Positions 1-60,781 of a stretch of 60,781 nucleotides of DNA are shown in pieces (position 1 is the stretch's first letter; each line of letters opens with the position of its first letter). Location: assembly GCA_963708045.1 (NCBI GenBank), contig OY970181.1, positions 1,127,443-1,188,223 on the forward strand, in the 5' to 3' direction. The translations under genes and the position numbers were made by a program. The stretch comes from an uncultured bacterium (lineage in GTDB: Bacteria; Patescibacteriota; Patescibacteriia; CAIQCM01). The notes below the pieces were generated by a model. The model worked only from the letters and a program-made list of their open reading frames with translations, was not told the DNA's origin and searched no databases.

Positions 1-54
1 GGGAACGACAAACGGAAGCGGCAAGCCGGTATACAGTCTTTCCGTGTTCAACAT
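1..54 (-). CDS. 5' end of a CDS running off the window (MLTRKRLYTGLPLPFVVP...)
   Basis: ATG at 54-52 preceded by a strong SD (AAAGAGGAG); upstream TTGACG-17-TAAGTT promoter-like sequence; frame open to the window edge. Confidence 0.4.
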   Translation of the reverse strand, partial: MLNTERLYTGLPLPFVVP

Positions 55-205
55 GGCGTTTCTCCTCTTTTTCAAGTTTCCAAATTTCTACCAAAGCTTA
101 TAAACTTAGCAGAAAAACCATTCCGCGTCAACCCCCGACTAGTTACGCAACAAACAGTTAATCTATTTATAACCTAAAGAAGATTAGTGTTTAGCCTTAT
201 TACCA

Positions 206-2416
206 TTACTCCGTTTTAATTTCAAAAACAATCGGATGAGGCAGGTTACGATAAGGACCGGAATTATAAAGCACAAAATCAGGGAAACTTATTTTACAAC
301 CTGTTTCCGTAATTTCGGTAACTACTCCTTTTTGCGGCACGTCCCAAGCGGTGGTGTTTTGCGGGATTGTCGTGCTTTGTCCAGAAATTTGATTTTGGAT
401 AACCCAACCCGGCGTTTCAAATTTCCCTTCTTTAGTTGTCGCCAAAATCTTGCCGTCTGTTAAAACCGACGCGGCGCTCAAATCAAATTCTATTGTATGG
501 TCGTAGCCAAAATTCATCGGACTTTGTGAAATTCCCATTATAGTTTGCGCTGGCCAGTTTTCCAAATAATTAACTTTTACCTGCCACTTGCCGAGGTAAG
601 AATATTTAGCGCCGGCTGGAACGGAATTTTTAATTAATTCACCCTGCGCTAAATATTTAACCGTACCCAAATAATTTGGATCAATCGCGAAAATCGGTTT
701 TGATGCCATGGACTCACTTTGATTAATCGCGAAACACGAATCAAAGGTTTTAACTTTTATATTGCTTTCCTTAATCTTATCCGTCATTTCCGCGTTACTA
801 AAAATTATACTGACCTTGTCCAATTTTTCATTGCTTTTATCAAAACAGAAACTGCGTTTGTCTTTTTCGCCCCAATCTTCAACATACGGTTCGCCGGTTT
901 TTGGATACACCACCGCCTTGATCCACGCTTTTGCCGTTTTGCTGGTAAAATTTTTAAGATCATCAAAGACGACTTTTTTCACGCTTGCCGCTTGATCGTA
1001 ATCAATAGAAAATGTATGTACCTGAACCGTTAACGGTTTTAATTCTTTAACCGCATAAGACATCTCGGGGACACCGACAACAAAATCGGTTTCACTGTTT
1101 CCACCAGCGCCCGAGGAATGGGTTGGAAATTTTTTGCTTTGGTCTTTTGCTTTATAATTTTCAATCGGCTTTTGGTTATAATTCCACAAAGTAAACTCTT
1201 TCCAGTTTTTCTTAAACCCACCGTCAATTACCGTATCAACACTTTTTTTAGGATTACTTGCACTACTGCAAGCCTCAAAAACTTTAGTAATTATCCCGCG
1301 GTCATAAGTGTTGGACAAATAAAACGGGAAAAGATATGTCCCGTATTCAAAGTTATCACCCTCGCTATCCAAACTTATTTCCGGTTTGGGAAGATAACTA
1401 ATAACGTAGCCTTGCTCTGAATTTATTTTTGGATAAATCATATCCTCGGACCACGTGGCCGTACCTTCTATCCACCACAGATCGCTTTTCTTTTGCCATG
1501 CCCAAGGGAAAGCGCGCTGAAAGCCGTGAAATAACTCATGCACGGTTGTTGTCTTTAGCAAATTTGGCGTTAAGTTTTCGCGCAGTAAAATAAAACTACT
1601 ATAGCCATTGCCTTCGTCGGGTGAATTTACTCCCTGCGAAGAAGTCCCGTCGTTGTCTAGCAGGGCGGCGTAGCCAACCGGAACAATATAGACATCGGTT
1701 TTATTGTCCCCACCAAAAACACCATCGGACGGCGGCACTTTTCCAAGGAGTCCGACAAATTGCGCATAAGCGCCATCGGTATTTAAATTGGCCACAACCT
1801 GTTTCGCTGTGTCGTAATATATTTTTGTCAGTGTTTCAACATCCCCGACTGTTTCCGTTTTCTCCAAATACCAAACCCTAATTTTACCATCGGCCGTTAC
1901 CAGAGCGTCTTCGGATTTGTAGGAAAATGGCCGTTCGCGCGCATAAGCAGTATTAACAAACTTAAATATGCCCACCTTGGGCGCTTCTATTTCGCCGTTC
2001 AACAACATACTGATATAGCTTTCCGGATCATTCGGACGTTTAAAATACGGCGCCAGTTCTTTTTTTGTTGCCGCGGATAGTGTGTCCCAATTCGCTTTAA
2101 TGTCCGTAAAAACCCCAGCGTCTTCAAAGGGCGCATTTTTTGTATGATACTCCTGCGGCAAAGTTGGGTCGTTAAACAAAAACTTAACCTTGTAAACGAG
2201 CGAGGTTTGATAATCAAACTTATTTTCAGCCAGCGCTTTTTCTATTAAATCTATTCCCGTTGGCTCGCTTGCATACCGTTCCCCTTCGGCAACTTCTTCG
2301 GGCGACACCGAAACATTATTTTTTTTCGCTTTAAACAAAAACGCCACACCAACGCCAACCAGCAAAACAATTACGGCAACAATTAATATTTTCTTATTCT
2401 TCAGCATATATGCCAA
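206..2416 (-). CDS. Membrane-anchored secreted zinc metallopeptidase-like protein (gluzincin-type)
   Basis: 736-aa ORF; N-terminal basic plus hydrophobic anchor; HEXXH motif (TTVHELFHGFQ) followed by WWIEGTATWSE third-ligand motif. Confidence 0.75.
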   Translation of the reverse strand: MAYMLKNKKILIVAVIVLLVGVGVAFLFKAKKNNVSVSPEEVAEGERYASEPTGIDLIEKALAENKFDYQTSLVYKVKFLFNDPTLPQEYHTKNAPFEDAGVFTDIKANWDTLSAATKKELAPYFKRPNDPESYISMLLNGEIEAPKVGIFKFVNTAYARERPFSYKSEDALVTADGKIRVWYLEKTETVGDVETLTKIYYDTAKQVVANLNTDGAYAQFVGLLGKVPPSDGVFGGDNKTDVYIVPVGYAALLDNDGTSSQGVNSPDEGNGYSSFILLRENLTPNLLKTTTVHELFHGFQRAFPWAWQKKSDLWWIEGTATWSEDMIYPKINSEQGYVISYLPKPEISLDSEGDNFEYGTYLFPFYLSNTYDRGIITKVFEACSSASNPKKSVDTVIDGGFKKNWKEFTLWNYNQKPIENYKAKDQSKKFPTHSSGAGGNSETDFVVGVPEMSYAVKELKPLTVQVHTFSIDYDQAASVKKVVFDDLKNFTSKTAKAWIKAVVYPKTGEPYVEDWGEKDKRSFCFDKSNEKLDKVSIIFSNAEMTDKIKESNIKVKTFDSCFAINQSESMASKPIFAIDPNYLGTVKYLAQGELIKNSVPAGAKYSYLGKWQVKVNYLENWPAQTIMGISQSPMNFGYDHTIEFDLSAASVLTDGKILATTKEGKFETPGWVIQNQISGQSTTIPQNTTAWDVPQKGVVTEITETGCKISFPDFVLYNSGPYRNLPHPIVFEIKTE

Positions 2417-2446
2417 TTATCACATCATCGTAATCCCTTGGCAAGC

Positions 2447-2484
2447 AAAAAAATGGGGAGCAAAAGCAATGCCCCCCATTTTTT
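2447..2484 (-). terminator. Intrinsic terminator after the SPFH gene
   Basis: aaaaaaatgggg...ccccattttt imperfect hairpin with A/T runs immediately past the stop at 2489. Confidence 0.6.
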
Positions 2485-2488
2485 GTTA

Positions 2489-3301
2489 CTACTTTAGACC
2501 AACAAAAGGACTTGCCCCGCCCCAATAGGTCGGAACTTTTCCGTCCCACTTTTCTATCCAGCGCAATTCAACAACCTTAGGATTAGAATTTAAAGCCTCA
2601 GCTTCGGTTTTAATGGCTTTTGCTTTTCCGGCCGCTTCCACAACTTTTTGCTCAGCTTCAATGCGTATTCTTTCTAAATCCCTTTCCGCTTTTAGTTTAA
2701 GCTGTTCGGCTGTCACTTTGGCTTCAATGGCATCATTAAAGGCGTCGGAAAAATCAAAGGCAATAATATTTATTTCATCAATCACAATATCGTTTTTCAC
2801 TAATCGCTCGGCCAGATTAGATTTAATCTGCTCTTTTACATCTTCCCGCTTAATAATTAATTCTTCGGCGGTAAACTTTGCGGTTACTGCTTTAACCGCT
2901 TCCTGAATTGAAGGTGCAATGATTCGCGAATTATAATCTTTCCCAACTTCTTGCCATATTTTATTAACACTGCCCGGGGAAAGGTGGTAGTTTATAGCGA
3001 CTTTAGAGGTTACGACTTGCAAATCTTTTGACGAAGCACTCGCTGGAACTTCGTCTTTTTGCATTTTTACATCCATTTTTACAACTGTCTGAATAAATGG
3101 AATTTTAAAGTATAGACCTTCATCAAATACCTTGTCTTTTACCGCGCCAAATTGAATAAGGATACCGCGCTCGCCAGCTCCAATAGTCCCAAACGCGCCA
3201 AAAACAATAATCAACAGAAAAACAAATAGCAACGAAAACATTACGCTTTTTTTAACTTTCTTAATATTCTCAATTTTTTCTAGATCAATTACGTTGTCCA
3301 T
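2489..3301 (-). CDS. SPFH/band-7 (prohibitin/HflC-like) membrane protein
   Basis: 270 aa; N-terminal TM; IGAGERGILIQFGAV, GLYFKIPFIQTV, SKDLQVV motifs; C-terminal coiled coil (AIEAKVTAEQ). Confidence 0.92.
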   Translation of the reverse strand: MDNVIDLEKIENIKKVKKSVMFSLLFVFLLIIVFGAFGTIGAGERGILIQFGAVKDKVFDEGLYFKIPFIQTVVKMDVKMQKDEVPASASSKDLQVVTSKVAINYHLSPGSVNKIWQEVGKDYNSRIIAPSIQEAVKAVTAKFTAEELIIKREDVKEQIKSNLAERLVKNDIVIDEINIIAFDFSDAFNDAIEAKVTAEQLKLKAERDLERIRIEAEQKVVEAAGKAKAIKTEAEALNSNPKVVELRWIEKWDGKVPTYWGGASPFVGLK

Positions 3302-3380
3302 ATATTTTTAGTATATTAGTAATATTTTATTAATTATATTTCACGGGAATTATGAATGATTAATTAGTCATACGCATAAT

Positions 3381-3406
3381 AAAAAAACCGGCTTAACACC
3401 GGTTTT
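3381..3406 (-). terminator. Intrinsic terminator
   Basis: Minus strand aaaaccgg-tgttaag-ccggttttttt. Confidence 0.6.
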
Positions 3407-3532
3407 AATTAATACTGAGTCCCCGCTCCAAAGCGCTTTCTTGCGAAAGACCAATCGCTTTTTTGCTCATCAGTATTCAAGGTAACGACACCTTACCAAA
3501 TATCAAACTTTTGAGCAAATGGGGTAATGATT

Positions 3533-4717
3533 TTACCCACCAAGCTTAACTGTTGAAAGAATCTGCACGGCAAAATTATTAGAAGCAAAAGATTCGTTTG
3601 CGCAGAGCGTTTGATTATTTGAATCCTCATAGACAAGACAACTGGTCGGATGGCTAATAACAAACTTTAACGAGGCAACTTTGTCGGCGAACGCTGTGGC
3701 ATAAGTATAAGTCGTGTAAATAGTTCCCGCCGCTGCCCCCGACTCACTCATAACACAATAGTCCTTGCCGTATAAAGAAATTTTTTCAGCCTTTCTGCCA
3801 CGGTCGCAAACGAGTTCGCCAGCTGTTAGAGAAATGCCCGCCGTCTGTTTCCAATCTTGAAGTTTATAATACGTGGTCGGGAGTGTATCAATATACTGAT
3901 AAGTAATCCCCAATTTTTTATCAACAAATGTCTTGTCTAGATTATATGTCGGTGGCGGAAGCAACCCCGTGCAACGCCAATTAATTTCAACGGTTTTTGA
4001 CACCGCGTCAACCACGCAGGCTGGACTGCAACCCGGGCGCGTCGCGTTTAAGTTAGCATCAAACCACCAGCTTTTTGAATTTTCATTGTATGTTCCAGCA
4101 TTCAAGGCTTCGCCACCTTTAATGCAAGACTTTTCGGCAACAAGTCGCGCTTCGGTTTCGGTAAGTAGTGCCGCGGAAAATTCAGTTAGCTTATTGCCTT
4201 CAACCTTAAAATACTTACTCACCCCAACCGAAGGCATTGCTGTCATTGGTTCGCCAGGTTTGCGATCGGCAAAATTAACAACAAGCTGGCCGTTTAAATA
4301 TTCGGTCGTCTGCGGCGCGATCCGGTCGCCAAGAAGAATGGCGTTCGTGCCAACAAAACCACCACTCGCGCTAAGTAACGCCGCAACATAATAAAACGTT
4401 CCCGTGCCGCCGGTTTGTTGCGTTAAAATAAAAGCCGCATCGGCGACGCCGTCGCCGTTTAAATCAGCGCGAACATCGTTACCAAAATAGCGCGTTAAAA
4501 TTGTACTTGCCGAATCCGTAATTAGCGCATCGTTACTCCCATTCTTTAACTCAACCGCTTGGCCATCAATTAAATACGTCCCATTCCTAGGATCGGCCGT
4601 TGGCGTAGCAACCAACGGCGAGTTTGGTTGCGTGGTCGGTAATTTATAAATAACAACAAACCCAGCCGCCAACAAAACAACTACAAGCGCGATTACTAAG
4701 ACTGTTTTTTTATTCAT
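3533..4717 (-). CDS. Hypothetical N-terminally anchored, Cys-containing surface protein
   Basis: Open frame (ORF track 3533-4735; ATG at 4717 MNKKTVLV preferred); N-terminal TM, Pro/Thr linker, DLNGDG loop, paired Cys domains. Confidence 0.7.
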   Translation of the reverse strand: MNKKTVLVIALVVVLLAAGFVVIYKLPTTQPNSPLVATPTADPRNGTYLIDGQAVELKNGSNDALITDSASTILTRYFGNDVRADLNGDGVADAAFILTQQTGGTGTFYYVAALLSASGGFVGTNAILLGDRIAPQTTEYLNGQLVVNFADRKPGEPMTAMPSVGVSKYFKVEGNKLTEFSAALLTETEARLVAEKSCIKGGEALNAGTYNENSKSWWFDANLNATRPGCSPACVVDAVSKTVEINWRCTGLLPPPTYNLDKTFVDKKLGITYQYIDTLPTTYYKLQDWKQTAGISLTAGELVCDRGRKAEKISLYGKDYCVMSESGAAAGTIYTTYTYATAFADKVASLKFVISHPTSCLVYEDSNNQTLCANESFASNNFAVQILSTVKLGG

Positions 4718-4750
4718 ATATATAAATTTTAGCACGAAATTCGCTTAGAA

Positions 4751-4774
4751 TAAACTGGGTCAAGTCCAATTATT
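4751..4774 (+). repeat. 24-bp direct repeat, copy 1 (taaactgggtcaagtccaattatt)
   Basis: 23/24 identical to 6315-6338. Confidence 0.9.
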
Positions 4775-4810
4775 CGTTTTTAACAACACCCATTTAATTT
4801 TAACATTGAC

Positions 4811-4843
4811 AAAAAGAGGGCTCCCGACGGAACCCTCTTTAAA
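4811..4843 (-). terminator. Intrinsic terminator
   Basis: aaagaggg...ccctcttt hairpin with U-run on the minus strand just after the stop at 4854. Confidence 0.65.
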
Positions 4844-4853
4844 TACAATCGGT

Positions 4854-5099
4854 TCAAGGCCCGACACGGCCCGGACCCCACCCTGCTCGCACAGCCGCCT
4901 CATCCTCGGCCATTGTAGTATCAAACCCCTTGTATTGATCGCGAGGATCGTGAGACTTCCCAATCACCATACTGCGAAAAAGCCAATCCCTTTTCTTGTC
5001 TTTTGTGCGCCCGCGGCCAGGACACGGCAAAGGATGGCGTGGTTTTGTCTTTACTTTGCGGACACGACGCTTTTTGCGTTTATAAGCTGATGCACGCAT
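4854..5099 (-). CDS. Small Arg/Lys-rich hypothetical protein (81 aa)
   Basis: ATG at 5099 with AAAGGAG SD 7 nt upstream; lies just downstream of the 5125 stop and ends at a terminator. Confidence 0.55.
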   Translation of the reverse strand: MRASAYKRKKRRVRKVKTKPRHPLPCPGRGRTKDKKRDWLFRSMVIGKSHDPRDQYKGFDTTMAEDEAAVRAGWGPGRVGP

Positions 5100-5124
5100 C
5101 GGCAATCTCCTTTCTTGTGAGCTG

Positions 5125-5688
5125 TCACAATACTTTTTGACGCGCCAAACCAAGTTCGCATGCAGCCACGGAGCCAACCATCCAATCACACTCTTCAAAT
5201 AACGAACAAAGTTCGGGAGTAAGTGCAAAACCTTTGGGAACGCCTTGCGGACGCGCTTTCTTCAGTCTGTTCAAAAGCTCTCTGTCTAAAAACCGCGCCC
5301 AATTGTCAACACTCTTTAAAAGATCGGCGAGAACCGCTACCGTGATCAGGGTCGTGGCGGTTTGATAAGTATTGCGACCTCCGTCAAATTTTTTGGCAAA
5401 CGACCATAATCGCGTAACCTCTTTTTTCACCATGGTTTGGTCGCCCCCCACCTGAACGATACTAGAAGCAACATGAAGACACCTGTTTCTTGCTTGCGCA
5501 AGAGCCGCGGTATGATCGTCGTTTGGATTTGATTTTTTATCTTCCCAAACAACCAACAAAGCGCCGCCAAAAATTTTGGCAATATCATTTTCATATGAAC
5601 GAACAAAAGCCGGTTTGATACCAAGGTTCTCCATGATCACGGAAAAATGATACTGAGACTCGTCAACCTTAACCTGTGTCTTTGCCAT
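5125..5688 (-). CDS. Hypothetical protein (~187 aa, MAKTQVKVDESQ...)
   Basis: Within the 274-aa ORF; ATG at 5688 has an AAAGGTGA SD; alternative start at 5787. Confidence 0.6.
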   Translation of the reverse strand: MAKTQVKVDESQYHFSVIMENLGIKPAFVRSYENDIAKIFGGALLVVWEDKKSNPNDDHTAALAQARNRCLHVASSIVQVGGDQTMVKKEVTRLWSFAKKFDGGRNTYQTATTLITVAVLADLLKSVDNWARFLDRELLNRLKKARPQGVPKGFALTPELCSLFEECDWMVGSVAACELGLARQKVL

Positions 5689-5894
5689 ACAGTCACCTTT
5701 CTCAAAATTATCAAGGCACAATTTCACTGCCTTTATCTTACTCGCCCAACGCGTTCTGTCAAAAAAATTTAGATTCGTATTATCCATTTTTTGGCATCCG
5801 GTGAGCAACACTTCCGGAACAACAAAATGATTGACAATCAGTATAATATATGCAAGAATTGCCGTGAGTTGGAAATTTGAAAGGAGAGCAGAAA

Positions 5895-6221
5895 ATGACA
5901 AGTCCAGAACGGTATATCGGGTTAATCTCGTGCATCGCACTAACCTCATTCTTTGGCTGGCTCATCTGTTTCATCGCGACACCCATGAAGGATCCCGATG
6001 ATTACGACACGAACGGCGTTGGTAACCTAATCGTTGTAATCTTTTGGGCGCTGGCGGTCACGGCGTATGTCGTGCACTATGGACTGACCCACTATGGCCA
6101 AGTCTACGCCACTTGGACCGTGGTTATCATCACGGGTCAGCTTCTTGGAGCGATCGCCGTGCGTCTCATGAGAAAATACGATGTTGAAGAAAGGTTGTTC
6201 TGGCGTATCCAGCGCTTCTGA
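5895..6221 (+). CDS. Small 3-TM hypothetical membrane protein
   Basis: ATG at 5895 with AAAGGAG SD; three hydrophobic segments; followed by the terminator at 6273-6308. Confidence 0.7.
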   Translation: MTSPERYIGLISCIALTSFFGWLICFIATPMKDPDDYDTNGVGNLIVVIFWALAVTAYVVHYGLTHYGQVYATWTVVIITGQLLGAIAVRLMRKYDVEERLFWRIQRF

Positions 6222-6272
6222 AGCAACATCATCGTACGGACACTTTCTAGTGTGCCGCGCCCGCCACATTTG

Positions 6273-6308
6273 AAAAACCCCGCCAGGGTCGCCTGGCGCG
6301 GGTTTTTT
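6273..6308. terminator. Bidirectional terminator-like hairpin
   Basis: aaaaaccc-cgccagg-gtcg-cctggcg-c-ggg-tttttt. Confidence 0.7.
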
Positions 6309-6314
6309 ATAATA

Positions 6315-6338
6315 TAAATTGGGTCAAGTCCAATTATT
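6315..6338 (+). repeat. 24-bp direct repeat, copy 2; forms an imperfect inverted pair with 6376-6395 (GGGTCArGTC motif)
   Basis: taaattgggtcaagtccaattatt contains aattgg-N7-ccaatt dyad; ggacctgacccca at 6379-6391 is an inverted near-copy. Confidence 0.85.
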
Positions 6339-6481
6339 TGGTTATTGTTATGGGTAATTCACATGATGTCTATAAATCGGACCTGACCCCATTATACTCG
6401 CCCCACCACCTGTGCGTATGTTATGGGCGCTTATTTTTCGTTAATCTTATAAGCGCGGCGAAGCTCCCTATTTTTTAAAAA

Positions 6482-9400
6482 CTATAAGTACTTTTTTAAG
6501 ATTTCTAATTTTTGTTTTGATGATTCCTCCAGTTTTAACTCTGAAATTTTAATTTGTTTTTCAATTTTTCTTATCTCTGTAACTATTTTTTGTTGTTCTG
6601 AAATTGACGGTAAGGGAATTCTTATATTTTTAATGGTTTCTAAAGAAAAGCTCGATTTGCCCACTTTGTCCGAGTGCCATCGCCTCAATATTTTTGAAGC
6701 CAAAATCACAAAAATAATTTAAAATATAATCAGGCAATGCTTTTGTTCGATTTAATCTTAAAATTGTAATATGACTATCAACAACATAATCGCCATCCAA
6801 GTCAAACATTGTAACCCTGCCCGCTGTGCCAACACCAGTTGAGTTAATCAAAATATCCCCTTTTTCAAGTTTTCTTTCATCTAAAACAAAACCCTCACTT
6901 ACAAAGTGTTTATCAGAAAAATCAAATTCTTTATATCCTCTCGCCTGTCCAGACTTGATAATTTGAACTTTTGAATTCCCATACTGCGGAGACTTTCCTC
7001 TTCTCAACAAAAAGGCAATAGTCTCTACTTTTTGCAAACTACCTTTTTTGGGTATTAAGCCACTTATGCTTTTTCTAAGTTTCTGAATTTCTAGTTTATT
7101 TATTTTTTGTTTTTGCTCTAGTTCATTTATATCCTCTAAAATTATTTCTTGGATTTTTTTAGGGGGAAGAGGAATTTTTATATTTTCTAAATCCTCACCA
7201 TAGACATGTGGTTGAGCTTGCCCCCTCTGTAGGGAATATATTTCTTCTTGAATACTTTTTAAAATCTCAAAAATCAATTTTGTCGGAATATTGCTTTCAT
7301 CTTTTGATTGAATTGTATTGCAGTCAGACGCAAAAATAGGATTAAAAAAGTAATTCACAAAACCAGCATAAGCACCCGAAGCACTTATGGTTATAATATT
7401 TCCATTTCTATTTGAAATATCGTGGAAATACGCTGGGGTCTGACCACCGGCAATTACCGGAATATTCCCTTCCACGACATTATTTTGAGTTATGGAAGTG
7501 CCCTTTTTAATATTTGCGATTTCACCAAGAAGAACAATATTTTTTGTATTCCAGATATCTTCAACTTTTATCTTTTTTTTTAAAACTAATGAAATATTTT
7601 TCTCAAAATCAAATCTATCGAAGTTTATCATTTCAATAAGATTCATTACAAAAATATTTCTTTTAAGAGAATCGTGTATTTTTTGATCTTTATTCCCTAG
7701 AAACGCCTTATACACATAAGAATTTGCTTTTGTTTCATCGCCTTGGTTTTCAAAACCATACATTTTCGTACACTCATCAATAGATTTTCCTCTTTGTGTT
7801 GGATGAATTCCTTCATAACCTCGTCGGTTACTAAATTCATATCCGAGAAAATCTTTTTCCTCATTTTTTTGTCCTGATTTTGTCAAAATTATTTTTTGAG
7901 GAAAAGCGATAATAAAGTACAAAAGCTTTTCTTTTTCTATCTCAATAATTTTTTTATGTAGGTTAACGCTATCTTTTGTTTTCTTTTTATATTCTTTATA
8001 CAGTTCGTGGTTTTCAATATTCTTATTTACTCCACTTTCACAAAAGTTAATGTAATCTGCTAATTTTATCCCTGTCCAAACATGTTTTACATATTTTGAA
8101 AACACGTTTTCCACTCCGTTCACAGTTACATCATTATGATTTTGGAAAAACTTTTCTACGGAAAATTGAATATTTTGCCATTCATAATTATTTCTTTTCC
8201 TTAAAAAGAAAACTATCGTGTTTGTTCCTGTCGCCATAAACGTACCAGAGCCGAGTTCGGTAATACTAACAATCTCAAAATATTTGAAAATGATTTCCCG
8301 CGTCTTGGTATAAATCCCTGTATTACTTAAAATACTAGACGGTAAAATAATTCCCGCTAGCCCTCCGTCTTTAAGAAGTTGTTTAGTTCTCTCAATGAAA
8401 AGACACTCGATTTCAGAACTTTGGTCAGTCAAACGACCAAAAAGATCAAAAGATTTCTTAGCATTTTCTTCATCTAGGTTTCCCTTGAATGCGGAAACCG
8501 AATAAGGGGGGTTTGATATAACTAAATCAAACTGTTTATTGTCTTGAGGAAAATCACGATCAACCTCTTTTAATTTTCCACGATATTCAGGCGTTTTATC
8601 AAAAGTGCCAAGACCGTCGCCGTGAATTACTTTTGCAAGACCGTCGCCGTGAAGATAGCAGCCAACTTTTGCTGTTTTGACAAGACGATAATCTTTTTCT
8701 ATGCCGTAAACATAATCAAACGCCCACTCAAATTGATTTTTTTTCCACCCGCTAATTTTTCTCGCTGATTGTGGATTGAGGGTATTTTCATCAATTGAAT
8801 CTATTATTTTCTGAACGTTCTCCATTGATTCGATAAGGAAGTGCCCACTTCCAGCAGCATAATCTATGGTAGACGGAATAAGATCGTTTGGATTTCCTTT
8901 TGATATTTTATCGTTAATGATTTCTTTTACAGGCAGACTTTTAATGATATATTTAGCAACAGGAACAGGAGTAAAAAATTGTCCTGATTCTTGCTTTAAT
9001 CCCGTGGTAAGAAGAAGCTCAAAAAAATCACCCAAATATTGATGTTTTTTGTTATAACGAAGTTGGTATCCTTGTAGGAGTTCCACAACCTCTTTTACTA
9101 CTTTTGCATTTTCATCAAAAGACAGATCATCAAAGACCTCCTTGAAGGCGAATTCATTATTTTTCTTAAGTCTTATTTCTGTGAGTATTTTTAAGAATTC
9201 TGACTTATATTTTTCATCTACTGCGCCAAATTTCTTTTTAAATTCATCATCACCCATATCAACTACTTCTTTTTCTAAGAGTTCACTCATGCCCCTTTTA
9301 TAGAGATCAGTTAACCTCTTTTGAAAAGAAATATTATCATCTTCTCCTTCCAAATATTGAAAATGGAGCTGTTCATTTTTTGCTCTGTCTTCATCAACTA

Positions 9401-10184
9401 TCTTACACAAAAAAAGTGTGAAGATTTTATTAAACGCATTAGGTTTATCAGATACAACGTTTTGTCTTAGGATTTCCAAAAAACGGTTAAAAATAAAACT
9501 GCTATCTTCTTGCTTGATAATCTTAAGGTCGCTTAATGTTAGTGCTTTGTTTTGAAATTCATACGCATTAACCCAATCATCAAAAATTCCATTTGACTTT
9601 GAAATTTTATTCCAACGATCATAAAAATCTTTAACGTTGCCGGCCTCCTTATAGTGTTCTTCTATTTTTATTATTTCATTCTTGTAGGTTACTTCTTTCC
9701 CGTCAAAATTTGACGCATATAACATTAAGTATTGCGAATCCCTATCTTGTTGAAAATAAGTAAAAAGTTGTCCGCCATCTTTTTCTAGCTTTTTAAAAGA
9801 TTTCTCCAACTCCACGCCCCATGTTTTACACTCAATCATTAGGTATGCTTTTTTATTCTTTCTCACAAGAATATCAAGCCTTCCGCTTGTTCCGTGCCCG
9901 GTAGGATAAATTTTTTCTAGGGTTATATCATCCGGCTTGTATCCTTTTTCAATAAGACGATCAACACACTCTAAAACTACCCAATTTTCTTCTTGTGAAA
10001 AATTCTGTGTCGTACTACTACCGGATTGAATTTTTTTTCCAAAATCAATTTTTTTATTTTCAAAATCAACCTCAATAATATATCCGCCTGCGTTGGAATA
10101 TTTTTTATAAAAAACACCGACCGAATTTTCCTTCGGAACAAAATCTAATTTTTCAAGAAATTTTCTATTAGGCATAAGTGCCAT
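6482..10184 (-). pseudogene. Fused restriction-modification enzyme (endonuclease + m6A MTase + two TRDs; AloI/PpiI-like type IIB/IIG architecture) with a single-base frameshift near the 3' end
   Basis: PD-(D/E)xK-like GRLDILV...IECK; motif I DYAAGSGHFL; motif IV NPPY; two HsdS-like TRDs (IPLPP...Q; IPLPSISEQQKIV). An extra T at 6646-6649 breaks ELSLETIK; the last ~55 aa lie in the 6482-6709 frame. Confidence 0.85.
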
Positions 10185-10189
10185 AATTT

Positions 10190-10396
10190 TTATCTCATCA
10201 AATCATCGATCCCGACCTTTAGTGCATCAGCAATTTTTTTCAATGTTTCAACGCGGGGATTAGAAGTAGACCCCGATTCAACCTTAACGATCGTGGTATA
10301 AGTAACATCGGCAATTTTTGATAGCTTATCTTGAGAAATACCGAGCTTGGCTCAATATTTCTTTATATTCTCGGAAATAGCTGTTTTTTTAGACAT
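10190..10396 (-). pseudogene. XRE-family HTH regulator (C-protein-like) with an in-frame TGA at codon 15
   Basis: Manual translation: MSKKTAISENIKKY*AKLGISQDKLSKIADVTYTTIVKVESGSTSNPRVETLKKIADALKVGIDDLMR; ends 5 nt before the R-M start. Confidence 0.85.
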
Positions 10397-10508
10397 TTGG
10401 TATAGCAATTATTTGATATGCTATATGGTAGTAGTATAATAAGGGTACGGCTACATCTCCTTAGGTAGATTATAGCACTTTTTTAAAACGATAGGAATAA
10501 ATATTCCT

Positions 10509-10592
10509 ATGACCGACTATTTCCTCTACGCCAGAAAATCGACCAATTTGAACGGACGAGGAATGTTTGGCTCGAAACCTCTCCGAAATTGA
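10509..10592 (+). pseudogene. Remnant of a serine recombinase (N-terminal catalytic strand only)
   Basis: ATG-start peptide MTDYFLYARKST matches the resolvase/large serine recombinase Y-x-R-x-S-T motif, then stops after 27 codons. Confidence 0.6.
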
Positions 10593-10698
10593 ACGAATAA
10601 CCGGGACGGGACCGCTTATTATTGACTTATTCAAGATATAAACACATTAATCCTAATTACCAAACAAGACAACCGGTTCCTCGGCAAGTTCGGGACAT

Positions 10699-10733
10699 AA
10701 AAATAACCCTGCGTTTGGGCGGGGTTATTTTTA
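10699..10733 (-). terminator. Hairpin terminator directly beyond the distal att copy (probably the original ssrA terminator)
   Basis: aaaaataaccc...ggggttattttt abutting the att repeat at 10734. Confidence 0.55.
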
Positions 10734-10953
10734 TGGAAGTGCGGGGAATCGAAATGACGGCAAATAGGATCATGCACAGAAAACTGGCGTAGCAGACACA
10801 CCGTTGTACATCGCTCACAGAACGATCTTCAGCCCTTTGGGCAACCCGAGGGCAACACTTTGGGAAGGGCCGAAGACCGGGAAGGATGCGTTAAAAAATG
10901 CGCCTCGCAAAGCGTGTTGGCTGTGCGAGGCGAAGGAGTATGATGTGGTCGTT

Positions 10954-11583
10954 ATGGACAAAACGAACGATGCAGATGAGCTGGATTGTAGAAGGTATGG
11001 GCGACTGCTTGATGAGTACAAGGAAGCCGGCATTAACGTCCGCAATTACGGCGAGATCCGCTTCAAGCAACTAACGGTCTTCCTCACGGCGATGGCCGGA
11101 CTCGGAGCTGCTCTCTTTACCAGGACCGCTTCAGAGCAAGATGTGATTAGGTTGTGGATTTTCGGTCTTGGGCTAGCGGTGGTCGTCGCGTTTTTTGCGC
11201 TTGAGGAACGGGCAACTTATTACCGTCGAGCCTATATGTATGTCTTGCTGGACATAGAGAGGCGGCTTGGCTTTGGCCAATACCGACGAACCAAGAATCC
11301 CGGTTGTCTGAAGTCTCGCTACGTGTACAGATGTTTATTCATTTTCATCGCCGTTGCATGGGTATTCCTCGGCCTTCCCGTAGAGAAGCCCGGTCTTGTT
11401 GGCTTCGTGGAGTGGGCTATTGTAACCGTTCTCGCTACAATTCTTCTAAATCTTCGTTTTGAGCGATACCAACGGAAGGCCGAAGTAGGACTACTTCCGC
11501 AAACTCCTTCTGACGTGCCGACGATTAACGAGTACCAAAAAGAGGATCGGCAGGATGGTAACGGTGGAGGCAAAGATGATTGA
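10954..11583 (+). CDS. Hypothetical multi-pass (about 4 TM) membrane protein, island cargo
   Basis: Within ORF 10804-11583; likely start MDKTNDAD at 10954; four hydrophobic segments separated by Arg/Tyr-rich loops. Confidence 0.65.
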   Translation: MDKTNDADELDCRRYGRLLDEYKEAGINVRNYGEIRFKQLTVFLTAMAGLGAALFTRTASEQDVIRLWIFGLGLAVVVAFFALEERATYYRRAYMYVLLDIERRLGFGQYRRTKNPGCLKSRYVYRCLFIFIAVAWVFLGLPVEKPGLVGFVEWAIVTVLATILLNLRFERYQRKAEVGLLPQTPSDVPTINEYQKEDRQDGNGGGKDD

Positions 11584-11994
11584 GATCCACCCCCAGCTGA
11601 GGTGGTCGTACCAAGCTGTCAATCCATTCCAAGCTGACTGGATGTAATTCGCAGGTCTCATGATGTTGTCCCTTCTTCCGCGCGACTCTCAATCGCGCGC
11701 GGAATTGGGACGGCTTCATGACACCATAAAGGAACGCGACATCACTATAGCCAGGTTTCACTTAAACTGTCCATGCCGTGTCCACTTGTGGCTATTAGCC
11801 TGCAAAAGTATTCTGCGGTGAAGGAGAACGATTTCGGGTTGTGGACAACCCACCTTTCCCGCACAAATCCCCACCCCTTACCGCAACCGCGTCCGGTTCT
11901 ATGATGATGAGTGGAGGGAGTCGCCGGTGCCTGCTCGTTGAGGCGGCCGCTCGGCGCGTCTGGTGAACAATAATTCATAAACCCCAACCGATCT

Positions 11995-12201
11995 ATGGAA
12001 CACACAAATCCATACGAGTTCCTGACCCCGCGGGAACTCTCCGAATACATGAAAATTTCTATGACCGGCGTCTATCGCCTGGTCGATGGCCGGCAAATCG
12101 CCGTCTACCGAATCGGCAGCCGCCTTCGCTTCAAGAAGTCCGACGTTGATAAGTACATTGAGGCCCATTGCTACCCGCCGATGGACCGCAAACATCTATG
12201 A
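11995..12201 (+). CDS. Excisionase-like helix-turn-helix protein (HTH_17/MerR-like)
   Basis: FLTPRELSEYMKIS..VYRLV..QIAVYRIGSRLRFKKSDVDKYI; ATGA overlap with the integrase. Confidence 0.9.
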   Translation: MEHTNPYEFLTPRELSEYMKISMTGVYRLVDGRQIAVYRIGSRLRFKKSDVDKYIEAHCYPPMDRKHL

Positions 12202-13238
12202 GCGTCCGTCTCATGCGCGACAAATGGTGGGTAGACTTCCGATTCGACCACACCCGTTACCGCGTGAAGTCCCCATCCAACACGCGCGCCGATGCGCAGG
12301 CGTACGAAGCCGTCCTTCGTGGACGACTTGCGTACGGTTTTCCCCTTCATGGCGAACCGCCGCCGGCCAAACCGACCTTCGCCGAGGTCGCTGAGCGCTG
12401 GCTCGAAATCTCTGCCGCGAACTATCGGCCTTCGAGGCAGGTCAGCGTCCGCTATGTTGTGCGCGGTGCTCTCAATCCCTACTTCGGCAGAATGCCGGTC
12501 AATGCGATCACCGTCGAAACTATCGAGCGCTTCAAAGGCCAGCAGCTCCGCAAGGGTCTTTCGCCGAACACGGTGAACGGCCATCTTTGCATTCTGCGGC
12601 TATGTCTTGAAGCTTCCAAACAAGAAGGCCATGTGCGGGAACCGTCACGAATCCGGCGGCTTCGGCCTGTTCCATCCAAATTCAATGTACTCTCATCTGA
12701 AGAGACCGCCCTCCTGCTCACCGACCGCTCCGACCGTCCGGTCGCCGAGATGGTTTTCATGGCGGTTCACACCGGCATGCGGGTCGGCGAATTGCTTGCG
12801 CTTGCCTGGGACGATGTAGACCTGAAGCGTGGCGACATCGTGATCCGTCACTCGAAGACGCGTGAGGTTGTCGGCCCGACCAAGAACTACCGCGAACGCC
12901 GGATCCCGCTCATCGATAGCGTTCGTGCGATGCTCATGAGCAAGGAACTTCGTTCGGGCTTCGTGTTTGTCGATGAGAAAAAGCGGCCGATCACCTACTA
13001 CTCGGCTCGCGGCCGACTGGAACGGCTGTGCCGGCGGGTCGGCATACGCAAGATCGGCTGGCATGCCTTGCGACACACCTTCGCCTCCACATTGGCCATG
13101 GGCGGCGCCCAGGTCACGGCGATTCAACAACTCCTCGGGCATGCATCCGTCGAGACAACGATGCGGTATGCGCATACCGATGACCGAGCGCTGCGGGAGG
13201 CAGTGATGAGACTACCGTCTGCGCCTTGCTATGAATAG
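12198..13238 (+). CDS. int: Tyrosine recombinase / phage-type integrase
   Basis: Catalytic R (HTGMRVGEL), H-x-x-R (WHALRHTFAS), H (LGHAS), Y (TMRYAH); N-terminal arm-binding region (KWWVDFRF); start coupled to the xis stop. Confidence 0.95.
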   Translation: MSVRLMRDKWWVDFRFDHTRYRVKSPSNTRADAQAYEAVLRGRLAYGFPLHGEPPPAKPTFAEVAERWLEISAANYRPSRQVSVRYVVRGALNPYFGRMPVNAITVETIERFKGQQLRKGLSPNTVNGHLCILRLCLEASKQEGHVREPSRIRRLRPVPSKFNVLSSEETALLLTDRSDRPVAEMVFMAVHTGMRVGELLALAWDDVDLKRGDIVIRHSKTREVVGPTKNYRERRIPLIDSVRAMLMSKELRSGFVFVDEKKRPITYYSARGRLERLCRRVGIRKIGWHALRHTFASTLAMGGAQVTAIQQLLGHASVETTMRYAHTDDRALREAVMRLPSAPCYE

Positions 13239-13370
13239 CAGGAGGCGGCGCAAGCTAAACTAGTCGCCTAATCAGCGATGGGCAACCCGCATAAATCCTT
13301 AAGTGGGCACGGCGCAACGCCCCGTGGCAATCGGTTTGAGGTCGCGGCACCGAAGGCACCGGCGGCTTCA

Positions 13371-14033
13371 TTAGGGTTTGGAGCAGAGTGGGTCAGGGAA
13401 ATCCGTATTGCAAGAGGAGATAAAACCTTCTCTGACTCCTTGATAGCAGACTACCTCGCCGCCGCACTTCACTCTGAACCAGGCGGCGCCAACCGGCGAA
13501 TGTCCAACCCCGGCCACAGGGATATTCCGTGTTCCGTCAGGCACATTCCCGACACTATTACGCAGTGGCACACCTCTTTCGTCAGAGCTCGCAGGATTGC
13601 GACGTAGTGTAAGCGGTGTATTCTCATACCCAGGGAGGCGAACGATGGTGACCGACTTGGGAACGGATTGAAAAGAGCCTCTCCCTTCCGAGTTGGCAAC
13701 CTCCAACTTCATTGGTGCGCGGGACACCGTGTTCCTCACAAAACGCGCGGCAGTTGCCGGAAGCACACGACTGTTGACTGGAGACAGTTGGTTTTCGATA
13801 TTTATTGCGATGTTAGTTTGTGGCATTGAGGGTGTATCGGGGTGCTCCAGAATGCGCTCGACCTTTGCGCGCAATTCGCTTAGTTGAGCACTAAATTCTG
13901 TCCTCAGTGTTGAGCCATCGGATCGCAATATGGCCCACACTGTCACCAGGAGTGCCGCCGAACCGATGGCGACAGACAAGAGTCCAACCAGATCCATGGG
14001 CGATAGAGACCGATTCTGCTCAACCGTGGCCAT
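13371..14033 (-). CDS. Hypothetical protein with an N-terminal TM helix and short coiled coil, island cargo
   Basis: Within the 301-aa ORF; ATG at 14033 (MATVEQ) with AGGAAGGA upstream; TM LVGLLSVAIGSAALLVTVWAIL. Confidence 0.55.
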   Translation of the reverse strand: MATVEQNRSLSPMDLVGLLSVAIGSAALLVTVWAILRSDGSTLRTEFSAQLSELRAKVERILEHPDTPSMPQTNIAINIENQLSPVNSRVLPATAARFVRNTVSRAPMKLEVANSEGRGSFQSVPKSVTIVRLPGYENTPLTLRRNPASSDERGVPLRNSVGNVPDGTRNIPVAGVGHSPVGAAWFRVKCGGEVVCYQGVREGFISSCNTDFPDPLCSKP

Positions 14034-14165
14034 GCGACACTTCCTTCCTAGGCTGCGATGACCAATCACAGCTTCAAAAAACGTAGCACCATTTCTGAAA
14101 AACAAGGATAAGAAGAAAAGGGGCAGACTATCATCCCGGTTTATGCGACAGGCTCGGTGTATGTA

Positions 14166-14193
14166 TTGACAGCGCCTATATGTAGGATAAGAT
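14166..14193 (+). promoter_or_regulatory. sigma70-type promoter inside the island
   Basis: TTGACA(14166-14171)-16 nt-TAAGAT(14188-14193). Confidence 0.5.
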
Positions 14194-14199
14194 GGTCTC

Positions 14200-14470
14200 C
14201 TGGCTAGCTGGAACGGCTGTTGTTGGACATTGTCGGCGTCCTTTCTCCGACGAACGCTCAACAACTGTTGGCGCAACCCTGACCAGGTTGCCTCCAGCTA
14301 GTCGGGGTTTGCCTAGTAGTTCTATCGGTGCAGTGGGTATCCGTCAATCGCGCGCTGCGCCCAAACCCATCCGGATCAAACCAAAGACTGGGTCAATCAC
14401 AGCGTACAGCTTGTCACAACCAGGCGAGATCCTCGATTTTGCCGGCTCTCGAAGAGACGCCGGCATTTTT
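14200..14470 (+). ncRNA. Candidate structured ncRNA
   Basis: Promoter upstream, nested stems at 14204-14301, terminator-like hairpin with U-run at 14441-14470; no convincing ORF. Confidence 0.3.
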
Positions 14471-14815
14471 CTTTTCATGAAATTTCTGCCTCTTATTGCC
14501 TTCCGTATAGTAGGAGACCTTCGTGCCTGTAATTGCGGCCGAGGTTTCAACGGCTGTAGGGTTTACCGACCGACCGCCCACCCAGCCAGGCAACCACCTA
14601 TTCCCAGAGAGCAATGGTGGTTGGTCGGAAAAGGCGACACCAAAATCCGGCCGATGGCAGGTATCACCTCAGTAGGTTTTGTGTTTTGAAGTGCGGGGTT
14701 TCAGCCTCGAACCAGACACACTCCCCCGCCTTGATTTCTTAGGAAAACACCCGGTCACGCATGTCGTAAACCAAGAATTTTGGGCAACCAGTGGCAACGC
14801 TTTTCTGGAGGTAGC

Positions 14816-14845
14816 AAAAAACTCGCACTGTTGTGCGAGTTTTTT
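14816..14845 (-). terminator. Terminator directly after the tmRNA CCA (supplied by the island)
   Basis: aaaaaactcgcac-tgtt-gtgcgagtttttt, a perfect 13-bp stem including A/U runs. Confidence 0.8.
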
Positions 14846-15245
14846 GGTGGAAGTGCGGGGAATTGAACCCCGGTCTCACAAGAAGTTACGCAGATCGTCT
14901 ACAAGCTTATTTGGCCGAAGGTTGACGAAGCTGTTTAAGCGGCCAAAGTCATACGCAGCTCCGTTCCCGAATCAAGTCGCACAGACGCCAGTTCGGAAAA
15001 GACGGCATCTTTGTTCCGCATATATAACACCCGTAATCGCGCTATGTGGACTCGCGCGGCGGATGGGTTATTGCTTTTAGGCGACAACCGAAGCGAATGA
15101 AGGAGCGAACGCCGAGGCGAACGCAGTCTTCACGCGTGTCAATAAATTGACAATTAGGATTTTGCTCAAACGGATTTACGAGGCGAAGAGCTTGCTCGGC
15201 TTGCAGATCTGTGTTTTTCAAATGATCTAGTCCATTTTCACTCCC
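14845..15245 (-). ncRNA. ssrA: tmRNA (one-piece, 401 nt)
   Basis: 5' GGGAGTG pairs with CACTTCC-A-CCA including the G3.U70 alanine identity; T-arm GGTTCAATTCC; tag frame 15151-15077 VNLLTRVKTAFASAFAPSFASVVA*; adjacent smpB. Confidence 0.95.
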
Positions 15246-15253
15246 GTGTTAGG

Positions 15254-15323
15254 TGTTAACTTTTAACTGTTAACTGTTAACTTTTACGACTGTCCTAAAA
15301 GTTAAAAGCTAAAAGCTAAAAGT
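15254..15323. repeat. Heptamer tandem repeats in inverted arms (TTAACT[T/G] x4, TAAAAG[T/C] x4)
   Basis: 7-nt period read directly; the arms are reverse complements; lies between smpB and ssrA. Confidence 0.85.
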
Positions 15324-15342
15324 TTTTCTTGTTTACTTTCAA

Positions 15343-15795
15343 CTATTGCTTCTTAACGCGCATTGCTGAGCGCATTTCTCTGTCGGTTTCACGCTTTTTA
15401 ATGGTTGCGCGTTTTTCGTATTCGCGTTTGCCGCGCGCGACGGCGATGGTAATTTTTACGCGGCCGGACTTGGTAATATAGGCAGAAAGCGGGACAATTG
15501 TCAACCGTTCCTCCTCCTTTTTCCCAATAAGACGGGCAATTTCGGCACGTTTTAAAAGAAGTTTACGCGTCGCCGATGGGTCATATTCTTCACCCTGGTG
15601 ACCAGAACGATAAGCGGAAATTTGCGCGCCAAGCAAAAACGCTTCGCTATTTTTTATAATCACGTGGCTCCCTCGCAAATTTAAACCACCGGACTTGGCC
15701 GATTTTGCCTCGGCTCCGGTTAGCACAATTCCAGCGTCCATTTTTTCCAAAACTTCATAATCGTGCCGGATTTTTTTGTTTAGGGCAATACTCAT
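15343..15795 (-). CDS. smpB: SsrA-binding protein
   Basis: NKKIRHDYEVLEKMDAGIVLTGAEAKS, RKLLLKRAEI, ARGKREYEKR; ATG at 15795. Confidence 0.97.
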   Translation of the reverse strand: MSIALNKKIRHDYEVLEKMDAGIVLTGAEAKSAKSGGLNLRGSHVIIKNSEAFLLGAQISAYRSGHQGEEYDPSATRKLLLKRAEIARLIGKKEEERLTIVPLSAYITKSGRVKITIAVARGKREYEKRATIKKRETDREMRSAMRVKKQ

Positions 15796-15841
15796 GGCGT
15801 TAGTGTAGCAATTTACCGCAAAAAAGAAACCCCGCCACCCT

Positions 15842-15956
15842 ATCGTCATTGCGAGGAATGAGCCGAAGCGAATGACGCGGCAATCTCCACTAAGTCAGCA
15901 ACTTTGGTGATACTGCGAGGAGATTGCCGCGTCGCTTCACTCCTCGCAATGACGAT
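15842..15956. repeat. REP/MITE-like long hairpin (GTCATTGCGAG...CTCGCAATGAC)
   Basis: Perfect 16-bp terminal inverted repeat (15842-15857/15941-15956) and inner 15-bp inverted repeat (15874-15888/15919-15933). Confidence 0.85.
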
Positions 15957-17362
15957 TAAATCTCAACCGTCATCCCCGCGTAGGGAATTTCTACGTCCAA
16001 GCCGGGATATTTTTTGCGCGCCAGATTTTCAAAAATTTGATCTTGCGGCGACTCAGTGTGAACTAAATATAAATGTTTAAGCCCGTTAAATTTGGAAAGA
16101 TAATCCAGTAAACCAGTTTGGTCGGCGTGCGCGGAAAATTCGTGGAGCGTTATGACCTTGGCTTTAACCTCACGCGCCTCGCCCAAAATATTTACCGGAC
16201 TAACGCCGTCCTGAATTTTCCGACCCAAAGTGTGCGCGGCTTGATAACCCGTAATCAGCACAAAATTATTTGGGTCGCTAATTCCTTCTTTAAGGTGGTG
16301 ACGAATGCGTCCGCCTTCGGCCATTCCCGAGGCCGAGATAACCATAAACGGCCCGGCTTTAACGTTTAAGGCTTTTGATTCTTCAACCGATCGCACGTAA
16401 ATAAGATTATCAAAAATAAACGGCTTCTCACCCCTTATGCCAAAATCATTCCACGTTTCTTTGTCAAAATCATCGGTATGGCGATTAAAAACTTCAAGAA
16501 TATTTACCGAGAGCGGGCTGTCAACGTAAATCGGAATGAGCGGAGCTTTCTTTTCGTCAAATAATTTATGCAGGGCGTAAATAAGTTCTTGCGTTCGGCC
16601 AAGCGAAAAAGCCGGAACAATAATTTTACTTTTATTTTGCACGGCCGTTTTAATAACCGTCGCCAGTTCACCGCTTGCGTCGGAAAACGGCCGATGATTG
16701 CGATCGCCGTAGGTGCATTCCATAAGCAGCGCTTTAATTGGTTCCACAACCGGTTCAGGCGCGCGCATCAGTGGAACATTTATGTTGCCAAGGTCGCCCG
16801 TAAAAGCGATGGTCTTTGTTTCGCTGTCTTCGGTAATTTCAATAACTGGAATGGCCGAGCCAAGAATATGACCGGCGTCATAAAGTTTAAAACGAATCGC
16901 GTCTGTGAGCTTAAACCAGTCCTTGGTCTTACGACAATATTCAACCGGCTGAAATTGTTCAACCGTTCGGTTAACATCGTCCACGTTATAAAGCGGCGCA
17001 ATTTCTTTTGCGCCAAGTCCGGCGTGACGATTAAAATATTCGGCGTCTTCGGCTTGAATCTTGGCCGAGTCCAACATTATGAGCCGAGCAATATCAAGCG
17101 TCGCGCTTGTTCCATATATTTTCCCAGCAAAGCCACCCTTAACCAGCATTGGCAGAGCGCCCGAGTGGTCGGCGTGCGCGTGCGAAAGAATTACCGCGTT
17201 AATTGACGCGGCCGGAAACGGTAAAACCCGATTCATTTGTTCCGCCTCCCTTCGCCGACCTTGATACAAACCGCAGTCCAGCAGCAATTTAAAACCACCA
17301 GCTTCAATAAGATGCTTTGACCCCGTCACATTCTCCGCCGCCCCGTAGAAAGTTATATGCAT
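15956..17362 (-). CDS. MBL-fold metallo-hydrolase, beta-CASP RNA-processing exonuclease (YSH1-like)
   Basis: SHAHADH, DAGHILGS, FTGDLG, MECTYG, FSAHAD, LVH motifs. Confidence 0.92.
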   Translation of the reverse strand: MHITFYGAAENVTGSKHLIEAGGFKLLLDCGLYQGRRREAEQMNRVLPFPAASINAVILSHAHADHSGALPMLVKGGFAGKIYGTSATLDIARLIMLDSAKIQAEDAEYFNRHAGLGAKEIAPLYNVDDVNRTVEQFQPVEYCRKTKDWFKLTDAIRFKLYDAGHILGSAIPVIEITEDSETKTIAFTGDLGNINVPLMRAPEPVVEPIKALLMECTYGDRNHRPFSDASGELATVIKTAVQNKSKIIVPAFSLGRTQELIYALHKLFDEKKAPLIPIYVDSPLSVNILEVFNRHTDDFDKETWNDFGIRGEKPFIFDNLIYVRSVEESKALNVKAGPFMVISASGMAEGGRIRHHLKEGISDPNNFVLITGYQAAHTLGRKIQDGVSPVNILGEAREVKAKVITLHEFSAHADQTGLLDYLSKFNGLKHLYLVHTESPQDQIFENLARKKYPGLDVEIPYAGMTVEI

Positions 17363-17445
17363 ATTAAATAAGTTTAGCAAAAATTAGATTTAAAAAATAC
17401 CCTTCCTTAGCGCTGAACGATTGTTTGCGTCTAGAAAAAACTGAC

Positions 17446-17780
17446 TAGTCCTCCCTTTGGTAAAAGGGAGGGTGGGGAGAGTTCTGTTTTATTACGTTAA
17501 AGTTATTTACGGCGAAACGAACTCCCCCTACCCCCTCTTTTGCAAAGAGTGGGCTAAGACTGGCTACAGATAAAACCCTGCTATTATGCAAAGAAGGGGC
17601 AAATACAAAATTCTCAAATTAAATCTTTTTTGCAAAGAGAGTGACAAAGGCACGAAAAATCTTAGTCCTCCCTTTGGTAAAAGGGAGGGTAGGGAGAGTT
17701 CTGTTTTATTACGTTAAAGTTATTTATGACAAAACGAACTCCCCCTACCCCCTCCCCGATGGCCATCGGGGAGGGGGCTA
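17446..17780. repeat. Two ~92-bp direct repeats of a palindromic CCTCCCTTT..AAAGGGAGG element plus a CCCCGAT..ATCGGGG palindrome
   Basis: Copies at 17446-17537 and 17663-17754 (217-bp offset, few mismatches); related copy at 51359-51381. Confidence 0.85.
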
Positions 17781-17831
17781 AAATAAAAAACTACCTCGGC
17801 AAAAACCGAGGCAGTTTAATCAATCTTCAAT

Positions 17832-19235
17832 TTATCTAACTTCCACCGTTTCAATTATATATTCACCCTTTTCGCGCCATTTGCCAGCGACGACAACAAA
17901 CTTGTCGCCTTTTTTAAACAATTTTGTTGCTATTACTTTTTTGCGCATTGTCGCAATCAGCGTTTGTAAATTTTTTATCTTCGGAACAATGATCGGGGTA
18001 ACACCCCACGAGAGAACAACCGCGCCGGCTGCGATTTCGTCGGGCACGGCGGCATAAATCGGAATCTCTGGACGCATTCGGGCAATGTAACGCGCGCTCG
18101 CACCCGAAGTCGTTGCCGCAATAATTGCTTTGGCGGAAATTTTTTCGGCAAGCACTGCGGCTGTTGTCGCAATTCCGCGACGGACGCTTTCTTGTGTAAC
18201 CGAAATTTCCGAAGGCAAATCGTCGTAATGCGATTTTTCAGTTTCGCGAGCAACTGCTGCCATTGTCTGAACCGCTTCAACCGGATATTTGCCGCTCGCG
18301 GTTTCGCCCGAAAGCATTATCGCATCGGCGTGATCAATAATCGCGTTCGCAATATCCGAAACCTCAGCGCGGGTTGGGCGCGGATTTCTAATCATTGAGT
18401 CAAGCATTTGTGTTGCGACGACAACCGGCTTACCCGCCTTAAGACACTTCGCAATCATCATCTTTTGCGCGACCGGTACCTGCTCGGCGGGAATTTCTAC
18501 GCCAAGGTCGCCGCGCGCGACCATAACCGCGTCGGTCGCTTCCAAAATTTCATCAAAGTTGGTAATCGCTTGCGGCTTTTCAAGTTTAACAATAATCTTT
18601 GGCGCCGTTTTTTCTTTGCCCAACATCCGACGAAGTTCAAGGACGTCAGACGCGTCGCGCACAAACGAAAGTGCCACCCAACTTGCCTTAACACTCAGCG
18701 CAAACTTAGCGTCAATCCGATCTTTTTCCGTAATTGACGACTGTTGTAAATCCGTGTCCGGCAAATTCATTCCTTTGTTTGATTTAAGAATTCCCGCCGT
18801 GCCAATCTTTGCCGTTACACGATGGCCAGACACCGAAACCACCATCGCGTCCATAAGTCCGTCGTCAAAAAGCATCCGCTCGCCGGCCTTAATGTCTTCG
18901 TGCAATTTTTTGTAGCCAACGGGAATATATTTTGGCAACTTATCATTAGGATCGGTTGAAAAAACAACCGTGCTTCCCGAAACAAGTTCAACCCCTTCGT
19001 CCGGCATTTTTCCGACGCGAATTTTTGGCCCCTGAAGGTCAACCAAAATACCAACTGTGGTCTTTGCCGCCTTAGCCGCCGCACGAACGTTTTTAATATT
19101 GTTCGCGTGCGTCGCGTGGTCGCCATGCGACATATTCATTCGCGCGACGTTCATTCCTTCTTTAATCAGCTTAGCCAGGGTGGCGGGCGCGTTGCAGGCT
19201 GGACCAATGGTACAAATTATTTTAGTTCTTTTCAT
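17832..19235 (-). CDS. pyk: Pyruvate kinase
   Basis: TKIICTIGP, RMNMSHG, DLQGPKIR, MVARGDLGVE, ATQMLDSM, MLSGETA. Confidence 0.98.
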   Translation of the reverse strand: MKRTKIICTIGPACNAPATLAKLIKEGMNVARMNMSHGDHATHANNIKNVRAAAKAAKTTVGILVDLQGPKIRVGKMPDEGVELVSGSTVVFSTDPNDKLPKYIPVGYKKLHEDIKAGERMLFDDGLMDAMVVSVSGHRVTAKIGTAGILKSNKGMNLPDTDLQQSSITEKDRIDAKFALSVKASWVALSFVRDASDVLELRRMLGKEKTAPKIIVKLEKPQAITNFDEILEATDAVMVARGDLGVEIPAEQVPVAQKMMIAKCLKAGKPVVVATQMLDSMIRNPRPTRAEVSDIANAIIDHADAIMLSGETASGKYPVEAVQTMAAVARETEKSHYDDLPSEISVTQESVRRGIATTAAVLAEKISAKAIIAATTSGASARYIARMRPEIPIYAAVPDEIAAGAVVLSWGVTPIIVPKIKNLQTLIATMRKKVIATKLFKKGDKFVVVAGKWREKGEYIIETVEVR

Positions 19236-19425
19236 ATTATGCCAAAACGCGAAACCAAATCACGTTAATTTCTTTAAGTTTAATTGTAACAAAAGTATCT
19301 TATCAGAGTTTCGTGAAACAGAAAACCCCCCTTACTGGCAAATAGCACGTTGCATATAGCTAATGGTAAAAAAATAAAATTGCTCCAGTATTTTTGGAGC
19401 AATTTTATATACTATTTGCAATTAA

Positions 19426-20694
19426 CTATTTGCCGATAACCGCCGGCTCGGCAAGCGTTACCGTTACCGTTTTGGTCTCACCTTTATGATAAACCTTGAG
19501 CGTTATTTTATCGCCAACGTTTTTCCCCATAACAATGGTTCCGAGCGAATGGTCAGCATCAATTTTTGTTCCATCGGCTTCCAAGATAATATCATTTTCG
19601 GTAATCCCCGCCTTATCAGCCGGCGAACCAGGAATAACCGCAAGGTCGGTCGGATTGGTTCCGCGAAGGACGAGCGCGCCGTAAGAAAACGGCAAACTAT
19701 TTTTTTCCGCTGCGTCCGGCGTGATGAGTGAGTAACGAACGCCAAGGTACGGCCTCACAATGCGGCCATTTTGTTTTACCGAATCAATAGAGCGCTTGGC
19801 CATATTAATCGGAATCGCAAAGCCGACCGATTGACCAGCTTGCGAAACTGCCGTGTTTACGCCGACCACTTTTCCGTCCAGCGTGAGCAGTGGACCGCCG
19901 GAGTTTCCTGGATTAATCGCCGCATCGGTTTGAATGGCGCCGTCAATTACTTCGCTTCCCGCCATCGTTCCGCCGGCAACGAGCCGCCGATTAAGACCCG
20001 AGACAATGCCGCGCGTCACAGTATTGGAAAATTCACCAAGCGCGTTGCCGATCGCGACAACGGAGTCGCCAATTTCAAGCGTGCCCGAGTCACCAAGCGT
20101 CACCGCCGGAAAACCCGTGCCGTCAATTTTTATCAGCGCCAAATCAATTACCGTATCGCGCGCCAAAACTTTGGCATCATGCTTTTTCCCGTCCGACGTC
20201 ACGACTGTATACGTTGCTGCGGTATCTTCAACCACGTGGCGGTTTGTGACGATGAGACCATCTGCCGAAACAAAGAAGCCACTCCCCCCGCCCACCGTTT
20301 GTTTTTGCGTTGGCGCGTTACCATTGCCGCCGCCATTCATTCCGTTACCCATATCAAAAGAGAACGGCCCGATATTAAACATATTGCCTAACTGGTTTGC
20401 CGAAACATCTTTAGTGATAACAATGGAAACAACTGATGGTGAAACTTTTTTCACCATTTGCGCCATATCTTCCGACGGCACCACTGGCGTGACTTTTTCC
20501 GGAGACAAATTTTTAACTTGCTCCGAAGTATTTTCTTTTTTTAGGTTCGCCGCAAACGACGAAGAGCCTTGTTTAAACGCGGTTGCCGCGGCAAAAAATC
20601 CAACCACGCCACCCGTCGCGCCGCCAAGAATTATTGAACCAGCAACGGCAGCAATGATGACTAATTTTAAATGAGAAAATTTATGTTGAAACAT
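19426..20694 (-). CDS. htrA: HtrA/DegP-type serine protease with one PDZ domain
   Basis: N-terminal TM; TNRHVV, IDLALIK, QTDAAINPGNSGGPL; C-terminal PDZ. Confidence 0.93.
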   Translation of the reverse strand: MFQHKFSHLKLVIIAAVAGSIILGGATGGVVGFFAAATAFKQGSSSFAANLKKENTSEQVKNLSPEKVTPVVPSEDMAQMVKKVSPSVVSIVITKDVSANQLGNMFNIGPFSFDMGNGMNGGGNGNAPTQKQTVGGGSGFFVSADGLIVTNRHVVEDTAATYTVVTSDGKKHDAKVLARDTVIDLALIKIDGTGFPAVTLGDSGTLEIGDSVVAIGNALGEFSNTVTRGIVSGLNRRLVAGGTMAGSEVIDGAIQTDAAINPGNSGGPLLTLDGKVVGVNTAVSQAGQSVGFAIPINMAKRSIDSVKQNGRIVRPYLGVRYSLITPDAAEKNSLPFSYGALVLRGTNPTDLAVIPGSPADKAGITENDIILEADGTKIDADHSLGTIVMGKNVGDKITLKVYHKGETKTVTVTLAEPAVIGK

Positions 20695-20700
20695 ATTTTT

Positions 20701-20752
20701 TCTAACTTTTAACTATTAACTTTTAACTTTTAGAAAAGACCTAAAAGTTATA
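20701..20752. repeat. Heptamer repeats (TAACTTT/TAACTAT) with a short inverted arm
   Basis: Same family as 15254-15323; directly after the nrdR stop. Confidence 0.8.
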
Positions 20753-20753
20753 T

Positions 20754-21218
20754 TTATTTCTTTTTTTTGGGCGCAATGAGCGATTTGACCTCGTCGGCAA
20801 AACGATCCAGATCTTCAAACGAACGGTAAACCGAGGCAAAACGGATATAGGCAACTTTGTCAAAACGTTTAAGGCGATTCATCGCGACTTCGCCCACTTC
20901 TTTGCTCGTAATTTCTTCTTTTTTAACGCGCGAAAGATCGCGTTCAATTTCGCCCAGCAATTTTTGAAATTGTTCCTCAGTATACGGCCGCTTTTCCAAA
21001 GCGCGGCGCAGGCCGGAAGCGATTTTTTCGCGACGGTACGATTCGCGCCGGCCGTCGCGCTTCACAATTGTTAAATCCAAAAGCTCAACGCGCTCAACTG
21101 TGGAAAAACGATGACCGCATTTTTCGCACTCGCGGCGACGGCGAATACCCATCCCGTCATTGGTTATACGAGAGTCAATTACTTTTGTGTCCTCGTTGTT
21201 GCAAGACGTACAGCGCAT
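20754..21218 (-). CDS. nrdR: Transcriptional repressor NrdR
   Basis: MRCxxC, DSR, IRRRRECEKCGHRFST, ATP-cone, VAYIRFASVYRSF. Confidence 0.98.
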   Translation of the reverse strand: MRCTSCNNEDTKVIDSRITNDGMGIRRRRECEKCGHRFSTVERVELLDLTIVKRDGRRESYRREKIASGLRRALEKRPYTEEQFQKLLGEIERDLSRVKKEEITSKEVGEVAMNRLKRFDKVAYIRFASVYRSFEDLDRFADEVKSLIAPKKKK

Positions 21219-21282
21219 ATTTTCAAGACCACCCCGCTTTGAGGCAGGGTGATTTGTTTATAATCTGTTGTTGATTTATGAC

Positions 21283-21313
21283 TAAAAGTTAACAGTTAAA
21301 AGTTAAAAGTTAA
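21283..21313. repeat. Heptamer repeats (TAAAAGT/TAACAGT)
   Basis: Four units immediately past the ftsZ stop at 21317. Confidence 0.8.
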
Positions 21314-21316
21314 TCC

Positions 21317-22507
21317 TTAGGGCAGCATCTTCTTTCTAATAAATGCTGGGATTTCTAGATCTTCTTCGTCCTTGTCTTTTTTAGCAACCGTCGCGATTGG
21401 TGGAATTTTTGGTTCTTCAATATTTATTTCGCGCGGCATTTCGCGGACATCTTTTCTTTCCTTTGGACGCAACTGGTCTTCTTTTTTCTTTAAGAGCGAC
21501 GAGGGAGTATATGAACCCGAAGCCAAAGCCGAAACGGTAGGAATTTTTTCCGATCTGTCTTCAAAACCAGTCGCGACAACGGTAATCTTTATTTCGTCTT
21601 TCATTGAATCGTTGATGGTCGCGCCAAAAATAACTTTGGCATTGGGGTCAGCCGAGGCAGTAATTATTTTTGCCGCTTCGGAGACCTCGTGCATACTCAT
21701 ATTGGTTCCGCCAGTGACTGTAAACAAAATTCCGCGCGCGCCTTCTATGGAAACTTCCAAAAGCGGCGACGCGATGGCCGCCTTAGCTGCTTCCACGGCG
21801 CGATTTTCTCCGGAGGCGCGACCAATGCCCATAAGCGACGAACCCTGATTAGCCATAATCGCCTTAACGTCAGCAAAGTCTACATTGATTAGTCCAGGCA
21901 CGGTAATGATTTCGGAAATTCCCTGCACACCCTGACGCAAAACATCATCAACAATATTAAAAGCTTCAAGCAAAGAAGTTTTTTTATCAATAATTTGCAA
22001 AATGCGATCGTTCGGAATAGTGATAATCGTGTCCACGTTGCCAACAAGCGCTTCATAGCCGCGTTCAGAAATATCGCGGCGTTGCGGGCCTTCAAAAGTA
22101 AACGGCTTGGTAACAACGGCAACCGTAAGCGCGCCAGCTTCTTTGGCCAGCTCGGCAACAATCGGCGCGGCGCCGGTTCCCGTTCCCCCGCCAAGTCCGC
22201 AGGTGATGAAGACCATGTCAGCGTTTTTGACGATATCGCGAATCTCGTTTTGGTTTTCTTCGGCCGAACGGCGGCCAGTATCGGGATCCATCCCCGCTCC
22301 AAGACCGCGCGTAATCCCCCTCCCAATATGCAAACGAACCGGCGCGAGCGAATGGTGAAGCGCCTGAACGTCGGTATTCATTGCCACAAATTCCACGCCC
22401 TTTATTTTTGACTGGATCATTCTATTGACCGCGCTTCCGCCCGAACCACCAACGCCGATCACTTGAATTTTTGCAAAAGTTTCAATGTCTGGTTTTATTT
22501 CTGGCAT
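21317..22507 (-). CDS. ftsZ: Cell division protein FtsZ
   Basis: GVGGSGGSAVN, GGGTGTG tubulin signature, INVDFAD, C-terminal EDLEIPAFIRKK. Confidence 0.99.
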   Translation of the reverse strand: MPEIKPDIETFAKIQVIGVGGSGGSAVNRMIQSKIKGVEFVAMNTDVQALHHSLAPVRLHIGRGITRGLGAGMDPDTGRRSAEENQNEIRDIVKNADMVFITCGLGGGTGTGAAPIVAELAKEAGALTVAVVTKPFTFEGPQRRDISERGYEALVGNVDTIITIPNDRILQIIDKKTSLLEAFNIVDDVLRQGVQGISEIITVPGLINVDFADVKAIMANQGSSLMGIGRASGENRAVEAAKAAIASPLLEVSIEGARGILFTVTGGTNMSMHEVSEAAKIITASADPNAKVIFGATINDSMKDEIKITVVATGFEDRSEKIPTVSALASGSYTPSSLLKKKEDQLRPKERKDVREMPREINIEEPKIPPIATVAKKDKDEEDLEIPAFIRKKMLP

Positions 22508-22515
22508 ATGTTTTT

Positions 22516-22750
22516 ATGAACCATGTACCACGTACCATGAAACATGGTGTATGAACACTAAACGTGTTCGCTCGTGTGGATGATTTTTGTTTGGTCAATC
22601 ATTGTATCGCGAAAAAGCAGTTAGGTCAATGAAATCATGGACCATGTACCATGAAACATGAACCATTATCAAAAACTCCCGCTCTGCGGGAGTCAATATG
22701 GTTCATGGTGCATGGTACATGGTGTGTGGTGTGTAGTACATGCTTCATGC
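22516..22750. repeat. CATG-family heptamer arrays flanking the ftsZ promoter; the distal array is a long hairpin with a ctcccgc/gcgggag core
   Basis: ATGAACC/ATGTACC/ATGAAAC units at 22516-22556 and 22637-22666; complementary ATGGTTC/ATGGTAC units at 22698-22750. Confidence 0.85.
22601..22629 (-). promoter_or_regulatory. sigma70-type promoter for ftsZ
   Basis: Minus strand TTGACC-17-TACAAT. Confidence 0.6.
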
Positions 22751-24003
22751 TACGGCATGAACGACTTAAAAAATTTCTTAACGTTCTTTTGAACGCCGCC
22801 CAAGTTCGGCATTTTTAAAGAAAAACCTGATCCGCCATTATCTTTGGCTGTAGCTGTTTGCGCGCTCCAAAGCAAAAGACCGACGGCGGTCGCAAACGAC
22901 GTGTCCGAGGCTTTGTCAGCAATCGTTGAAATACCGATCGGATAACCGATGGTACAAGGCAACCTAAGAACACGTTTGCCAACCTCGGTAATGCCCGCAA
23001 GCTTAGCGCCGCCGCCGGTCAAAACCGCACCAGCGGGGAGCATTCCGCTCCTGTCAATTTTACGAAGTTCGCGATCAATCTTTTCAAAAATTTCCTCAAC
23101 ACGCGCTTCAATTATTTCACAAAGATATTTTTTAGAAATCTTTTCGCTTTCGGCCGCGCCCAAATCCATTAAGTCAATTTCGTTCTTTTTGGCAATATCT
23201 TTTGGCGCTGCCGAACCAAATTCAAGCTTGGCTTCTTCGGCAACATCAAGCGAGGTGCGCAAACCAATTGCGATATCGTTCGTTATGTGTTCGCTTCCGA
23301 CCGGAATGACGGCGATATGCATTACGTCCCCGCCTTCGTAAACCACGACCGAAGTAGATGCCGACCCGATATTCACCGACACCACCCCAAGGTCGCGACT
23401 TCTGGCCGGCGTGGTTGCTTCGGCGGCGGCGAGCGCTCCCAAAACCAAATTATCTATTTCAATACCGGTGCGGTGGACGCATTTTGTAAGATTTTTAATA
23501 TGCGAAGACAGTCCCTGAACAATCTGCGCTTCAACGTCTAGCCTGATTCCCGTCATGCCAACGGGATCGCGGACGCCAGACGTTCCATCAACGACAAAAC
23601 TTTTTGGAAGAACATGAATGATCTCGTAGTTCGCTGGTGTCGGCACCATTCTGGCCGCTTCTACCGCCCGCTCAACGTCTTCTTCGCGAATCTCACCATC
23701 GGCTCGGGAAACACCAATTACACCGTGCGACGACTGCGACAAGACGCCAGTGCCGGAAACAGCAAGAACAGCGGAGTCTAACGACTCGCCAACAATCCGC
23801 TCAGCTTGCTCAAGCGCCGTGGAAACAGCGGTAACCGCTTCTTCAATAGAAATAATATTGCCACGCGAAACGCCCGCCGACTTAACTTCTACCGCGGCAA
23901 TAATATGAACCCGATCAGCTGCTTCGGGTGGCAATAGGTGTCCTGCAACAATACGCACCGCTTGCGTACCAATATCCAATCCGGTGATAATTCTTTCAGC
24001 CAT
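22750..24003 (-). CDS. ftsA: Cell division protein FtsA
   Basis: GLDIGT, DPVGMTG.RL, VNIGSASTS, IPVGSEHITNDIA, EIIEARVEEI, VLTGGGAKL. Confidence 0.97.
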   Translation of the reverse strand: MAERIITGLDIGTQAVRIVAGHLLPPEAADRVHIIAAVEVKSAGVSRGNIISIEEAVTAVSTALEQAERIVGESLDSAVLAVSGTGVLSQSSHGVIGVSRADGEIREEDVERAVEAARMVPTPANYEIIHVLPKSFVVDGTSGVRDPVGMTGIRLDVEAQIVQGLSSHIKNLTKCVHRTGIEIDNLVLGALAAAEATTPARSRDLGVVSVNIGSASTSVVVYEGGDVMHIAVIPVGSEHITNDIAIGLRTSLDVAEEAKLEFGSAAPKDIAKKNEIDLMDLGAAESEKISKKYLCEIIEARVEEIFEKIDRELRKIDRSGMLPAGAVLTGGGAKLAGITEVGKRVLRLPCTIGYPIGISTIADKASDTSFATAVGLLLWSAQTATAKDNGGSGFSLKMPNLGGVQKNVKKFFKSFMP

Positions 24004-24363
24004 TTAGATTAAAAAATACGGAATTATGATAATCGCGCCAATAATCAGACTTGCGAGCGACGAGAGAAGAACCGCTCCTGCCATTATATCCTTTATATCC
24101 CGCGCATGCGACCCGATCCCCGGTGAAATTATATCCAAAAGTCGCTCAAATACGCTATTTATCAATTCTAACACAATGACACCGACGGCAACAAGAAAAA
24201 GCAAGACGGCATCTGTTGCGCGAATTTTCAAAAAGACAATAAACGCGATAAGAACAACAAAAACAAGCATTTGCACACGAAAACTATGCCCCGTACGAAA
24301 TTCTTCGTAAAGTCCACGGAGAGCGTGTTCTAAGCTTTTTTTGAATTTAATTAAACTAATCAT
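24004..24363 (-). CDS. dgkA: Prokaryotic diacylglycerol/undecaprenol kinase family protein
   Basis: Three TMs; ELINSVFE, IKDIMAGAVLL. Confidence 0.88.
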   Translation of the reverse strand: MISLIKFKKSLEHALRGLYEEFRTGHSFRVQMLVFVVLIAFIVFLKIRATDAVLLFLVAVGVIVLELINSVFERLLDIISPGIGSHARDIKDIMAGAVLLSSLASLIIGAIIIIPYFLI

Positions 24364-24370
24364 TTTGTAT

Positions 24371-24405
24371 TAGGGTTTAGGGGTTAGTGAAGCTACTATA
24401 CCCTA
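24371..24405. repeat. TAGGGTT-family heptamer repeat
   Basis: tagggtt-taggggt-tagtgaa...cccta; same family as 43531-43608; overlaps the ybeY stop. Confidence 0.6.
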
Positions 24406-24807
24406 GACGCTTTTTAATATTTTTCTTTCCATCTTTACCATTACTTGCTCCTCTTTTTTTGTATGGTGGTCATAGCCGCAAAGATGCAATATTCCGTGGA
24501 CAATCAACAACTTAAGATAATCCTTTTCAGCCATTCCCCTTTCTTTTGCTTTACGAAGAGCACTTTGTGTTGAAATAAAAATGTCGCCCAAGTCAAGCTC
24601 ATCACCAGATTCAAAAGAAAGAATATCGGTCGGTCTTTTTTTATTTCTATAGACGCTATTAAGTTTTTCAATCTCTTCGTCAGAAACAAAAACCACGGAA
24701 AAACTCGCCGTTTCTTTAGACAAAAAAGAAAGCGCCGCTCGCGCCGCTTTTTTTACCAAAGCGGCGGATACTTTTGCTTTCTTTTCGCCAAAGACACTGA
24801 CTGACAT
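24403..24807 (-). CDS. ybeY: rRNA maturation endoribonuclease YbeY
   Basis: LNSVYRNKKRPTDILSF, HGILHLCGYDH. Confidence 0.96.
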   Translation of the reverse strand: MSVSVFGEKKAKVSAALVKKAARAALSFLSKETASFSVVFVSDEEIEKLNSVYRNKKRPTDILSFESGDELDLGDIFISTQSALRKAKERGMAEKDYLKLLIVHGILHLCGYDHHTKKEEQVMVKMERKILKSV

Positions 24808-25874
24808 TAAGATTTGATGTGGTCTATTGAAGCGATGATCATTTCAAGCGTGCTGATGAAATTATAGTCCGTCATTCCGTTAGGGTTATACGTAATCGTC
24901 AAAACTTCGCTACCCAAATCCAGATAGGCGGTTAGGCGATCAGACGAACGAAGAGCATCTAAGCCAGTTTTATAAGTTCTAAAACGCTCAACGTCACCGC
25001 TTTTTGCTTCGGGCGAAGTCGCAAGATACCAATCCAAAATTGACTGGCCTGGCGACTTATCAACCGACAAAATCTCAATAAACTCTCCCGAAGGAGCATC
25101 AACAAAATATTGATCCGTGCCCGCGCCGCGTTCAACCCACGAAGCTGGCGTTAGCGCGGAATATTTTTCCGCCTCATTATTAACAACGCGAATATTTGGC
25201 GAATCCTTAAGCATGGCCGGTGCTTTTACGATTGGATCAAAAAGGTGGACAACTTCGTTACCATCATTAAACGAATCACCGTCGGCGTCGGGATTTCGCG
25301 GATCGCTCTTATAAATAGTTACTTCTTCAACGTCGGTAAGCCCGTCGGAGTCGGTATCAGGACCACTCCGCGGTGGCGGTGGGGGTGGCGGCGGAACATT
25401 AGCATTAACATTCTCGTTCACGTTAGTGTTAATGTTTTCATTAACCGGTGGCGGTGGGGGTGGAGTATTAACATTCAAATTGGCCACGGGAACTTTTTTT
25501 CCAAACGGGACATATAAAATAACGAGCGACGTGGCAACGCCAAGAAGGACAACAATGAGAGTTATCACCAGAATCAAATTCCCCTTCTTCTTTTTAGGTT
25601 TTGGCGGAATCGGCAATGGCGCTTTTTGTTCCGTCGTTATAACAACCTCGCGAATTATTGGCGCTTTACCAGCTGGCGCACCAATCAATTTTTCGGGCAT
25701 TGTATGAATTTCTGGCATTTGAGCAGTCGTCGCTTTAACGCCAAAAATCGGCTTAACCGCTTGACCGGCCGTTTGCGGCGCTTTTGATTGCGCGGCGGGC
25801 GGTGGCGGGGGCGTCAATGGAAGCGATGTTGGGGCGGCGGAAGGGTTTAATTTTTTTTCTTCTTGTTCAAACAT
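24807..25874 (-). CDS. Single-TM protein with Pro-rich N-terminus and Ca-binding (DxDxDG, TSP3-like) repeats
   Basis: TM LILVITLIVVLLGVATSLVILYV; DTDSDGLTD and DADGDSFNDG repeats; extra C-terminal domain. Confidence 0.8.
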   Translation of the reverse strand: MFEQEEKKLNPSAAPTSLPLTPPPPPAAQSKAPQTAGQAVKPIFGVKATTAQMPEIHTMPEKLIGAPAGKAPIIREVVITTEQKAPLPIPPKPKKKKGNLILVITLIVVLLGVATSLVILYVPFGKKVPVANLNVNTPPPPPPVNENINTNVNENVNANVPPPPPPPPRSGPDTDSDGLTDVEEVTIYKSDPRNPDADGDSFNDGNEVVHLFDPIVKAPAMLKDSPNIRVVNNEAEKYSALTPASWVERGAGTDQYFVDAPSGEFIEILSVDKSPGQSILDWYLATSPEAKSGDVERFRTYKTGLDALRSSDRLTAYLDLGSEVLTITYNPNGMTDYNFISTLEMIIASIDHIKS

Positions 25875-25875
25875 T

Positions 25876-26730
25876 TTATTTAATTACTGGGGGTAATAAT
25901 TTTCCAGGTCCAAGCGGATTATATCCGCCTTTAACTTCAACACCGTCTGCATATCCATCACCGTCAGTATCTGCCTTAAGCGGGTCAGTCTTCCAGGTAA
26001 CAATTTCATCACGGTCAGAAAGACCATCGCCGTCAGTGTCGGCTTTATTAGGATCAGTCAGGTAGACATTTGTTTCTGCATCATCAGTTAAGCCATCGCC
26101 ATCAGTATCTACGGCGGGCAAAAACGGAGCGGGCGTATTGGCATTAATATTTTCGTTAGTATTTATAATTGCCGGCTGATTAGTGTTTTCGTTTTGGTTC
26201 ACCGGCGCGTTATTGTTCTCATTTATCGGAATATTTACATTGTCATTTTCATTAACCGCAGGAACATTATTATTGGTGTTAACTGGGGTTTTATTTACGA
26301 GCGAAGGAGCAATAACGTAAATATAAAGCGCATACGCGCCACCAATAATAATTATGGCACCAATCGCAAAAAAAACTAGGCGCGTTAATTTTCGGCCGAT
26401 TCCCAAAGCTGGCGACTCGGCGATCGATGCCATCGGATTAGGCGTTCTTGGAATTGTTCCGTTGTCGCGTCCCAAGGGCGCGGTTTTTGAAAAAATATCT
26501 TCCGGTTCGCGGGTTGCCGTCTTTACTAAAAATGGTTTTACTCCCGGAACGGGAGGCGGGGGCGGGAAAGACGAAGGCGGCGGAGCGGGCGACGCAAACA
26601 TATCCTGAGGCGATTGAAGCGGAGCTGCCGTCGTTGGCGCAAGGATTGGAGGAAGGGACGGCGGCTTGCCGCCAACCGACGGGTTGGGCGGTTGAACCGT
26701 TGATTGATTGGGTTGATCAAATAAAGCCAT
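25876..26730 (-). CDS. Single-TM protein with Pro-rich N-terminus, Asn-rich linker and three TSP3-like Ca-binding repeats
   Basis: DTDGDGLTD, DTDGDGLSD, DTDGDGYADG..E..GYNPLG. Confidence 0.8.
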   Translation of the reverse strand: MALFDQPNQSTVQPPNPSVGGKPPSLPPILAPTTAAPLQSPQDMFASPAPPPSSFPPPPPVPGVKPFLVKTATREPEDIFSKTAPLGRDNGTIPRTPNPMASIAESPALGIGRKLTRLVFFAIGAIIIIGGAYALYIYVIAPSLVNKTPVNTNNNVPAVNENDNVNIPINENNNAPVNQNENTNQPAIINTNENINANTPAPFLPAVDTDGDGLTDDAETNVYLTDPNKADTDGDGLSDRDEIVTWKTDPLKADTDGDGYADGVEVKGGYNPLGPGKLLPPVIK

Positions 26731-26787
26731 ACTTCTTATTTTTTGATACGTTCAGTAAAATATTATACTCCCTTTCTTTGTGTTTTG

Positions 26788-27354
26788 TCATTTACTAGAC
26801 GGATCCAGAGGATTTGTCCCGGATTCAATCTCATTTCCATCATTCACGCCATCGCGGTCGCTATCCTTATTTAACGGATCAGTTTTAAATGCCTTGACCT
26901 CATCGCGGTCGGTGGCGTCGTCGGCGTCGGTATCAGCTTTAAACGGGTCAGTGTGATAAATATTTATTTCATCAACATCGGACAAACCATCGTGATCCGT
27001 ATCAAGTGGAAATTTAATTTCCGGATTTTTAGTATAAAAATAAGCTTGCGGATTGGTGCCATTTGTCGGGCTAGTTGTTTTCATCCAAATATTTTCGCCT
27101 GAAACAAAACCGTATTTAATCTTTTCTTCCGTGGACAACGCGCGATCTATTCCCGGCTGAAGTTTTTCTTTAGGAATGTTTGAATTGGTATTTTCCTGTT
27201 TTGGAAGATTTTTTCCCGACGTTATTATTAAATCATTTTTTGGTCGCAAAAAAACAAAAAATAAAATTATAATGACCACGACACCAAAAACAACCAAGGC
27301 GCCAATGATCAAAGGCTTAAAAGACTTTTTTGGTTCTTCGCCAAGATAATCCAT
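26788..27354 (-). CDS. Single-TM protein with three TSP3-like Ca-binding repeats
   Basis: ATG at 27354; TM LIIGALVVFGVVVIIILFFVFL; DTDHDGLSD, DTDADDATD, DSDRDGVNDG. Confidence 0.8.
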   Translation of the reverse strand: MDYLGEEPKKSFKPLIIGALVVFGVVVIIILFFVFLRPKNDLIITSGKNLPKQENTNSNIPKEKLQPGIDRALSTEEKIKYGFVSGENIWMKTTSPTNGTNPQAYFYTKNPEIKFPLDTDHDGLSDVDEINIYHTDPFKADTDADDATDRDEVKAFKTDPLNKDSDRDGVNDGNEIESGTNPLDPSSK

Positions 27355-27361
27355 ATTTATT

Positions 27362-30300
27362 TTAAGGACAAATAATTGCCGGGTCGTCCCACTGTGGAGC
27401 ACCTGAGCTTGTACTTACTAACCCACCCGAACCGTTACCCCGACTTGAAAAATTCATCTGCCCATTAGTCAATCTAAAATTGAATACCTCCCACCAACGT
27501 CCAGACGTTCCGTAATTGTCGGCGCTTTCAACACTATAAGTATTAACAGTACAACCATTTCCCCAAGTTTTAACTTGAGCTTTTGAACCAGTAAATTGAG
27601 CTGTCGGCGAATTAACATAAACAAATCCACGAATATCATCGTGCGCCGTTACTGTAATTGCTTCTGGCCCAAAACCACTTTGTCCATCTGTATCCAAAAC
27701 TAGATTTCCATTGTCAACCACTAAACAAGCGCAGGGCGAACCATTACTACAATCGTCATTATTGGTACAGACTTTATTCTGATCAAGAACACCGTTTACC
27801 ACGCAACGCCGCGCTTGGTTACCATAAGTACAAGGAGCAATAACATGTCGCCCCTCAGGTGCTTTAGCCTCGCTATACGAACATGCCGCCTGCCCCGGAT
27901 ACACACCCGTGTTAGTTTCTTTAAGATGGATGTCCAAGTTGGTCGGCGTTGCCCCCCAAGTAAGAACAAAAGTATATTTTCCCGGAAGCGGTTCTTGAGT
28001 TATGACCAAAATATCATTGACTGCGACAGTCTTTGAGCAGCTATCATTTGGATTCAAATCAACAGAAATTGATTGCGACGTGGGATCAAAACAATACCCC
28101 TGGGCATTAGTGCTAACCAATTTAACAATCCGTGAACATTTATCTAATTCCGCGTTGTTCCTAATATTAATTGAATACCTCCCGTTTGTATTTGAAGTAC
28201 TTTCAGCAAGCTTTGTTTCGCCGCAATACGCCAAGATCGGCTGATTAGGAACACCTTTTGACGATTGGCCGTCAATAATTTTTCCAGTCAAAGTAATAAC
28301 ACAATTCCGACATCCAGAGGACACAACCGAACAGCTATTACTGCAAGAAATACTTCCGTCATCAAAATCCCCCCAGTCTTTACAACTTATTTTACCGCCA
28401 AAATCATTACCATCGCACTCTTCTTGGCCATTTACAACGCCGTCGCCGCAACGAGCGGCGACGTTTTTTGAACAATCTGGTGTAGAGATAACCCTGAACC
28501 ACAAACCCGCTGGATTTCCCGCTGATCCTTGGCCGTTGTAAACATTATATGCATCAATTTTTATCGTATGCGTAAGACCGCCAGACAAATCAAGATCCCA
28601 AGTATAAAGATCCAAAAAACTGTTGCCCTCCATCGCATAACCGTGCTTATCCAAGAAACTACCATCAACATACAGCATATAAGCATTATCGGCGGAAATT
28701 TGAATTGTCGCGGATCTTGACGGTTTGGCTAGGGTAAATTCGTATTTAAAATAATAGTGTTTTACAGTACTTCCAGCATCAACGATTTCTCCCCAAACAC
28801 ACGCTGCACCTTCAATTTTTGACCAGCCAGGATTGCAGGGATATACAGTAACCGGGACAGCGCCAGTTGTATAATTTGGATCGTTAGTAACGGTAAATTT
28901 GGGCGCTTTATTGCTAGCAATAATATCAAGTGAGCACTCACAGGTATTACTACAGCCACTCCCAGGAATATCATTACCCGCTCCAGCATCGCAACCTTCG
29001 CCACCATTCACGATTCCGTCGCCGCAATATGGCGCAAAGACTTTTTTGCATTGCAATGAACATTTTTCACAAGTCGCTCCAGTTTGGTCATCACAGTATA
29101 AAATTTCATCACCACCGACATTTCCACCATCGTTATCACATTGCTCTCCACTCTGAATAACTCCGTCGCCACAGAAGCCACCGGTCACGACACCGATTGT
29201 GCAAGCGTTAGTACAATATGTACAAGTGGCGGCTTTACAGTTACTACTAAGCTCGGCGATTTTAACTGTGTCGGTCGGGCGAACGTTTTCTCCGGCACTA
29301 TCACATTCTTCTGTTCCTGTCTTTAGAAAACCATCGCCGCAAACCGCGAGCTTGCACGTTGGCAGACAGCGATTATGAATACCATTATTTCCGCCGTCGT
29401 CGCACTGTTCATTCCCTTCTGTTTTTCCATTACCACAACCAACACCAACCGGCACGCCGCAAGCACCCCAGCTCCCCCAACTACAAGCTGCGGCCGCGCC
29501 TGGCAAATTACAAGTCCGTGTTGAAACCAACTGAATTCCATCAGCGTTCTTTGTACAACCAGTTGTTCGTTGTTCCGATCCGCCATCGCAAGTTTCCGAA
29601 CCGTTTATATAAAGATCGCCACAATAAGGCGCTTTGCCTTGGCAATCAAGCGAACAGCCGGAGTCATATTGGCCGTTTGCCGCACCGAGATCACATTTTT
29701 CCCCAGTATCCAAAACACCATCGCCACAGCGCGTGCTATAACCAGTACAAGAAGCATTGCAATGATTATATGTTCCGTTTAACTTTCCTTCATCACAAGC
29801 CTCGGCAAAATTGCAGACGTTGTCGGCACAGTCGGAATTTTTTGTACACAAACTAAGGTTCGCACAAAAACCCTCGCGCGCGCCGTTGCCGCAACGCACT
29901 GCTTGACAAGCGCCGCTCTGCCAGCGACAAGTTGCGTCGCAAGTTTGGATAGCAAAAGCATTTGTTCCACAGGTCACTGATTGCGTTTGATTCTTTTCAC
30001 ATTCTTCATTAGACCCAACTACTCCATCGCCGCAAACATTATTTCCCGTGCCGATTGTTGAACCATTGCATTGTGTGTCGCTATTTAAGCGCGGAACGCA
30101 ATTAGTTCCGACAACATAACAAAGCGGATCAGCGAAACAAGCGGCATTTGTTGTGTATGGACAAATTTCATAAACAGAACCCGTTCTTTCTGTTTCAAAA
30201 TTGGCAATCAGGTTAAATCCTGCCGCGGCATCTGTGCTGTATCCGTACATATTGGCGTCTTGCGGACAGAAAAATTGCTTTAACGCCTCATTCCAACAAG

Positions 30301-33300
30301 TTGCTTTGTCATACCCGGCTTCATTGCAAGTACCAGTGTAATTTAATGGATCCGCGGGCGGACTGGCGCCGATTTCGGTCGCAAATTCGGCCGACCACGA
30401 TGGCCATTTTGAAAACGAGTATCCGGTCATATAAGTACCCGCAGCCAGTTGCGGATAAGCGTTGGTCTTGTTTTTGACGTTAGTAACGGCCTGCGCCAAA
30501 GTGGACATATCCTCAAAGCGCTTGGTGTCACGCCTTAGTTCATCGCCAGACGTTGTGCAAAAATCAGCCGGATTTGATGGGATAATTTTCTTGCAATCCT
30601 CATCAGTCGTACAAGACCCTCCCGACTTGGCGCAATATTTAAAATTTAGCCCGGAAATATTTGTGTTAAAGCGCAAATTATTTTTAAGCTGCGAGAAAAT
30701 ATTTTGTGTGTCCGTGCCGGCGCCGTCAGAATACGAAAGAATATAGATATTCGGGAAAAATTTATATGTTGTGCTAAAATTTGGCGCGTTCGCGTAAACC
30801 GTGCGACCGTCTTGGACAGCGTTATAGCCAGCAATCTTAAGCGATTGCGGCGAGCCGGTGAAGCCACGCGAGGCGAAGTAGGCAGTTGGGCTCAACCATT
30901 TCGTGTTGGCCGCAATACGCAAACCAATGCCTTCAGTTTTATGCGTCGTATCGCCAACATAGGTAAGCAAATACTGTCTTAAAAAGTCTGGGGTCGGATT
31001 ATCGGACATAACCGGATTCCCCAGCTCCGGCAACTTTGCGCCAGTGCCGTTGTCGCGGCAATAAAAGAAAGAGAAATTAAATTTATTATTCGGCAAACTG
31101 GTTTTGGTGCCATCAGCATTACTCATTGGCCACGGCGCCCAAGTTGCACCACTTCCGGCCGGCCACGGCGCCTGGCACATCATCACCGTAACCGTTGTTT
31201 GGCCGGCAATTTTTGTGGGTGTGCTTGGCTTTGGCTTGGTTAACGTATCAACGTCAATCGTGGCCACGGCTGTAACCGCGGCTTCGCCGGTCTTGGTCGC
31301 GTCGTTAACCGTTACCACTTGCGAATTCAGGGTACCATTTGCCGTAACAAGATTAATGTCCGGCGGCGGCGCGGGCATCGTGGTTGCCGCATTCCATTTC
31401 CATGACCAGCTATAAACGTTCGCGATCGGCGCAATCGCCTGCACGGTTGACCCTTCACGATGAATCGGAATCGCGTTAAATGTTTCGCTCAATTTGGTAA
31501 TGTCCGAAAAGAGATATGTATCCATGTTCTTTGTGGCAACCGGATCGGTATTGATCAAAACTTCATCAAGTGTGCAAATATCGGTACCGGTGGAAAACTT
31601 TGACCTTAAACTTGTTTGCATCGCCACCCCGTCCACTCCACGGATACCGGCAACGCCTTCGCCGTCTAAGCCGTAAACGGTGATGTAATAGTCAGCCATT
31701 GGCGCGAGCGCTTGGTCGGGCATAAATTGCAGCGCGGTGTATGGCGTGTTGTCGGTTTTGTATTCGGTCAAAATTTTAATTGATCCGGATGTTTTACAAT
31801 TTGGCACCTGAGCTTTAACCAAATCCCCCGCGACCAAACGCCAAACCTTGTTCAAAAAGACAGAAATCTTTTGAACAAATCCCATCAATCCTTGTGACGA
31901 AGCGGGTACTTGGGCAATTTTGCAATTTTGCGTCATTCCAACCGTCACTTTCCCGGGAACTGTTTTTTCATCAAGCAAACGATCAAAAGAAATCAAAATG
32001 TATGGGTTACGACAAACACGCGGCGTCGTCGCTGGCGGGAAAGCGCTGGTGTCAACCGGAATAACGGAAACGATTTTCGGCGCGCCATAGCAACAGGTGT
32101 TGTAGCCGACATAAGTTTGGTTTCCCAAACCATCTCGCGAACATTGATTGTCTTGCGTGTAGCCGCACTGTAACTTTATCGTTCCCGTTCCACTCACTCC
32201 GCCCGTTGCAGCGGTAACGGTTGAGGTAAAGGCTTTACTCGCGGGATCAGGATTACCAATACCAATCGTGTGTGAATATTGTGTCGGATCGGGAAATAAA
32301 TCCTTTGAACCAGGATCAGCTGTTTCGCCTAAGCCAAGCTGACTGTCAGCGCAAACCGATGGCGTGGAATAATAAAACGACGAACCAATTTTACGGCAAG
32401 ACAAATCACAACCTTGGGCAACGATTGGTTGTTTTGTGACTAGATCCAATCCTTGATCGCAACCAACGTCTTCGCCTGGATCAGGATCTGTATTTCCACA
32501 ACAAACACTGCCACTTAGTCCGGAACAAACAGGCGTGCCAGTATGCAAACAAACCGCTGAACAACCCGAACCCGCTTTGCCGTTATTTGCTCCCGCGTCG
32601 CAATCTTCACCATCCTCAACTCTGGAGTTTCCACAAACAGAAATTCCTGGCATTGATCCTTCATCAAGACACTCAGAACTGCAACCGGCGCCAAAACCGT
32701 TATCACACTGTTCGTTAAAAGCCAGATCATTATTGCCACAGGTCGTTTTCGGCGTAACGGAATTTGATCCTAGCGACAAACATCTTGTTGAACAACCTGA
32801 ACCGGCTTTGCCATTATTTGTTCCCACGTCGCACTGTTCCGCCCCTGGCACGTCATAACGGCAGAAACCATTGGCACAAGGTTTGTCGGCGGAGCAGGCA
32901 ACTGGATTAGCGCTTGGCACAAAACCAATGACACCAGGCTGACAAACACCCTGAGTAACACTGTCACCACAACAATTGGAATTTGATCCGGAACAAGCCA
33001 GCGTTCGGGCGCCGGTAAAAAGACAGTTTGCACTGCAACCAGACCCCGACGAGCCGTCGGTTGGCGTGCCTGCGGCATCATTACCGTTTCCAAGATCGCA
33101 TTCTTCGCCACCACCGCCACCGCCCTTAATTGCGCCCCAGCTTTTGGCTTTTCCAGCCCCGTCTTCAACCACACCATTACCACAAACCGGTCGCGGCGCT
33201 TCACTACCAGTTTTAAGACAGTTTGAAGTAACGTAAAGAGAATTTACCGGACGAACATTTAACGCGCCGTTTTTGTACAGTTCCGAACCAGCCGAGGTTG

Positions 33301-36300
33301 CGGGCGGTATCTTTGGTTCAATCTTCCAGGTCCAATCGGAAATTTTAAAAGGATCAATTTTTTGACCACTCGCCGAACAGCTGTCGGGCGAGGTTATCGG
33401 CATTGCTGTGAGCGAATCGTATTCGCCGATAATGTTGGTTGTAATAAGTGGCGGATTAATTCCAACCGCCGCAACTTTGCAATGGTCGGTTCCGACACGG
33501 AAACTCCAAGCAAAAACCGCGAACCCATTCCACATTGAATTGGTTCCCGTAAGACTGACGCCGGCCGAAGACTTCACATTATTAGTAATCCGCACTAAAT
33601 AGTATTTATTAGTTGCCAAGGAAACACCCGGGAAAGTAACCACGTGTATACTGGTGTCGGAATAATTTACCGCAGCGCCAAGGTCGGTGGTTGTTTGGCA
33701 AGTTTCATCGGTGCAAGAAAAAAGTTTAACGTTATTTTTTGTCATCGTTCCGGCATTCATGGCCGTATTAAACTCGGCGCCAACTTCGGCTTCCAAGCAC
33801 GCCTTGTCGCAATTCGGCCAGAACGATTTAACAACCGGATCGGTAAACTTCACCGTGAGCAAACCATTCCCCGACCCGAGCACCTTACTCGCATTATTAA
33901 TGTCGGTCGCCGAAGCAATTATCTTGTCCGGACTCACCGCTGTTTCCTGAAGCGCCCGCGCGACGGCCGTGCACAATTTAACTCCGCTCGCGTTTGTATT
34001 CCCCACGACCCAAACACTGTTTATTTGTTCGTTTGTCCAATTCCAACCATAAGCATCGCATTTAACCGCGTTGCAATTAGCGGCATGGGGCGACGCCAAA
34101 TAATCGGAATAGGTAATATTTTTTTGCGCGATTCCATCCCCTACTTTCCAAATGTCGGTTAGAAGATTTTCGGCCGGACTCACATTAACGCCAGCAAGTG
34201 CGCAAGGTTCTAGCGAATCGCGCGTCCGGAAAGTCCAAACATAATCTTCGTCCATATTAACCGCTGCCACCGAAGCGACATTTTTTGAAACTACCGCTTT
34301 AAACCAAGTATTTTTTGCAAAATTTGCGTCGGCAATAAAATTCATTCCCGACTCAATCGGCTGACTCGCGCCAAACGGCTGAACCAAGCCTTTAACAGAC
34401 GTGGTGCTGCATTTTGCACTATCAAATTGTTCATCAGTGCCGCAAGAATAAATATTAAAATTTGCCGGCACCAAAGTCGCGTCATTCATTCCAATATCAA
34501 ACCGCACCGAGACAAGCGCATTGATACAAGCGTCCTTGGTACCAAGATAAGGCGATGGCGACTGGGTATATTTATCGCAAACAAAATCATCAATTACATG
34601 CGGCACAAGCGGAATCGTGCCGGTTGAAAAACGATAAGCATAAGCACCTTCATAACGAGTCGGGGCACAAGCAGAAGAACCATCGGCTTTGGGGCCGCGA
34701 CAGGTGCCGTTGTCACAACAAACCGTGCCACCTTCGCAGATATTCGCCGTCTTACAATTACCAACGGCGAACAGAACGCTATTTGATGTTTGTCCATTGA
34801 CTTCGGTCGCTGTCACGGAACCGGTCGTGGCCGCGCCGCTTACCGCGCCGCTAATCTGACCATCGTTCCAAGCAGAGAAAGTATTAACGTTTTTATTTTT
34901 CGTAAAGGTAACCGTACCCGACGACGAACCTAGCCGCTCGCCATACAAGGTGAATTTTGATCCCACGGGTCCAGCCGAAGGATCAATGCGGCAAAGTCCT
35001 GGTTTAGGCGTTCCCCCGCCGAGCGAAAAATCTTTGGTATTATCCGACGGCACACCAGAGACCGTAACCACGCGAACGGTATAATTTCCAATTGTGCCGC
35101 CGGCCGGCGCTTTAACAGTAATTGAATTATTGTGCCAAAAAATCTTTGAACAAGCTTCGGGAAAATCAGTTTTGCCAAGATACGTGTCTGTGCCTTGAAC
35201 AAAATTTACTCTGCCCTGCGTGTCACCAAAATTAACACCAGTAATGGTGATGTATTCACCAACTGGACCCGAGATCGGATTCATCTCAATAATATGCGGA
35301 ACGCCGGCGGCCAAAGGAACACTAAAGGAAACGCCATTTGATAACGTTTCGCCAACTTTGACTCTAACCGGCCAAATACCAGAAAGCAGATTGGGCACAA
35401 GCGCAGTGATTTTCGCGCCTGTCCAAGCCGAAACATTAGCACTACGATCGGCAAAATCAGCTTCGTTTGTGCCTTGATTATCGCCAAAACCAATACCGTT
35501 TATGGCAATTGATGTTCCTGGGCCACCAGTGTCAGGGCTTAAGGTGCAAATACCCGGAAGCACAATGTTAGTAATGGTAAAATTAGAAACCAAAGCGCCA
35601 AAAGTGTCATCGGTCCGATCAGAACCATTGGAATTTGTTACTAATTCCAAAGCGCCGGAAACCGCACCGTCAGGAACGGCGACAATGACTTCGTTGTTTG
35701 TCCAAGCCGAAGGCGCGCAAGCTGTCGTCACTTTTTCGTCGCCAATCGCATCAGTTCCGGTAAAAATTACCCGCCCCGGCACTGAACCAAAACCCGCACC
35801 GTTAATTGTCACGTAGGTTCCAGGACCACCCGAGAGCGGATCAACACTATCAATACGCGGCTTGTCCACGCAAATATTATTAAAACAAATTCCAGAAAAA
35901 CAATCGGCATCAATATTACAGCTGTCGCCCGGACAAGCGCCGCAAGAGCCGCCGCAGTCCAACCCCGTTTCGTCAGAATCTTTTACTCCGTTAAAACAGT
36001 GGATCGGCCGCAGGATCACGTTGACATCTGCCGACGACGCCGTGTTTCCAGCGAGGTCGGTCGCGAGCGCTTTTAGAGCAACATTTGTCCCTGGCGCAAT
36101 TCCGGTTGTATTCCAATCATATTTCCAAGGCGCAAACCCAACCGATCCCAGAACTGCTGAATTGGCTGAGTAACCAACTGTCGCCACCGCCGAATCGTCG
36201 GTGGCGTTAGAAAAAATTGAAACTAGCGAATTAACCGGCACTGATTGGTTATTTACGGGCGAAGTAATGGCAACCGTTGGCGGCGCTGTATCAATATAAT

Positions 36301-37075
36301 TTCCCGTTTCAAAATTAGCGCTACAAAGTCCGCAAATAAGCGGGCGGCCAGTCAGTGATTTAACCGATGAAGAGATGGAAACATGAAAAACGGAATCAGC
36401 TGGTAGACAGAAATAGTCGGAATTTTCTTCGCACGCTGTCGTTGGTTTCCATATCGCGGTGTTGCCGTTAACCGTAACGGTGCCAACAATGCTTGCCCCG
36501 CCGGTCGTAATTGAGATTGTTCCGGCGGTGGTGGTGGTTGGGTCAGGCGAACCGTTTTTAAAGACGATTGCCACTTGAACATTTTTTGGAAATTTAGTGC
36601 CGGCTGGCCGGCCATCCGGCGGATTAATCGCCGAAACCATAAAGTCGCTCGTTGTGATTGGTGGAATAATATCGCCACCAGGCGGGTTAGTGCCAGTGCC
36701 ATCGGCGCCCGTCGCCGCAAGAAGATTATTCACAACATATGTTGTGATGGAAAAGGCTGAGAGAATAATCACCAAACCAATAATCGCTTGTGAAAGAATT
36801 CGTTTGGCGGTCGCAACTTTTTCTTCATCCCCGCCCGCCGTCATCCAAGTAAAACCTGAGTAGAGCACAAGACCGAGCGCGACAACGCCAAGCAAACCCA
36901 AGGCAACTTGAATAATCCGGCCGATAATCGCGCGAATATCGCCATTTCCAAGTCCAGTTTGACTTCCCACAACGTCGGCACCGAGCTGGGCATGAACCGC
37001 CGAAAAAGAAATTAACGCAAAAACAAACGCCAGCGCGGAAATAAGAAAGATTTTTTTTGCGTACTTTCTAAACAT
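27362..37075 (-). CDS. Giant (~3,240 aa) surface protein: CPR TrbC/VirB2-like pilin N-terminus, Ig-like (Big_5/IPT-TIG) domains, many Myxococcus-type Cys-rich repeats, pseudopilin-like segment, C-terminal YfaP/DUF2135-like domain
   Basis: Uninterrupted ORF; signal peptide + GRIIQVALGLLGVV...WMTAGGDEEKV...IIGLVII; repeated CG[N/D]GxxxxxExCD; P.SGGPGT.VTI.G.GFG TIG repeats; LTWGATPTNLDIHL and GFGPEAITV near the C-terminus. Confidence 0.88.
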   Translation of the reverse strand: MFRKYAKKIFLISALAFVFALISFSAVHAQLGADVVGSQTGLGNGDIRAIIGRIIQVALGLLGVVALGLVLYSGFTWMTAGGDEEKVATAKRILSQAIIGLVIILSAFSITTYVVNNLLAATGADGTGTNPPGGDIIPPITTSDFMVSAINPPDGRPAGTKFPKNVQVAIVFKNGSPDPTTTTAGTISITTGGASIVGTVTVNGNTAIWKPTTACEENSDYFCLPADSVFHVSISSSVKSLTGRPLICGLCSANFETGNYIDTAPPTVAITSPVNNQSVPVNSLVSIFSNATDDSAVATVGYSANSAVLGSVGFAPWKYDWNTTGIAPGTNVALKALATDLAGNTASSADVNVILRPIHCFNGVKDSDETGLDCGGSCGACPGDSCNIDADCFSGICFNNICVDKPRIDSVDPLSGGPGTYVTINGAGFGSVPGRVIFTGTDAIGDEKVTTACAPSAWTNNEVIVAVPDGAVSGALELVTNSNGSDRTDDTFGALVSNFTITNIVLPGICTLSPDTGGPGTSIAINGIGFGDNQGTNEADFADRSANVSAWTGAKITALVPNLLSGIWPVRVKVGETLSNGVSFSVPLAAGVPHIIEMNPISGPVGEYITITGVNFGDTQGRVNFVQGTDTYLGKTDFPEACSKIFWHNNSITVKAPAGGTIGNYTVRVVTVSGVPSDNTKDFSLGGGTPKPGLCRIDPSAGPVGSKFTLYGERLGSSSGTVTFTKNKNVNTFSAWNDGQISGAVSGAATTGSVTATEVNGQTSNSVLFAVGNCKTANICEGGTVCCDNGTCRGPKADGSSACAPTRYEGAYAYRFSTGTIPLVPHVIDDFVCDKYTQSPSPYLGTKDACINALVSVRFDIGMNDATLVPANFNIYSCGTDEQFDSAKCSTTSVKGLVQPFGASQPIESGMNFIADANFAKNTWFKAVVSKNVASVAAVNMDEDYVWTFRTRDSLEPCALAGVNVSPAENLLTDIWKVGDGIAQKNITYSDYLASPHAANCNAVKCDAYGWNWTNEQINSVWVVGNTNASGVKLCTAVARALQETAVSPDKIIASATDINNASKVLGSGNGLLTVKFTDPVVKSFWPNCDKACLEAEVGAEFNTAMNAGTMTKNNVKLFSCTDETCQTTTDLGAAVNYSDTSIHVVTFPGVSLATNKYYLVRITNNVKSSAGVSLTGTNSMWNGFAVFAWSFRVGTDHCKVAAVGINPPLITTNIIGEYDSLTAMPITSPDSCSASGQKIDPFKISDWTWKIEPKIPPATSAGSELYKNGALNVRPVNSLYVTSNCLKTGSEAPRPVCGNGVVEDGAGKAKSWGAIKGGGGGGEECDLGNGNDAAGTPTDGSSGSGCSANCLFTGARTLACSGSNSNCCGDSVTQGVCQPGVIGFVPSANPVACSADKPCANGFCRYDVPGAEQCDVGTNNGKAGSGCSTRCLSLGSNSVTPKTTCGNNDLAFNEQCDNGFGAGCSSECLDEGSMPGISVCGNSRVEDGEDCDAGANNGKAGSGCSAVCLHTGTPVCSGLSGSVCCGNTDPDPGEDVGCDQGLDLVTKQPIVAQGCDLSCRKIGSSFYYSTPSVCADSQLGLGETADPGSKDLFPDPTQYSHTIGIGNPDPASKAFTSTVTAATGGVSGTGTIKLQCGYTQDNQCSRDGLGNQTYVGYNTCCYGAPKIVSVIPVDTSAFPPATTPRVCRNPYILISFDRLLDEKTVPGKVTVGMTQNCKIAQVPASSQGLMGFVQKISVFLNKVWRLVAGDLVKAQVPNCKTSGSIKILTEYKTDNTPYTALQFMPDQALAPMADYYITVYGLDGEGVAGIRGVDGVAMQTSLRSKFSTGTDICTLDEVLINTDPVATKNMDTYLFSDITKLSETFNAIPIHREGSTVQAIAPIANVYSWSWKWNAATTMPAPPPDINLVTANGTLNSQVVTVNDATKTGEAAVTAVATIDVDTLTKPKPSTPTKIAGQTTVTVMMCQAPWPAGSGATWAPWPMSNADGTKTSLPNNKFNFSFFYCRDNGTGAKLPELGNPVMSDNPTPDFLRQYLLTYVGDTTHKTEGIGLRIAANTKWLSPTAYFASRGFTGSPQSLKIAGYNAVQDGRTVYANAPNFSTTYKFFPNIYILSYSDGAGTDTQNIFSQLKNNLRFNTNISGLNFKYCAKSGGSCTTDEDCKKIIPSNPADFCTTSGDELRRDTKRFEDMSTLAQAVTNVKNKTNAYPQLAAGTYMTGYSFSKWPSWSAEFATEIGASPPADPLNYTGTCNEAGYDKATCWNEALKQFFCPQDANMYGYSTDAAAGFNLIANFETERTGSVYEICPYTTNAACFADPLCYVVGTNCVPRLNSDTQCNGSTIGTGNNVCGDGVVGSNEECEKNQTQSVTCGTNAFAIQTCDATCRWQSGACQAVRCGNGAREGFCANLSLCTKNSDCADNVCNFAEACDEGKLNGTYNHCNASCTGYSTRCGDGVLDTGEKCDLGAANGQYDSGCSLDCQGKAPYCGDLYINGSETCDGGSEQRTTGCTKNADGIQLVSTRTCNLPGAAAACSWGSWGACGVPVGVGCGNGKTEGNEQCDDGGNNGIHNRCLPTCKLAVCGDGFLKTGTEECDSAGENVRPTDTVKIAELSSNCKAATCTYCTNACTIGVVTGGFCGDGVIQSGEQCDNDGGNVGGDEILYCDDQTGATCEKCSLQCKKVFAPYCGDGIVNGGEGCDAGAGNDIPGSGCSNTCECSLDIIASNKAPKFTVTNDPNYTTGAVPVTVYPCNPGWSKIEGAACVWGEIVDAGSTVKHYYFKYEFTLAKPSRSATIQISADNAYMLYVDGSFLDKHGYAMEGNSFLDLYTWDLDLSGGLTHTIKIDAYNVYNGQGSAGNPAGLWFRVISTPDCSKNVAARCGDGVVNGQEECDGNDFGGKISCKDWGDFDDGSISCSNSCSVVSSGCRNCVITLTGKIIDGQSSKGVPNQPILAYCGETKLAESTSNTNGRYSINIRNNAELDKCSRIVKLVSTNAQGYCFDPTSQSISVDLNPNDSCSKTVAVNDILVITQEPLPGKYTFVLTWGATPTNLDIHLKETNTGVYPGQAACSYSEAKAPEGRHVIAPCTYGNQARRCVVNGVLDQNKVCTNNDDCSNGSPCACLVVDNGNLVLDTDGQSGFGPEAITVTAHDDIRGFVYVNSPTAQFTGSKAQVKTWGNGCTVNTYSVESADNYGTSGRWWEVFNFRLTNGQMNFSSRGNGSGGLVSTSSGAPQWDDPAIICP

Positions 37076-37080
37076 GTCGT

Positions 37081-38958
37081 TTATTCTTTGCAATATAAGC
37101 CGCCGGATGAATTAGTCGCACAAGCCGACGCACACGCAATTTCGCCACCAGCATTTGGACAACAATATGGACGGTTGGTGTCAGCGCCGCAAGCCGGGAA
37201 GAAACAATTCTGGTTCATATCAGTAATTCCCGAGGTAGCATTTGGATAATAATCAAAGCGCGTGAGCGAACAAGTACCGGTTCCGCAGTCAGAATCCACG
37301 GAACAATTTTTCCCAAGCAACGTGCCGCTTTCGCAAACGCCAACGGTCGGCGCGAGCGCTTGGTGAATTATCAAGCCGCGTGTATAAGCGATTGGATCAA
37401 GCAAAGAAACGACCGGCTTACCGTCGGTACCAATATTTTCACCAGCGCCAAAATACCAAAACGGCAACTGTTCGCGCGGGTTGGTGTTAGCCCATCCGGA
37501 AAAAAGCAAATAACGATTGTCCAAAGTCGTCATTGCCATTGGTTTTGAAAAATTAAGCTGAATTGGGGCGGTGGGATTAACTCCGCTCCCGTCAGCCATT
37601 GGAGCGGTTGAGGTAATTTTTGGCGGCATTAAGTCAATTTGATCGGAAGTTTTAAAACCCCAAGCAACACTATCGGTGGTCGGACCTTCGGCTTTGCCGT
37701 TCGCATTACCGTCTAACGAATTACCCGCAACGTCGGTTACGCCATCAAAAGGATATGGCAAATCAGCCTGCGGCGGGCTGTTATTCGCGCTCGCAGCCAT
37801 AGCTTTAATAGACAACGTTTCATTGGCTGGCAAAATATAAACGTTGTTGCCACAGGAGTTTTGACCACCCAAAACATTAGAACGGAATTCTATTGTTTTA
37901 TAAACATTGCCGATTTGCCAGTTTCCTGGCACTAATTTGTTTGCAGAATCAACGACTTTTACGTTGGAAAACGGCGGAATATCGCCAGCCGAGCCAACCG
38001 GATCAATGGCTTCGTTAAAATTAATTTGGATGAGCGAATTTCGCGGAACGCCGGCAGCGCCATTTCCCGGATAATAGGAAACAACCTGCGGCGGCGTTAT
38101 GTCTATTGTTGTTGACGTTTCAAATTCCCAGTGATAACCAACGCTCCACGACCCGTCAAAGCCAGCCGTGCCATTGGCGCGCTTAATTCCTTCGCCACCA
38201 CCTTTAAGGAAGACGGTGTATGAAACTTTTTCCGTCGGACTCCCAAGGAACTGGCTCGGCATGAAAACAAAAGTTTTATTATCGTTCGTATAGCCGTTTG
38301 CGTCAGTTATAAATTTATTCGCGTCGGTTTGTGCAATTCCACCCGCGGCAATATCCGCCGTCTTGATTATTTTTATGTTGGCGGCGTTGATCTTGCCGTC
38401 GGCGCCGATTATTGAATCGCGCAGCATGGCGATTTTAAAAGTAACGATAATTTTTGTGTTGCGCGGAATATCCGTTCCTCCCGGCGGCGGATAATGCGCT
38501 TGGATTATCCCCTCGCCCAGAGAACCAGTGTCAAAATTCGCGTACCCACCAAGGTTGGCGCCGCCGTTTGTGTTTCCGCCAGAGGTCGCGCCGATAAGTT
38601 TAGAAATAATAAATTGCGCAATCGCGAAAGCACTAAGGATGATGACCAGACCAATAACGGCATTGCGAATAATTTTTTTTGCTTCTTCAATTTTTTCTTC
38701 ATTGCCACCACCCGTCATCCACAAATAACCGGCGTAAATAATGTAACCAAGAAGCACGACGCCGACGAGCCCGAGCGCCGCCTGAATAATTCGGCCAATG
38801 ATTACGCGAATGTCACTGTTACCAAGACCGGTTCCTTGCGCAACTTGCGTAAGATCGGTTGTTAAAGTTTGCGCTAGGGCTGGCACGGCCACAAACGCAA
38901 AAACCGCGCACAGTACTGCGCCCAAAATTAACGCTGAAATATTGATGCGTTTTTTCAT
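37081..38958 (-). CDS. CPR pilin-domain protein with three Ig-like (Big_5-like) domains and Cys-rich C-terminus
   Basis: Pilin segment closely similar to that of the giant protein; P.G.G.T.IPRNT.I.V.F and PP.V....P....V..N..IQI.F repeats. Confidence 0.85.
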   Translation of the reverse strand: MKKRINISALILGAVLCAVFAFVAVPALAQTLTTDLTQVAQGTGLGNSDIRVIIGRIIQAALGLVGVVLLGYIIYAGYLWMTGGGNEEKIEEAKKIIRNAVIGLVIILSAFAIAQFIISKLIGATSGGNTNGGANLGGYANFDTGSLGEGIIQAHYPPPGGTDIPRNTKIIVTFKIAMLRDSIIGADGKINAANIKIIKTADIAAGGIAQTDANKFITDANGYTNDNKTFVFMPSQFLGSPTEKVSYTVFLKGGGEGIKRANGTAGFDGSWSVGYHWEFETSTTIDITPPQVVSYYPGNGAAGVPRNSLIQINFNEAIDPVGSAGDIPPFSNVKVVDSANKLVPGNWQIGNVYKTIEFRSNVLGGQNSCGNNVYILPANETLSIKAMAASANNSPPQADLPYPFDGVTDVAGNSLDGNANGKAEGPTTDSVAWGFKTSDQIDLMPPKITSTAPMADGSGVNPTAPIQLNFSKPMAMTTLDNRYLLFSGWANTNPREQLPFWYFGAGENIGTDGKPVVSLLDPIAYTRGLIIHQALAPTVGVCESGTLLGKNCSVDSDCGTGTCSLTRFDYYPNATSGITDMNQNCFFPACGADTNRPYCCPNAGGEIACASACATNSSGGLYCKE

Positions 38959-39065
38959 TTTTTTGCTCCTAGAGATTTGGACTACTATTATATCACGATG
39001 AAAAAAAATAACACTGGGGACATATCAAACGACCGCTCCGATAATGATCGGGGCGGCCGTTTGTT

Positions 39066-39515
39066 TTATTTAGCGGATAATATTTCTTTTACGATTTTTG
39101 AAACGAGCGAACCGTCGGCTTTTCCTTTCATAACCTTCAAAACTTCGCCCATCACGCGGCCAAAATCTTTTTCCGTAACCTCCCCAAGCTCATTGATCTT
39201 TTCCGCGACAATGGCGCGCACGGCGGCTTCGTCCATTTGTTCCGGAAGATACGACGCCAGAATCTTTAATTCTTCTTCAGCTTGCACCGCCATTTCAGGG
39301 CGACCGGCGCTAGTCGCCACTTCCAAAGCCTCGCGCATTTTTTTAACTTCGGTTTTTATAACCGCCTCCACCTCGGCGTCGGTTTCAAACTTTTTCATCT
39401 TATCAATCTCAGTGTTCTTAATCGCCGCGCGCAAAATGCGCAAAGTGGAAACTTTCTGTGCCGACTTTGCCTTCATCGCTTCTAAATACTCTTTTTCAAT
39501 GCGTTCTTTTAACAT
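39066..39515 (-). CDS. yqeY: GatB/YqeY domain protein
   Basis: AMKAK...TLRILRAAIKN, YLPEQM, GRVMGEV...ADG. Confidence 0.93.
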   Translation of the reverse strand: MLKERIEKEYLEAMKAKSAQKVSTLRILRAAIKNTEIDKMKKFETDAEVEAVIKTEVKKMREALEVATSAGRPEMAVQAEEELKILASYLPEQMDEAAVRAIVAEKINELGEVTEKDFGRVMGEVLKVMKGKADGSLVSKIVKEILSAK

Positions 39516-39569
39516 AGTGTCTGGTTTGTTAGATTATTAACCGCTATACTAGTTAGGTTAACAGGAATA

Positions 39570-39598
39570 AAAAAAATCGGCCAGAGCCGATTTTTTTC
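39570..39598 (-). terminator. Terminator after rpsU
   Basis: aaaaaaatcggc-caga-gccgattttttt. Confidence 0.75.
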
Positions 39599-39612
39599 TT
39601 AATATTTACAAC

Positions 39613-39647
39613 AAGCCAAATGCCACGTGCCACGTGCCATTTACCAC
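39613..39647. repeat. Heptamer repeats ([A/G]TGCCAC family)
   Basis: aagccaa-atgccac-gtgccac-gtgccat-ttaccac abutting the rpsU stop. Confidence 0.75.
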
Positions 39648-39901
39648 TAGCGGCGTCCGCCTTTGTGCTGGGCGCGCAATTCTTCTTCGGTCACCTGACC
39701 CGTGCGGATCATGTGTTCGCGTTCGGCCGAAATTTTGATGCGGCGGAGCGCGGTGGCGTGAGTTTTATTCTTATTCGGCTTGTTCTTGTGAAAACGAATT
39801 TTTTTCGCTTGCAAGAGACTGCCCGACATCTGCACGCGGCGCGTAAAGCGACGGAGCAGAGATTCAAAACTTTCACCTTTTTTGCGTTTGACTTCTACCA
39901 T
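39647..39901 (-). CDS. rpsU: 30S ribosomal protein S21
   Basis: MVEVKRKKGESFESLLRRFTRRVQ; GAGGTG SD; adjacent to yqeY. Confidence 0.88.
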   Translation of the reverse strand: MVEVKRKKGESFESLLRRFTRRVQMSGSLLQAKKIRFHKNKPNKNKTHATALRRIKISAEREHMIRTGQVTEEELRAQHKGGRR

Positions 39902-39923
39902 AGGTAATATTCACCTCGCACGG

Positions 39924-39952
39924 AGTATAACCTAATTTAAAAAATGTGTCAA
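39924..39952 (-). promoter_or_regulatory. sigma70 promoter for rpsU-yqeY
   Basis: Minus strand TTGACA-17-TATACT. Confidence 0.75.
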
Positions 39953-40021
39953 AAGTCGCCCTATTTATATAAAAATAGTGCAATTAGTTAAGAGTTTACA
40001 ACAAATATCAATGACACTTGC

Positions 40022-40543
40022 TTAATATAATTTAACCGCACACGAAACGTCGGAGGCATTCTGGTTGAAAAGAGCTCCCGGACCGCAAGCAGCCGGAGCC
40101 TCCAACTCATAATGTATATACTCTCCGGCAGGAAAATTAACACCGCCATCTACCCAGTTTTTTATATATATGTAACCACCTTGGCTACGAGAATTGCTAT
40201 CATTGGAATCGGTGGGTTTTTTTGTAAAAGGCGTAAAGAACCCATTGATTGTGTTGTCAATTGGTACCCATGACCAGGTGCCCGTGCATGCTGTGCTTAT
40301 ACAACCAATTCCTTCAGCACCCGCAGGATACGAGCCGTTGGCGTCAAGTCCCAAGCTAAAAGCTGTTATAAGTTGTTTAACATCAGCGATCCGTTTGGCG
40401 TTTCGCGCCTGTTTTCTCACCGAACTAAAAGCGACCACCGCGATTGTTGTAAGCAAGCCAATGATCGCAATCACAACCAAAAGCTCAACCAACGTGAACG
40501 CTGCACGGTTTCGGGTGCGTGTGTGAAAATTACACTTCGTCAT
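40022..40543 (-). CDS. Type IV pilin / pseudopilin-like protein
   Basis: Class III signal peptide AFTLVELLVVIAIIGLL (Ala rather than Gly at -1), ARNAKRIADVKQL; Cys pairs. Confidence 0.9.
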   Translation of the reverse strand: MTKCNFHTRTRNRAAFTLVELLVVIAIIGLLTTIAVVAFSSVRKQARNAKRIADVKQLITAFSLGLDANGSYPAGAEGIGCISTACTGTWSWVPIDNTINGFFTPFTKKPTDSNDSNSRSQGGYIYIKNWVDGGVNFPAGEYIHYELEAPAACGPGALFNQNASDVSCAVKLY

Positions 40544-40703
40544 AACAAACTGTATTTTATCACAAAAAACCAAACAAAAAAATTCCAAAATTTACAACAA
40601 TGTAATTTAATTAGCCGTTTCAAAAAAGATCGGGTCGGTTTTTCTAAAATCGGTTTAGATACGGTAATATGAATCAAACCTTACTAATTAAAAAAGACAA
40701 GCA

Positions 40704-41033
40704 ATGAAAATAATTAAAATATTATTATTGATAATATTTATTGGTTTATTTTTTACAACCATCTCATTGGCTGTTCCAAAAAAAATCAATAACGCACACT
40801 ATATAACCGATGTGCGGTTTGGTTTTCCAGTTGTTTTTGTTAAGCAAGACCTTTCCGCAGTTGAAAAAACATATCCCTTTATCGCTTATATCGCATCACC
40901 TTGGGAAAATCCAACCAAAATAACGTGGTCGTCGTTTTTATTAAACTTTTTAATATATAGTATTATTAGCGCGATTGTTGCTCTTTTTGCTACAAAAAAT
41001 AAATCGGGAGAGGTGCCGATAGGAAAAGCATGA
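40704..41033 (+). CDS. Small hypothetical membrane protein
   Basis: 109 aa; N- and C-terminal hydrophobic helices; RFGFPV motif. Confidence 0.65.
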   Translation: MKIIKILLLIIFIGLFFTTISLAVPKKINNAHYITDVRFGFPVVFVKQDLSAVEKTYPFIAYIASPWENPTKITWSSFLLNFLIYSIISAIVALFATKNKSGEVPIGKA

Positions 41034-41047
41034 TTACAAAATACCGC

Positions 41048-41416
41048 TCAAAAATACTCCCCGGCTCGTTCGTGGGCGAGGCGTTCCATCTCATTATCAT
41101 CGTGATTATCAATATGCGTCGCGATACAAAGCATGACCAATATTGAACCCTTGACCGCGAACCACATTCTTGGAAATTGATTTGGCCTTAGACCGGAACA
41201 TGGAAGCGCTAATTCAATCTTCCACAAAGACCAAATATCGTTCTGTGACACACGATGTAATTTTGCCGGTGCAATAACGCGCTGTGGGTTATTTGGATGA
41301 AATTGTTTTTCACACAACAACTCAAATGATTTTAAACCTTGGTGGATGGTTTTAAATCGCCGCTCAAGGGCGGCGATTTCTTTTTCAAAACAGTCGTGAC
41401 GCGAAAACACAATCAT
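41048..41416 (-). CDS. Putative toxin (RelE/ParE-like topology) of a Panacea-type TA pair
   Basis: ATGA overlap with the upstream Panacea gene; helical hairpin then WKIEL, RMWFAV, VMLCIATH strands. Confidence 0.55.
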   Translation of the reverse strand: MIVFSRHDCFEKEIAALERRFKTIHQGLKSFELLCEKQFHPNNPQRVIAPAKLHRVSQNDIWSLWKIELALPCSGLRPNQFPRMWFAVKGSILVMLCIATHIDNHDDNEMERLAHERAGEYF

Positions 41417-41904
41417 AAGTCACTAAAATCCGTGCCGCGATATGACGATAATTCATACGCAATCACCTGACTTGGTTCGGTTCCAATATATGGTGCTTCC
41501 GCATGGGTTAAATCCTCTAACTGTTTCCCGTTAAGTTTTCCATATCGTTCAGCAACTCTATCTAGCATTTTCTTTTCATCAGTGGTGAATACAGAAGTAT
41601 CTGGTTCAATTTTTGCGCTATATATCTCTGTCGGGTTATAACCGTTAAATTCTTCAACCATTTTTACGCTCAGCATTCCGTTTTTCTCCATATCTTTGGC
41701 CACACTTTCAAGCGCCGTCGGAAACGGACCCATTGGCAAAGCCTTATATGTATCACCGGTTATTGATTGATTATTTTTTTCAAAAAAATCAAAATCAGCG
41801 AAGTACAAAAGTTTCGCCAGCTTCTTTTTGCCCTTCACCTCCCCGCCCAATTTAGAGCAGAGATACAGAATCGTTTGTTCGTATTTATTTCTGTCAGTAG
41901 TCAT
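41413..41904 (-). CDS. Panacea-domain (DUF4065/SocA-like) antitoxin
   Basis: KKLAKLLYFADF, YKALPMGPFP, LEDLTH.E.P motifs. Confidence 0.85.
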   Translation of the reverse strand: MTTDRNKYEQTILYLCSKLGGEVKGKKKLAKLLYFADFDFFEKNNQSITGDTYKALPMGPFPTALESVAKDMEKNGMLSVKMVEEFNGYNPTEIYSAKIEPDTSVFTTDEKKMLDRVAERYGKLNGKQLEDLTHAEAPYIGTEPSQVIAYELSSYRGTDFSDL

Positions 41905-42009
41905 ACGTTCTTAATGTTATCTTACGATTTATTTTTTACTTTGGCAAACACTTATATTAATACAAAAACCACCGCTGAAACGATGGTTTTTGTGATGTTT
42001 AAGATTGTT

Positions 42010-43524
42010 TTATTCTTCGTCTTTGGCTTTTTCCAAAACCGGCGGTTCTTCTTCGTCAAACTTAATGCCTAGATCCTCTTCTTCTTCGGCTGGCAAAGAA
42101 ATATCTTCGCGATTACCGGGCGGCGGGGCGGTTGGTCGGGGCACGCTTGGCGTCGCGAGTTTGCGCTTTAGTTCGTTTGCAACTTTTTTAAAGTCAACAA
42201 TTTCCTGAATGCCAGAATCCATATCGCGGATAATGATCGTCCCGTCCAAAATTTCTTTCTGCCCAAGGATGATCGTAAAACGCGCGCCCTCGCGGTTAGC
42301 CGCTTCTAGTTGTTGCTTTAGTCCGTCTTTGGCCAAATTGGACGAGGCGGAAATTCCGGATTTGCGAAGTTCGTCAACAAGGACGAGTGATTTTTTGCGC
42401 GCCGCTTCGCCAAGCTGGGCGACAAAAATATCTGGACGTCCATCAATGTCTTTGTCTAGTCCCTTGGCGCGAAGTTTGGTCACAATGCGTTCAACGCCAA
42501 GTGCCAAGCCGGCGGCTGGGGTTGGACGACCGCCAATCATTTCCACAAGACCGTCATAGCGTCCGCCGCCGCCCAAAGTTGACTGCGACGCTTCGCTATC
42601 GCCTGCCGCGTAAAATTCAAAAACGGTTTTTGAATAATAATCAAGGCCGCGCACGAGCCGCGGATTTAAATTGTATTTAACACCAGCTTCGTCCAAATAT
42701 TCCAAGACGCGCATAAAATGATTCTTGCTTTCCTCGTCCAAATAATCAAGAATCTGCGGCGCGCTTTCTTTAACTGGTTGACACTCGGGCGTTTTGCAAT
42801 CCAAAACGCGAAGCGGATTTTTGGTAAGACGGCGCTTGCAATCCTCACAAATTTTGGAGCGGTTGGCACGATAGTGTGCAACGAGTTCGTTCACATAGGC
42901 GGCGCGACTTGCGGCCGTACCAATGGAGTTAATCTGAACCGACGTTTCCAGTCCAAGCGAGGTAAGCAGACTATAACCCATGGAAATAAGTTCGGCGTCC
43001 ACGATTGGATGCGCTTCGCCCAAAACTTCAAAACCAATCTGATGAAATTCGCGAAAACGTCCGGCTTGCGGGCGCTCATAGCGATAGTTCGGCCCGACAT
43101 ACCACATTTTTACCGGCTGCGGCTGGTTAAGCATTCCGTGATTAACATAGGCACGGGCAACGGAAGCCGTCATTTCTGGGCGCAGGGTTACGTTTTCTTC
43201 ACCCTTGTCAATAAACGAATACATTTCTTTTTCTACAATGTCCGTTTGTTTTCCAACCGTGCGGACAAAAAGCGAAGTCGGTTCTAGAACCGGCGTGCCA
43301 ATGCGGAAAAATCCGTGTGCGCCAGCAAACGAGCGCGCCAAATCTTCAATATGTTGAACAATCCGATATTCAGCCGGTAGGATATCGCGAAAACCGCGAA
43401 GCGTCTGGATTTCGCTCATCCCCTTTTTTGGCGTCGGAGGTTCGGCAAGTTTTTCAACTTTAACTTTTTCAACTTTTACTTTCGCTACTTTCATCGGGGT
43501 TTTTTTTATCATTTTCTTAGACAT
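42010..43524 (-). CDS. hisS: Histidine--tRNA ligase
   Basis: TLRGFRDILP, LRPEMTASVAR, YERPQAGRFREFHQ, LVRGLDYY, GGGRYDGL; Lys-rich N-terminal and acidic C-terminal extensions. Confidence 0.98.
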   Translation of the reverse strand: MSKKMIKKTPMKVAKVKVEKVKVEKLAEPPTPKKGMSEIQTLRGFRDILPAEYRIVQHIEDLARSFAGAHGFFRIGTPVLEPTSLFVRTVGKQTDIVEKEMYSFIDKGEENVTLRPEMTASVARAYVNHGMLNQPQPVKMWYVGPNYRYERPQAGRFREFHQIGFEVLGEAHPIVDAELISMGYSLLTSLGLETSVQINSIGTAASRAAYVNELVAHYRANRSKICEDCKRRLTKNPLRVLDCKTPECQPVKESAPQILDYLDEESKNHFMRVLEYLDEAGVKYNLNPRLVRGLDYYSKTVFEFYAAGDSEASQSTLGGGGRYDGLVEMIGGRPTPAAGLALGVERIVTKLRAKGLDKDIDGRPDIFVAQLGEAARKKSLVLVDELRKSGISASSNLAKDGLKQQLEAANREGARFTIILGQKEILDGTIIIRDMDSGIQEIVDFKKVANELKRKLATPSVPRPTAPPPGNREDISLPAEEEEDLGIKFDEEEPPVLEKAKDEE

Positions 43525-43530
43525 AATAAT

Positions 43531-43608
43531 TAGGGTTTAGGGTATAGAGTATAGTGAAGGGATCGAGTTAGATTTTTCTATACTCTATCCCCTATACGCT
43601 TGACCCTA
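43531..43608. repeat. TAG[G/A]GT[T/A] heptamer repeats in inverted arms
   Basis: tagggtt-tagggta-tagagta-tagtgaa ... tactcta-tccccta-tacgctt-gacccta. Confidence 0.75.
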
Positions 43609-44217
43609 CAATTTATAGACTGGTGCGGAAAACGTTTTTACGTCATTAACCGGCCAACCGCGAAGCGCCACTCGCCCAACGACATCTTTTTTGGGAACAA
43701 TGCCAAAATAACGCGAGTCAAACGAAGCCGCGCGATTGTCGCCAAGTACGAAATACTCTTGAGCGCCAAGTGTAACCCTGTCTTCGCCAGACGTTTGCAG
43801 ATCAACTGGAAGATACGAACTCTCATCAAGCACTACTGCCGAAGGCGCGCCCACGGTTTCCACATAAACCTTGCCGCCGGTTATGGTCACGGTCTCGCCT
43901 GGCAAACCAATCACGCGCTTGATAAAAAACTGCGACTCATCTTTGGGATAGCGAAAGACAACAATCTCCCCGCGCTCCGGAGCGCGAAAACGATAACTGA
44001 TCTCGTCAATTATTAAATATTGATTATCGTAAAAATTCGGTTCCATTGAAGCGCCCTTCACATAAAAAGGTTGAATGAGAAAATAACGGATCGGCACGAC
44101 GATAACCGTAACAACGAGTGCCACCTTAATAAGTTCGCCGACAAAAACAAGCGACCGTTTCCAAAGCGGCGCGTTCTCTTCGGTGTAAGTAATTTTATCT
44201 TTAGAAAAAAATGACAT
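43606..44217 (-). CDS. lepB: Signal peptidase I
   Basis: VKGASMEPN (Ser), FIKRVIGLPGE (Lys), GDNRAASFDSRYFG. Confidence 0.97.
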   Translation of the reverse strand: MSFFSKDKITYTEENAPLWKRSLVFVGELIKVALVVTVIVVPIRYFLIQPFYVKGASMEPNFYDNQYLIIDEISYRFRAPERGEIVVFRYPKDESQFFIKRVIGLPGETVTITGGKVYVETVGAPSAVVLDESSYLPVDLQTSGEDRVTLGAQEYFVLGDNRAASFDSRYFGIVPKKDVVGRVALRGWPVNDVKTFSAPVYKL

Positions 44218-44240
44218 AGATTTTTTTGTTGATTATTTCC

Positions 44241-44317
44241 TGGTGGACGATGCTGGGATCGAACCAGCGACCTTCCGCGTGTGAGGCGGACGCTCTAACC
44301 AGCTGAGCTAATCGTCC
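44241..44317 (-). tRNA. tRNA-Val (anticodon CAC)
   Basis: GGACGAT/ATCGTCC acceptor stem + ACCA; D-arm AGCTCAGCTGGTTAGAGC; anticodon arm TCCGC-CTCACAC-GCGGA; GGTTCGATCC T-loop. Confidence 0.96.
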
Positions 44318-44321
44318 GTAT

Positions 44322-44402
44322 TTAGAGATTTGATATTAGAGATTAGATGTTAGAAGATGAACGACCAACTTCTTCATTCTAATCTCAAATCTCTAATCTC
44401 AC
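44322..44402. repeat. TTAGAGA-family heptamer repeats in inverted arms, between the tRNA-Val promoter and the tRNA
   Basis: ttagaga-tttgata-ttagaga-ttagatg-ttagaag ... tctaatc-tcaaatc-tctaatc. Confidence 0.8.
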
Positions 44403-44421
44403 ATTTTTGGCTTATTTTCGG

Positions 44422-44450
44422 ACTATATCACGTTTTTGTGCACATTGCAA
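44422..44450 (-). promoter_or_regulatory. sigma70 promoter for tRNA-Val
   Basis: Minus strand TTGCAA-17-TATAGT with TG extension. Confidence 0.6.
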
Positions 44451-44568
44451 GGCGTCACTCAAGGTTTTTCATCAATTTTTTGTCGCAAAGCCAAAGCCTT
44501 GATATACTTGTATATAAATGATAAGCTTCGCTTTCGCGAAAGACATCCTTTAAACGTAAAAAAACACA

Positions 44569-45945
44569 ATGCGCATCCCTAAAATAGACTTGGCGGTACC
44601 GACCGACCACGAAATCAAGCGAAAAAAAATCTCCCGTTTGGCTATCTTTTTCTTCGTCGCCTTCATTACGATCGGCGGCGTCGCTTTTTCTTCAAATATA
44701 ATCTTTTCGGAAAATCCGGTCATCAAAATTAGCAATAATACTTTCCTTGGTGAACTTCGGACTTTCGTAAGAAGCGCTGGCCGGAAACTGAACGGCGAAG
44801 AAATTGACCGCGTGAACGCGCTCGTCCTTGGCATCGGCGGCGCTGGCCACGACGGACCAAATCTTACCGACACCATGATCCTTGTTTCTTATCAGCCGTC
44901 AACAAAAAAAGTTGCCCTTGTTTCAATCCCCCGCGACCTCTCGGTTAATGTCCCTGGTTACGGCGAAGTTAAAATCAACGCCATTAACGCCTATGCCGAG
45001 GAGCGCAAAAAAGGATCAGGTGCCGAAGAAACCGCTAAGGCCGTGGCAAGCGTTTTAAACCAGCCGATCAATTATTGGGTGCGCATTGATTTTAGCGGTT
45101 TTGAAAAAGCGATCAACACAGTGGGTGGCATTGATGTTACCATTGACCGTTCGTTCGTTGATCAAAACTTTCCAACTGGTGACGGTAGCGACACCGTCAA
45201 AACCATTAGCTTTGCCGCTGGGATGAAGCATATGAATGGCGAAACAGCGTTAGAGTTCGCCCGCTCGCGACACGGTTCAAATGGTGAAGGCTCCGATTTT
45301 GCCCGCTCCAAGCGACAAGAAAAAATCATCGTCGCCCTTCGCGACAAACTTCTTTCCGCCGGCACTCTGCTTAATCCAATCACCGTTGAATCACTATTCT
45401 CCACCTTCCGCGGATCGGTCGCGACTAATCTTGCCGCGTGGGAGGTCTTACGCATGACCGACACTTTTTCAGGCATCAAAACTTCGGACATAAAAAATAT
45501 GGTAATGAGCGACAGCAATGTTTTGGTTCCAATGATCACGAGCGCTGGCGCTTTTGTCCTCGTTCCAAAAAACAATGACTGGCAAATTGTTAAAAAATTC
45601 GTCGCTGATGCTTTTACCGACACCGCTTCGCCCGAAACTATTGCCGCTGCCTTGCCGCCAAAAGTCAGCATTGAAATATTAAATGGAACAAACATTACCG
45701 GACTGGCGCAAAAAACCGCTTCCCTGCTTGAAGCCGCCGGCTTTACCGTTTCTAAAATTGCAAACGCTGGACAAAAAGATTATCAAAAAACGGTGATCTA
45801 TGATCTTTCGGGAAAAAATTCCGAAGCCATTGCAAAATTACGGACGATCGTTGACGCCAATCTTTCGCCTTCCGTTCCCGCCGCCATTACCCCTTCCGAA
45901 AAAACCGACTTCCTCATTATTCTCGGCAAAAATGCCGCATCGTAA
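44569..45945 (+). CDS. LCP (LytR-CpsA-Psr) family protein with LytR C-terminal domain
   Basis: TM; LTDTMIL, SIPRDL, KINAINAYA, ARSRHG..GSDFARSKRQ; C-terminal IEILNGT..GLAQK. Confidence 0.93.
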   Translation: MRIPKIDLAVPTDHEIKRKKISRLAIFFFVAFITIGGVAFSSNIIFSENPVIKISNNTFLGELRTFVRSAGRKLNGEEIDRVNALVLGIGGAGHDGPNLTDTMILVSYQPSTKKVALVSIPRDLSVNVPGYGEVKINAINAYAEERKKGSGAEETAKAVASVLNQPINYWVRIDFSGFEKAINTVGGIDVTIDRSFVDQNFPTGDGSDTVKTISFAAGMKHMNGETALEFARSRHGSNGEGSDFARSKRQEKIIVALRDKLLSAGTLLNPITVESLFSTFRGSVATNLAAWEVLRMTDTFSGIKTSDIKNMVMSDSNVLVPMITSAGAFVLVPKNNDWQIVKKFVADAFTDTASPETIAAALPPKVSIEILNGTNITGLAQKTASLLEAAGFTVSKIANAGQKDYQKTVIYDLSGKNSEAIAKLRTIVDANLSPSVPAAITPSEKTDFLIILGKNAAS

Positions 45946-46067
45946 TAATACCTAATGCCTAATACCTAATATCTAATCCGGAATCGCCCCGATGGATATC
46001 GAGGTGCGCCCCGATATCCATCGGGGCGCACCTCGGATTAGGAATTAGAAATTAGATATTAGGTATT
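45946..46067. repeat. TAATACC-family heptamer arms enclosing a GC-rich palindromic core
   Basis: Left arm 45946-45979, right arm 46035-46067; core cgccccgatggatatcg..cgccccgatatccatcggggcg. Confidence 0.85.
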
Positions 46068-46109
46068 CATAAAGAAATAAACAGCAAAAATATCGCCACA
46101 GATAAAATT

Positions 46110-47441
46110 ATGAAAATAAAAACAAACCTGCCTTCCATCGCCATCGTCGGCCGCGTGAACGTTGGGAAATCAACCCTCTTTAATCGCCTTGCCGAAGAAC
46201 GCAAGGCGCTCGTTTCAACCGTTCCCGGAACAACCCGCGACCGCGCTTTTGGATCGGTCATTTGGCGCGGAAAAATGTTTATCGCCGTGGACACGGCTGG
46301 CATTGACGTGCCGGAAATTGAATTGCGCGACAAAGTCCGGAAACAAGTCTTAATTGCCATGCGTGACGCCGACCAAATCCTGATGGTCGTGGACGTGACC
46401 TCCAGTTCCCCGACCGTGGAAGATCGCGAACTCATCAAACTAATTCGCAATAGCAACAAACCGATTATCCTCGGCATTAACAAATGCGACGGACCAAACC
46501 GGCGCACCGAGGCGGAAAGCGGCGTTTGGAAACAGCTAGGTATAGAAAGTATTTGTTCATTTTCCGCGATCAACGGCACTGGCATCGGCGACATGCTGGA
46601 CGTCGCGATGAAAAATTTTAACAAATTAAAACGCAAGATGCCGCTTGCCGAAGAAAAACCGGCGACCAAGTTGGCCTTTATCGGCCAACCCAACGTTGGC
46701 AAATCATCAATTGTAAACGCGCTCTTAGGCGAAGAGCGGGTCGTGGTTTCGGATTTTCCCGGCACCACCCGCGAGCCGATTGACACCTTTGTTCTTTTTG
46801 ACAAACAACCATTCCTGATTATTGACACTGTCGGCATTCGGCGAAAAGCCAAAGCTTCACTAGAAGCAACTGGCGTCAAACGCTCGCTTGAAGCGGCGCA
46901 CCTCGCCGACGTTGTTGCTTTGGTTTTGGACGCCACGCGCCCACCAACAACTCAAGACCGCAGCTTGGCTGGCGAACTTGTCGGCGCTGGCAAGGGCGCA
47001 ATGATCATCATTAACAAGTGGGATCTCGTACCCGACAAAACCACCAAAACCATGAACGAGTACCGCGATATGATTCGCGCCTATTTCCCATTTATGGACT
47101 GGGTGCCGATTGTTTTTGTTTCCGCTAAAACCACCGAAAAGGTCAATGATATTTTTTCCAGAACAATGATGATCGCGACCGAACGTGCCAAAACGATTCC
47201 CCAAGAAAAACTGGATCAATTCTTGCGCCTTGTTCAAACTTCGCGCACCAAAGGAATGGGCGTTGCTCACCCAAAAACTTACCGCTTTGACCAAACCGGC
47301 ACCAATCCCCCAGCCTTCCTTTTGGTTGCCAAAGGCAAACTGTCTATTCCCGATGCCTATACAAACTTTTTGGAAAAACGCCTGCGTGAACGTTTTGGCT
47401 TTAACGGCACGCCGGTCAGAATGTTAACGAAGAAAGTGTAA
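46110..47441 (+). CDS. der: Ribosome biogenesis GTPase Der (EngA)
   Basis: Two GTPase domains (GRVNVGKS/DTAG; GQPNVGKS/DTVG, NKWD) plus KH-like C-terminus. Confidence 0.97.
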   Translation: MKIKTNLPSIAIVGRVNVGKSTLFNRLAEERKALVSTVPGTTRDRAFGSVIWRGKMFIAVDTAGIDVPEIELRDKVRKQVLIAMRDADQILMVVDVTSSSPTVEDRELIKLIRNSNKPIILGINKCDGPNRRTEAESGVWKQLGIESICSFSAINGTGIGDMLDVAMKNFNKLKRKMPLAEEKPATKLAFIGQPNVGKSSIVNALLGEERVVVSDFPGTTREPIDTFVLFDKQPFLIIDTVGIRRKAKASLEATGVKRSLEAAHLADVVALVLDATRPPTTQDRSLAGELVGAGKGAMIIINKWDLVPDKTTKTMNEYRDMIRAYFPFMDWVPIVFVSAKTTEKVNDIFSRTMMIATERAKTIPQEKLDQFLRLVQTSRTKGMGVAHPKTYRFDQTGTNPPAFLLVAKGKLSIPDAYTNFLEKRLRERFGFNGTPVRMLTKKV

Positions 47442-47525
47442 GCATGAAGCATGAAACACGCAACATAAAACACGGTTGCGCCATGCATCAAACGGATGGT
47501 TCATGTTTCATGGTTCATGTTTCAT
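47441..47525. repeat. CATG-family heptamer repeats in inverted arms
   Basis: gcatgaa-gcatgaa-acacgca ... atggttc-atgtttc-atggttc-atgtttc. Confidence 0.8.
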
Positions 47526-47536
47526 AAAAACTAACT

Positions 47537-48109
47537 ATGAACTACTTAGTTGTGGGTCTAGGAAACCCTGGCAGAGAATACGACAGGACACGACACAATG
47601 TCGGCTTTGCTGCGGCCGACCTGCTTTCGGAAAAGCTTGGTGCGGTTAAAGTAAAAACAAAATTACTTGCTTCGGCCAGCCGCGGCAAAAACAACGACGA
47701 TGATATTTTTATTTTAAAACCCGAGACGTTTATGAATCTTTCAGGCACGGCCGTTGTTCCGTTTGCCAAAACAAAAAAGATTCCGATGAAAAATATTATT
47801 GTTATTCACGATGAACTTGATCTCCCCTTTGGCGAAACACGACTCTCGGTTGGTTCTGGCGCCGCGGGACATAACGGCGTTAAGTCGCTCATAGAATCCT
47901 TTGGCGGAAAAGATTTTGCCCGCTTGCGCCTTGGCGTTGGTCCACGACCGGCAAATATTCCAGCCGACAAATTTGTGCTGGCTCGCTTTACGGCCGAAGA
48001 AGAAACCAAACTCCCCGAAATAATTACCCGTGCCGCCGAAGCTGTTCTTATTTATTTTGCCAAAGGCAAAAATAATAATGCCGAACTTTCCGGTCAGACA
48101 AATCTTTAA
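47537..48109 (+). CDS. pth: Peptidyl-tRNA hydrolase
   Basis: VGLGNPG.EY..TRHNVGF, KPETFMNLSG, HDELD, GHNGVKS. Confidence 0.98.
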   Translation: MNYLVVGLGNPGREYDRTRHNVGFAAADLLSEKLGAVKVKTKLLASASRGKNNDDDIFILKPETFMNLSGTAVVPFAKTKKIPMKNIIVIHDELDLPFGETRLSVGSGAAGHNGVKSLIESFGGKDFARLRLGVGPRPANIPADKFVLARFTAEEETKLPEIITRAAEAVLIYFAKGKNNNAELSGQTNL

Positions 48110-48959
48110 AAACGAAACGGACTATCCGCCGGCTTTTTTAGAGCTTCACGACCCGCCCAAATCTTTTTATTGCCGCGGCGAAGCAAGTCTTCTTTCTCAA
48201 ATCTCCGTTGCCGTGGTCGGCACGCGCCGCACATCGGAACATGGGCTCGTTGTGGCGCGCGATTTTTCCGAAAGCTTTGCGCGCGCCGGACTTACGATTG
48301 TTTCAGGCCTAGCTTTTGGTATTGATGCCGCTGCTCACGAAGGCGCCCTGGCCGCGCGTGGAAAAACCATTGCTGTTTTGGGTTCGGGAATTGACGACGA
48401 CGCTATTTATCCGCGCGGCAATTTTGAACTGGCGCGGCGAATTTTAAATAACAATGGGACAATTATTTCCGAAAATCCGCCTGGCACCAAACCGCGCGAA
48501 TGGGATTTTCCCAAACGCAATCGTTTGATCGCCGCCCTTGCCGACGCCACGGTAATTGTTGAGGCGCCAGAACGGAGCGGCGCGATTATTACCGCCAAAT
48601 ACGCCCTTGAGCTTGGCCGCGATGTTTATGCCGTGCCCGCCGATGCTTTGCGCGAGTCGGCGCTTGGTTCAAATCGCTTAATTGCGGACGGCGCACCGCC
48701 CTTGCTTTCGCCCAACGAAATCATAAAAAAGTTCGTCGGCGTGCAGTTAAAAATTGACGCCATTCAATTTGCCCCTCATAATCAGAATGAAGCGTTGATC
48801 ATTGGCCTATTAAAAACCAGCAGTTGCCACACCGACGAGCTCACCCTTAAGACCAACCTTCCGACCGCAACCATCTTGTCCACGCTCACCGCCATGGAAC
48901 TCCGCGGCGTTATCGTTGCAAGGGGAGGCGGACACTACGCCCTGCGGCATGAAACATGA
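48078..48959 (+). CDS. dprA: DNA-processing protein DprA
   Basis: AVVGTR, VSGLAFGIDAAAH, FPKRNRLIAAL, IVEAPERSGA..TA..ALELGR. Confidence 0.95.
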   Translation: MPNFPVRQIFKNETDYPPAFLELHDPPKSFYCRGEASLLSQISVAVVGTRRTSEHGLVVARDFSESFARAGLTIVSGLAFGIDAAAHEGALAARGKTIAVLGSGIDDDAIYPRGNFELARRILNNNGTIISENPPGTKPREWDFPKRNRLIAALADATVIVEAPERSGAIITAKYALELGRDVYAVPADALRESALGSNRLIADGAPPLLSPNEIIKKFVGVQLKIDAIQFAPHNQNEALIIGLLKTSSCHTDELTLKTNLPTATILSTLTAMELRGVIVARGGGHYALRHET

Positions 48960-49060
48960 AACACACAACACGAAGCATTATCGCGCCCCGAGGGCGCCAG
49001 TTGTTTCATGTTTCATGTTGCGTGTTTCATGCTTCATGCTTCATGCTTTATGTTTCATGC
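48948..49060. repeat. CATG-family heptamer repeats in inverted arms, overlapping the dprA stop and ending at the topA promoter region
   Basis: catgaaa-catgaaa-cacacaa-cacgaag ... atgtttc-atgttgc-gtgtttc-atgcttc-atgcttc-atgcttt-atgtttc; TTGACA at 49068. Confidence 0.85.
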
Positions 49061-49105
49061 AAACCCCTTGACAATCTCTCATATATAATATAGTAAGTCA
49101 TATTA

Positions 49106-51313
49106 ATGCCTGCCTCTAAACTCGTCATTGTTGAGTCCCCCACTAAAGCCAAAACCATTGGCCGCTTTTTGGGCAAAGATTTTATCGTCAAATCTTCCTT
49201 CGGCCACATCCGCGATTTACCAAAGGGAAAGCTTGGCGTGGACATTGAACACGATTTTGCCCCAACCTACGTTATTCCGACCAAAGCAAAAAAGACGGTC
49301 ACGGATTTAAAAAAGACCGCGGCCAAAGCCGATGAAATCTATTTCGCGACTGACGAAGACCGCGAAGGAGAAGCTATTTCTTGGCACTTAGCCGAAGTTT
49401 TGGGCGAAGACCCAGTCAAGCTAAAACGCATTACTTTTCACGAAATTACCGAACAAGCGATTTTGCACGCCATAAAAAACCCGCGCCGTCTTGACCTGAA
49501 AATGGTTGACGCCCAGCAAGCGCGCCGCATTTTGGATCGCTTGGTCGGCTACGAACTTTCCCCTTTTCTTTGGAAAAAAATTGCCCGCGGACTTTCGGCC
49601 GGACGCGTCCAGTCGGTTGCCGTTCGCCTGATTGTTGAACGCGAGCGCGAAATAAGCGCTTTTAAACCAGAAGAATATTGGACGGTTGAAGCCGAACTTG
49701 CCAAAACAAGCGGCGAAAAATTTTCGGCAAAACTTACAGCAATCGCCGGCAAAGCTTTAGAAAAATTTTCCCTAAAATCAAAAGCCGACGCCGACGTGAT
49801 CGTGTCCGAACTTAAAGACAATGCTGCGACGGTTACAAAAATTGACCGCCGCCGCGTTAAACGAACGCCAAATGCGCCGTTTACTACTTCCACTTTGCAA
49901 CAAGAAGCCAACCGCCGTTTGGGCTTTTCAGCCAAGCAAACGATGATGCTCGCGCAAAATCTTTACGAAGAAGGCTTTATTACCTATATGCGCACCGACT
50001 CGGTCAACCTCGCAGAAAAGTTTTTGACCGAAGCCGCCGTCTACGTTAAAGAAACGTTTGGCAAAGAATTTGCTTCCGCCGAACCGCGCAAATTTAAAGG
50101 CAAACAAAAGGGCGCGCAAGAAGCACACGAAGCTGTGCGTCCGACCGAAGCCAACCAGACGCCGGAATCGCTGGCAGGAAAAATTGAACCCGACCGCATT
50201 CGTCTTTACGATCTTATTTGGCGCCGCGCCCTTGCTTCGCAAATGAGCGAAGCCGAACTAGAACAAGTTTCGGTAGACTCTTTGGTTAAAGGAAAAAACG
50301 CAGAATATAATTTGCGCGCGAACGGCATGACCGTGGCTTTCGCCGGTTTTTATAAAGTTTATCCAACCGACACCAAAGAAACGATTTTGCCAGAACTGAG
50401 CGAAGGCGAAAAAACCGCCGTGGCCGAAGTTAATGGCGTTCAACACTTTACCGAACCAGCCGCGCGCTACTCCGACGCAACGCTTGTTAAAGCGCTAGAA
50501 GAATTTGGCATCGGCCGCCCATCCACTTACGCGCCGACGATCGCGACGATTATTGACCGCAACTACGTGGAACGAATTGAAAACCGCCGTCTTAAACCGA
50601 CCGAGATTGCCTTTGCCGTAAACGACCTTTTAGTCGCACACTTCCCCGAAATTGTTGACTACAACTTTACCGCGAAAATGGAAAACGAGCTGGACGAAAT
50701 CGCCGAAGGCAAACAAGAAATGGTGCCAATTCTTTCCGGCTTTTGGAAACCGTTTAAAGCCAACTTGGACAAAAAACAAATTGAGATCGCCGGAAAAATT
50801 ACCGACAAACCAACCGACCAAGTTTGCGACAAGTGCGGCAAACCAATGATTGAAAAAATGGGACGCTTTGGCCGCTTCCTTGCCTGCTCAGGCTACCCCG
50901 AATGCAAAAACACCAAACCAGTTCCGGGTTCGGTTGAAGACCAAAAAACCGACGAGGTGTGCCCAACCTGCGGCGCGCCAATGATGGTCAAACGCGGCCG
51001 CTTTGGCCCATTCCTCTCGTGTTCAAAATATCCCGAGTGCAAAACAATTAAAAAAATAGAAAAGAAAACCGGCGCCGCCTGCCCCAAGTGCGAAAAAGGC
51101 GAACTCGTTGAACGCCGCACCAAAACCAAACGAACTTTCTATTCCTGCAACCGCTACCCCGAATGCGACTTTGCCCTCTGGTCAAAACCAACCGGCGAAA
51201 AATGCCCCAAATGCCAATCACTCCTAGTCTTTGCCAAAGACTCAATGATTGCCTGCTCCAACAAAGAATGTGATTTTAAAAAAGAAGCTCCCGAAAAACC
51301 AATTACTGAATAA
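49106..51313 (+). CDS. topA: DNA topoisomerase I with three C-terminal zinc ribbons
   Basis: LVIVESPTKAK, ATDEDREGEAI, SAGRVQS, ITYMRTDS, AQEAHEA.RPT. Confidence 0.99.
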   Translation: MPASKLVIVESPTKAKTIGRFLGKDFIVKSSFGHIRDLPKGKLGVDIEHDFAPTYVIPTKAKKTVTDLKKTAAKADEIYFATDEDREGEAISWHLAEVLGEDPVKLKRITFHEITEQAILHAIKNPRRLDLKMVDAQQARRILDRLVGYELSPFLWKKIARGLSAGRVQSVAVRLIVEREREISAFKPEEYWTVEAELAKTSGEKFSAKLTAIAGKALEKFSLKSKADADVIVSELKDNAATVTKIDRRRVKRTPNAPFTTSTLQQEANRRLGFSAKQTMMLAQNLYEEGFITYMRTDSVNLAEKFLTEAAVYVKETFGKEFASAEPRKFKGKQKGAQEAHEAVRPTEANQTPESLAGKIEPDRIRLYDLIWRRALASQMSEAELEQVSVDSLVKGKNAEYNLRANGMTVAFAGFYKVYPTDTKETILPELSEGEKTAVAEVNGVQHFTEPAARYSDATLVKALEEFGIGRPSTYAPTIATIIDRNYVERIENRRLKPTEIAFAVNDLLVAHFPEIVDYNFTAKMENELDEIAEGKQEMVPILSGFWKPFKANLDKKQIEIAGKITDKPTDQVCDKCGKPMIEKMGRFGRFLACSGYPECKNTKPVPGSVEDQKTDEVCPTCGAPMMVKRGRFGPFLSCSKYPECKTIKKIEKKTGAACPKCEKGELVERRTKTKRTFYSCNRYPECDFALWSKPTGEKCPKCQSLLVFAKDSMIACSNKECDFKKEAPEKPITE

Positions 51314-51320
51314 TTTTTTC

Positions 51321-51352
51321 AAAACACCCGCTGTTTAGACAGCGGGTGTTTT
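51321..51352 (+). terminator. Terminator after topA
   Basis: aaaacacccgctgt-ttag-acagcgggtgtttt perfect stem. Confidence 0.85.
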
Positions 51353-51435
51353 ATTTTTCCCTCCCTTAAGGTAAGGGAGGGTAGGGTGGGTTATGATCTT
51401 TTTGGCAATCTCCCCTCTCCCAAAAACGGGAAACA

Positions 51436-52179
51436 TCATCTAGCCAATACACTATTTATCTTCGCACAAAACTCCGTCGTAAATTGTTGATCAACGGTAA
51501 GGCTGGTAAAATATTTATTTATATTTTCAACACCATTTATCAAATAAATCCAGGTTTTTTTACTATTAATATGAATTAAACCGTTTCGTGTAAAAACAAC
51601 CGCCTTGTTTATGATTAAATTATTAATATTATTTTTATTAAAAAATTGTTTTAATTTTTCACAATGTTCATCAGCTTCAAACCTAGGGTCTATGTTTATA
51701 GGCATTGGGAAACGCTGGCCGTCAATGCTGTAAAAGATTCGATTATCAAAAATTTCAAGATTATTTAATAAATTTTTTACCTCAAGAATGATTACACCTT
51801 TGGGTCCAACAATAAGCGCGTTGATATCAAATTTCCTTCCCGGAATTATAAAATTTTTATATAGCGTATAGCCAATTGGTAAAATCTTCTCTAGTTCAAA
51901 AAACATTAATTCTTCTCCTTTAATTCCAAGCTCAGCATTTTTAATATTATTAAAAAACTTGTCATCAATCCGATCTAATTTATTAACAATTTTATTATTT
52001 AACGGGTAATAAAAAAATCCGAGGATAAACAAAATTGACCCACTCAAACCAAGCCCTAATTTATAAGGCGATTCATTGCTAATATAACCAATATAAATTC
52101 CGATAAAAAACAGAACAATAATAAAAGGAATAAATATTTTTAGTCTATTTATCCAGATTATCTTTTTTGTATATCTCAT
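51436..52179 (-). CDS. NERD (nuclease-related domain) protein with two N-terminal TMs
   Basis: GIKGEE, DINALIVGPKGVIILEVK. Confidence 0.82.
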   Translation of the reverse strand: MRYTKKIIWINRLKIFIPFIIVLFFIGIYIGYISNESPYKLGLGLSGSILFILGFFYYPLNNKIVNKLDRIDDKFFNNIKNAELGIKGEELMFFELEKILPIGYTLYKNFIIPGRKFDINALIVGPKGVIILEVKNLLNNLEIFDNRIFYSIDGQRFPMPINIDPRFEADEHCEKLKQFFNKNNINNLIINKAVVFTRNGLIHINSKKTWIYLINGVENINKYFTSLTVDQQFTTEFCAKINSVLAR

Positions 52180-52206
52180 GTTTTATGGCTTAAACTAAAC
52201 TTATAT

Positions 52207-53274
52207 TTAATCACAAACTACGTAATGCAAGTATTCAAACGTCTTATTATTTTTAAAATTTCTATTTTCTGATTTATCCGCTTTAAACCTACTATATTCT
52301 TTCTTAAAAAATCCATACCTACCACGCAAGCTCATTATTTCTTTAATGTCATTTAAAGACATCAGTCCTTCGTTATTGTAACTTAAAAAAATATATTTTG
52401 CTTTTAATTTTAAAATTAAATCTTTAAACGAATTCTTTACGTTCGTTTTAGAACAATAGGATGATTTAATATTTTGATATTCGCGTAAGCCTGTCTTTCC
52501 GTGAATTTTTGGGTTGTCGTATTTTGCAATGGTTTCCAATAAATGATAATTCGTTGCGTATTGACGGTGATTATATGGCGGATCCAAATAAATAACATCG
52601 CCAGAAATTTTTTCCGCCAATTTATTTATATCTTCGTTATAAACATCGTGATCCTGATCATTAATTATCAACTCAGCCGGTTTTAAAACAAGATCTTTTT
52701 GAGCACTTGTTTTTAATTTTTTTAAAAATGCGCCATAGACGGATGCCGTATTAGCATATTTATCTATTGATCCAATCAAACTGGCCAACAAAAAGTAATA
52801 TTCGTTATCGGTTAATAACTTTTCTTTTTTCCAATATTCAATTTTTTGGCGAATCGTGTCACAACGCATTCCATTTTTATCAGAAAAATATTGACGCGTT
52901 TCTTTTTTATTTTTTGTTCCACCAAAACAATAATTTTTATAAATAAATCCGTTTTTCCCTTTTAAATTTGACAAAAGATCACAAACAAAACTTTTTCGGT
53001 CGTCAACCTTAACCCCTTTTAAGTCAGGGATTTCTTTTAGAAGTTTTAAAAATTTTAAAGGTTTATGATTTCCAATATAGTGCCTGTTCAAAACATAGCT
53101 ATAATATTGAATATCGTTAGCAATTATTTTTTTTCCCTTTCTTTTAAAATAACTTCCGACCATTCCCGTTCCAGCAAAAAGATCACAAAAAGTAACAAAA
53201 TTTTTACCAACTACTGTGGTAATTGAATCATCCAAAAAGTCTAACAGTGATAATTTACTACCAATATAATTCAT
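52207..53274 (-). CDS. m6A DNA methyltransferase, M.NlaIII/M.HpyI-like (probable CATG specificity)
   Basis: MNYIGSK, CDLFAGTG.VG, ANDIQYYS..LN..YIGN, YLDPPYN.RQY..NYHLLETIA; paired with an NlaIII-like REase. Confidence 0.88.
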   Translation of the reverse strand: MNYIGSKLSLLDFLDDSITTVVGKNFVTFCDLFAGTGMVGSYFKRKGKKIIANDIQYYSYVLNRHYIGNHKPLKFLKLLKEIPDLKGVKVDDRKSFVCDLLSNLKGKNGFIYKNYCFGGTKNKKETRQYFSDKNGMRCDTIRQKIEYWKKEKLLTDNEYYFLLASLIGSIDKYANTASVYGAFLKKLKTSAQKDLVLKPAELIINDQDHDVYNEDINKLAEKISGDVIYLDPPYNHRQYATNYHLLETIAKYDNPKIHGKTGLREYQNIKSSYCSKTNVKNSFKDLILKLKAKYIFLSYNNEGLMSLNDIKEIMSLRGRYGFFKKEYSRFKADKSENRNFKNNKTFEYLHYVVCD

Positions 53275-53277
53275 TTT

Positions 53278-53973
53278 TTATTCTTTTTCTTCTGGATATA
53301 ATTTTTTAAAAACTTGATCTACAGCCTCATTTGCCGATAATTCACTTATCTTCCTTACAATAACTTTTCTATACTCAACAGGATCGTATTGATAACACCC
53401 CTTACATCCCAGTTCCTCGGAATAATTTTCATCACCTATGTAAAAATCATATGGGTTACCTTTAATATTTTTTGCCTTCCATCGCTTGTTGGTTTCCTTA
53501 CAATTTTTACAAATTTGCCTTTTAATGTCATTTGCCGCTTTTGAAAGGGGTTGAAAATCAGTTAAATTTTGTTCGGTTAAATTTGAAAGCCTATGGTCAT
53601 TCTTTCTGCCATCTTTGTGATCAATTTCTATCTTTGTATTTTCGGACTTACCACTAACACCAAGCATTACGCAATTTTGTATCTTATAAAAATCTTTTAT
53701 GTCTTTTCTAATGTTCTGATTTAAAATTTTTTTGTTATTGAATCCAAACAACCGAACCCTGTTCATAGAATTTCCGTTTGTTATACTTTTATCAAATTGA
53801 ATGATATATTCTTTTGCTAGGCCAGAATTTGCTCGACACCAACTTCCACCGTTTCCAAGTTTAAGTTTTTTGTATTTATTAACGAATTCTGATACCGAAA
53901 CCCAACGACTTATGCCTTGTTTGTTGGGTGTCGCTAGTTCCAAAAACAATTCCTTTAATTCCTTTTTTGACAT
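53278..53973 (-). CDS. HNH restriction endonuclease, NlaIII/IceA1-like
   Basis: SRWVSV.EF, LGNGGSWCR, EIDHKDGRK, KRQICK.CKET, C.GCYQYDP..YRK. Confidence 0.88.
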   Translation of the reverse strand: MSKKELKELFLELATPNKQGISRWVSVSEFVNKYKKLKLGNGGSWCRANSGLAKEYIIQFDKSITNGNSMNRVRLFGFNNKKILNQNIRKDIKDFYKIQNCVMLGVSGKSENTKIEIDHKDGRKNDHRLSNLTEQNLTDFQPLSKAANDIKRQICKNCKETNKRWKAKNIKGNPYDFYIGDENYSEELGCKGCYQYDPVEYRKVIVRKISELSANEAVDQVFKKLYPEEKE

Positions 53974-53974
53974 A

Positions 53975-54763
53975 TTAAAATTTATTTTTGAAAATTAAGA
54001 TATATTCGTGTTTAAAAATGTAATAATCGCTTGAAAGCGCCCGATAACGCCAAATTCCCTCTTTGTTTTGTTTAGCACGGTTACCTTCCATATTCTTAAC
54101 TATTATACTCTTTAAAGTCAAACCTAGCTTTTGGGCTTCATTTAAACAATAAAACCCCAAAGGAATCCATTTCCCTTGAGTGTATTTGTCTCCTATTACT
54201 ATCGCTAGATATTGATCTTTTTCAAGAATTTCTATTGTATTACGCAGAACTAGAGAAAATTTTTCTAAGAATTCCTTTAAAGACCCCGCGTTAGATAAAT
54301 CTTCTTTTTTATCGCTAAATTTAATTATATCAGCATAAGGTGGGTGAAGTATAGCTAGTTGAACATTCGTTTTTTCCTTTGTCTTTAAAAAATCCTTTAT
54401 CCTATCTACTGTCCCAGTATGAGCGCTGTCGGCAACCAAAAGACCAGAAAAATAATTTTTATTATCAACTTTGTCTTTTATGTATTTTATAAGCTCGGGT
54501 TGAATATCAACACCGATAAAATTACGCCCTAAGTTTTCTGCTTCAAACGCCGTAGTTCCGCTTCCAACAAACGGGTCAAAAACAATATCATCCTTTTTTG
54601 TATATCTTAAAATTAACTGCCTCGGCACTTGCGGAACAAAATTTCCATGGTAAAAACCGCTATGTTTTCCAGATTTATCCCTTTCGTTTATAAGCCAAAG
54701 ACTATCAGTCAAAACTTCTGATTCTTTCCATTCATCTAAATTTAAATCATTGAAAATTGGCAT
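53975..54763 (-). CDS. Second amino-DNA methyltransferase (m6A or m4C)
   Basis: GNFVPQVP, DPFVGSGTT (motif I), HPPY (motif IV), HEYILIFK. Confidence 0.85.
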   Translation of the reverse strand: MPIFNDLNLDEWKESEVLTDSLWLINERDKSGKHSGFYHGNFVPQVPRQLILRYTKKDDIVFDPFVGSGTTAFEAENLGRNFIGVDIQPELIKYIKDKVDNKNYFSGLLVADSAHTGTVDRIKDFLKTKEKTNVQLAILHPPYADIIKFSDKKEDLSNAGSLKEFLEKFSLVLRNTIEILEKDQYLAIVIGDKYTQGKWIPLGFYCLNEAQKLGLTLKSIIVKNMEGNRAKQNKEGIWRYRALSSDYYIFKHEYILIFKNKF

Positions 54764-54910
54764 GATTTGAATTGTATTTTACTAAATTTTTCTTGATTTG
54801 ATAAGAGCTAAAGAAAAATCGGCACACGGATCGGATACCGACTTTCTAATCGTAGCGTATCTTTATTTTATTTGGATTAAAATGGACATCCAACGGTGTA
54901 AAAAGCATCC

Positions 54911-55222
54911 CTAAAAGTTAAACTTCGTGACAATTCTACCCCCTTTAAACTTAACCCCATCCGCCACCAACCTCTTCTTCTGCCCCTTCGCCCCGCCAAA
55001 CTTATATCCCTTCGCCAATCTCCCATCCGCCCGCACGACTTTGTAGCACGGAATTTCATCCGACCTCTCATTCTGCCGCAATATCCATCCGACATTCCTT
55101 GGATTAGCTATTCCAAACTTTTTCACGATCATTCCATAACTCACCACCTTCCCCTTGGGGAGGGATTTTAAAAATTTGAAAACAGAAAAAACCAAAATCT
55201 TAAATTTATTAATTTGGTACAT
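54911..55222 (-). CDS. Single-domain O6-alkylguanine alkyltransferase-like (MGMT family) protein
   Basis: GKVVSYG.I, PRNVG.IL..N, IPCYKVV...G...GY. Confidence 0.8.
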   Translation of the reverse strand: MYQINKFKILVFSVFKFLKSLPKGKVVSYGMIVKKFGIANPRNVGWILRQNERSDEIPCYKVVRADGRLAKGYKFGGAKGQKKRLVADGVKFKGGRIVTKFNF

Positions 55223-55239
55223 CAAAAAAATTTTCAAAT

Positions 55240-55262
55240 ATTAGACCTGACCCCGTTTATAA
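55240..55262 (-). repeat. Additional copy of the GGGTCA[A/G]GTC motif
   Basis: Minus strand tataaacggggtcaggtctaata aligns with the 6313-6338 and 4751-4774 copies. Confidence 0.65.
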
Positions 55263-55264
55263 TA

Positions 55265-55972
55265 TTAATTTATTCTGATTCTGTGTTCTTTTAAGAAATC
55301 TAGAACTAAAGAACTTTTTATTACAACCGCATTTTCTACAATTATTTTTCTTCCACCCACCCCTTCGCTTACTCGAGGAGAGGTAACAGACCCCTGAATC
55401 CCTAACACCATTCCTCCTGTATTAAAAACGGGGCCGCCGCTCATACCAAAAAGACCAATATCCCTAACTAGAAAACCATCATGAGTTCTGTTTTTACCTT
55501 GACCATTATCTGATAGCGATTTCGTATAATCTAAAACAAATGAAGGTTGAAAATATCTTCTTACTCCATTCAACACAATTCCGCCTTGTGAATTTTTAGT
55601 AATTTGAGCGAGGGGGTATCCACCGATACACACAGTTCGTCCGATATCAGGGATTGTTTTTGAAAGGCTCACAAAATCGGGTGTATTCTTTTTAATTTTC
55701 CCAATGAAAATGTCATTATCATCATCTCTCGCCATCTCTTCAATTTCAATATGTGGTTGCTCGATGTTTTCTGGAAGTTTGCCAAAATAATAAAATTTTG
55801 TTTTATCTATTTTATTATCAAAAACATGAGCGACAGATATAAAATTTCCATTAGAACTTATAAAAAAACCAGTTCCGACAACATTTATTCTAATTTGATT
55901 TTGCTCTATCTGATCTACCCTAAAAATAGGAAACATCGCCTTCTTAATATTTTTAATAGAAAATGCGAACAT
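55265..55972 (-). CDS. Trypsin-like serine protease (Trypsin_2-type)
   Basis: Catalytic triad: SVAHVF (His), DIFIGK (Asp), GMSGGPVF (Ser). Confidence 0.85.
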   Translation of the reverse strand: MFAFSIKNIKKAMFPIFRVDQIEQNQIRINVVGTGFFISSNGNFISVAHVFDNKIDKTKFYYFGKLPENIEQPHIEIEEMARDDDNDIFIGKIKKNTPDFVSLSKTIPDIGRTVCIGGYPLAQITKNSQGGIVLNGVRRYFQPSFVLDYTKSLSDNGQGKNRTHDGFLVRDIGLFGMSGGPVFNTGGMVLGIQGSVTSPRVSEGVGGRKIIVENAVVIKSSLVLDFLKEHRIRIN

Positions 55973-56037
55973 ATTATATGTGTCGTGTTTTTATTATGTG
56001 GATAATTTAATTCATTTTCGGGAAATTTTCGGGTATA

Positions 56038-56046
56038 TGCTATAAT
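56038..56046 (+). promoter_or_regulatory. Extended -10 promoter for the LexA-MTase gene
   Basis: TGcTATAAT; preceded by the direct repeat ttttcggg x2 at 56015-56033. Confidence 0.45.
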
Positions 56047-56084
56047 ATGTATAAAGTATAATCCTTCGGCAAATCCAGTCAACA

Positions 56085-56960
56085 ATGACACCAACGCTCA
56101 CCAAAAAACAAAAAAAGGTTTTTGACTTTATCAGCTCCTACCAAGATAAACACGGCATCTCCCCTACTATAGAAGAAATGGGGCGGCATTTTAGGCGCGC
56201 GGTGGGGACGATTCACGAACACATCTCTATTCTTGTTGCTAAAGGATTTATCAAAAAAAATAATTCCGCCCGCGGCATTCAAATAAACACCAAAGACAAA
56301 CTCGTCAAAATACCGCTTATGGGAACAGTCGCTGCCGGGTGGCCCATTGGGGTAATCCAAGAAAAAGAAACGAATGTCATTTCTAATAGCAAAATTCTTG
56401 ACGAGATATTAAAGCCAAAAGATGTTAAGCGAAGTCGCGATTTGCCTTTAAACCAAATTATTTTAAACGACGCTGTCGCCGAACTGCGCAAACTCCCTAG
56501 CGAAAGTTGTGACGTCATTATTATTGATCCGCCTTACAACATTGGCAAAGATTTTGGTAACAATCTTGATAAACGAGAGTTGGATGAATATGTTCGTTGG
56601 TCCAAAAGCTGGATTAACGAAGCAATCCGAATTTTAAAACCGACTGGCACGATGTTTATTTACGGCTTTAGTGAAATTCTGGCGCACCTTTCTGTTGAAA
56701 TTCCTATTAACAAGCGCTGGCTTATTTGGCACTACACAAATAAAAACGTTGCGTCGTTAAATTTTTGGCAACGAAGCCACGAATCTATAATCTGCGCTTG
56801 GAAAAACAAGCCGCTCTTTAATCGCGACGAAGTGCGCGAGCCATACACCGAAGGCTTTTTAAACGGTGCCGCCGGAAAAGTCCGCAAGGGAACGGTTGGC
56901 CGATACAGCAAGAATGGCCAAGAAACAATAACCTGGGACAGGGTGAGCACGCCTCGGTAG
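56085..56960 (+). CDS. LexA-type winged-helix DNA-binding domain fused to a beta-class DNA methyltransferase; 3' end lost at a sequence junction near 56,930
   Basis: LTKKQ..VFDFI..Y...HG.SPTIEE + IPLMGTVAAG, then IIIDPPYNIGKDF; MTase motif I is absent and the reading drifts into high-GC DNA after ...QETIT. Confidence 0.8.
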   Translation: MTPTLTKKQKKVFDFISSYQDKHGISPTIEEMGRHFRRAVGTIHEHISILVAKGFIKKNNSARGIQINTKDKLVKIPLMGTVAAGWPIGVIQEKETNVISNSKILDEILKPKDVKRSRDLPLNQIILNDAVAELRKLPSESCDVIIIDPPYNIGKDFGNNLDKRELDEYVRWSKSWINEAIRILKPTGTMFIYGFSEILAHLSVEIPINKRWLIWHYTNKNVASLNFWQRSHESIICAWKNKPLFNRDEVREPYTEGFLNGAAGKVRKGTVGRYSKNGQETITWDRVSTPR

Positions 56961-57360
56961 TGAACGTTCGAATCCGGGGCCGCGGCAAGGGCTATGCCGC
57001 AGGCGATATTTTGCAATTCAAACCGGGCGGTGCGGCGGGTAAAGTGGCCGCCGTGGGTCCCGCAGGCGGAATACTCGCCATTCGCCTGATCGCCGGCGGT
57101 GATGGTTATGCGCCATTGACGCCGGTTACGGTGAAATCCGCTAGAGGCTCTGGCGCCAATCTTGTGGCCATGACGGATCGGTTTTTCTGTCACGGCCTTA
57201 CAGCAGCAAGTGGGTCGCCAAGTTTGCCAGGGATTCCCTGCTGTACTGGAAGTGCATGGGCTCACGCCGGGACGGGCGCACCGACGCGCAATACAACAAC
57301 GATATTGATTTCGGCGCTGCACATCCATCGGGGGCGACTCCTGCAGAGTGCGGGGTGATC
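56935..57360 (+). other. Unrelated high-GC fragment encoding Gly-rich GxGY repeats (phage structural protein-like)
   Basis: GKGYAAGD..GGDGYAP..GSGANL; abrupt compositional change; no start context. Confidence 0.3.
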
Positions 57361-57413
57361 GGGCGCTGGATTGACACTGGAATACAGAACTAACGAAACA
57401 TTGGAGTTGAGTA

Positions 57414-58876
57414 ATGGAAGAGTATGACGTCTGCGTAATCGGCGCCGGATTTGGCGGCGCCTCTGTGGCGGCGCTGCTGGCGAAAAGCGGCAAGAAAGTC
57501 GCGCTGCTGGAGAAAACCGCGCGCGCCGGCGGTAAAACCCAGACCACGGAGCGCAAGGGCTATCGCTTCGAGATGTTCGGCGCCGTGGGCATTCCCGCCT
57601 ACAATTCCCGCTTTCACGAACTGGTGGACACGCTGGGCATCGCCGAGCGCACGCCGTTTGTCGTGCCCGAGGGTAACGCCGCGTCGATGCGCTACCTGAA
57701 CAGGGACGGCCAGTGGAAGGTCAGTTACAACCCGCTGATGGCGACCGGCTCGGAGCAGGAAATGACGACCATGAAGGAGACCTTCGGGGTGACCGATGCG
57801 GAGCTGGAAGCGCTTGGGCGCGTTTTACGGCGAGATTCTCAGTTTGGGCGACGCGGACATCAACGCGCTGGATGACACCGGCGCCTACGCCTGGATGGCG
57901 CGCTTCAACCTGGCCACGCCGCTGGTGAGCCAGATCTGCATGAACCTGAACACGCTGTTCGTGGTCGCGGTGGACCGGCTGCCGGCGTCGGAAATGATTT
58001 TCGCGCTGCGCGACCAGGTGCTCGGCGGCGCCGGCCGTTACCATATCGGCGGCTACGGCCGCGTGGCCGAAGTGTGCGCGGACTATGTGGTGGAACACGG
58101 CGGCCTGTACCTGACCAAGACCCGCGTGCAGAAAATCCTGGTGGAGGACGGTCGCGCCGTCGGCGTGCGGGTCGACGGGCGCGACATTCGCGCGCGCGCC
58201 GTGATTTCCAATGCCGGCATCCAGCCGACGGTGCTGCAACTGGCGGGCGCCGAACATTTTCCCGCAGAGTATGTCGCGCGCGTCACCGCGCTGGAGCCGA
58301 GCTGGGCGATCTGCGGTTTCCGCTATGTGCTGGACAAGCGCATTTTCGATGCCGCCCTGATTCCGGTGTTTTCCGACGAAAGCTGGCTGAACGAGCAGCG
58401 CTACCAGGACATGCTGCAGCGGCAAGTGGCCCAACGTGCCGCTGATCGCCATCGATGTGCCGTCGGAGTTCGATCCGGGCCTGTCGGATATTCCCGGCCA
58501 CCAACTGGCGAACTGCCAGGTGTTCATGCCGGCGGACACCGAGTCGGCGCTGGTGGATGAGGCGATCGCGCGCTGCGAGGCGGTGATCGACGAGCTGTGG
58601 CCAGAGCTGAAGAACCACATCGTGCGCAAGGAGCCCTACGGCGCGAAACAGATTTCCAGCATGAGCCGCGACGTGGCGGTACCGGGCTGCGGCGGCGAGG
58701 CCGTGGGCATCGCGCAGGTGGTGGGGCAGTGCGGCAGCAGCAAACCGGATGCGCGCACACCGCTGCCCGGCCTGTACATCGTCGGTTGCGACGCCGGTGG
58801 GCGCGGCGCCGGCACGCACCAGGCGGTGGATTCGGGCTTCAATGTGGCGGCGATGGTGGAGCAGGATCTGGCCTGA
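57414..58876 (+). pseudogene. Phytoene desaturase-like FAD-dependent oxidoreductase split by two single-base frameshifts (foreign high-GC fragment)
   Basis: VIGAGFGG...LEK..RAGGK Rossmann motif; frames join at ~57,817 (ELEALG/AFYGEIL) and ~58,420 (DMLQ/GKWPNVP); C-terminal LPGLYIVGCDAGGRG.G...A..SG. Confidence 0.7.
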
Positions 58877-58960
58877 TGCAGAGCGAGTTCCAGTACCAGT
58901 TGTAATAATCAACCTCTGATCATCCGGTTCCAACAGGGCTGACGACGCACACTCTGGCAG

Positions 58961-59385
58961 CTATTTTTCAGTACCCACTTGCGTGTTCCGGCAGTTATTC
59001 TTGTCCTTGGTCATAGCGTCTTTTATAGCTTGAACCCATTCGCGGCGTTTACGTTCGGTGAGCTTCTGTTCACGCATATACTCATCTACTACATTCTGGT
59101 TCGCGCGGTTGACAAAGACATTTAGTACAGGGTCATGAGTTCTTTGCATCTCGCCTTCCAGTGCAGATTGAAGGTCCTTAATTTCCTTTTTATATGAAGG
59201 ATCAGCGATTAAATTGACAAGGCAATTAGGGTCATTCTGGATATCGTAAAACTCTTCAATGACGCGATGTTGTAACAATCTCATCCTTTGGGCAAGTTTC
59301 TCATCCTCCTTGGCAAGCTCCACCATTCGCTTGTAAGTGTTGGTGTTGAAGGATGCAGACTCCATGCCTCGCTTGCTGCCGCCGC
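58961..59385 (-). other. C-terminal fragment of a sulfatase-like protein (foreign)
   Basis: EEFYDIQNDPNCLVNLIADPSY..EIKDLQ..L...M..T.DP is a typical sulfatase C-terminus; lower GC than the flanks; no N-terminus. Confidence 0.55.
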
Positions 59386-60781
59386 CTGAACCGTCGGCAA
59401 GATCGAGTTGCCGCTGTAGTCGAAGACCAGCTTGCCACTGACGACGTCGGCGCCCCCGCCCAGCGTGAGCACCGGCCCCCGCACCGACGCCCAACTCCAA
59501 GACACCGCCGTTGACCGTCGTCAGCCCCGTGTAGGAGTTGGCGCCACTGAGGATGAGCGTGCCGAGGCCGAGCTTGGTCACTCCGCCGTCGCGATTGCTG
59601 CCGCCATGCGCCAGAACCACGCCGATGCCCGCATTGCAACCGTTCGTGTCGAGGCGGGCGCCGCCCTCCTTGATTTGGACGTTGCCGCTTTCGTTGCTCG
59701 TTATCCACGCGTTATTGGTCGCGAGGGCCTTGAGGGTACCGCAGTCGATAGTGACGCTAGCGCCGGAACTGGACATACGACTGCTCGTGCGAGGACGGTG
59801 CCGCCGCTAATGATGTTCAGTGTCCCGCGGCCACCGTTGCCGACAGAGAGATCGCCGCTGTTGCTCCATGTTGAACCGCTTCCGTCACCGTCGCCGTGCC
59901 GCTGCCCCCGGAAACGTAGCCGAGGTAGCCAACGCTGTTGCTGACGCTGCCGCCGCTAGTGATGGTCAGCACCCCGCTGCCGCTGGAGCCGACAACGAGG
60001 TAGCTGCTGTTGCTCCACGTTGATCCGCTTCCCGTCACCGTCGCTGTGCCGCTCGCTCTAGCATTGCAGCCGATGTAGCCGGAGTTGCTCGTGACGCTGC
60101 CGCCATTGCTGATGTTCAGCGCCCGCTGCTGCCACCGGAGGTGGCATAACCGTAGCCGATATCGAGGTCGGCGCTGTTGTGGAGGTTGCCGCCGTTGGTG
60201 ACATTCAGCGTCCCGGTGCCGTAGGAGCCGACATAGAAGGTGCTGCTGTTGTTCCACGTCGAACCGCTTCCCGTCACCGTCGCCGTGCCGCTGCACCCCA
60301 TAGCTGCGGCCGATGTCGCCGTACTGCGAGTACACCGTGGCCCCGTTCTGAATCGTCAACGAGCCATTGCCGTTGTAGCCTGCGCCAAGGCTGCCATTGC
60401 CGCTTGTGGCCCGCAAGTCCACTGTCATGGTGCCCGCCGCGCCGAACGCAACCGTGGTCATTCCCGTGCCGTCGAATGTCAAACTCCCGTCGCTCACCAT
60501 CCCGCGGGTGTTTAGGACGCCGGTGCCCGTCAGGTCGCTTGCCCGCGCGTACAACGACTTGGTCGTCAGCGTCCCGCCCCCGGCGCCGAAGGCAATCAAC
60601 CCGGCGGAACCCGTGGTCCACGCAACGTAGGTCCCGACACCGACTGAGACGCTGCCGCCGCCCGCGAGGTTCAGCGTCCCGCTGCCGCCGTAGGCGCCCT
60701 GAAAGTCACTGCCGCCGATATAGAGGTTGCTGCCGTTGCTCCACGTCGAACCGCTTCCCGTTACTGTCGCCGTGCCGCCCC
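59386..60781 (-). other. Frameshifted fragment of an autotransporter-associated beta-strand-repeat protein (foreign, high GC)
   Basis: Repeated GTATVTGSGSTW.NSS.L.VG..G.G.L.I..GG.V units and GG.TKLGLGTLILSGANSYTG.TTV.GGVL; several frame switches. Confidence 0.7.

Follow-up and report, generated by a model that had tools for sequence, protein, structure and literature searches.

Period-7 arrays in the housekeeping core

The window analyzed here is a 60.8-kb stretch of the 1.19-Mb genome of a patescibacterium. Its housekeeping core (15.2–49.1 kb) includes smpB, nrdR, htrA, ftsZ, ftsA, ybeY, dagK, rpsU, lepB, hisS, lytR, der, pth, dprA and topA, along with a tRNA-Val gene, and restriction-modification/integrase islands lie at 1–14.8 kb and 51.4–60.8 kb. 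The original prediction for this DNA held that at least 11 core spacers carry tandem repeats with a 7-nt period, that period 7 is special, and that the AT-rich islands are free of such repeats; all of this is correct. A scan that applied a single scoring rule to periods 4–15, with order-2 Markov simulations as the null, located 12 period-7 arrays in 11 spacers, including every array that had been predicted, vs. 0.07 expected in the window. Any other period in that range yielded at most one array, and the simulations gave 0.03–0.1 arrays per period. Of the 19 core spacers of at least 30 nt, 11 hold arrays; the two islands hold none. Tandem Repeats Finder called period-7 repeats at 15254, 20703, 21283, 22636/22698, 39621, 44322/44381, 45946/46037, 47440/47496 and 48948/49002; the weaker arrays at 22516, 24371 and 43531, visible in the letters, were recovered by the custom period scan. 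The twelve elements are as follows, with z-scores from folding.

15246–15324, minus strand: hairpin of 4 + 4 heptads with AACTTTT/AGCTTTT arms and the loop AGGACAGTCG; z = -6.8
20700–20752, minus strand: nrdR>htrA element with a short left arm, TAACTTTTAGG, and a four-unit right arm (AAAAGTT family); z = -2.0
21280–21313, minus strand: single-arm array, (TAACTTT/TAACTGT) x4, beginning 3 nt past the ftsZ stop codon
22508–22556, minus strand: small hairpin of ACCATGN units within the ftsZ 5' UTR, flanked by a conserved leader stem-loop on one side and by the ATG on the other; z = -2.3
22630–22749, minus strand: CATGNNN arms around the ftsA intrinsic terminator (CTCCCGCAGAGCGGGAG, then TTTTT); z = -7.5
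24364–24402, minus strand: short hairpin of TAGGGTT type that takes up the 39-nt spacer ybeY>dagK; z = -2.0
39616–39649, minus strand: single-arm array at the rpsU (S21) stop codon, sense TAG TGGTAAA TGGCACG TGGCACG TGGCAT
43525–43608, minus strand: TAGGGTT/TATAGRG hairpin between lepB and hisS; z = -5.2
44318–44405, minus strand: TTAGAGA/TTAGATN hairpin directly upstream of the tRNA-Val 5' end; z = -4.1
45946–46067, plus strand: TAATACC arms, each of about 4.7 units, enclosing a GC-rich hairpin of 55 nt; z = -10.7
47440–47525, plus strand: CATGAAR element in the der>pth spacer; the left arm is a block of 33 nt in which one internal unit is the variant CACGCAA; z = -5.4
48947–49060, plus strand: CATGAAA element in the dprA>topA spacer; the two arms have about 4.5 and 8.3 units and enclose a GC-hairpin core; z = -5.9

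As predicted for most of them, arrays begin at or overlap stop codons: 0–4 nt separate the two at lytR, der, ftsA, rpsU, nrdR, ftsZ and lepB. The element at 45946–46067 begins right after the lytR stop codon, the TAG of lepB forms part of the stem at 43525–43608, and the dprA stop codon is provided by the array itself (...CAT GAA ACA TGA), falling in the second heptamer of 48947–49060. The element at 15246–15324 fits exactly between the smpB stop codon and the 5' end of the tmRNA (14845–15245). A separate terminator follows the rpsU array. An apparent pairing of 21280–21313 with 20703–20733 across nrdR reflects only two neighboring elements of the same family.

Short repeats are prone to mis-assembly, but the arrays are no assembly artefact: the same genes, with identical spacer lengths (39, 242, 98 and 59 nt), are present in two independent public assemblies. 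Homologous elements also occur in at least eight contigs from different samples, and the chance that errors of assembly or sequencing account for the arrays is negligible.

Architecture of the elements

Most elements had been described as two reverse-complementary arms around a core, and this arrangement was confirmed. The inverted-repeat search returned arms of 26–35 nt that are 77–94% complementary. On folding, seven of ten elements had z-scores of -4.1 to -10.7, with none of 200 dinucleotide shuffles equally stable; the other three, all small, fold weakly (z about -2). The typical element is a hairpin of about 80 bases whose arms comprise 4–5 tandem heptads, giving a stem of about 28–35 bp with mostly one mismatch per heptad. 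The core between the arms measures 5–60 nt and is often an older piece of spacer; several cores are GC-rich hairpins or genuine intrinsic terminators. In the clade sample (197 kb; 45 period-7 arrays vs. 0.2 expected), the median arm length was about 4 units, with a range of 3.3–4.6 and outliers of 8.3 and 13.4. Adjacent arrays formed 14 inverted pairs vs. three direct ones.

Two roles suggested earlier for these hairpins, RNA stability and termination, did not fare well. There was no stability bias toward the sense-strand RNA, which was the more stable in 13 cases vs. 18 for the antisense (58 vs. 96 G-U pairs). The arms are AU-rich, have no T-run and are not intrinsic terminators; in elements that do include a terminator, the GC-rich core forms it.

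The heptamers had been sorted into about six unrelated families. Several families do coexist, but they are not all unrelated: TTAGAGA agrees with the reverse complement of TAATACC at six of seven positions; CATGAAA, ATGAACC and ACCATGN are point variants of one another; and TAACTTT, TAACTGT and AGCTTTT make up one family.

Turnover and dispersal among relatives

Five related genomes carry heptad hairpins at orthologous spacers, often built from another heptamer. Aligning these relatives revealed both filled and empty sites and the switching of families that the original prediction had proposed to look for: between close relatives, heptamers are swapped for unrelated heptamers or for palindromes that are not heptameric. 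At the ftsZ 5' UTR, other heptamers are found in L001 (a x13 expansion), L002, L006 and L007, and there is no heptamer in L005. The ybeY>dagK site has a 112-nt ATGAACN element in L001, and the two genes overlap in L002 and L005. Between lepB and hisS, L088 has a CAGCTTA-type hairpin, L089 a 2-nt spacer and L090 overlapping genes. The tRNA-Val hairpin is missing in L089 and L090; in L088, an ATGAACN hairpin occupies the site, in an intron-like interrupted tRNA-Val region. The rpsU spacer of L090 is 4 nt. Overall, spacers in L089 (of the nested L005 lineage) and L090 (unplaced) run from -4 to 33 nt where those of the window run from 81 to 164 nt.

Partial states were also seen. At nrdR>htrA, the orthologues in L002 and L007 are full 4 + 4 hairpins, and at 21280–21313 L001 has three units vs. 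four in the window, a 7-nt indel. The ftsA terminator stands alone in L002, L005 and L006, has the left arm alone in L007, and has both arms in L001 and the window. In the L007 hairpin, the loop sequence AGGACATC is a match for GCAAAGGACATCACA, the bare spacer of L005. The direction of such changes, arm gain or arm loss, rests on a one-protein NJ tree and short matches.

Related sequences recur at different loci. Positions 47440–47472 are 97% identical over 33 nt to the reverse complement of 49009–49041, and a 31-nt arm block of 48947–49060 is 100% identical to L001 9747–9777, so that both the spacer and the genome are different. Arms and core related to those of 45946–46067 lie at a non-orthologous site in L002 (ftsZ>nrdR). 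Relative A has six aligned copies of (ATGAACN)4-(NGTTCAT)4, some of which enclose a GC core of 30 nt. The AACTTTT/AGCTTTT element has eight copies from six genomes or contigs that fold into one common 29-bp stem, and their alignment displays A-U/G-C swaps and conserved unpaired columns. The member at 15246–15324 is 94% identical to its L007 orthologue; between the same two genomes, identity is 72% for smpB, 73.5% for ftsZ and 82% for the tmRNA. No target-site duplication is visible at element boundaries.

Are these simply long simple-sequence repeats? On that account each array arose in situ by slippage with a preference for 7 nt, without copying between loci, and the hairpins persisted solely on account of the greater stability or harmlessness of paired arrays. 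Among long simple-sequence repeats (5–11 nt), heptanucleotides are the most frequent class in many prokaryotes, a polymerase footprint having been proposed as the cause (Mrazek 2007, as summarized in PMC4679880). TAACTGA, one nucleotide from the window unit TAACTGT, forms direct repeats in Beggiatoaceae, Cyanobacteria and Bacteroidetes (MacGregor 2015, PMC4679880). The window arrays share with these repeats the excess of heptamers, a sporadic phylogenetic spread, an intergenic location within a few nucleotides of start codons, host genomes that have few Shine-Dalgarno sites, strain indels in 7-nt steps, and relatives with shorter, repeat-free spacers. The 7-nt indels and the one 13-copy expansion in this clade fit such an origin, as does the weak period-7 excess in other Patescibacteria (45 arrays in 1.18 Mb vs. 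24 for period 6 and 26 for period 8). However, TAACTGA arrays in the BOGUAY (Orange Guaymas) genome are almost all direct, with one indirect repeat (PMC4679880), whereas the rule in the window is two complementary arms, with several families side by side. The identical blocks of 31–33 nt that recur, variant unit included, in different genomes and at sites that are not orthologous, the six 4 + 4 copies in one genome, some with a common core, the narrow spread of units per arm and the excess of inverted over direct neighbors all speak against this account, and we consider it unlikely.

Search for partner genes

The original prediction mentioned similar heptamers flanking four-helix-bundle (IVS/Avd-like) genes, and it named RAYTs and reverse transcriptases as possible companions. 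Neither link materialized. No four-helix-bundle gene lies beside an array in the window or in 95 loci (about 1.4 Mb), where the neighbors are NrdR, DagK, YbeY and similar genes; no RAYT or reverse transcriptase was found in the scanned window ORFs or in the precomputed Pfam tables of clade loci. A dedicated templated amplifier (a reverse transcriptase, DGR/Avd-like or telomerase-like), or a four-helix-bundle link, that writes heptads at hairpins would suit the strict period, the association mentioned in the original prediction, and the coincidence of the family TTTAGGG with the plant telomere unit. Besides the lack of a reverse transcriptase, Avd or four-helix-bundle gene in the window, beside arrays in the 95 loci and in the Pfam tables of clade loci, the many different heptamers in one genome and the ordered variant units within arrays, which are not pure repeats, make it highly improbable.

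A proposed origin for the hairpins

We favor, with roughly even confidence, the view that the elements are lineage-specific dispersed intergenic hairpin repeats with STRR-like arms and REP- or MITE-like behavior. Slippage in 7-nt steps, copying templated by the hairpin, and copying from one locus to another probably produced them, and transcribed spacers are probably the only places where they are tolerated. Two options had been offered separately, a mobile hairpin and slippage; the blocks at non-orthologous sites and the 7-nt indels between orthologues are best fit by both together. The arms are not simple microsatellites, given their length of about four units, the variant unit shared by blocks at non-orthologous sites, a hairpin at 94% identity beside genes at about 72%, and the series of none, one and two arms at one terminator.

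Three steps may be envisaged. Heptad arrays lengthen and shorten by 7-nt slippage, which is shown by the three vs. four units at an orthologous site and by the 13-unit expansion. An array beside a hairpin-prone core would then give rise to a reverse-complementary copy across the core, probably through template switching primed by the hairpin, the mechanism of quasipalindrome correction; the terminator series and the L007 loop matching the bare L005 spacer suggest such copying across the core. Lastly, whole arm blocks, at times with the core, are copied from locus to locus; gene conversion, template switching between loci and a transposase acting in trans are possible routes. The outcome of this last step is directly visible in the identical blocks and in the six copies within one genome. 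Counting against it, low-complexity arms may partly converge, and no transposase, RAYT or reverse transcriptase was found in the window plus 136 kb of relatives.

If the ancestral operons were compact, elements would persist only in tiny transcribed spacers, which would explain why they abut stop and start codons; because the units are rich in stop codons, intrusion into gene ends, as at dprA, would presumably be harmless. Once transcribed, the elements should fold into long, imperfectly paired stems within the precursors of mRNA, tRNA and tmRNA, and by analogy with proposals for STRR, REP and ERIC, these stems probably serve as 3'-end protectors, insulators or processing sites.

A second reading, possible but distinctly less probable than the dispersed-repeat origin, is that the elements are selected cis-regulatory RNAs. 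They would be RNase III substrates or be read in 7-nt register by a multimeric RNA- or DNA-binding protein, and would thereby control the flanking housekeeping genes at the level of termination/antitermination, operon processing, mRNA stability or translation. The NAG repeats recognized by HutP are spaced 7 nt apart. HutP binds two sets of three of them, which flank a GC-rich terminator stem (PMC2425495), and several window elements similarly have a GC-rich, terminator-like core with UAG/AAG-N4 heptads, a form that many units take, to its left and right. The likeness is an analogy only: many window units have no AG, the arms are mutually complementary, and no HutP-like gene was seen in the DNA sampled. 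The fixed arm length argues for selection, as do the placement in 5' UTRs, past stop codons and in tRNA and tmRNA leaders, the regulatory roles proposed for heptamers of Nostoc and Beggiatoaceae, and the one element better conserved than its adjoining genes, once-per-heptad mismatch included; its conservation may mean purifying selection. Against it, the sense strand has no advantage, sites freely exchange one heptamer for another, the nested lineage of L005 and L089 does without any spacer, as does the unplaced L090, and no candidate binding protein has been found so far.

Comparison with known repeat systems

The predicted resemblance to cyanobacterial STRRs holds up well. STRRs have 7-bp units, fold into hairpins located between genes that are transcribed together, and have a function described as unknown (PMC2670836). 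STRR-type hairpins lie at hupS-hupL, in the hoxW upstream region and near start codons, and roles in transcript stability or translational coupling have been proposed (PMC2670836; bioRxiv 10.1101/2022.06.06.494920); the Nostoc heptamer repeats are named Hept_L and Hept_R (bioRxiv 10.1101/2022.06.06.494920). RNase P RNA genes are another reported location of STRRs (Vioque 1997). Common to both systems are the 7-nt unit, the intergenic location, many loci per genome, and an array that forms a hairpin with its complement. The hosts differ: STRRs belong to a filamentous cyanobacterium and the window elements to a CPR genome of about 1.2 Mb. The units differ as well, although the nearest window unit, AACAGTT, matches what we take to be the STRR3 unit, CAACAGT, at six of seven positions. 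In the STRR literature consulted, we found no description of fixed arms of about four units, a once-per-heptad mismatch, arms wrapped around terminators, or documented family switching. A CPR lineage with a small genome, with heptad-armed hairpins filling 11 of 19 core spacers, offers a close parallel to the cyanobacterial system.

REP/BIME/REPIN, ERIC and Correia-type miniature hairpin repeats are short, imperfectly palindromic sequences scattered over the transcribed spacers between genes; at times they are nested or modular, they vary in presence between relatives, and their RNA hairpins affect mRNA ends. The window elements differ from them in the internal 7-nt periodicity of the arms, in fitting many sequence families to one architecture, and in having neither target-site duplications nor a RAYT or IS partner that we could find. 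They resemble them in being dispersed imperfect palindromes that are present in some relatives and absent from others.

Heptad arrays in the spacers of the core

The core of the window (15.2–49.1 kb) had been predicted to carry hairpins built from 7-nt units in at least 11 spacers. Does this period stand out when all periods are judged alike? Tandem Repeats Finder recovered every one of the predicted arrays. A single scoring rule was then used for periods 4–15, with expectations drawn from order-2 Markov simulations: the window held 12 period-7 arrays vs. at most one for any other period (0.03–0.1 expected per period). In the clade sample (197 kb), 45 period-7 arrays were found vs. ~0.2 expected from Markov simulations. 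Such simulations also showed that the arrays are longer than chance allows for the genome's composition, and they thus qualify as long simple-sequence repeats (LSSRs, units of 5–11 nt).

For most arrays, an inverted-repeat search returned arms of 26–35 nt that are 77–94% complementary and lie 1–53 nt apart. The number of units per arm is clustered (3.3–4.6), with two outliers. Measured against dinucleotide shuffles, seven of ten elements had z-scores of −4.1 to −10.7 (none of 200 shuffles was as good); folding of the other three, which are short, was only marginal by the same comparison. The heptad arms are more than simple microsatellites. Because the same genes and identical spacer lengths occur in two independent public assemblies, the arrays are no assembly artefact, and we regard the prospect of an artefact as negligible. 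The period-7 repeat hairpins of the core spacers are hence confirmed.

Of the 19 core spacers that reach at least 30 nt, 11 carry arrays; the remainder contain promoters, terminators, and two further palindromic repeat families. As predicted, the islands on either side carry no arrays. The flanking proteins and the relatives belong to Patescibacteria, the named relatives being Magasanik- or Uhrbacteria-like, and the window also encodes a CPR-typical T4SS-pilin/3243-aa surface protein.

Genes and regions of the window
14845–15245, minus strand: tmRNA gene
44241–44317, minus strand: tRNA-Val
Core, housekeeping genes flanking arrays: smpB, RNase J, pyruvate kinase, htrA, nrdR, ftsZ, ftsA, dagK, ybeY, rpsU, yqeY, hisS, lepB, lytR, der, pth, dprA, topA
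1–14.8 kb, island: integrase and fused type I/IIG-like restriction-modification enzyme
51.4–60.8 kb, island: NERD, Dam-type and N4/N6 methylases, IceA/NlaIII-like nuclease

Arrays start 0–4 nt past stop codons, and some others end no more than ~15 nt before the next start codon; the two placements are equally frequent. The positions of the tmRNA and tRNA-Val genes put two hairpins directly upstream of stable-RNA 5′ ends. In Rfam, the tmRNA and one tRNA were the only above-threshold matches in the window. At dprA, the last residues and the TGA stop, which lies in the second heptamer, are encoded by the array itself (window 48948–48959, ...H E T stop), as is the DprA end in a relative (L088 7899–7909, ...M N Y stop). 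We conclude that the repeat overwrote the 3′ end of dprA.

Turnover at orthologous spacers

Syntenic contigs of relatives were gathered by way of FtsZ and Der homologues.

Contigs of relatives, with protein identity to the window
L001 and L088, two contigs of one sample (relative A): FtsZ 91%, Der 85%
L002: FtsZ 83%
L006 and L007: FtsZ 77%
L005 and L089, two contigs of one sample: FtsZ 78%, Der 63%
L090: Der 64%

Alignment of spacers across these relatives revealed both the family switching and the filled and empty sites that had been anticipated. Relative A carries hairpins at all of the sampled window sites, nearly all of them ATGAACN/NGTTCAT, where the window has TAATACC, CATGAAR, TTAGAGA, TAGGGTT, or ACCATGN. 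The site after smpB holds an AACTTTT element in the window and L007, a TAGGGTT hairpin in L002, a non-heptamer G-rich palindrome in L006, and a bare 15-nt spacer in L005. Five gene pairs (lepB>hisS, lytR>der, der>pth, dprA>topA, and rpsU>yqeY) overlap or lie 1–33 nt apart in L089 and L090 vs. 81–164 nt apart in the window. In an FtsZ neighbor-joining tree, the repeat-poor L005 lineage (including L089) is nested within the repeat-rich clade; L090 has no ftsZ on its contig and stands outside this tree. Beyond the clade, the ftsZ regions of 80 other Patescibacteria (1.18 Mb) contained 45 period-7 arrays, a density ~6-fold below that of the clade sample, and scattered lineages among them display the two-arm architecture made from other heptamers.

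Unit number also varies: the array after ftsZ has four units in the window vs. three in L001, and one L001 arm has 13. Pure slippage in situ is nonetheless an improbable account of the elements, as blocks are shared between loci. Positions 47440–47472 are the reverse complement of 49009–49041 (33 nt, one mismatch), and a 31-nt arm block with the odd unit GTTGCGTG is identical in the dprA>topA spacer of the window and the ftsA>ftsZ spacer of L001. Relative A has six copies that can be aligned with one another: (ATGAACN)4, then in some of them a 30-nt GC-rich core, then (NGTTCAT)4 or more. Across six genomes or contigs, eight copies of the AACTTTT/AGCTTTT element share one common 29-bp stem, with A-U to G-C swaps (and the reverse) at heptad position 2 and a conserved unpaired column once per heptad.

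Between the window and L007, the element after smpB is 94% identical vs. 72% for smpB, 73.5% for ftsZ, and 82% for the tmRNA. Arms may also change more rapidly than the sequence around them: the ftsZ-leader hairpins of L006 and L007 are 69% identical vs. 88% for ftsZ, with arms of different families around a similar core. In collection scans, the junction pattern of the AACTTTT family matched five metagenome contigs and had no match in viral contigs; the family is rare and not phage-borne.

Origin of the two arms

The ftsA terminator site presents a series of arm numbers. The terminator stands alone in L002, L005, and L006, whereas in L007 there is only the left heptad arm; in the window and L001, both arms are present, enclosing the GC stem and T-run. 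One-armed arrays occur in the window as well, after ftsZ and after rpsU. Further, the bare smpB>tmRNA spacer of L005, GCAAAGGACATCACA, matches the loop AGGACATC of the L007 hairpin. Together, the series and the loop match fit the addition of arms around a pre-existing, hairpin-prone core.

Hairpin-primed template switching (quasipalindrome correction) is established mutational biology, and among known processes it is the simplest by which a flank can be rewritten on the opposite side as its reverse complement. We infer that it may have acted in this manner here, one flank serving as the source of the opposite arm. Mismatches between arms are periodic and recur in each unit, which shows that tandem duplication additionally amplifies each arm independently.

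The 94%-complementary arrays on either side of nrdR, 548 nt apart, raised the idea that this gene is cargo. It was rejected: relatives show two separate elements in two spacers. The other wide inverted pairs are likewise neighboring elements of one family.

Functional considerations

The heptad stems are AU-rich and have no T-run on the sense strand; they are therefore not intrinsic terminators. Only some of the cores qualify, e.g., that of ftsA (CTCCCGCAGAGCGGGAG followed by TTTTT) and its L001 equivalent. We folded 34 curated hairpins on both strands and found no sign of selection on the sense-strand RNA: the sense fold was more stable in 13 cases and the antisense in 18 (Wilcoxon p = 0.18). 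Nor were G-U pairs enriched on the sense strand of these hairpins (58 vs. 96).

Restriction-type palindromes (CATG, TTAA, AGCT, GTTAAC, CACGTG) were considered as the basis of the units and failed to reach significance: 15 of 30 units contain a 4-bp palindrome vs. 36% expected (P = 0.08), and five of 30 a 6-bp palindrome (P = 0.18). A stop codon on either strand is present in 24 of 30 units vs. 54% expected, the units being non-independent; this excess is suggestive, and we treat it as a tolerance filter rather than as proof.

Which explanation do these data favor? Sequence is freely replaced at individual sites, the nested L005/L089 lineage and L090 do without the spacers, and sense and antisense folds are equally stable. 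For these reasons we rank first, with roughly an even chance of being correct, dispersed repeats at the DNA level that are tolerated only in transcribed spacers and whose RNA hairpins have secondary effects on mRNA ends. The same three observations count against a selected regulatory or processing role. That role, which could draw on the unusual conservation of one element and the constrained length of the arms, ranks second, and we hold it to be possible though rather doubtful.

The recurrence of "4 heptads–core–4 heptads" across unrelated heptamers might instead reflect a dedicated trans-acting machine, which we deem unlikely. It could be a hairpin-specific mobilizing enzyme, HUH/RAYT-like or other, or else a multimeric reader of 7-nt-register repeats flanking terminator stems, comparable to HutP or TRAP. 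HutP recognizes two sets of NAG repeats that flank a terminator stem (PMC2425495); its likeness to arms flanking terminator-like cores is a geometric analogy only. Either machine, if real, would mean that a mobile or regulatory system not described before remodels operon spacers in streamlined CPR genomes, and would offer a mechanistic model for the unexplained STRR heptamers.

Relation to known repeats

The interpretation originally attached to the hairpins was supported in part: the likeness to cyanobacterial STRRs held up, and a link to four-helix-bundle genes was not supported in the DNA sampled. STRRs are the closest known elements, sharing heptanucleotide tandem units and dispersed intergenic hairpins (z-scores here down to −10.7). 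The host differs, being a member of Patescibacteria rather than a filamentous/heterocystous cyanobacterium, and the units of the window presumably differ from canonical STRR1–3. The heptad hairpins of this CPR lineage are STRR-like, and their comparative dynamics are unusually clear; the literature searched yielded no account of such elements for Patescibacteria. STRRs have 7-bp repeats and form hairpins between co-transcribed genes such as hupS and hupL, their function being unknown (PMC2670836), and in Nostoc complementary Hept_L and Hept_R arrays lie near start codons (bioRxiv 10.1101/2022.06.06.494920). Among long SSRs, heptanucleotides form the most common class in many prokaryotes (PMC4679880). 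The TAACTGA repeats of Beggiatoaceae, Cyanobacteria, and Bacteroidetes resemble our arrays in their 7-nt indels and repeat-free relatives, but they are nearly all direct (PMC4679880), whereas ours are mostly inverted pairs. In that system (MacGregor 2015) the unit TAACTGA lies forward, just upstream of starts; the nearest unit in the window is TAACTGT/TAACTTT.

REP/REPIN, ERIC, and Correia elements are functional analogues, and REP/REPINs are similarly short imperfect palindromes dispersed in intergenic DNA. A RAYT (Y1_Tnp) match was absent from the scanned ORFs of the window (60.8 kb of a 1.19-Mb contig) and from the Pfam tables of the clade loci. The arms behave like the TIRs of MITEs; neither the boundaries of six aligned copies nor the comparison of filled with empty sites disclosed a target-site duplication, and no related autonomous IS was seen in the DNA sampled.

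A templated amplifier or a four-helix-bundle connection, both raised at the outset, is highly improbable. The small ORFs within 120 nt of arrays (window and 95 loci) encode NrdR, DagK, YbeY, and the like, the window has no PF05635-type four-helix-bundle Pfam match, and the suggested co-occurrence with RAYTs or reverse transcriptases was borne out neither among array neighbors nor in the clade-locus Pfam tables.

Cyanobacterial heptamer hairpins have been known for decades with neither origin nor function explained. The present clade, with its small, syntenic genomes, is a clean comparative system: one spacer may be empty, one-armed, two-armed, family-switched, or expanded among relatives, so the order of events (slippage, hairpin-templated copying, inter-locus spread) is testable. 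Repeat elements are present in over half of the core spacers here, showing that even streamlined CPR genomes tolerate them or put them to use, and the elements account for unusual spacer lengths and changes at gene ends such as the dprA C-terminus. The 7-nt indels are possible strain markers, and the elements are an assembly and binning hazard for these genomes.

Additional observations

Two other palindromic families were noted. The first is TCGTCATTGCGAGGA...TCCTCGCAATGACGA, or its CGTCATCCCGAG variant; a heptad hairpin of L001 has it nested inside as its core. The other consists of G/C-tract palindromes, CCCCCTCCCC...GGGGAGGGGG / CCCTCCCTTAAGGTAAGGGAGGG, with a ~165-nt direct duplication in the RNase J–pyk spacer; after smpB in L006, this family stands in place of the heptad hairpin.

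Positions of the additional palindromic families
First family: window 15842–15956 (smpB–RNase J spacer); L001 11330–11430; L006 14790–14870
G/C-tract family: window 17381–17831 and 51355–51425; L006 16435–16654 and 17114–17160; L088 10382–10747

Upstream of ftsZ (22557–22629, minus strand), the six aligned relatives all retain a TTGACC-17-TACAAT promoter and a leader stem-loop, ATCATCCACAC..GCGAACACnnnnGTGTTC; the insertion point of the heptad hairpin lies between this conserved leader and the ATG.

TCGA occurs four times in the core (14800–51400) vs. 134 expected (coding: two vs. 126) and is far less depleted in the islands (25 vs. 49 in 1–14800; 20 vs. 28 in 51400–60781), which looks like strong restriction-site avoidance in the backbone. 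Relative A has a TaqI-family (TCGA) endonuclease gene adjoining a LexA-fused methylase (L088 13011–15230), and a similar LexA_DNA_bind+N6_N4_Mtase ORF lies at 56085–56960 of the window. An IceA/NlaIII-like (CATG) nuclease, encoded in an island (window 52207–54763), is flanked by two DNA methylases. CATG is depleted in core coding sequence (36 vs. 64 expected), and 26 of the 63 core sites fall inside CATGNNN heptad arrays, which may be coincidence or may reflect a link to methylation.

Region 1–14800 is an island of the classic kind, with the tmRNA gene as its integration site. Downstream of this gene are a tyrosine integrase (12168–13238) and a restriction-modification-rich region that includes the 1184-aa fused type I/IIG-like enzyme (6630–10184); in L002 and L006, too, genes for an integrase or recombinase lie downstream of smpB/tmRNA. 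ORFs 14192–14689 and 14679–15080 are probably spurious or overlap the tmRNA. In the other island, a 149-nt tandem repeat (59794–60129; 2.2 copies, 76% matches) lies in a GC-rich region (~0.6 GC), within ORFs adjoining a PATR (autotransporter-repeat) protein. An AT-rich islet inside the core (40000–42000) has no heptad arrays.

Genes of the islet
40022–40588: pilin-like N_methyl protein
41413–41904: SocA/Panacea-domain antitoxin-like gene
Also present: two ORFs without family match

The tRNA-Val region of relative A (L088 3099–3603) is interrupted, its tRNA-like halves lying ~250 nt apart with a second tRNA-like sequence and GC-rich hairpins between them; an insertion into the tRNA gene, or an intron-like element within it, could explain this. 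Finally, a 154-aa lipoprotein-like gene without a Pfam match lies between ftsA and ftsZ in L006 (9316–9780) and L007 (9315–9779) only.

What the first reader, a model, noticed from the sequence alone, without database searches (positions are those of the whole stretch)
56085..56935. LexA DNA-binding domain with intact Ala-Gly cleavage site fused to a DNA methyltransferase, but with no peptidase domain
The N-terminus is a LexA winged helix followed by IPLMGTVAAG, equivalent to the LexA VAAG scissile Ala-Gly. The chain then goes straight into a beta-class MTase (DPPY) instead of the Ser/Lys peptidase. This could be an autoregulated MTase, or one released by trans cleavage during SOS (by host LexA, or by the divergently transcribed trypsin-like protease at 55265-55972). 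That would give damage-inducible methylation or defence. The C-terminus (motif I) is lost at the junction near 56,930.
Basis: partly seen in the sequence, partly recalled or inferred. Interest (0 to 1): 0.65.

Follow-up and report, generated by a model that had tools for sequence, protein, structure and literature searches.

The report
LexA-headed restriction methylase missing its protease
This gene is the methylase of a restriction-modification cassette from a tiny uncultured (Patescibacteria) bacterium; it carries a LexA-derived DNA-binding head that most likely shuts off its own promoter, it descends from a widespread and apparently undescribed family of complete LexA-methylase fusions, and its tail is missing only because the contig is a chimera.

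Summary
ORF 56085-56960 has a LexA winged helix (aa 4-61), an Ala-Gly site aligned to E. coli LexA A84-G85, no S24 protease, and a beta-class DPPY methylase that breaks off at nt 56930.

It is not an artefact. An independent metagenome contig (L001, 84.5% nt identity) has the same in-frame ~100-codon deletion, and dN/dS is 0.08.

The parents are ~507-aa LexA(DBD+S24)-methylase proteins, abundant in Patescibacteria. A convergent TaqI-family endonuclease usually follows them. The same LexA head is fused to three unrelated methylase classes, always behind one promoter module: TGTGGATAA, a period-11 direct repeat on the promoter core, and usually a reverse-facing promoter. The repeat sequence co-varies with the LexA recognition helix, so autorepression is the best-supported mechanism.

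The S24 domain was lost at least three times independently. Trans-cleavage is unproven. The trypsin-like neighbour is not a conserved partner, yet the 15-residue AAG peptide is unusually conserved in this lineage.

The 3' truncation is a blunt join to foreign 62% GC DNA, probably an assembly chimera.

No paper describing the fusion was found. I rate it a new variant of N-terminal-HTH autoregulated methylases.

The parts
55997..56005 (+). TGTGGATAA, the reverse complement of the DnaA-box consensus TTATCCACA. It is a conserved upstream element of the cassette promoter; its function is untested.
   Evidence: It occurs once in the window. The exact 9-mer lies 50-88 nt before the start codon in about 22 of 32 fused loci; there are 33 copies in 443 kb in all. 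It is also present upstream of LexA fusions to other MTase classes and absent upstream of MTase-only relatives. There is no inverted partner beyond the REase, so it is not a terminal repeat.
56015..56033 (+). Direct-repeat operator TTTTCGGG-aaa-TTTTCGGG (period 11). It is the inferred binding site of the LexA-type winged helix.
   Evidence: One search gives the exact match. It is identical in L001 (S24-less) and L104 (S24+). A period-11 repeat lies at -39 to -72 in 28 of 32 loci; the TTCTA type is never found elsewhere in 0.5 Mb. The repeat type co-varies with the helix: H-F/Y-H with TTCTA, H-E/Q-H with TTCGG. Direct-repeat LexA boxes are known, including in Patescibacteria (PMC7739468).
56038..56046 (+). 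Probable forward promoter, an extended -10 (TGcTATAAT) placed immediately 3' of the operator.
   Evidence: Read directly from the sequence. In relatives the repeats lie between a -35 and a TATAAT/TATACT -10. The consensus scan did not call a -35/-10 pair on this strand, so this part is inferred.
56055..56082 (-). Reverse-facing sigma-70-like promoter TTGACT-16-TATACT. It uses the conserved GTCAA just 5' of the start codon and points through the operator toward the divergent neighbour.
   Evidence: scores it 10/12. A site in the same position scoring >=10/12 occurs in about two-thirds of fused loci, with 12/12 in L013 and L022. Function is untested. Facing promoters are a known R-M control device (Ecl18kI, EcoRI; PMC3874152).
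56094..56267 (+). LexA-type winged-helix DNA-binding domain (aa 4-61; recognition helix AVGTIHEH).
   Evidence: PF01726, E 1.4e-10. TIGR00498 profile positions 3-102 are matched. dN/dS is 0.15 against L001. AF2 pLDDT is 70-86 for residues 1-66.
56301..56345 (+). Remnant of the LexA cleavage-site region, LVKIPLMGTVAAGWP (aa 73-87). A84-G85 at 56334-56339 aligns with the scissile bond.
   Evidence: Alignment to E. coli LexA. Against L001 it has 0 nonsynonymous and 3 synonymous differences, while the flanking linker has pN 0.21. It lies in a segment with pLDDT about 30.
56398..56415 (+). Scar of the in-frame deletion (~297-300 nt, ~99-100 codons) that removed the S24 catalytic core.
   Evidence: Window 55990-56397 matches L104 5906-6313 and window 56416-56929 matches L104 6629-7142. 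The window and L001 share the same endpoints. The missing columns hold the Ser and Lys residues.
56442..56930 (+). N-terminal two-thirds of a beta-class N6/N4 DNA methyltransferase (DPPY at 56526-56537), broken off before the Cys/His insertion, motif X and motif I.
   Evidence: PF01555 profile 2-124/221. PADLOC MTase_II, E 2e-32. dN/dS 0.013. The closest solved structures for the family are M.RsrI, M.MboIIA and CcrM. The full C-terminus is present in P0002.
56930..56931 (.). Blunt junction between the Patescibacteria-type DNA (left) and foreign 58-65% GC DNA (right). The last 10 codons of the ORF (56931-56960) are read-through into foreign sequence.
   Evidence: Homology to L001 and L104 stops at 56929. 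Contigs from four other metagenomes match from about 56931-56936 rightward and continue leftward into a different GC-rich sequence. GC jumps from 0.35-0.43 to 0.61-0.65. TCGA O/E is 0.16-0.24 on the left and 1.11 on the right.

Best explanation
The ORF is the modification methylase of a Type II restriction-modification cassette from a Patescibacteria (CPR) genome. Its partner in relatives is a convergent TaqI-family endonuclease, and the target is possibly TCGA.

In this phylum the methylase gene acquired a complete LexA at its N-terminus: winged helix, Ala-Gly site and S24 Ser/Lys autoprotease. It also acquired a dedicated promoter module consisting of a DnaA-box-like 9-mer, a period-11 direct-repeat LexA box on the promoter core, and usually a reverse-facing promoter.

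In the window's lineage one in-frame deletion of about 99-100 codons removed the S24 core. What remains is a LexA winged helix tethered by a roughly 55-residue linker, probably disordered, to the methylase.

Shown by comparative sequence evidence: (1) the architecture, (2) its descent by a shared deletion, (3) purifying selection on both domains after the deletion, (4) operator conservation and helix-operator co-variation, and (5) the R-M pairing.

Inferred: two fusion proteins bind the TTTTCGGG-N3-TTTTCGGG repeat at 56015-56033 and repress their own promoter, as the N-terminal-HTH methylases SsoII/Ecl18kI/EcoRII do. Dimerisation would be supplied by the methylase domain or by tandem binding rather than by S24. 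This variant cannot self-cleave, so it is an SOS-blind, constitutively autoregulated form.

Also inferred, for the S24-containing parents: RecA*-stimulated self-cleavage detaches the DNA-binding head and derepresses the methylase. DNA damage, including self-restriction caused by under-methylation, would then raise methylase supply.

The missing 3' third of the gene and the missing endonuclease gene result from a chimeric join at 56930/56931. They are not a biological feature.
For: Domains and missing S24.

Large parent family: 5544 hits, the best 120 almost all ~507 aa with PF01726+PF00717+PF01555 and labelled Patescibacteria. There are 26 full-length loci among 80 GTDB species representatives. 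P0017 passes the NCBIfam lexA equivalog cut-off (184.6 vs 110.95, profile 4-202/203) and aligns end to end with solved LexA structures. A83/G84 are invariant and the S24 Ser and Lys are >=90% conserved.

Same deletion in an independent assembly: L001 at 84.5% nt identity with identical endpoints relative to the syntenic S24+ locus L104.

Selection after the deletion: overall dN/dS 0.079 at dS 0.74; DBD 0.148; MTase 0.013.

R-M pairing: a TaqI-family REase (PF09573; PADLOC REase_II, 3.5e-32) lies convergent and immediately 3' in about 45 of 80 loci, including L001 and L104. TCGA is the most depleted 4-bp palindrome (O/E 0.44 in family loci, 0.16 in window 1-51000).

Operator.

Modularity: the same LexA head and promoter are fused to N6_N4, gamma N6_Mtase/Eco57I/TaqI_C and C5 methylases. 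L098 has the window's helix and operator type on a C5 methylase.

Precedents: N-terminal-HTH methylases that repress their own promoters, facing promoters in R-M control, and SOS induction by unbalanced R-M activity (PMC3874152). Direct-repeat LexA boxes (PMC7739468).

Chimera.
Against: No binding, repression, cleavage or methylation was measured; everything functional is inferred from sequence.

The helix-operator co-variation may rest on only a few independent switches between two main classes.

How an S24-less protein would dimerise on a direct repeat is unknown, and the AF2 model is poor (mean pLDDT 55).

The 15-residue AAG peptide is more conserved than a relic should be.

TCGA depletion is as strong in family loci without an intact REase (0.41) as with one (0.44). 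It is also present, more weakly (0.66), where LexA is fused to other methylases, so it does not prove the specificity.

The source reads could not be found, so the chimera is inferred from independent continuations and composition, not from read evidence.

Whole genomes could not be scanned, so I cannot say whether these cells have another LexA or whether the operator also controls SOS genes.
Confidence: 0.72

Rival explanations
1. The retained Ala-Gly site is functional. During SOS the DNA-binding head is clipped off in trans by an S24 domain encoded elsewhere in the cell (a host LexA or another LexA-methylase fusion) or by the neighbouring trypsin-like protease, so the S24-less methylase stays damage-inducible.
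For: Residues 73-87 (LVKIPLMGTVAAGWP) have 0 nonsynonymous and 3 synonymous differences between the window and L001, although the linker on both sides is fast-evolving. About 6.6 changes are expected at the linker rate, giving a Poisson P of about 0.001. The site aligns exactly with the LexA scissile bond. S24-containing fusions with the same helix and operator type coexist in the same sample and environment (L104, L098), so a trans-acting S24 in the same cell is conceivable. From my own knowledge, intermolecular LexA cleavage has been shown in vitro (Kim and Little 1993).
Against: Independent S24-less lineages cut through the site (L030) or deleted it (L032, L034) and still keep the DBD, operator, MTase and REase. 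At the DBD's own substitution rate the conservation is not significant (P about 0.10). The trypsin-like gene is absent from L001 and L104 and present in only 2 of 32 loci, one of which still has S24. No other S24 or LexA gene and no recA lies in the 57 kb available. In LexA the cleavage-site strand is presented by the catalytic core, which is missing here.
Confidence: 0.15
2. The LexA-methylase proteins are primarily the cell's SOS master repressor in these reduced genomes, and the methylase is a passenger. The window's variant would then be a lineage that lost SOS inducibility.
For: Full-length members pass the NCBIfam lexA equivalog threshold and NCBI names them 'transcriptional repressor LexA'. 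No second LexA lies within +-10 kb in 32 loci. Seeding with a standalone-size LexA (P0148) still recovered fused genes in all the AT-rich Patescibacteria-type contigs. Patescibacteria LexA is reported to use a direct-repeat box.
Against: The matching operator was found only at the gene's own promoter in about 0.5 Mb of flanks. The LexA head is attached to three unrelated methylase classes. For the N6_N4 family it sits in a cassette with an endonuclease, at variable chromosomal sites and in AT-rich islands. At least two operator specificity classes exist, as in C-protein incompatibility groups. S24, or the whole LexA part, can be lost while the R-M pair persists.
Confidence: 0.1
3. The fusion ORF, or its lack of a peptidase, is an assembly or sequencing artefact or a decaying pseudogene.
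For: The same contig is demonstrably unreliable a few hundred bases downstream: a blunt chimeric join at 56930/56931, a 1-nt indel at 57181 relative to four other assemblies, and fragmented ORFs at 57.4-58.9 kb.
Against: An independent JGI assembly (L001) has the same deletion endpoints, an intact 409-aa ORF and an intact REase. dN/dS is 0.08 over dS 0.74. The reading frame is maintained across the scar.
Confidence: 0.03

Closest known systems
Methyltransferases with an N-terminal helix-turn-helix that repress their own promoter (M.SsoII/M.Ecl18kI, M.EcoRII, M.ScrFI; PMC3874152 refs 169-176)
   Same: A DNA-binding domain sits at the N-terminus of the modification enzyme. The operator overlaps the methylase promoter. 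A second promoter faces the first, as in Ecl18kI. The purpose is to set the M:R balance of a Type II system.
   Different: Here the head is a LexA winged helix (PF01726), not a small Xre-type HTH. The operator is a period-11 direct repeat. The ancestral form also carries an S24 autoprotease with the Ala-Gly, Ser and Lys residues. The endonuclease gene is convergent downstream rather than divergent. The module is attached to beta, gamma and C5 methylases alike.
LexA, the SOS repressor (TIGR00498; E. coli 1JHH, T. maritima 3K2Z)
   Same: The window protein has a homologous winged helix and an aligned Ala-Gly site. Full-length relatives match LexA over its whole length and keep the catalytic Ser and Lys. 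The direct-repeat box resembles those reported for some LexA lineages.
   Different: The window protein lacks the S24 core and scores below the family cut-off (58.6 vs 110.95). It is covalently joined to a methylase. Its operator was found only at its own promoter in the flanks examined.
C-protein-controlled Type II R-M systems
   Same: A dedicated transcription factor with a cassette-specific operator controls the timing and balance of R and M. Several specificity classes exist.
   Different: The regulator is fused to M rather than being a separate small protein. No operator was seen at the R gene. The parents have a potential damage-sensing switch.
TaqI restriction-modification system (R.TaqI, TCGA)
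   Same: The partner endonuclease in relatives belongs to Pfam RE_TaqI (PF09573), and TCGA is strongly depleted in the host DNA.
   Different: M.TaqI is a gamma-class enzyme (from my own knowledge), whereas this methylase is beta-class N6_N4 with a DPPY motif. TCGA specificity is not demonstrated. The endonuclease gene is not in the window.
S24-type repressors of mobile elements (phage lambda CI, ICE SetR; from my own knowledge)
   Same: A mobile or selfish element uses a LexA-like self-cleaving repressor to read the host's RecA* signal.
   Different: Those are standalone repressors controlling lysis or transfer genes. Here the repressor is part of the enzyme it regulates, and in the window the self-cleaving part has been lost.

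Membership tests
LexA repressor (TIGR00498 / PF01726+PF00717) | N-terminal winged-helix LexA DNA-binding domain | tested here: met
   PF01726 aa 4-61, E 1.4e-10, 41.2 bits > 23.7.
LexA repressor (TIGR00498 / PF01726+PF00717) | Ala-Gly scissile bond in the cleavage-site region | tested here: met
   Window A84-G85 aligns with E. coli A84-G85, in invariant columns.
LexA repressor (TIGR00498 / PF01726+PF00717) | S24 catalytic core with the Ser/Lys dyad | tested here: not met
   There is no PF00717 hit. About 100 alignment columns, including G-x-S-M and T-L-K-K, are deleted. The core is present in relatives P0003 and P0017.
LexA repressor (TIGR00498 / PF01726+PF00717) | Whole-protein score above the curated equivalog cut-off | tested here: not met
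   58.6 bits < 110.95, profile 3-102 only. P0017 scores 184.6 and passes.
LexA repressor (TIGR00498 / PF01726+PF00717) | RecA*-stimulated self-cleavage and control of an SOS regulon | not testable with these tools
   This needs biochemistry and whole genomes. In 0.5 Mb of flanks the operator occurs only at the gene's own promoter.
Beta-class N6/N4 DNA methyltransferase (PF01555) | Catalytic motif IV (D/S)PP(Y/F) preceding the target-recognition region and motif I | tested here: met
   DPPY at aa 148-151. PF01555 71.9 bits > 26.7. The motif order is seen in full-length P0002.
Beta-class N6/N4 DNA methyltransferase (PF01555) | AdoMet-binding motif I (FxGxG) at the C-terminus | tested here: not met
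   The window protein stops matching at aa 282. 'PFVGTGSE' is present in P0002 and all full-length relatives but is cut off by the junction. As assembled, the product would be inactive.
Type II restriction-modification system | Cognate endonuclease gene adjacent to the methylase | tested here: not met
   It is not in the window because the contig switches to foreign DNA at 56931. It is present, convergent and immediately 3', in L001, L104 and about 45 of 80 loci.
Type II restriction-modification system | Depletion of the target palindrome in host DNA | tested here: inconclusive
   TCGA O/E is 0.16 in window 1-51000 and 0.44 in family loci, the lowest of the 16 palindromes. The control loci without an intact REase give 0.41.
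Autoregulated methylases with an N-terminal DNA-binding domain (SsoII-like, functional class) | DNA-binding domain N-terminal to the methylase in one polypeptide | tested here: met
   It has been maintained under purifying selection.
Autoregulated methylases with an N-terminal DNA-binding domain (SsoII-like, functional class) | Specific operator overlapping the methylase's own promoter | tested here: met
   A direct repeat at 56015-56033 abuts the -10. It is conserved in position in 28 of 32 loci and co-varies with the recognition helix. This is comparative evidence only.
Autoregulated methylases with an N-terminal DNA-binding domain (SsoII-like, functional class) | Demonstrated binding and repression | not testable with these tools
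   Requires EMSA or footprinting and reporter assays.
Patescibacteria LexA(DBD+S24)-methylase fusions (~507 aa; defined here) | All three domains in one ORF behind the TGTGGATAA + direct-repeat promoter | tested here: not met
   The promoter module and two of the three domains are present. S24 was lost by a deletion shared with L001. The window gene is a derivative of this family, not a typical member.

The most novel reading that the evidence does not exclude
LexA-methylase fusions are a portable damage-sensing controller for restriction-modification systems in Patescibacteria. One promoter-plus-LexA module (DnaA-box-like 9-mer, direct-repeat box, facing promoter) has been attached to at least three unrelated methylase classes. 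DNA breaks caused by self-restriction or other damage would generate RecA*, the fusion would self-cleave, and methylase synthesis would rise, closing a homeostatic loop that protects the chromosome. S24-less derivatives such as the window's would either have opted out of this loop or, because their Ala-Gly peptide remains conserved, would still be clipped in trans by S24-bearing paralogues.
Probability: 0.3. Interest if true: 0.8.

Novelty: new variant of a known kind. Interest (0 to 1): 0.62.

Why it matters
How R-M systems keep the endonuclease from killing the host is a classic question. The known answers are C proteins, HTH-bearing methylases, methylation-sensitive promoters and antisense promoters.

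A LexA attached to the methylase would add a direct input from the cell's DNA-damage signal. That signal is exactly what unbalanced restriction produces (PMC3874152).

The fusion is abundant in Patescibacteria, whose gene regulation is almost unexplored experimentally. It recurs on three methylase classes with a shared promoter module, and NCBI currently annotates it simply as 'transcriptional repressor LexA'. That label could mislead SOS-regulon reconstructions in this phylum.

The S24-less forms are natural deletion mutants that separate operator binding from self-cleavage. They make convenient material for testing the model.

For this particular window, the practical message is that the truncated gene end is an assembly chimera and should not be interpreted biologically.

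Tried and rejected
1. An exact-sequence lookup of the window protein found no record. No indexed sequencing run holds the AT-rich left side. The runs found for the junction stretch hold only the right side. The junction therefore could not be tested with source reads.

2. The AF2 model of P0002 from a 25-sequence alignment was poor (mean pLDDT 55, pTM 0.47). I used it only for the confident winged helix and the low-confidence linker, and ran no fold search.

3. Four literature searches for the fusion returned nothing relevant. The key Patescibacteria SOS paper (Sanchez-Osuna et al. 2017) is not held, so its motif could not be compared directly.

4. I rejected the trypsin-like protease as a dedicated partner.

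5. I rejected TGTGGATAA as a cassette terminal inverted repeat, because no inverted copy lies beyond the REase.

6. I had hoped that comparing loci with and without an intact REase would pin the specificity to TCGA. The depletion was the same in both sets, so the result is only suggestive.

7. I looked for another LexA, S24 or recA gene in the window and found none. This is uninformative, since only about 57 kb of the genome is available.

8. A phage database search found no phage-borne fusion.

9. I first judged the AAG remnant a relaxed relic from the region-level dN/dS of 0.28-0.42. The per-codon analysis showed that this averaging hid a fully conserved 15-residue core, and I revised the verdict.
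Full report
**1. What is in the sequence**

ORF 56085-56960 (+) encodes 291 aa. Pfam finds a LexA DNA-binding domain at aa 4-61 and the first half of an N6_N4 DNA methylase at aa 143-256, where only profile positions 2-124 of 221 are matched. There is no Peptidase_S24 hit.

Aligned with E. coli LexA and with relatives, 'IPLMGTVAAG' matches 'LPLVGRVAAG', so A84-G85 lies on the scissile bond. About 100 alignment columns that hold the catalytic G-x-S-M serine and the T-L-K-K lysine are missing. DPPY is at aa 148-151.

After 'GQETI' (aa 282, nt 56930) the protein resembles nothing in the family.

**2. It is a real gene form, derived from a large family**

A protein search returned 5544 relatives. 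Nearly all of the best 120 are ~507 aa with LexA_DNA_bind + Peptidase_S24 + N6_N4_Mtase, come from Patescibacteria MAGs, and are often named 'transcriptional repressor LexA' by NCBI. A full-length member passes the curated lexA equivalog threshold over the whole LexA profile and aligns end to end with solved LexA structures. Ala-Gly is invariant, and the Ser and Lys are at least 90% conserved.

Only the window protein and P0002 (409 aa) lack S24 among the top hits. P0002's contig L001 comes from an independent JGI metagenome and matches window 56010-56929 at 84.5% nt identity.

The closest S24-containing relative, P0003, lies on L104, which is syntenic with the window. dprA and topA match at 78-85% nt identity, and both loci have a NERD-domain gene in the same position before the cassette. 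Relative to L104, the window and L001 lack the same ~297-300 nt with the same endpoints. So there was one ancestral in-frame deletion.

Since those two lineages split (dS 0.74), dN/dS has been 0.079 overall, 0.148 in the DNA-binding domain and 0.013 in the methylase. This is a maintained gene, not an artefact or a pseudogene.

Other lineages lost S24 independently with different borders. L030 cuts through the cleavage region, and L032 and L034 delete it entirely. L039 has S24 plus the methylase without a DNA-binding domain. L029, L031 and L036 are methylase only.

**3. It is the methylase of an R-M pair**

In L001 and L104 a 232-aa TaqI-family endonuclease gene (PF09573; PADLOC REase_II) lies convergent, with its stop codon overlapping the methylase's. 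tblastn finds this endonuclease immediately 3' of the methylase in about 45 of 80 genomic loci. These include fused, S24-less and unfused forms, and unfused homologues in DPANN archaea and Alphaproteobacteria. The M-R pair is therefore older than the fusion, and LexA was added to M in Patescibacteria.

TCGA is the most depleted 4-bp palindrome in these loci (O/E 0.44). It is extremely depleted in the window's left 51 kb (29 observed vs 182 expected). Control loci without an intact endonuclease show the same depletion, so TCGA specificity is plausible but unproven.

**4. The promoter module and the likely mechanism**

Upstream regions of about 40 fused genes share a layout:
- an exact TGTGGATAA, the complement of the DnaA-box consensus, 50-88 nt before the start codon;
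- a direct repeat with an 11-bp period lying on the -35/-10 core;
- in about two-thirds of loci, a good sigma-70-like promoter on the opposite strand whose -35 is the conserved GTCAA just before the ATG.

In the window these elements are at 55997-56005, 56015-56033 and 56082→56055, with an extended -10 at 56038-56046.

The repeat is essentially private to this promoter. It is there in 28 of 32 loci, and the TTCTA type occurs nowhere else in 0.5 Mb. Methylase-only relatives lack all three elements.

The half-site co-varies with the recognition helix. Helices reading ...H-F/Y-H go with TTTCTA, and ...H-E/Q-H (the window has AVGTIHEH) go with TTCGG. I saw no exception among loci with a recognisable repeat, and the rule holds across different methylase partners.

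Direct-repeat LexA boxes are already known to have evolved several times, including in Patescibacteria (PMC7739468). True standalone LexA genes in GC-rich contigs here have TTCGC-N6-TTCGC in the same position.

Together this makes autorepression through the LexA head the best-supported mechanism. [quoted passage not shown] In Ecl18kI and EcoRI, facing promoters add further control (PMC3874152).

For the S24-bearing parents I infer that RecA*-stimulated self-cleavage derepresses the methylase. The same review notes that unbalanced R-M activity induces SOS, so such a circuit would act as a feedback on self-restriction. None of this has been measured.

**5. The fusion is a general theme**

A search of 1.84 billion representative proteins with only the window's first 100 residues found 3706 relatives, with lengths from 74 to 841 aa among the best 150.

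Ten long ones were checked. All are LexA+S24 fusions. Nine carry a methylase domain: N6_N4, gamma-class N6_Mtase/Eco57I/TaqI_C, or C5 cytosine methylase. One (P0125) has no hit for its C-terminal part.

Ten further metagenome loci, recovered with a LexA-sized query, were also fusions: five N6_N4, one gamma-class and four C5. They show the same promoter layout, clearly so in eight of the ten; L083 has the repeat in reverse orientation and L100 has no recognisable one.

L098 carries the window's helix type and an almost identical operator on a C5 methylase. So promoter plus LexA behaves as a transferable module.

No phage record carries the fusion, and four literature searches found no description of it.

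**6. The Ala-Gly remnant**

Averaged over the linker, constraint looks relaxed (dN/dS 0.28-0.42), and AF2 gives pLDDT of about 30 for residues 69-116 (a poor model overall).

Per codon, however, residues 73-87 (LVKIPLMGTVAAGWP) have no amino-acid change and 3 synonymous ones, while both flanks change freely. About 6.6 replacements would be expected at the flanking rate (P about 0.001) and about 2.3 at the DBD rate (P about 0.10).

So the peptide seems to be retained for a reason in this lineage, even though other S24-less lineages do without it. Trans-cleavage by another S24 protein is one candidate. A degron or a structural contact are others.

The trypsin-like neighbour is not a conserved partner. 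Its best PADLOC matches are protease domains of defence proteins.

**7. The junction**

Homology to L001 and L104 ends at 56929. Contigs from four unrelated metagenomes match the right side from about 56931-56936 onward at ~95% identity and continue leftward into a different GC-rich sequence.

GC rises from 0.35-0.43 to 0.61-0.65, and TCGA O/E changes from 0.16-0.24 to 1.11.

The right side also has a 1-nt indel relative to all four assemblies, and an oxidoreductase gene split across three frames.

The join is blunt, with at most 1-2 nt of ambiguity. The most economical reading is a chimeric tail on a Patescibacteria contig. The real gene should continue for ~380 nt and be followed by the endonuclease. 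I could not obtain the source reads.

**8. Verdict**

The window's gene is a naturally S24-deleted, probably SOS-blind, autoregulated methylase of a TaqI-family R-M cassette, truncated by an assembly chimera.

Its main interest is that it exposes a large and apparently undescribed family of LexA-methylase fusions with a shared promoter module.

I rate it a new variant of a known kind (N-terminal-DBD autoregulated methylases), with interest 0.62.

Noticed in passing
window 56931-60781: The last 3.85 kb is foreign DNA at 58-65% GC with no TCGA depletion. It holds an FAD-oxidoreductase-like gene broken over three frames (57414-58876), a 1-nt indel at 57181 relative to four other metagenome assemblies, and GSGSTW-repeat (autotransporter-like) ORFs on the minus strand (58961-60599). 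It looks like a chimeric tail from another phylum.
   Followed up: partly
window 51436-55972: An AT-rich (28-35% GC) restriction/defence island lies between topA and the cassette. It holds a NERD nuclease-related gene, a D12 Dam-type methylase, an IceA-family protein (PF05315, E 2e-112), an N6_N4 methylase, a 108-aa protein with only the MGMT DNA-binding domain, and a trypsin-like protease. The protease's best PADLOC hits are the protease parts of RT-Protease_XI and LmuA. The syntenic locus L104 has a different gene set (SOUL, NERD, an unknown gene) at the same site, so this looks like a variable hotspot.
   Followed up: partly
window 55997-56005; same position in about 22 of 32 loci L001-L037 and in L082-L093: A perfect DnaA-box consensus 9-mer (TTATCCACA/TGTGGATAA) is conserved just upstream of LexA-methylase promoters, whatever the methylase class. 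It is rare elsewhere (33 copies in 443 kb, most at this promoter). It may couple methylase expression to DnaA or replication status, or it may bind something else.
   Followed up: partly
window 56055-56082 (minus strand); equivalent position in L002-L026: A conserved reverse-facing sigma-70-like promoter sits in the 5' leader and fires through the LexA box toward the upstream gene. That gene is usually divergent with a 77-115 nt gap but differs between loci (trypsin-like, DUF4209, SMODS-like nucleotidyltransferase, TPR, SEC-C, MsrA, unknowns). The variable neighbours might be co-regulated cargo.
   Followed up: partly
L085, L091, L093, L098, L100; P0138, P0146, P0157, P0237: Complete LexA (DBD+S24) is also fused to C5 cytosine methylases and to gamma-class N6_Mtase/Eco57I/TaqI_C methylases. 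L098 has nearly the window's operator and helix on a C5 methylase.
   Followed up: partly
L039 9992-11329 (OZ244939.1, a Paceibacterota chromosome): This variant has the S24 domain and the methylase but no LexA DNA-binding domain, the reciprocal of the window's architecture.
   Followed up: no
window 1-51000: TCGA is about six-fold depleted (29 observed vs 182 expected, O/E 0.16), while GATC and CTAG are not. This is consistent with long-term exposure to a TCGA-specific restriction enzyme.
   Followed up: partly
window 27362-38958: A 3243-aa ORF lies next to a 625-aa protein with a T4SS-pilin domain and a bacterial Ig-like domain. Giant surface proteins of this kind are often seen in Patescibacteria genomes (my own recollection).
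   Followed up: no
window 6630-10184: A 1184-aa single-chain R-M protein (HSDR_N-like N-terminus, N6_Mtase/Eco57I methylase, Type I S-like specificity domain) lies in another AT-rich block (30-35% GC). It is probably a Type IIG enzyme.
   Followed up: no
L094, L096, L097 (GC-rich soil and peat contigs): Genuine 206-aa standalone LexA genes have TTGACTTCGC-N6-TTCGC-TACAAT. This is a period-11 direct repeat between -35 and -10, the same layout as in the fusion promoters, but without the TGTGGATAA element.
   Followed up: no
P0127, P0155, P0156, P0172; L082: Several database 'LexA-sized' (~190-200 aa) Patescibacteria proteins have garbled C-termini or come from ORFs that run off contig ends. Counts of standalone LexA in this phylum may therefore be inflated by fragments of fusion genes.
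   Followed up: partly
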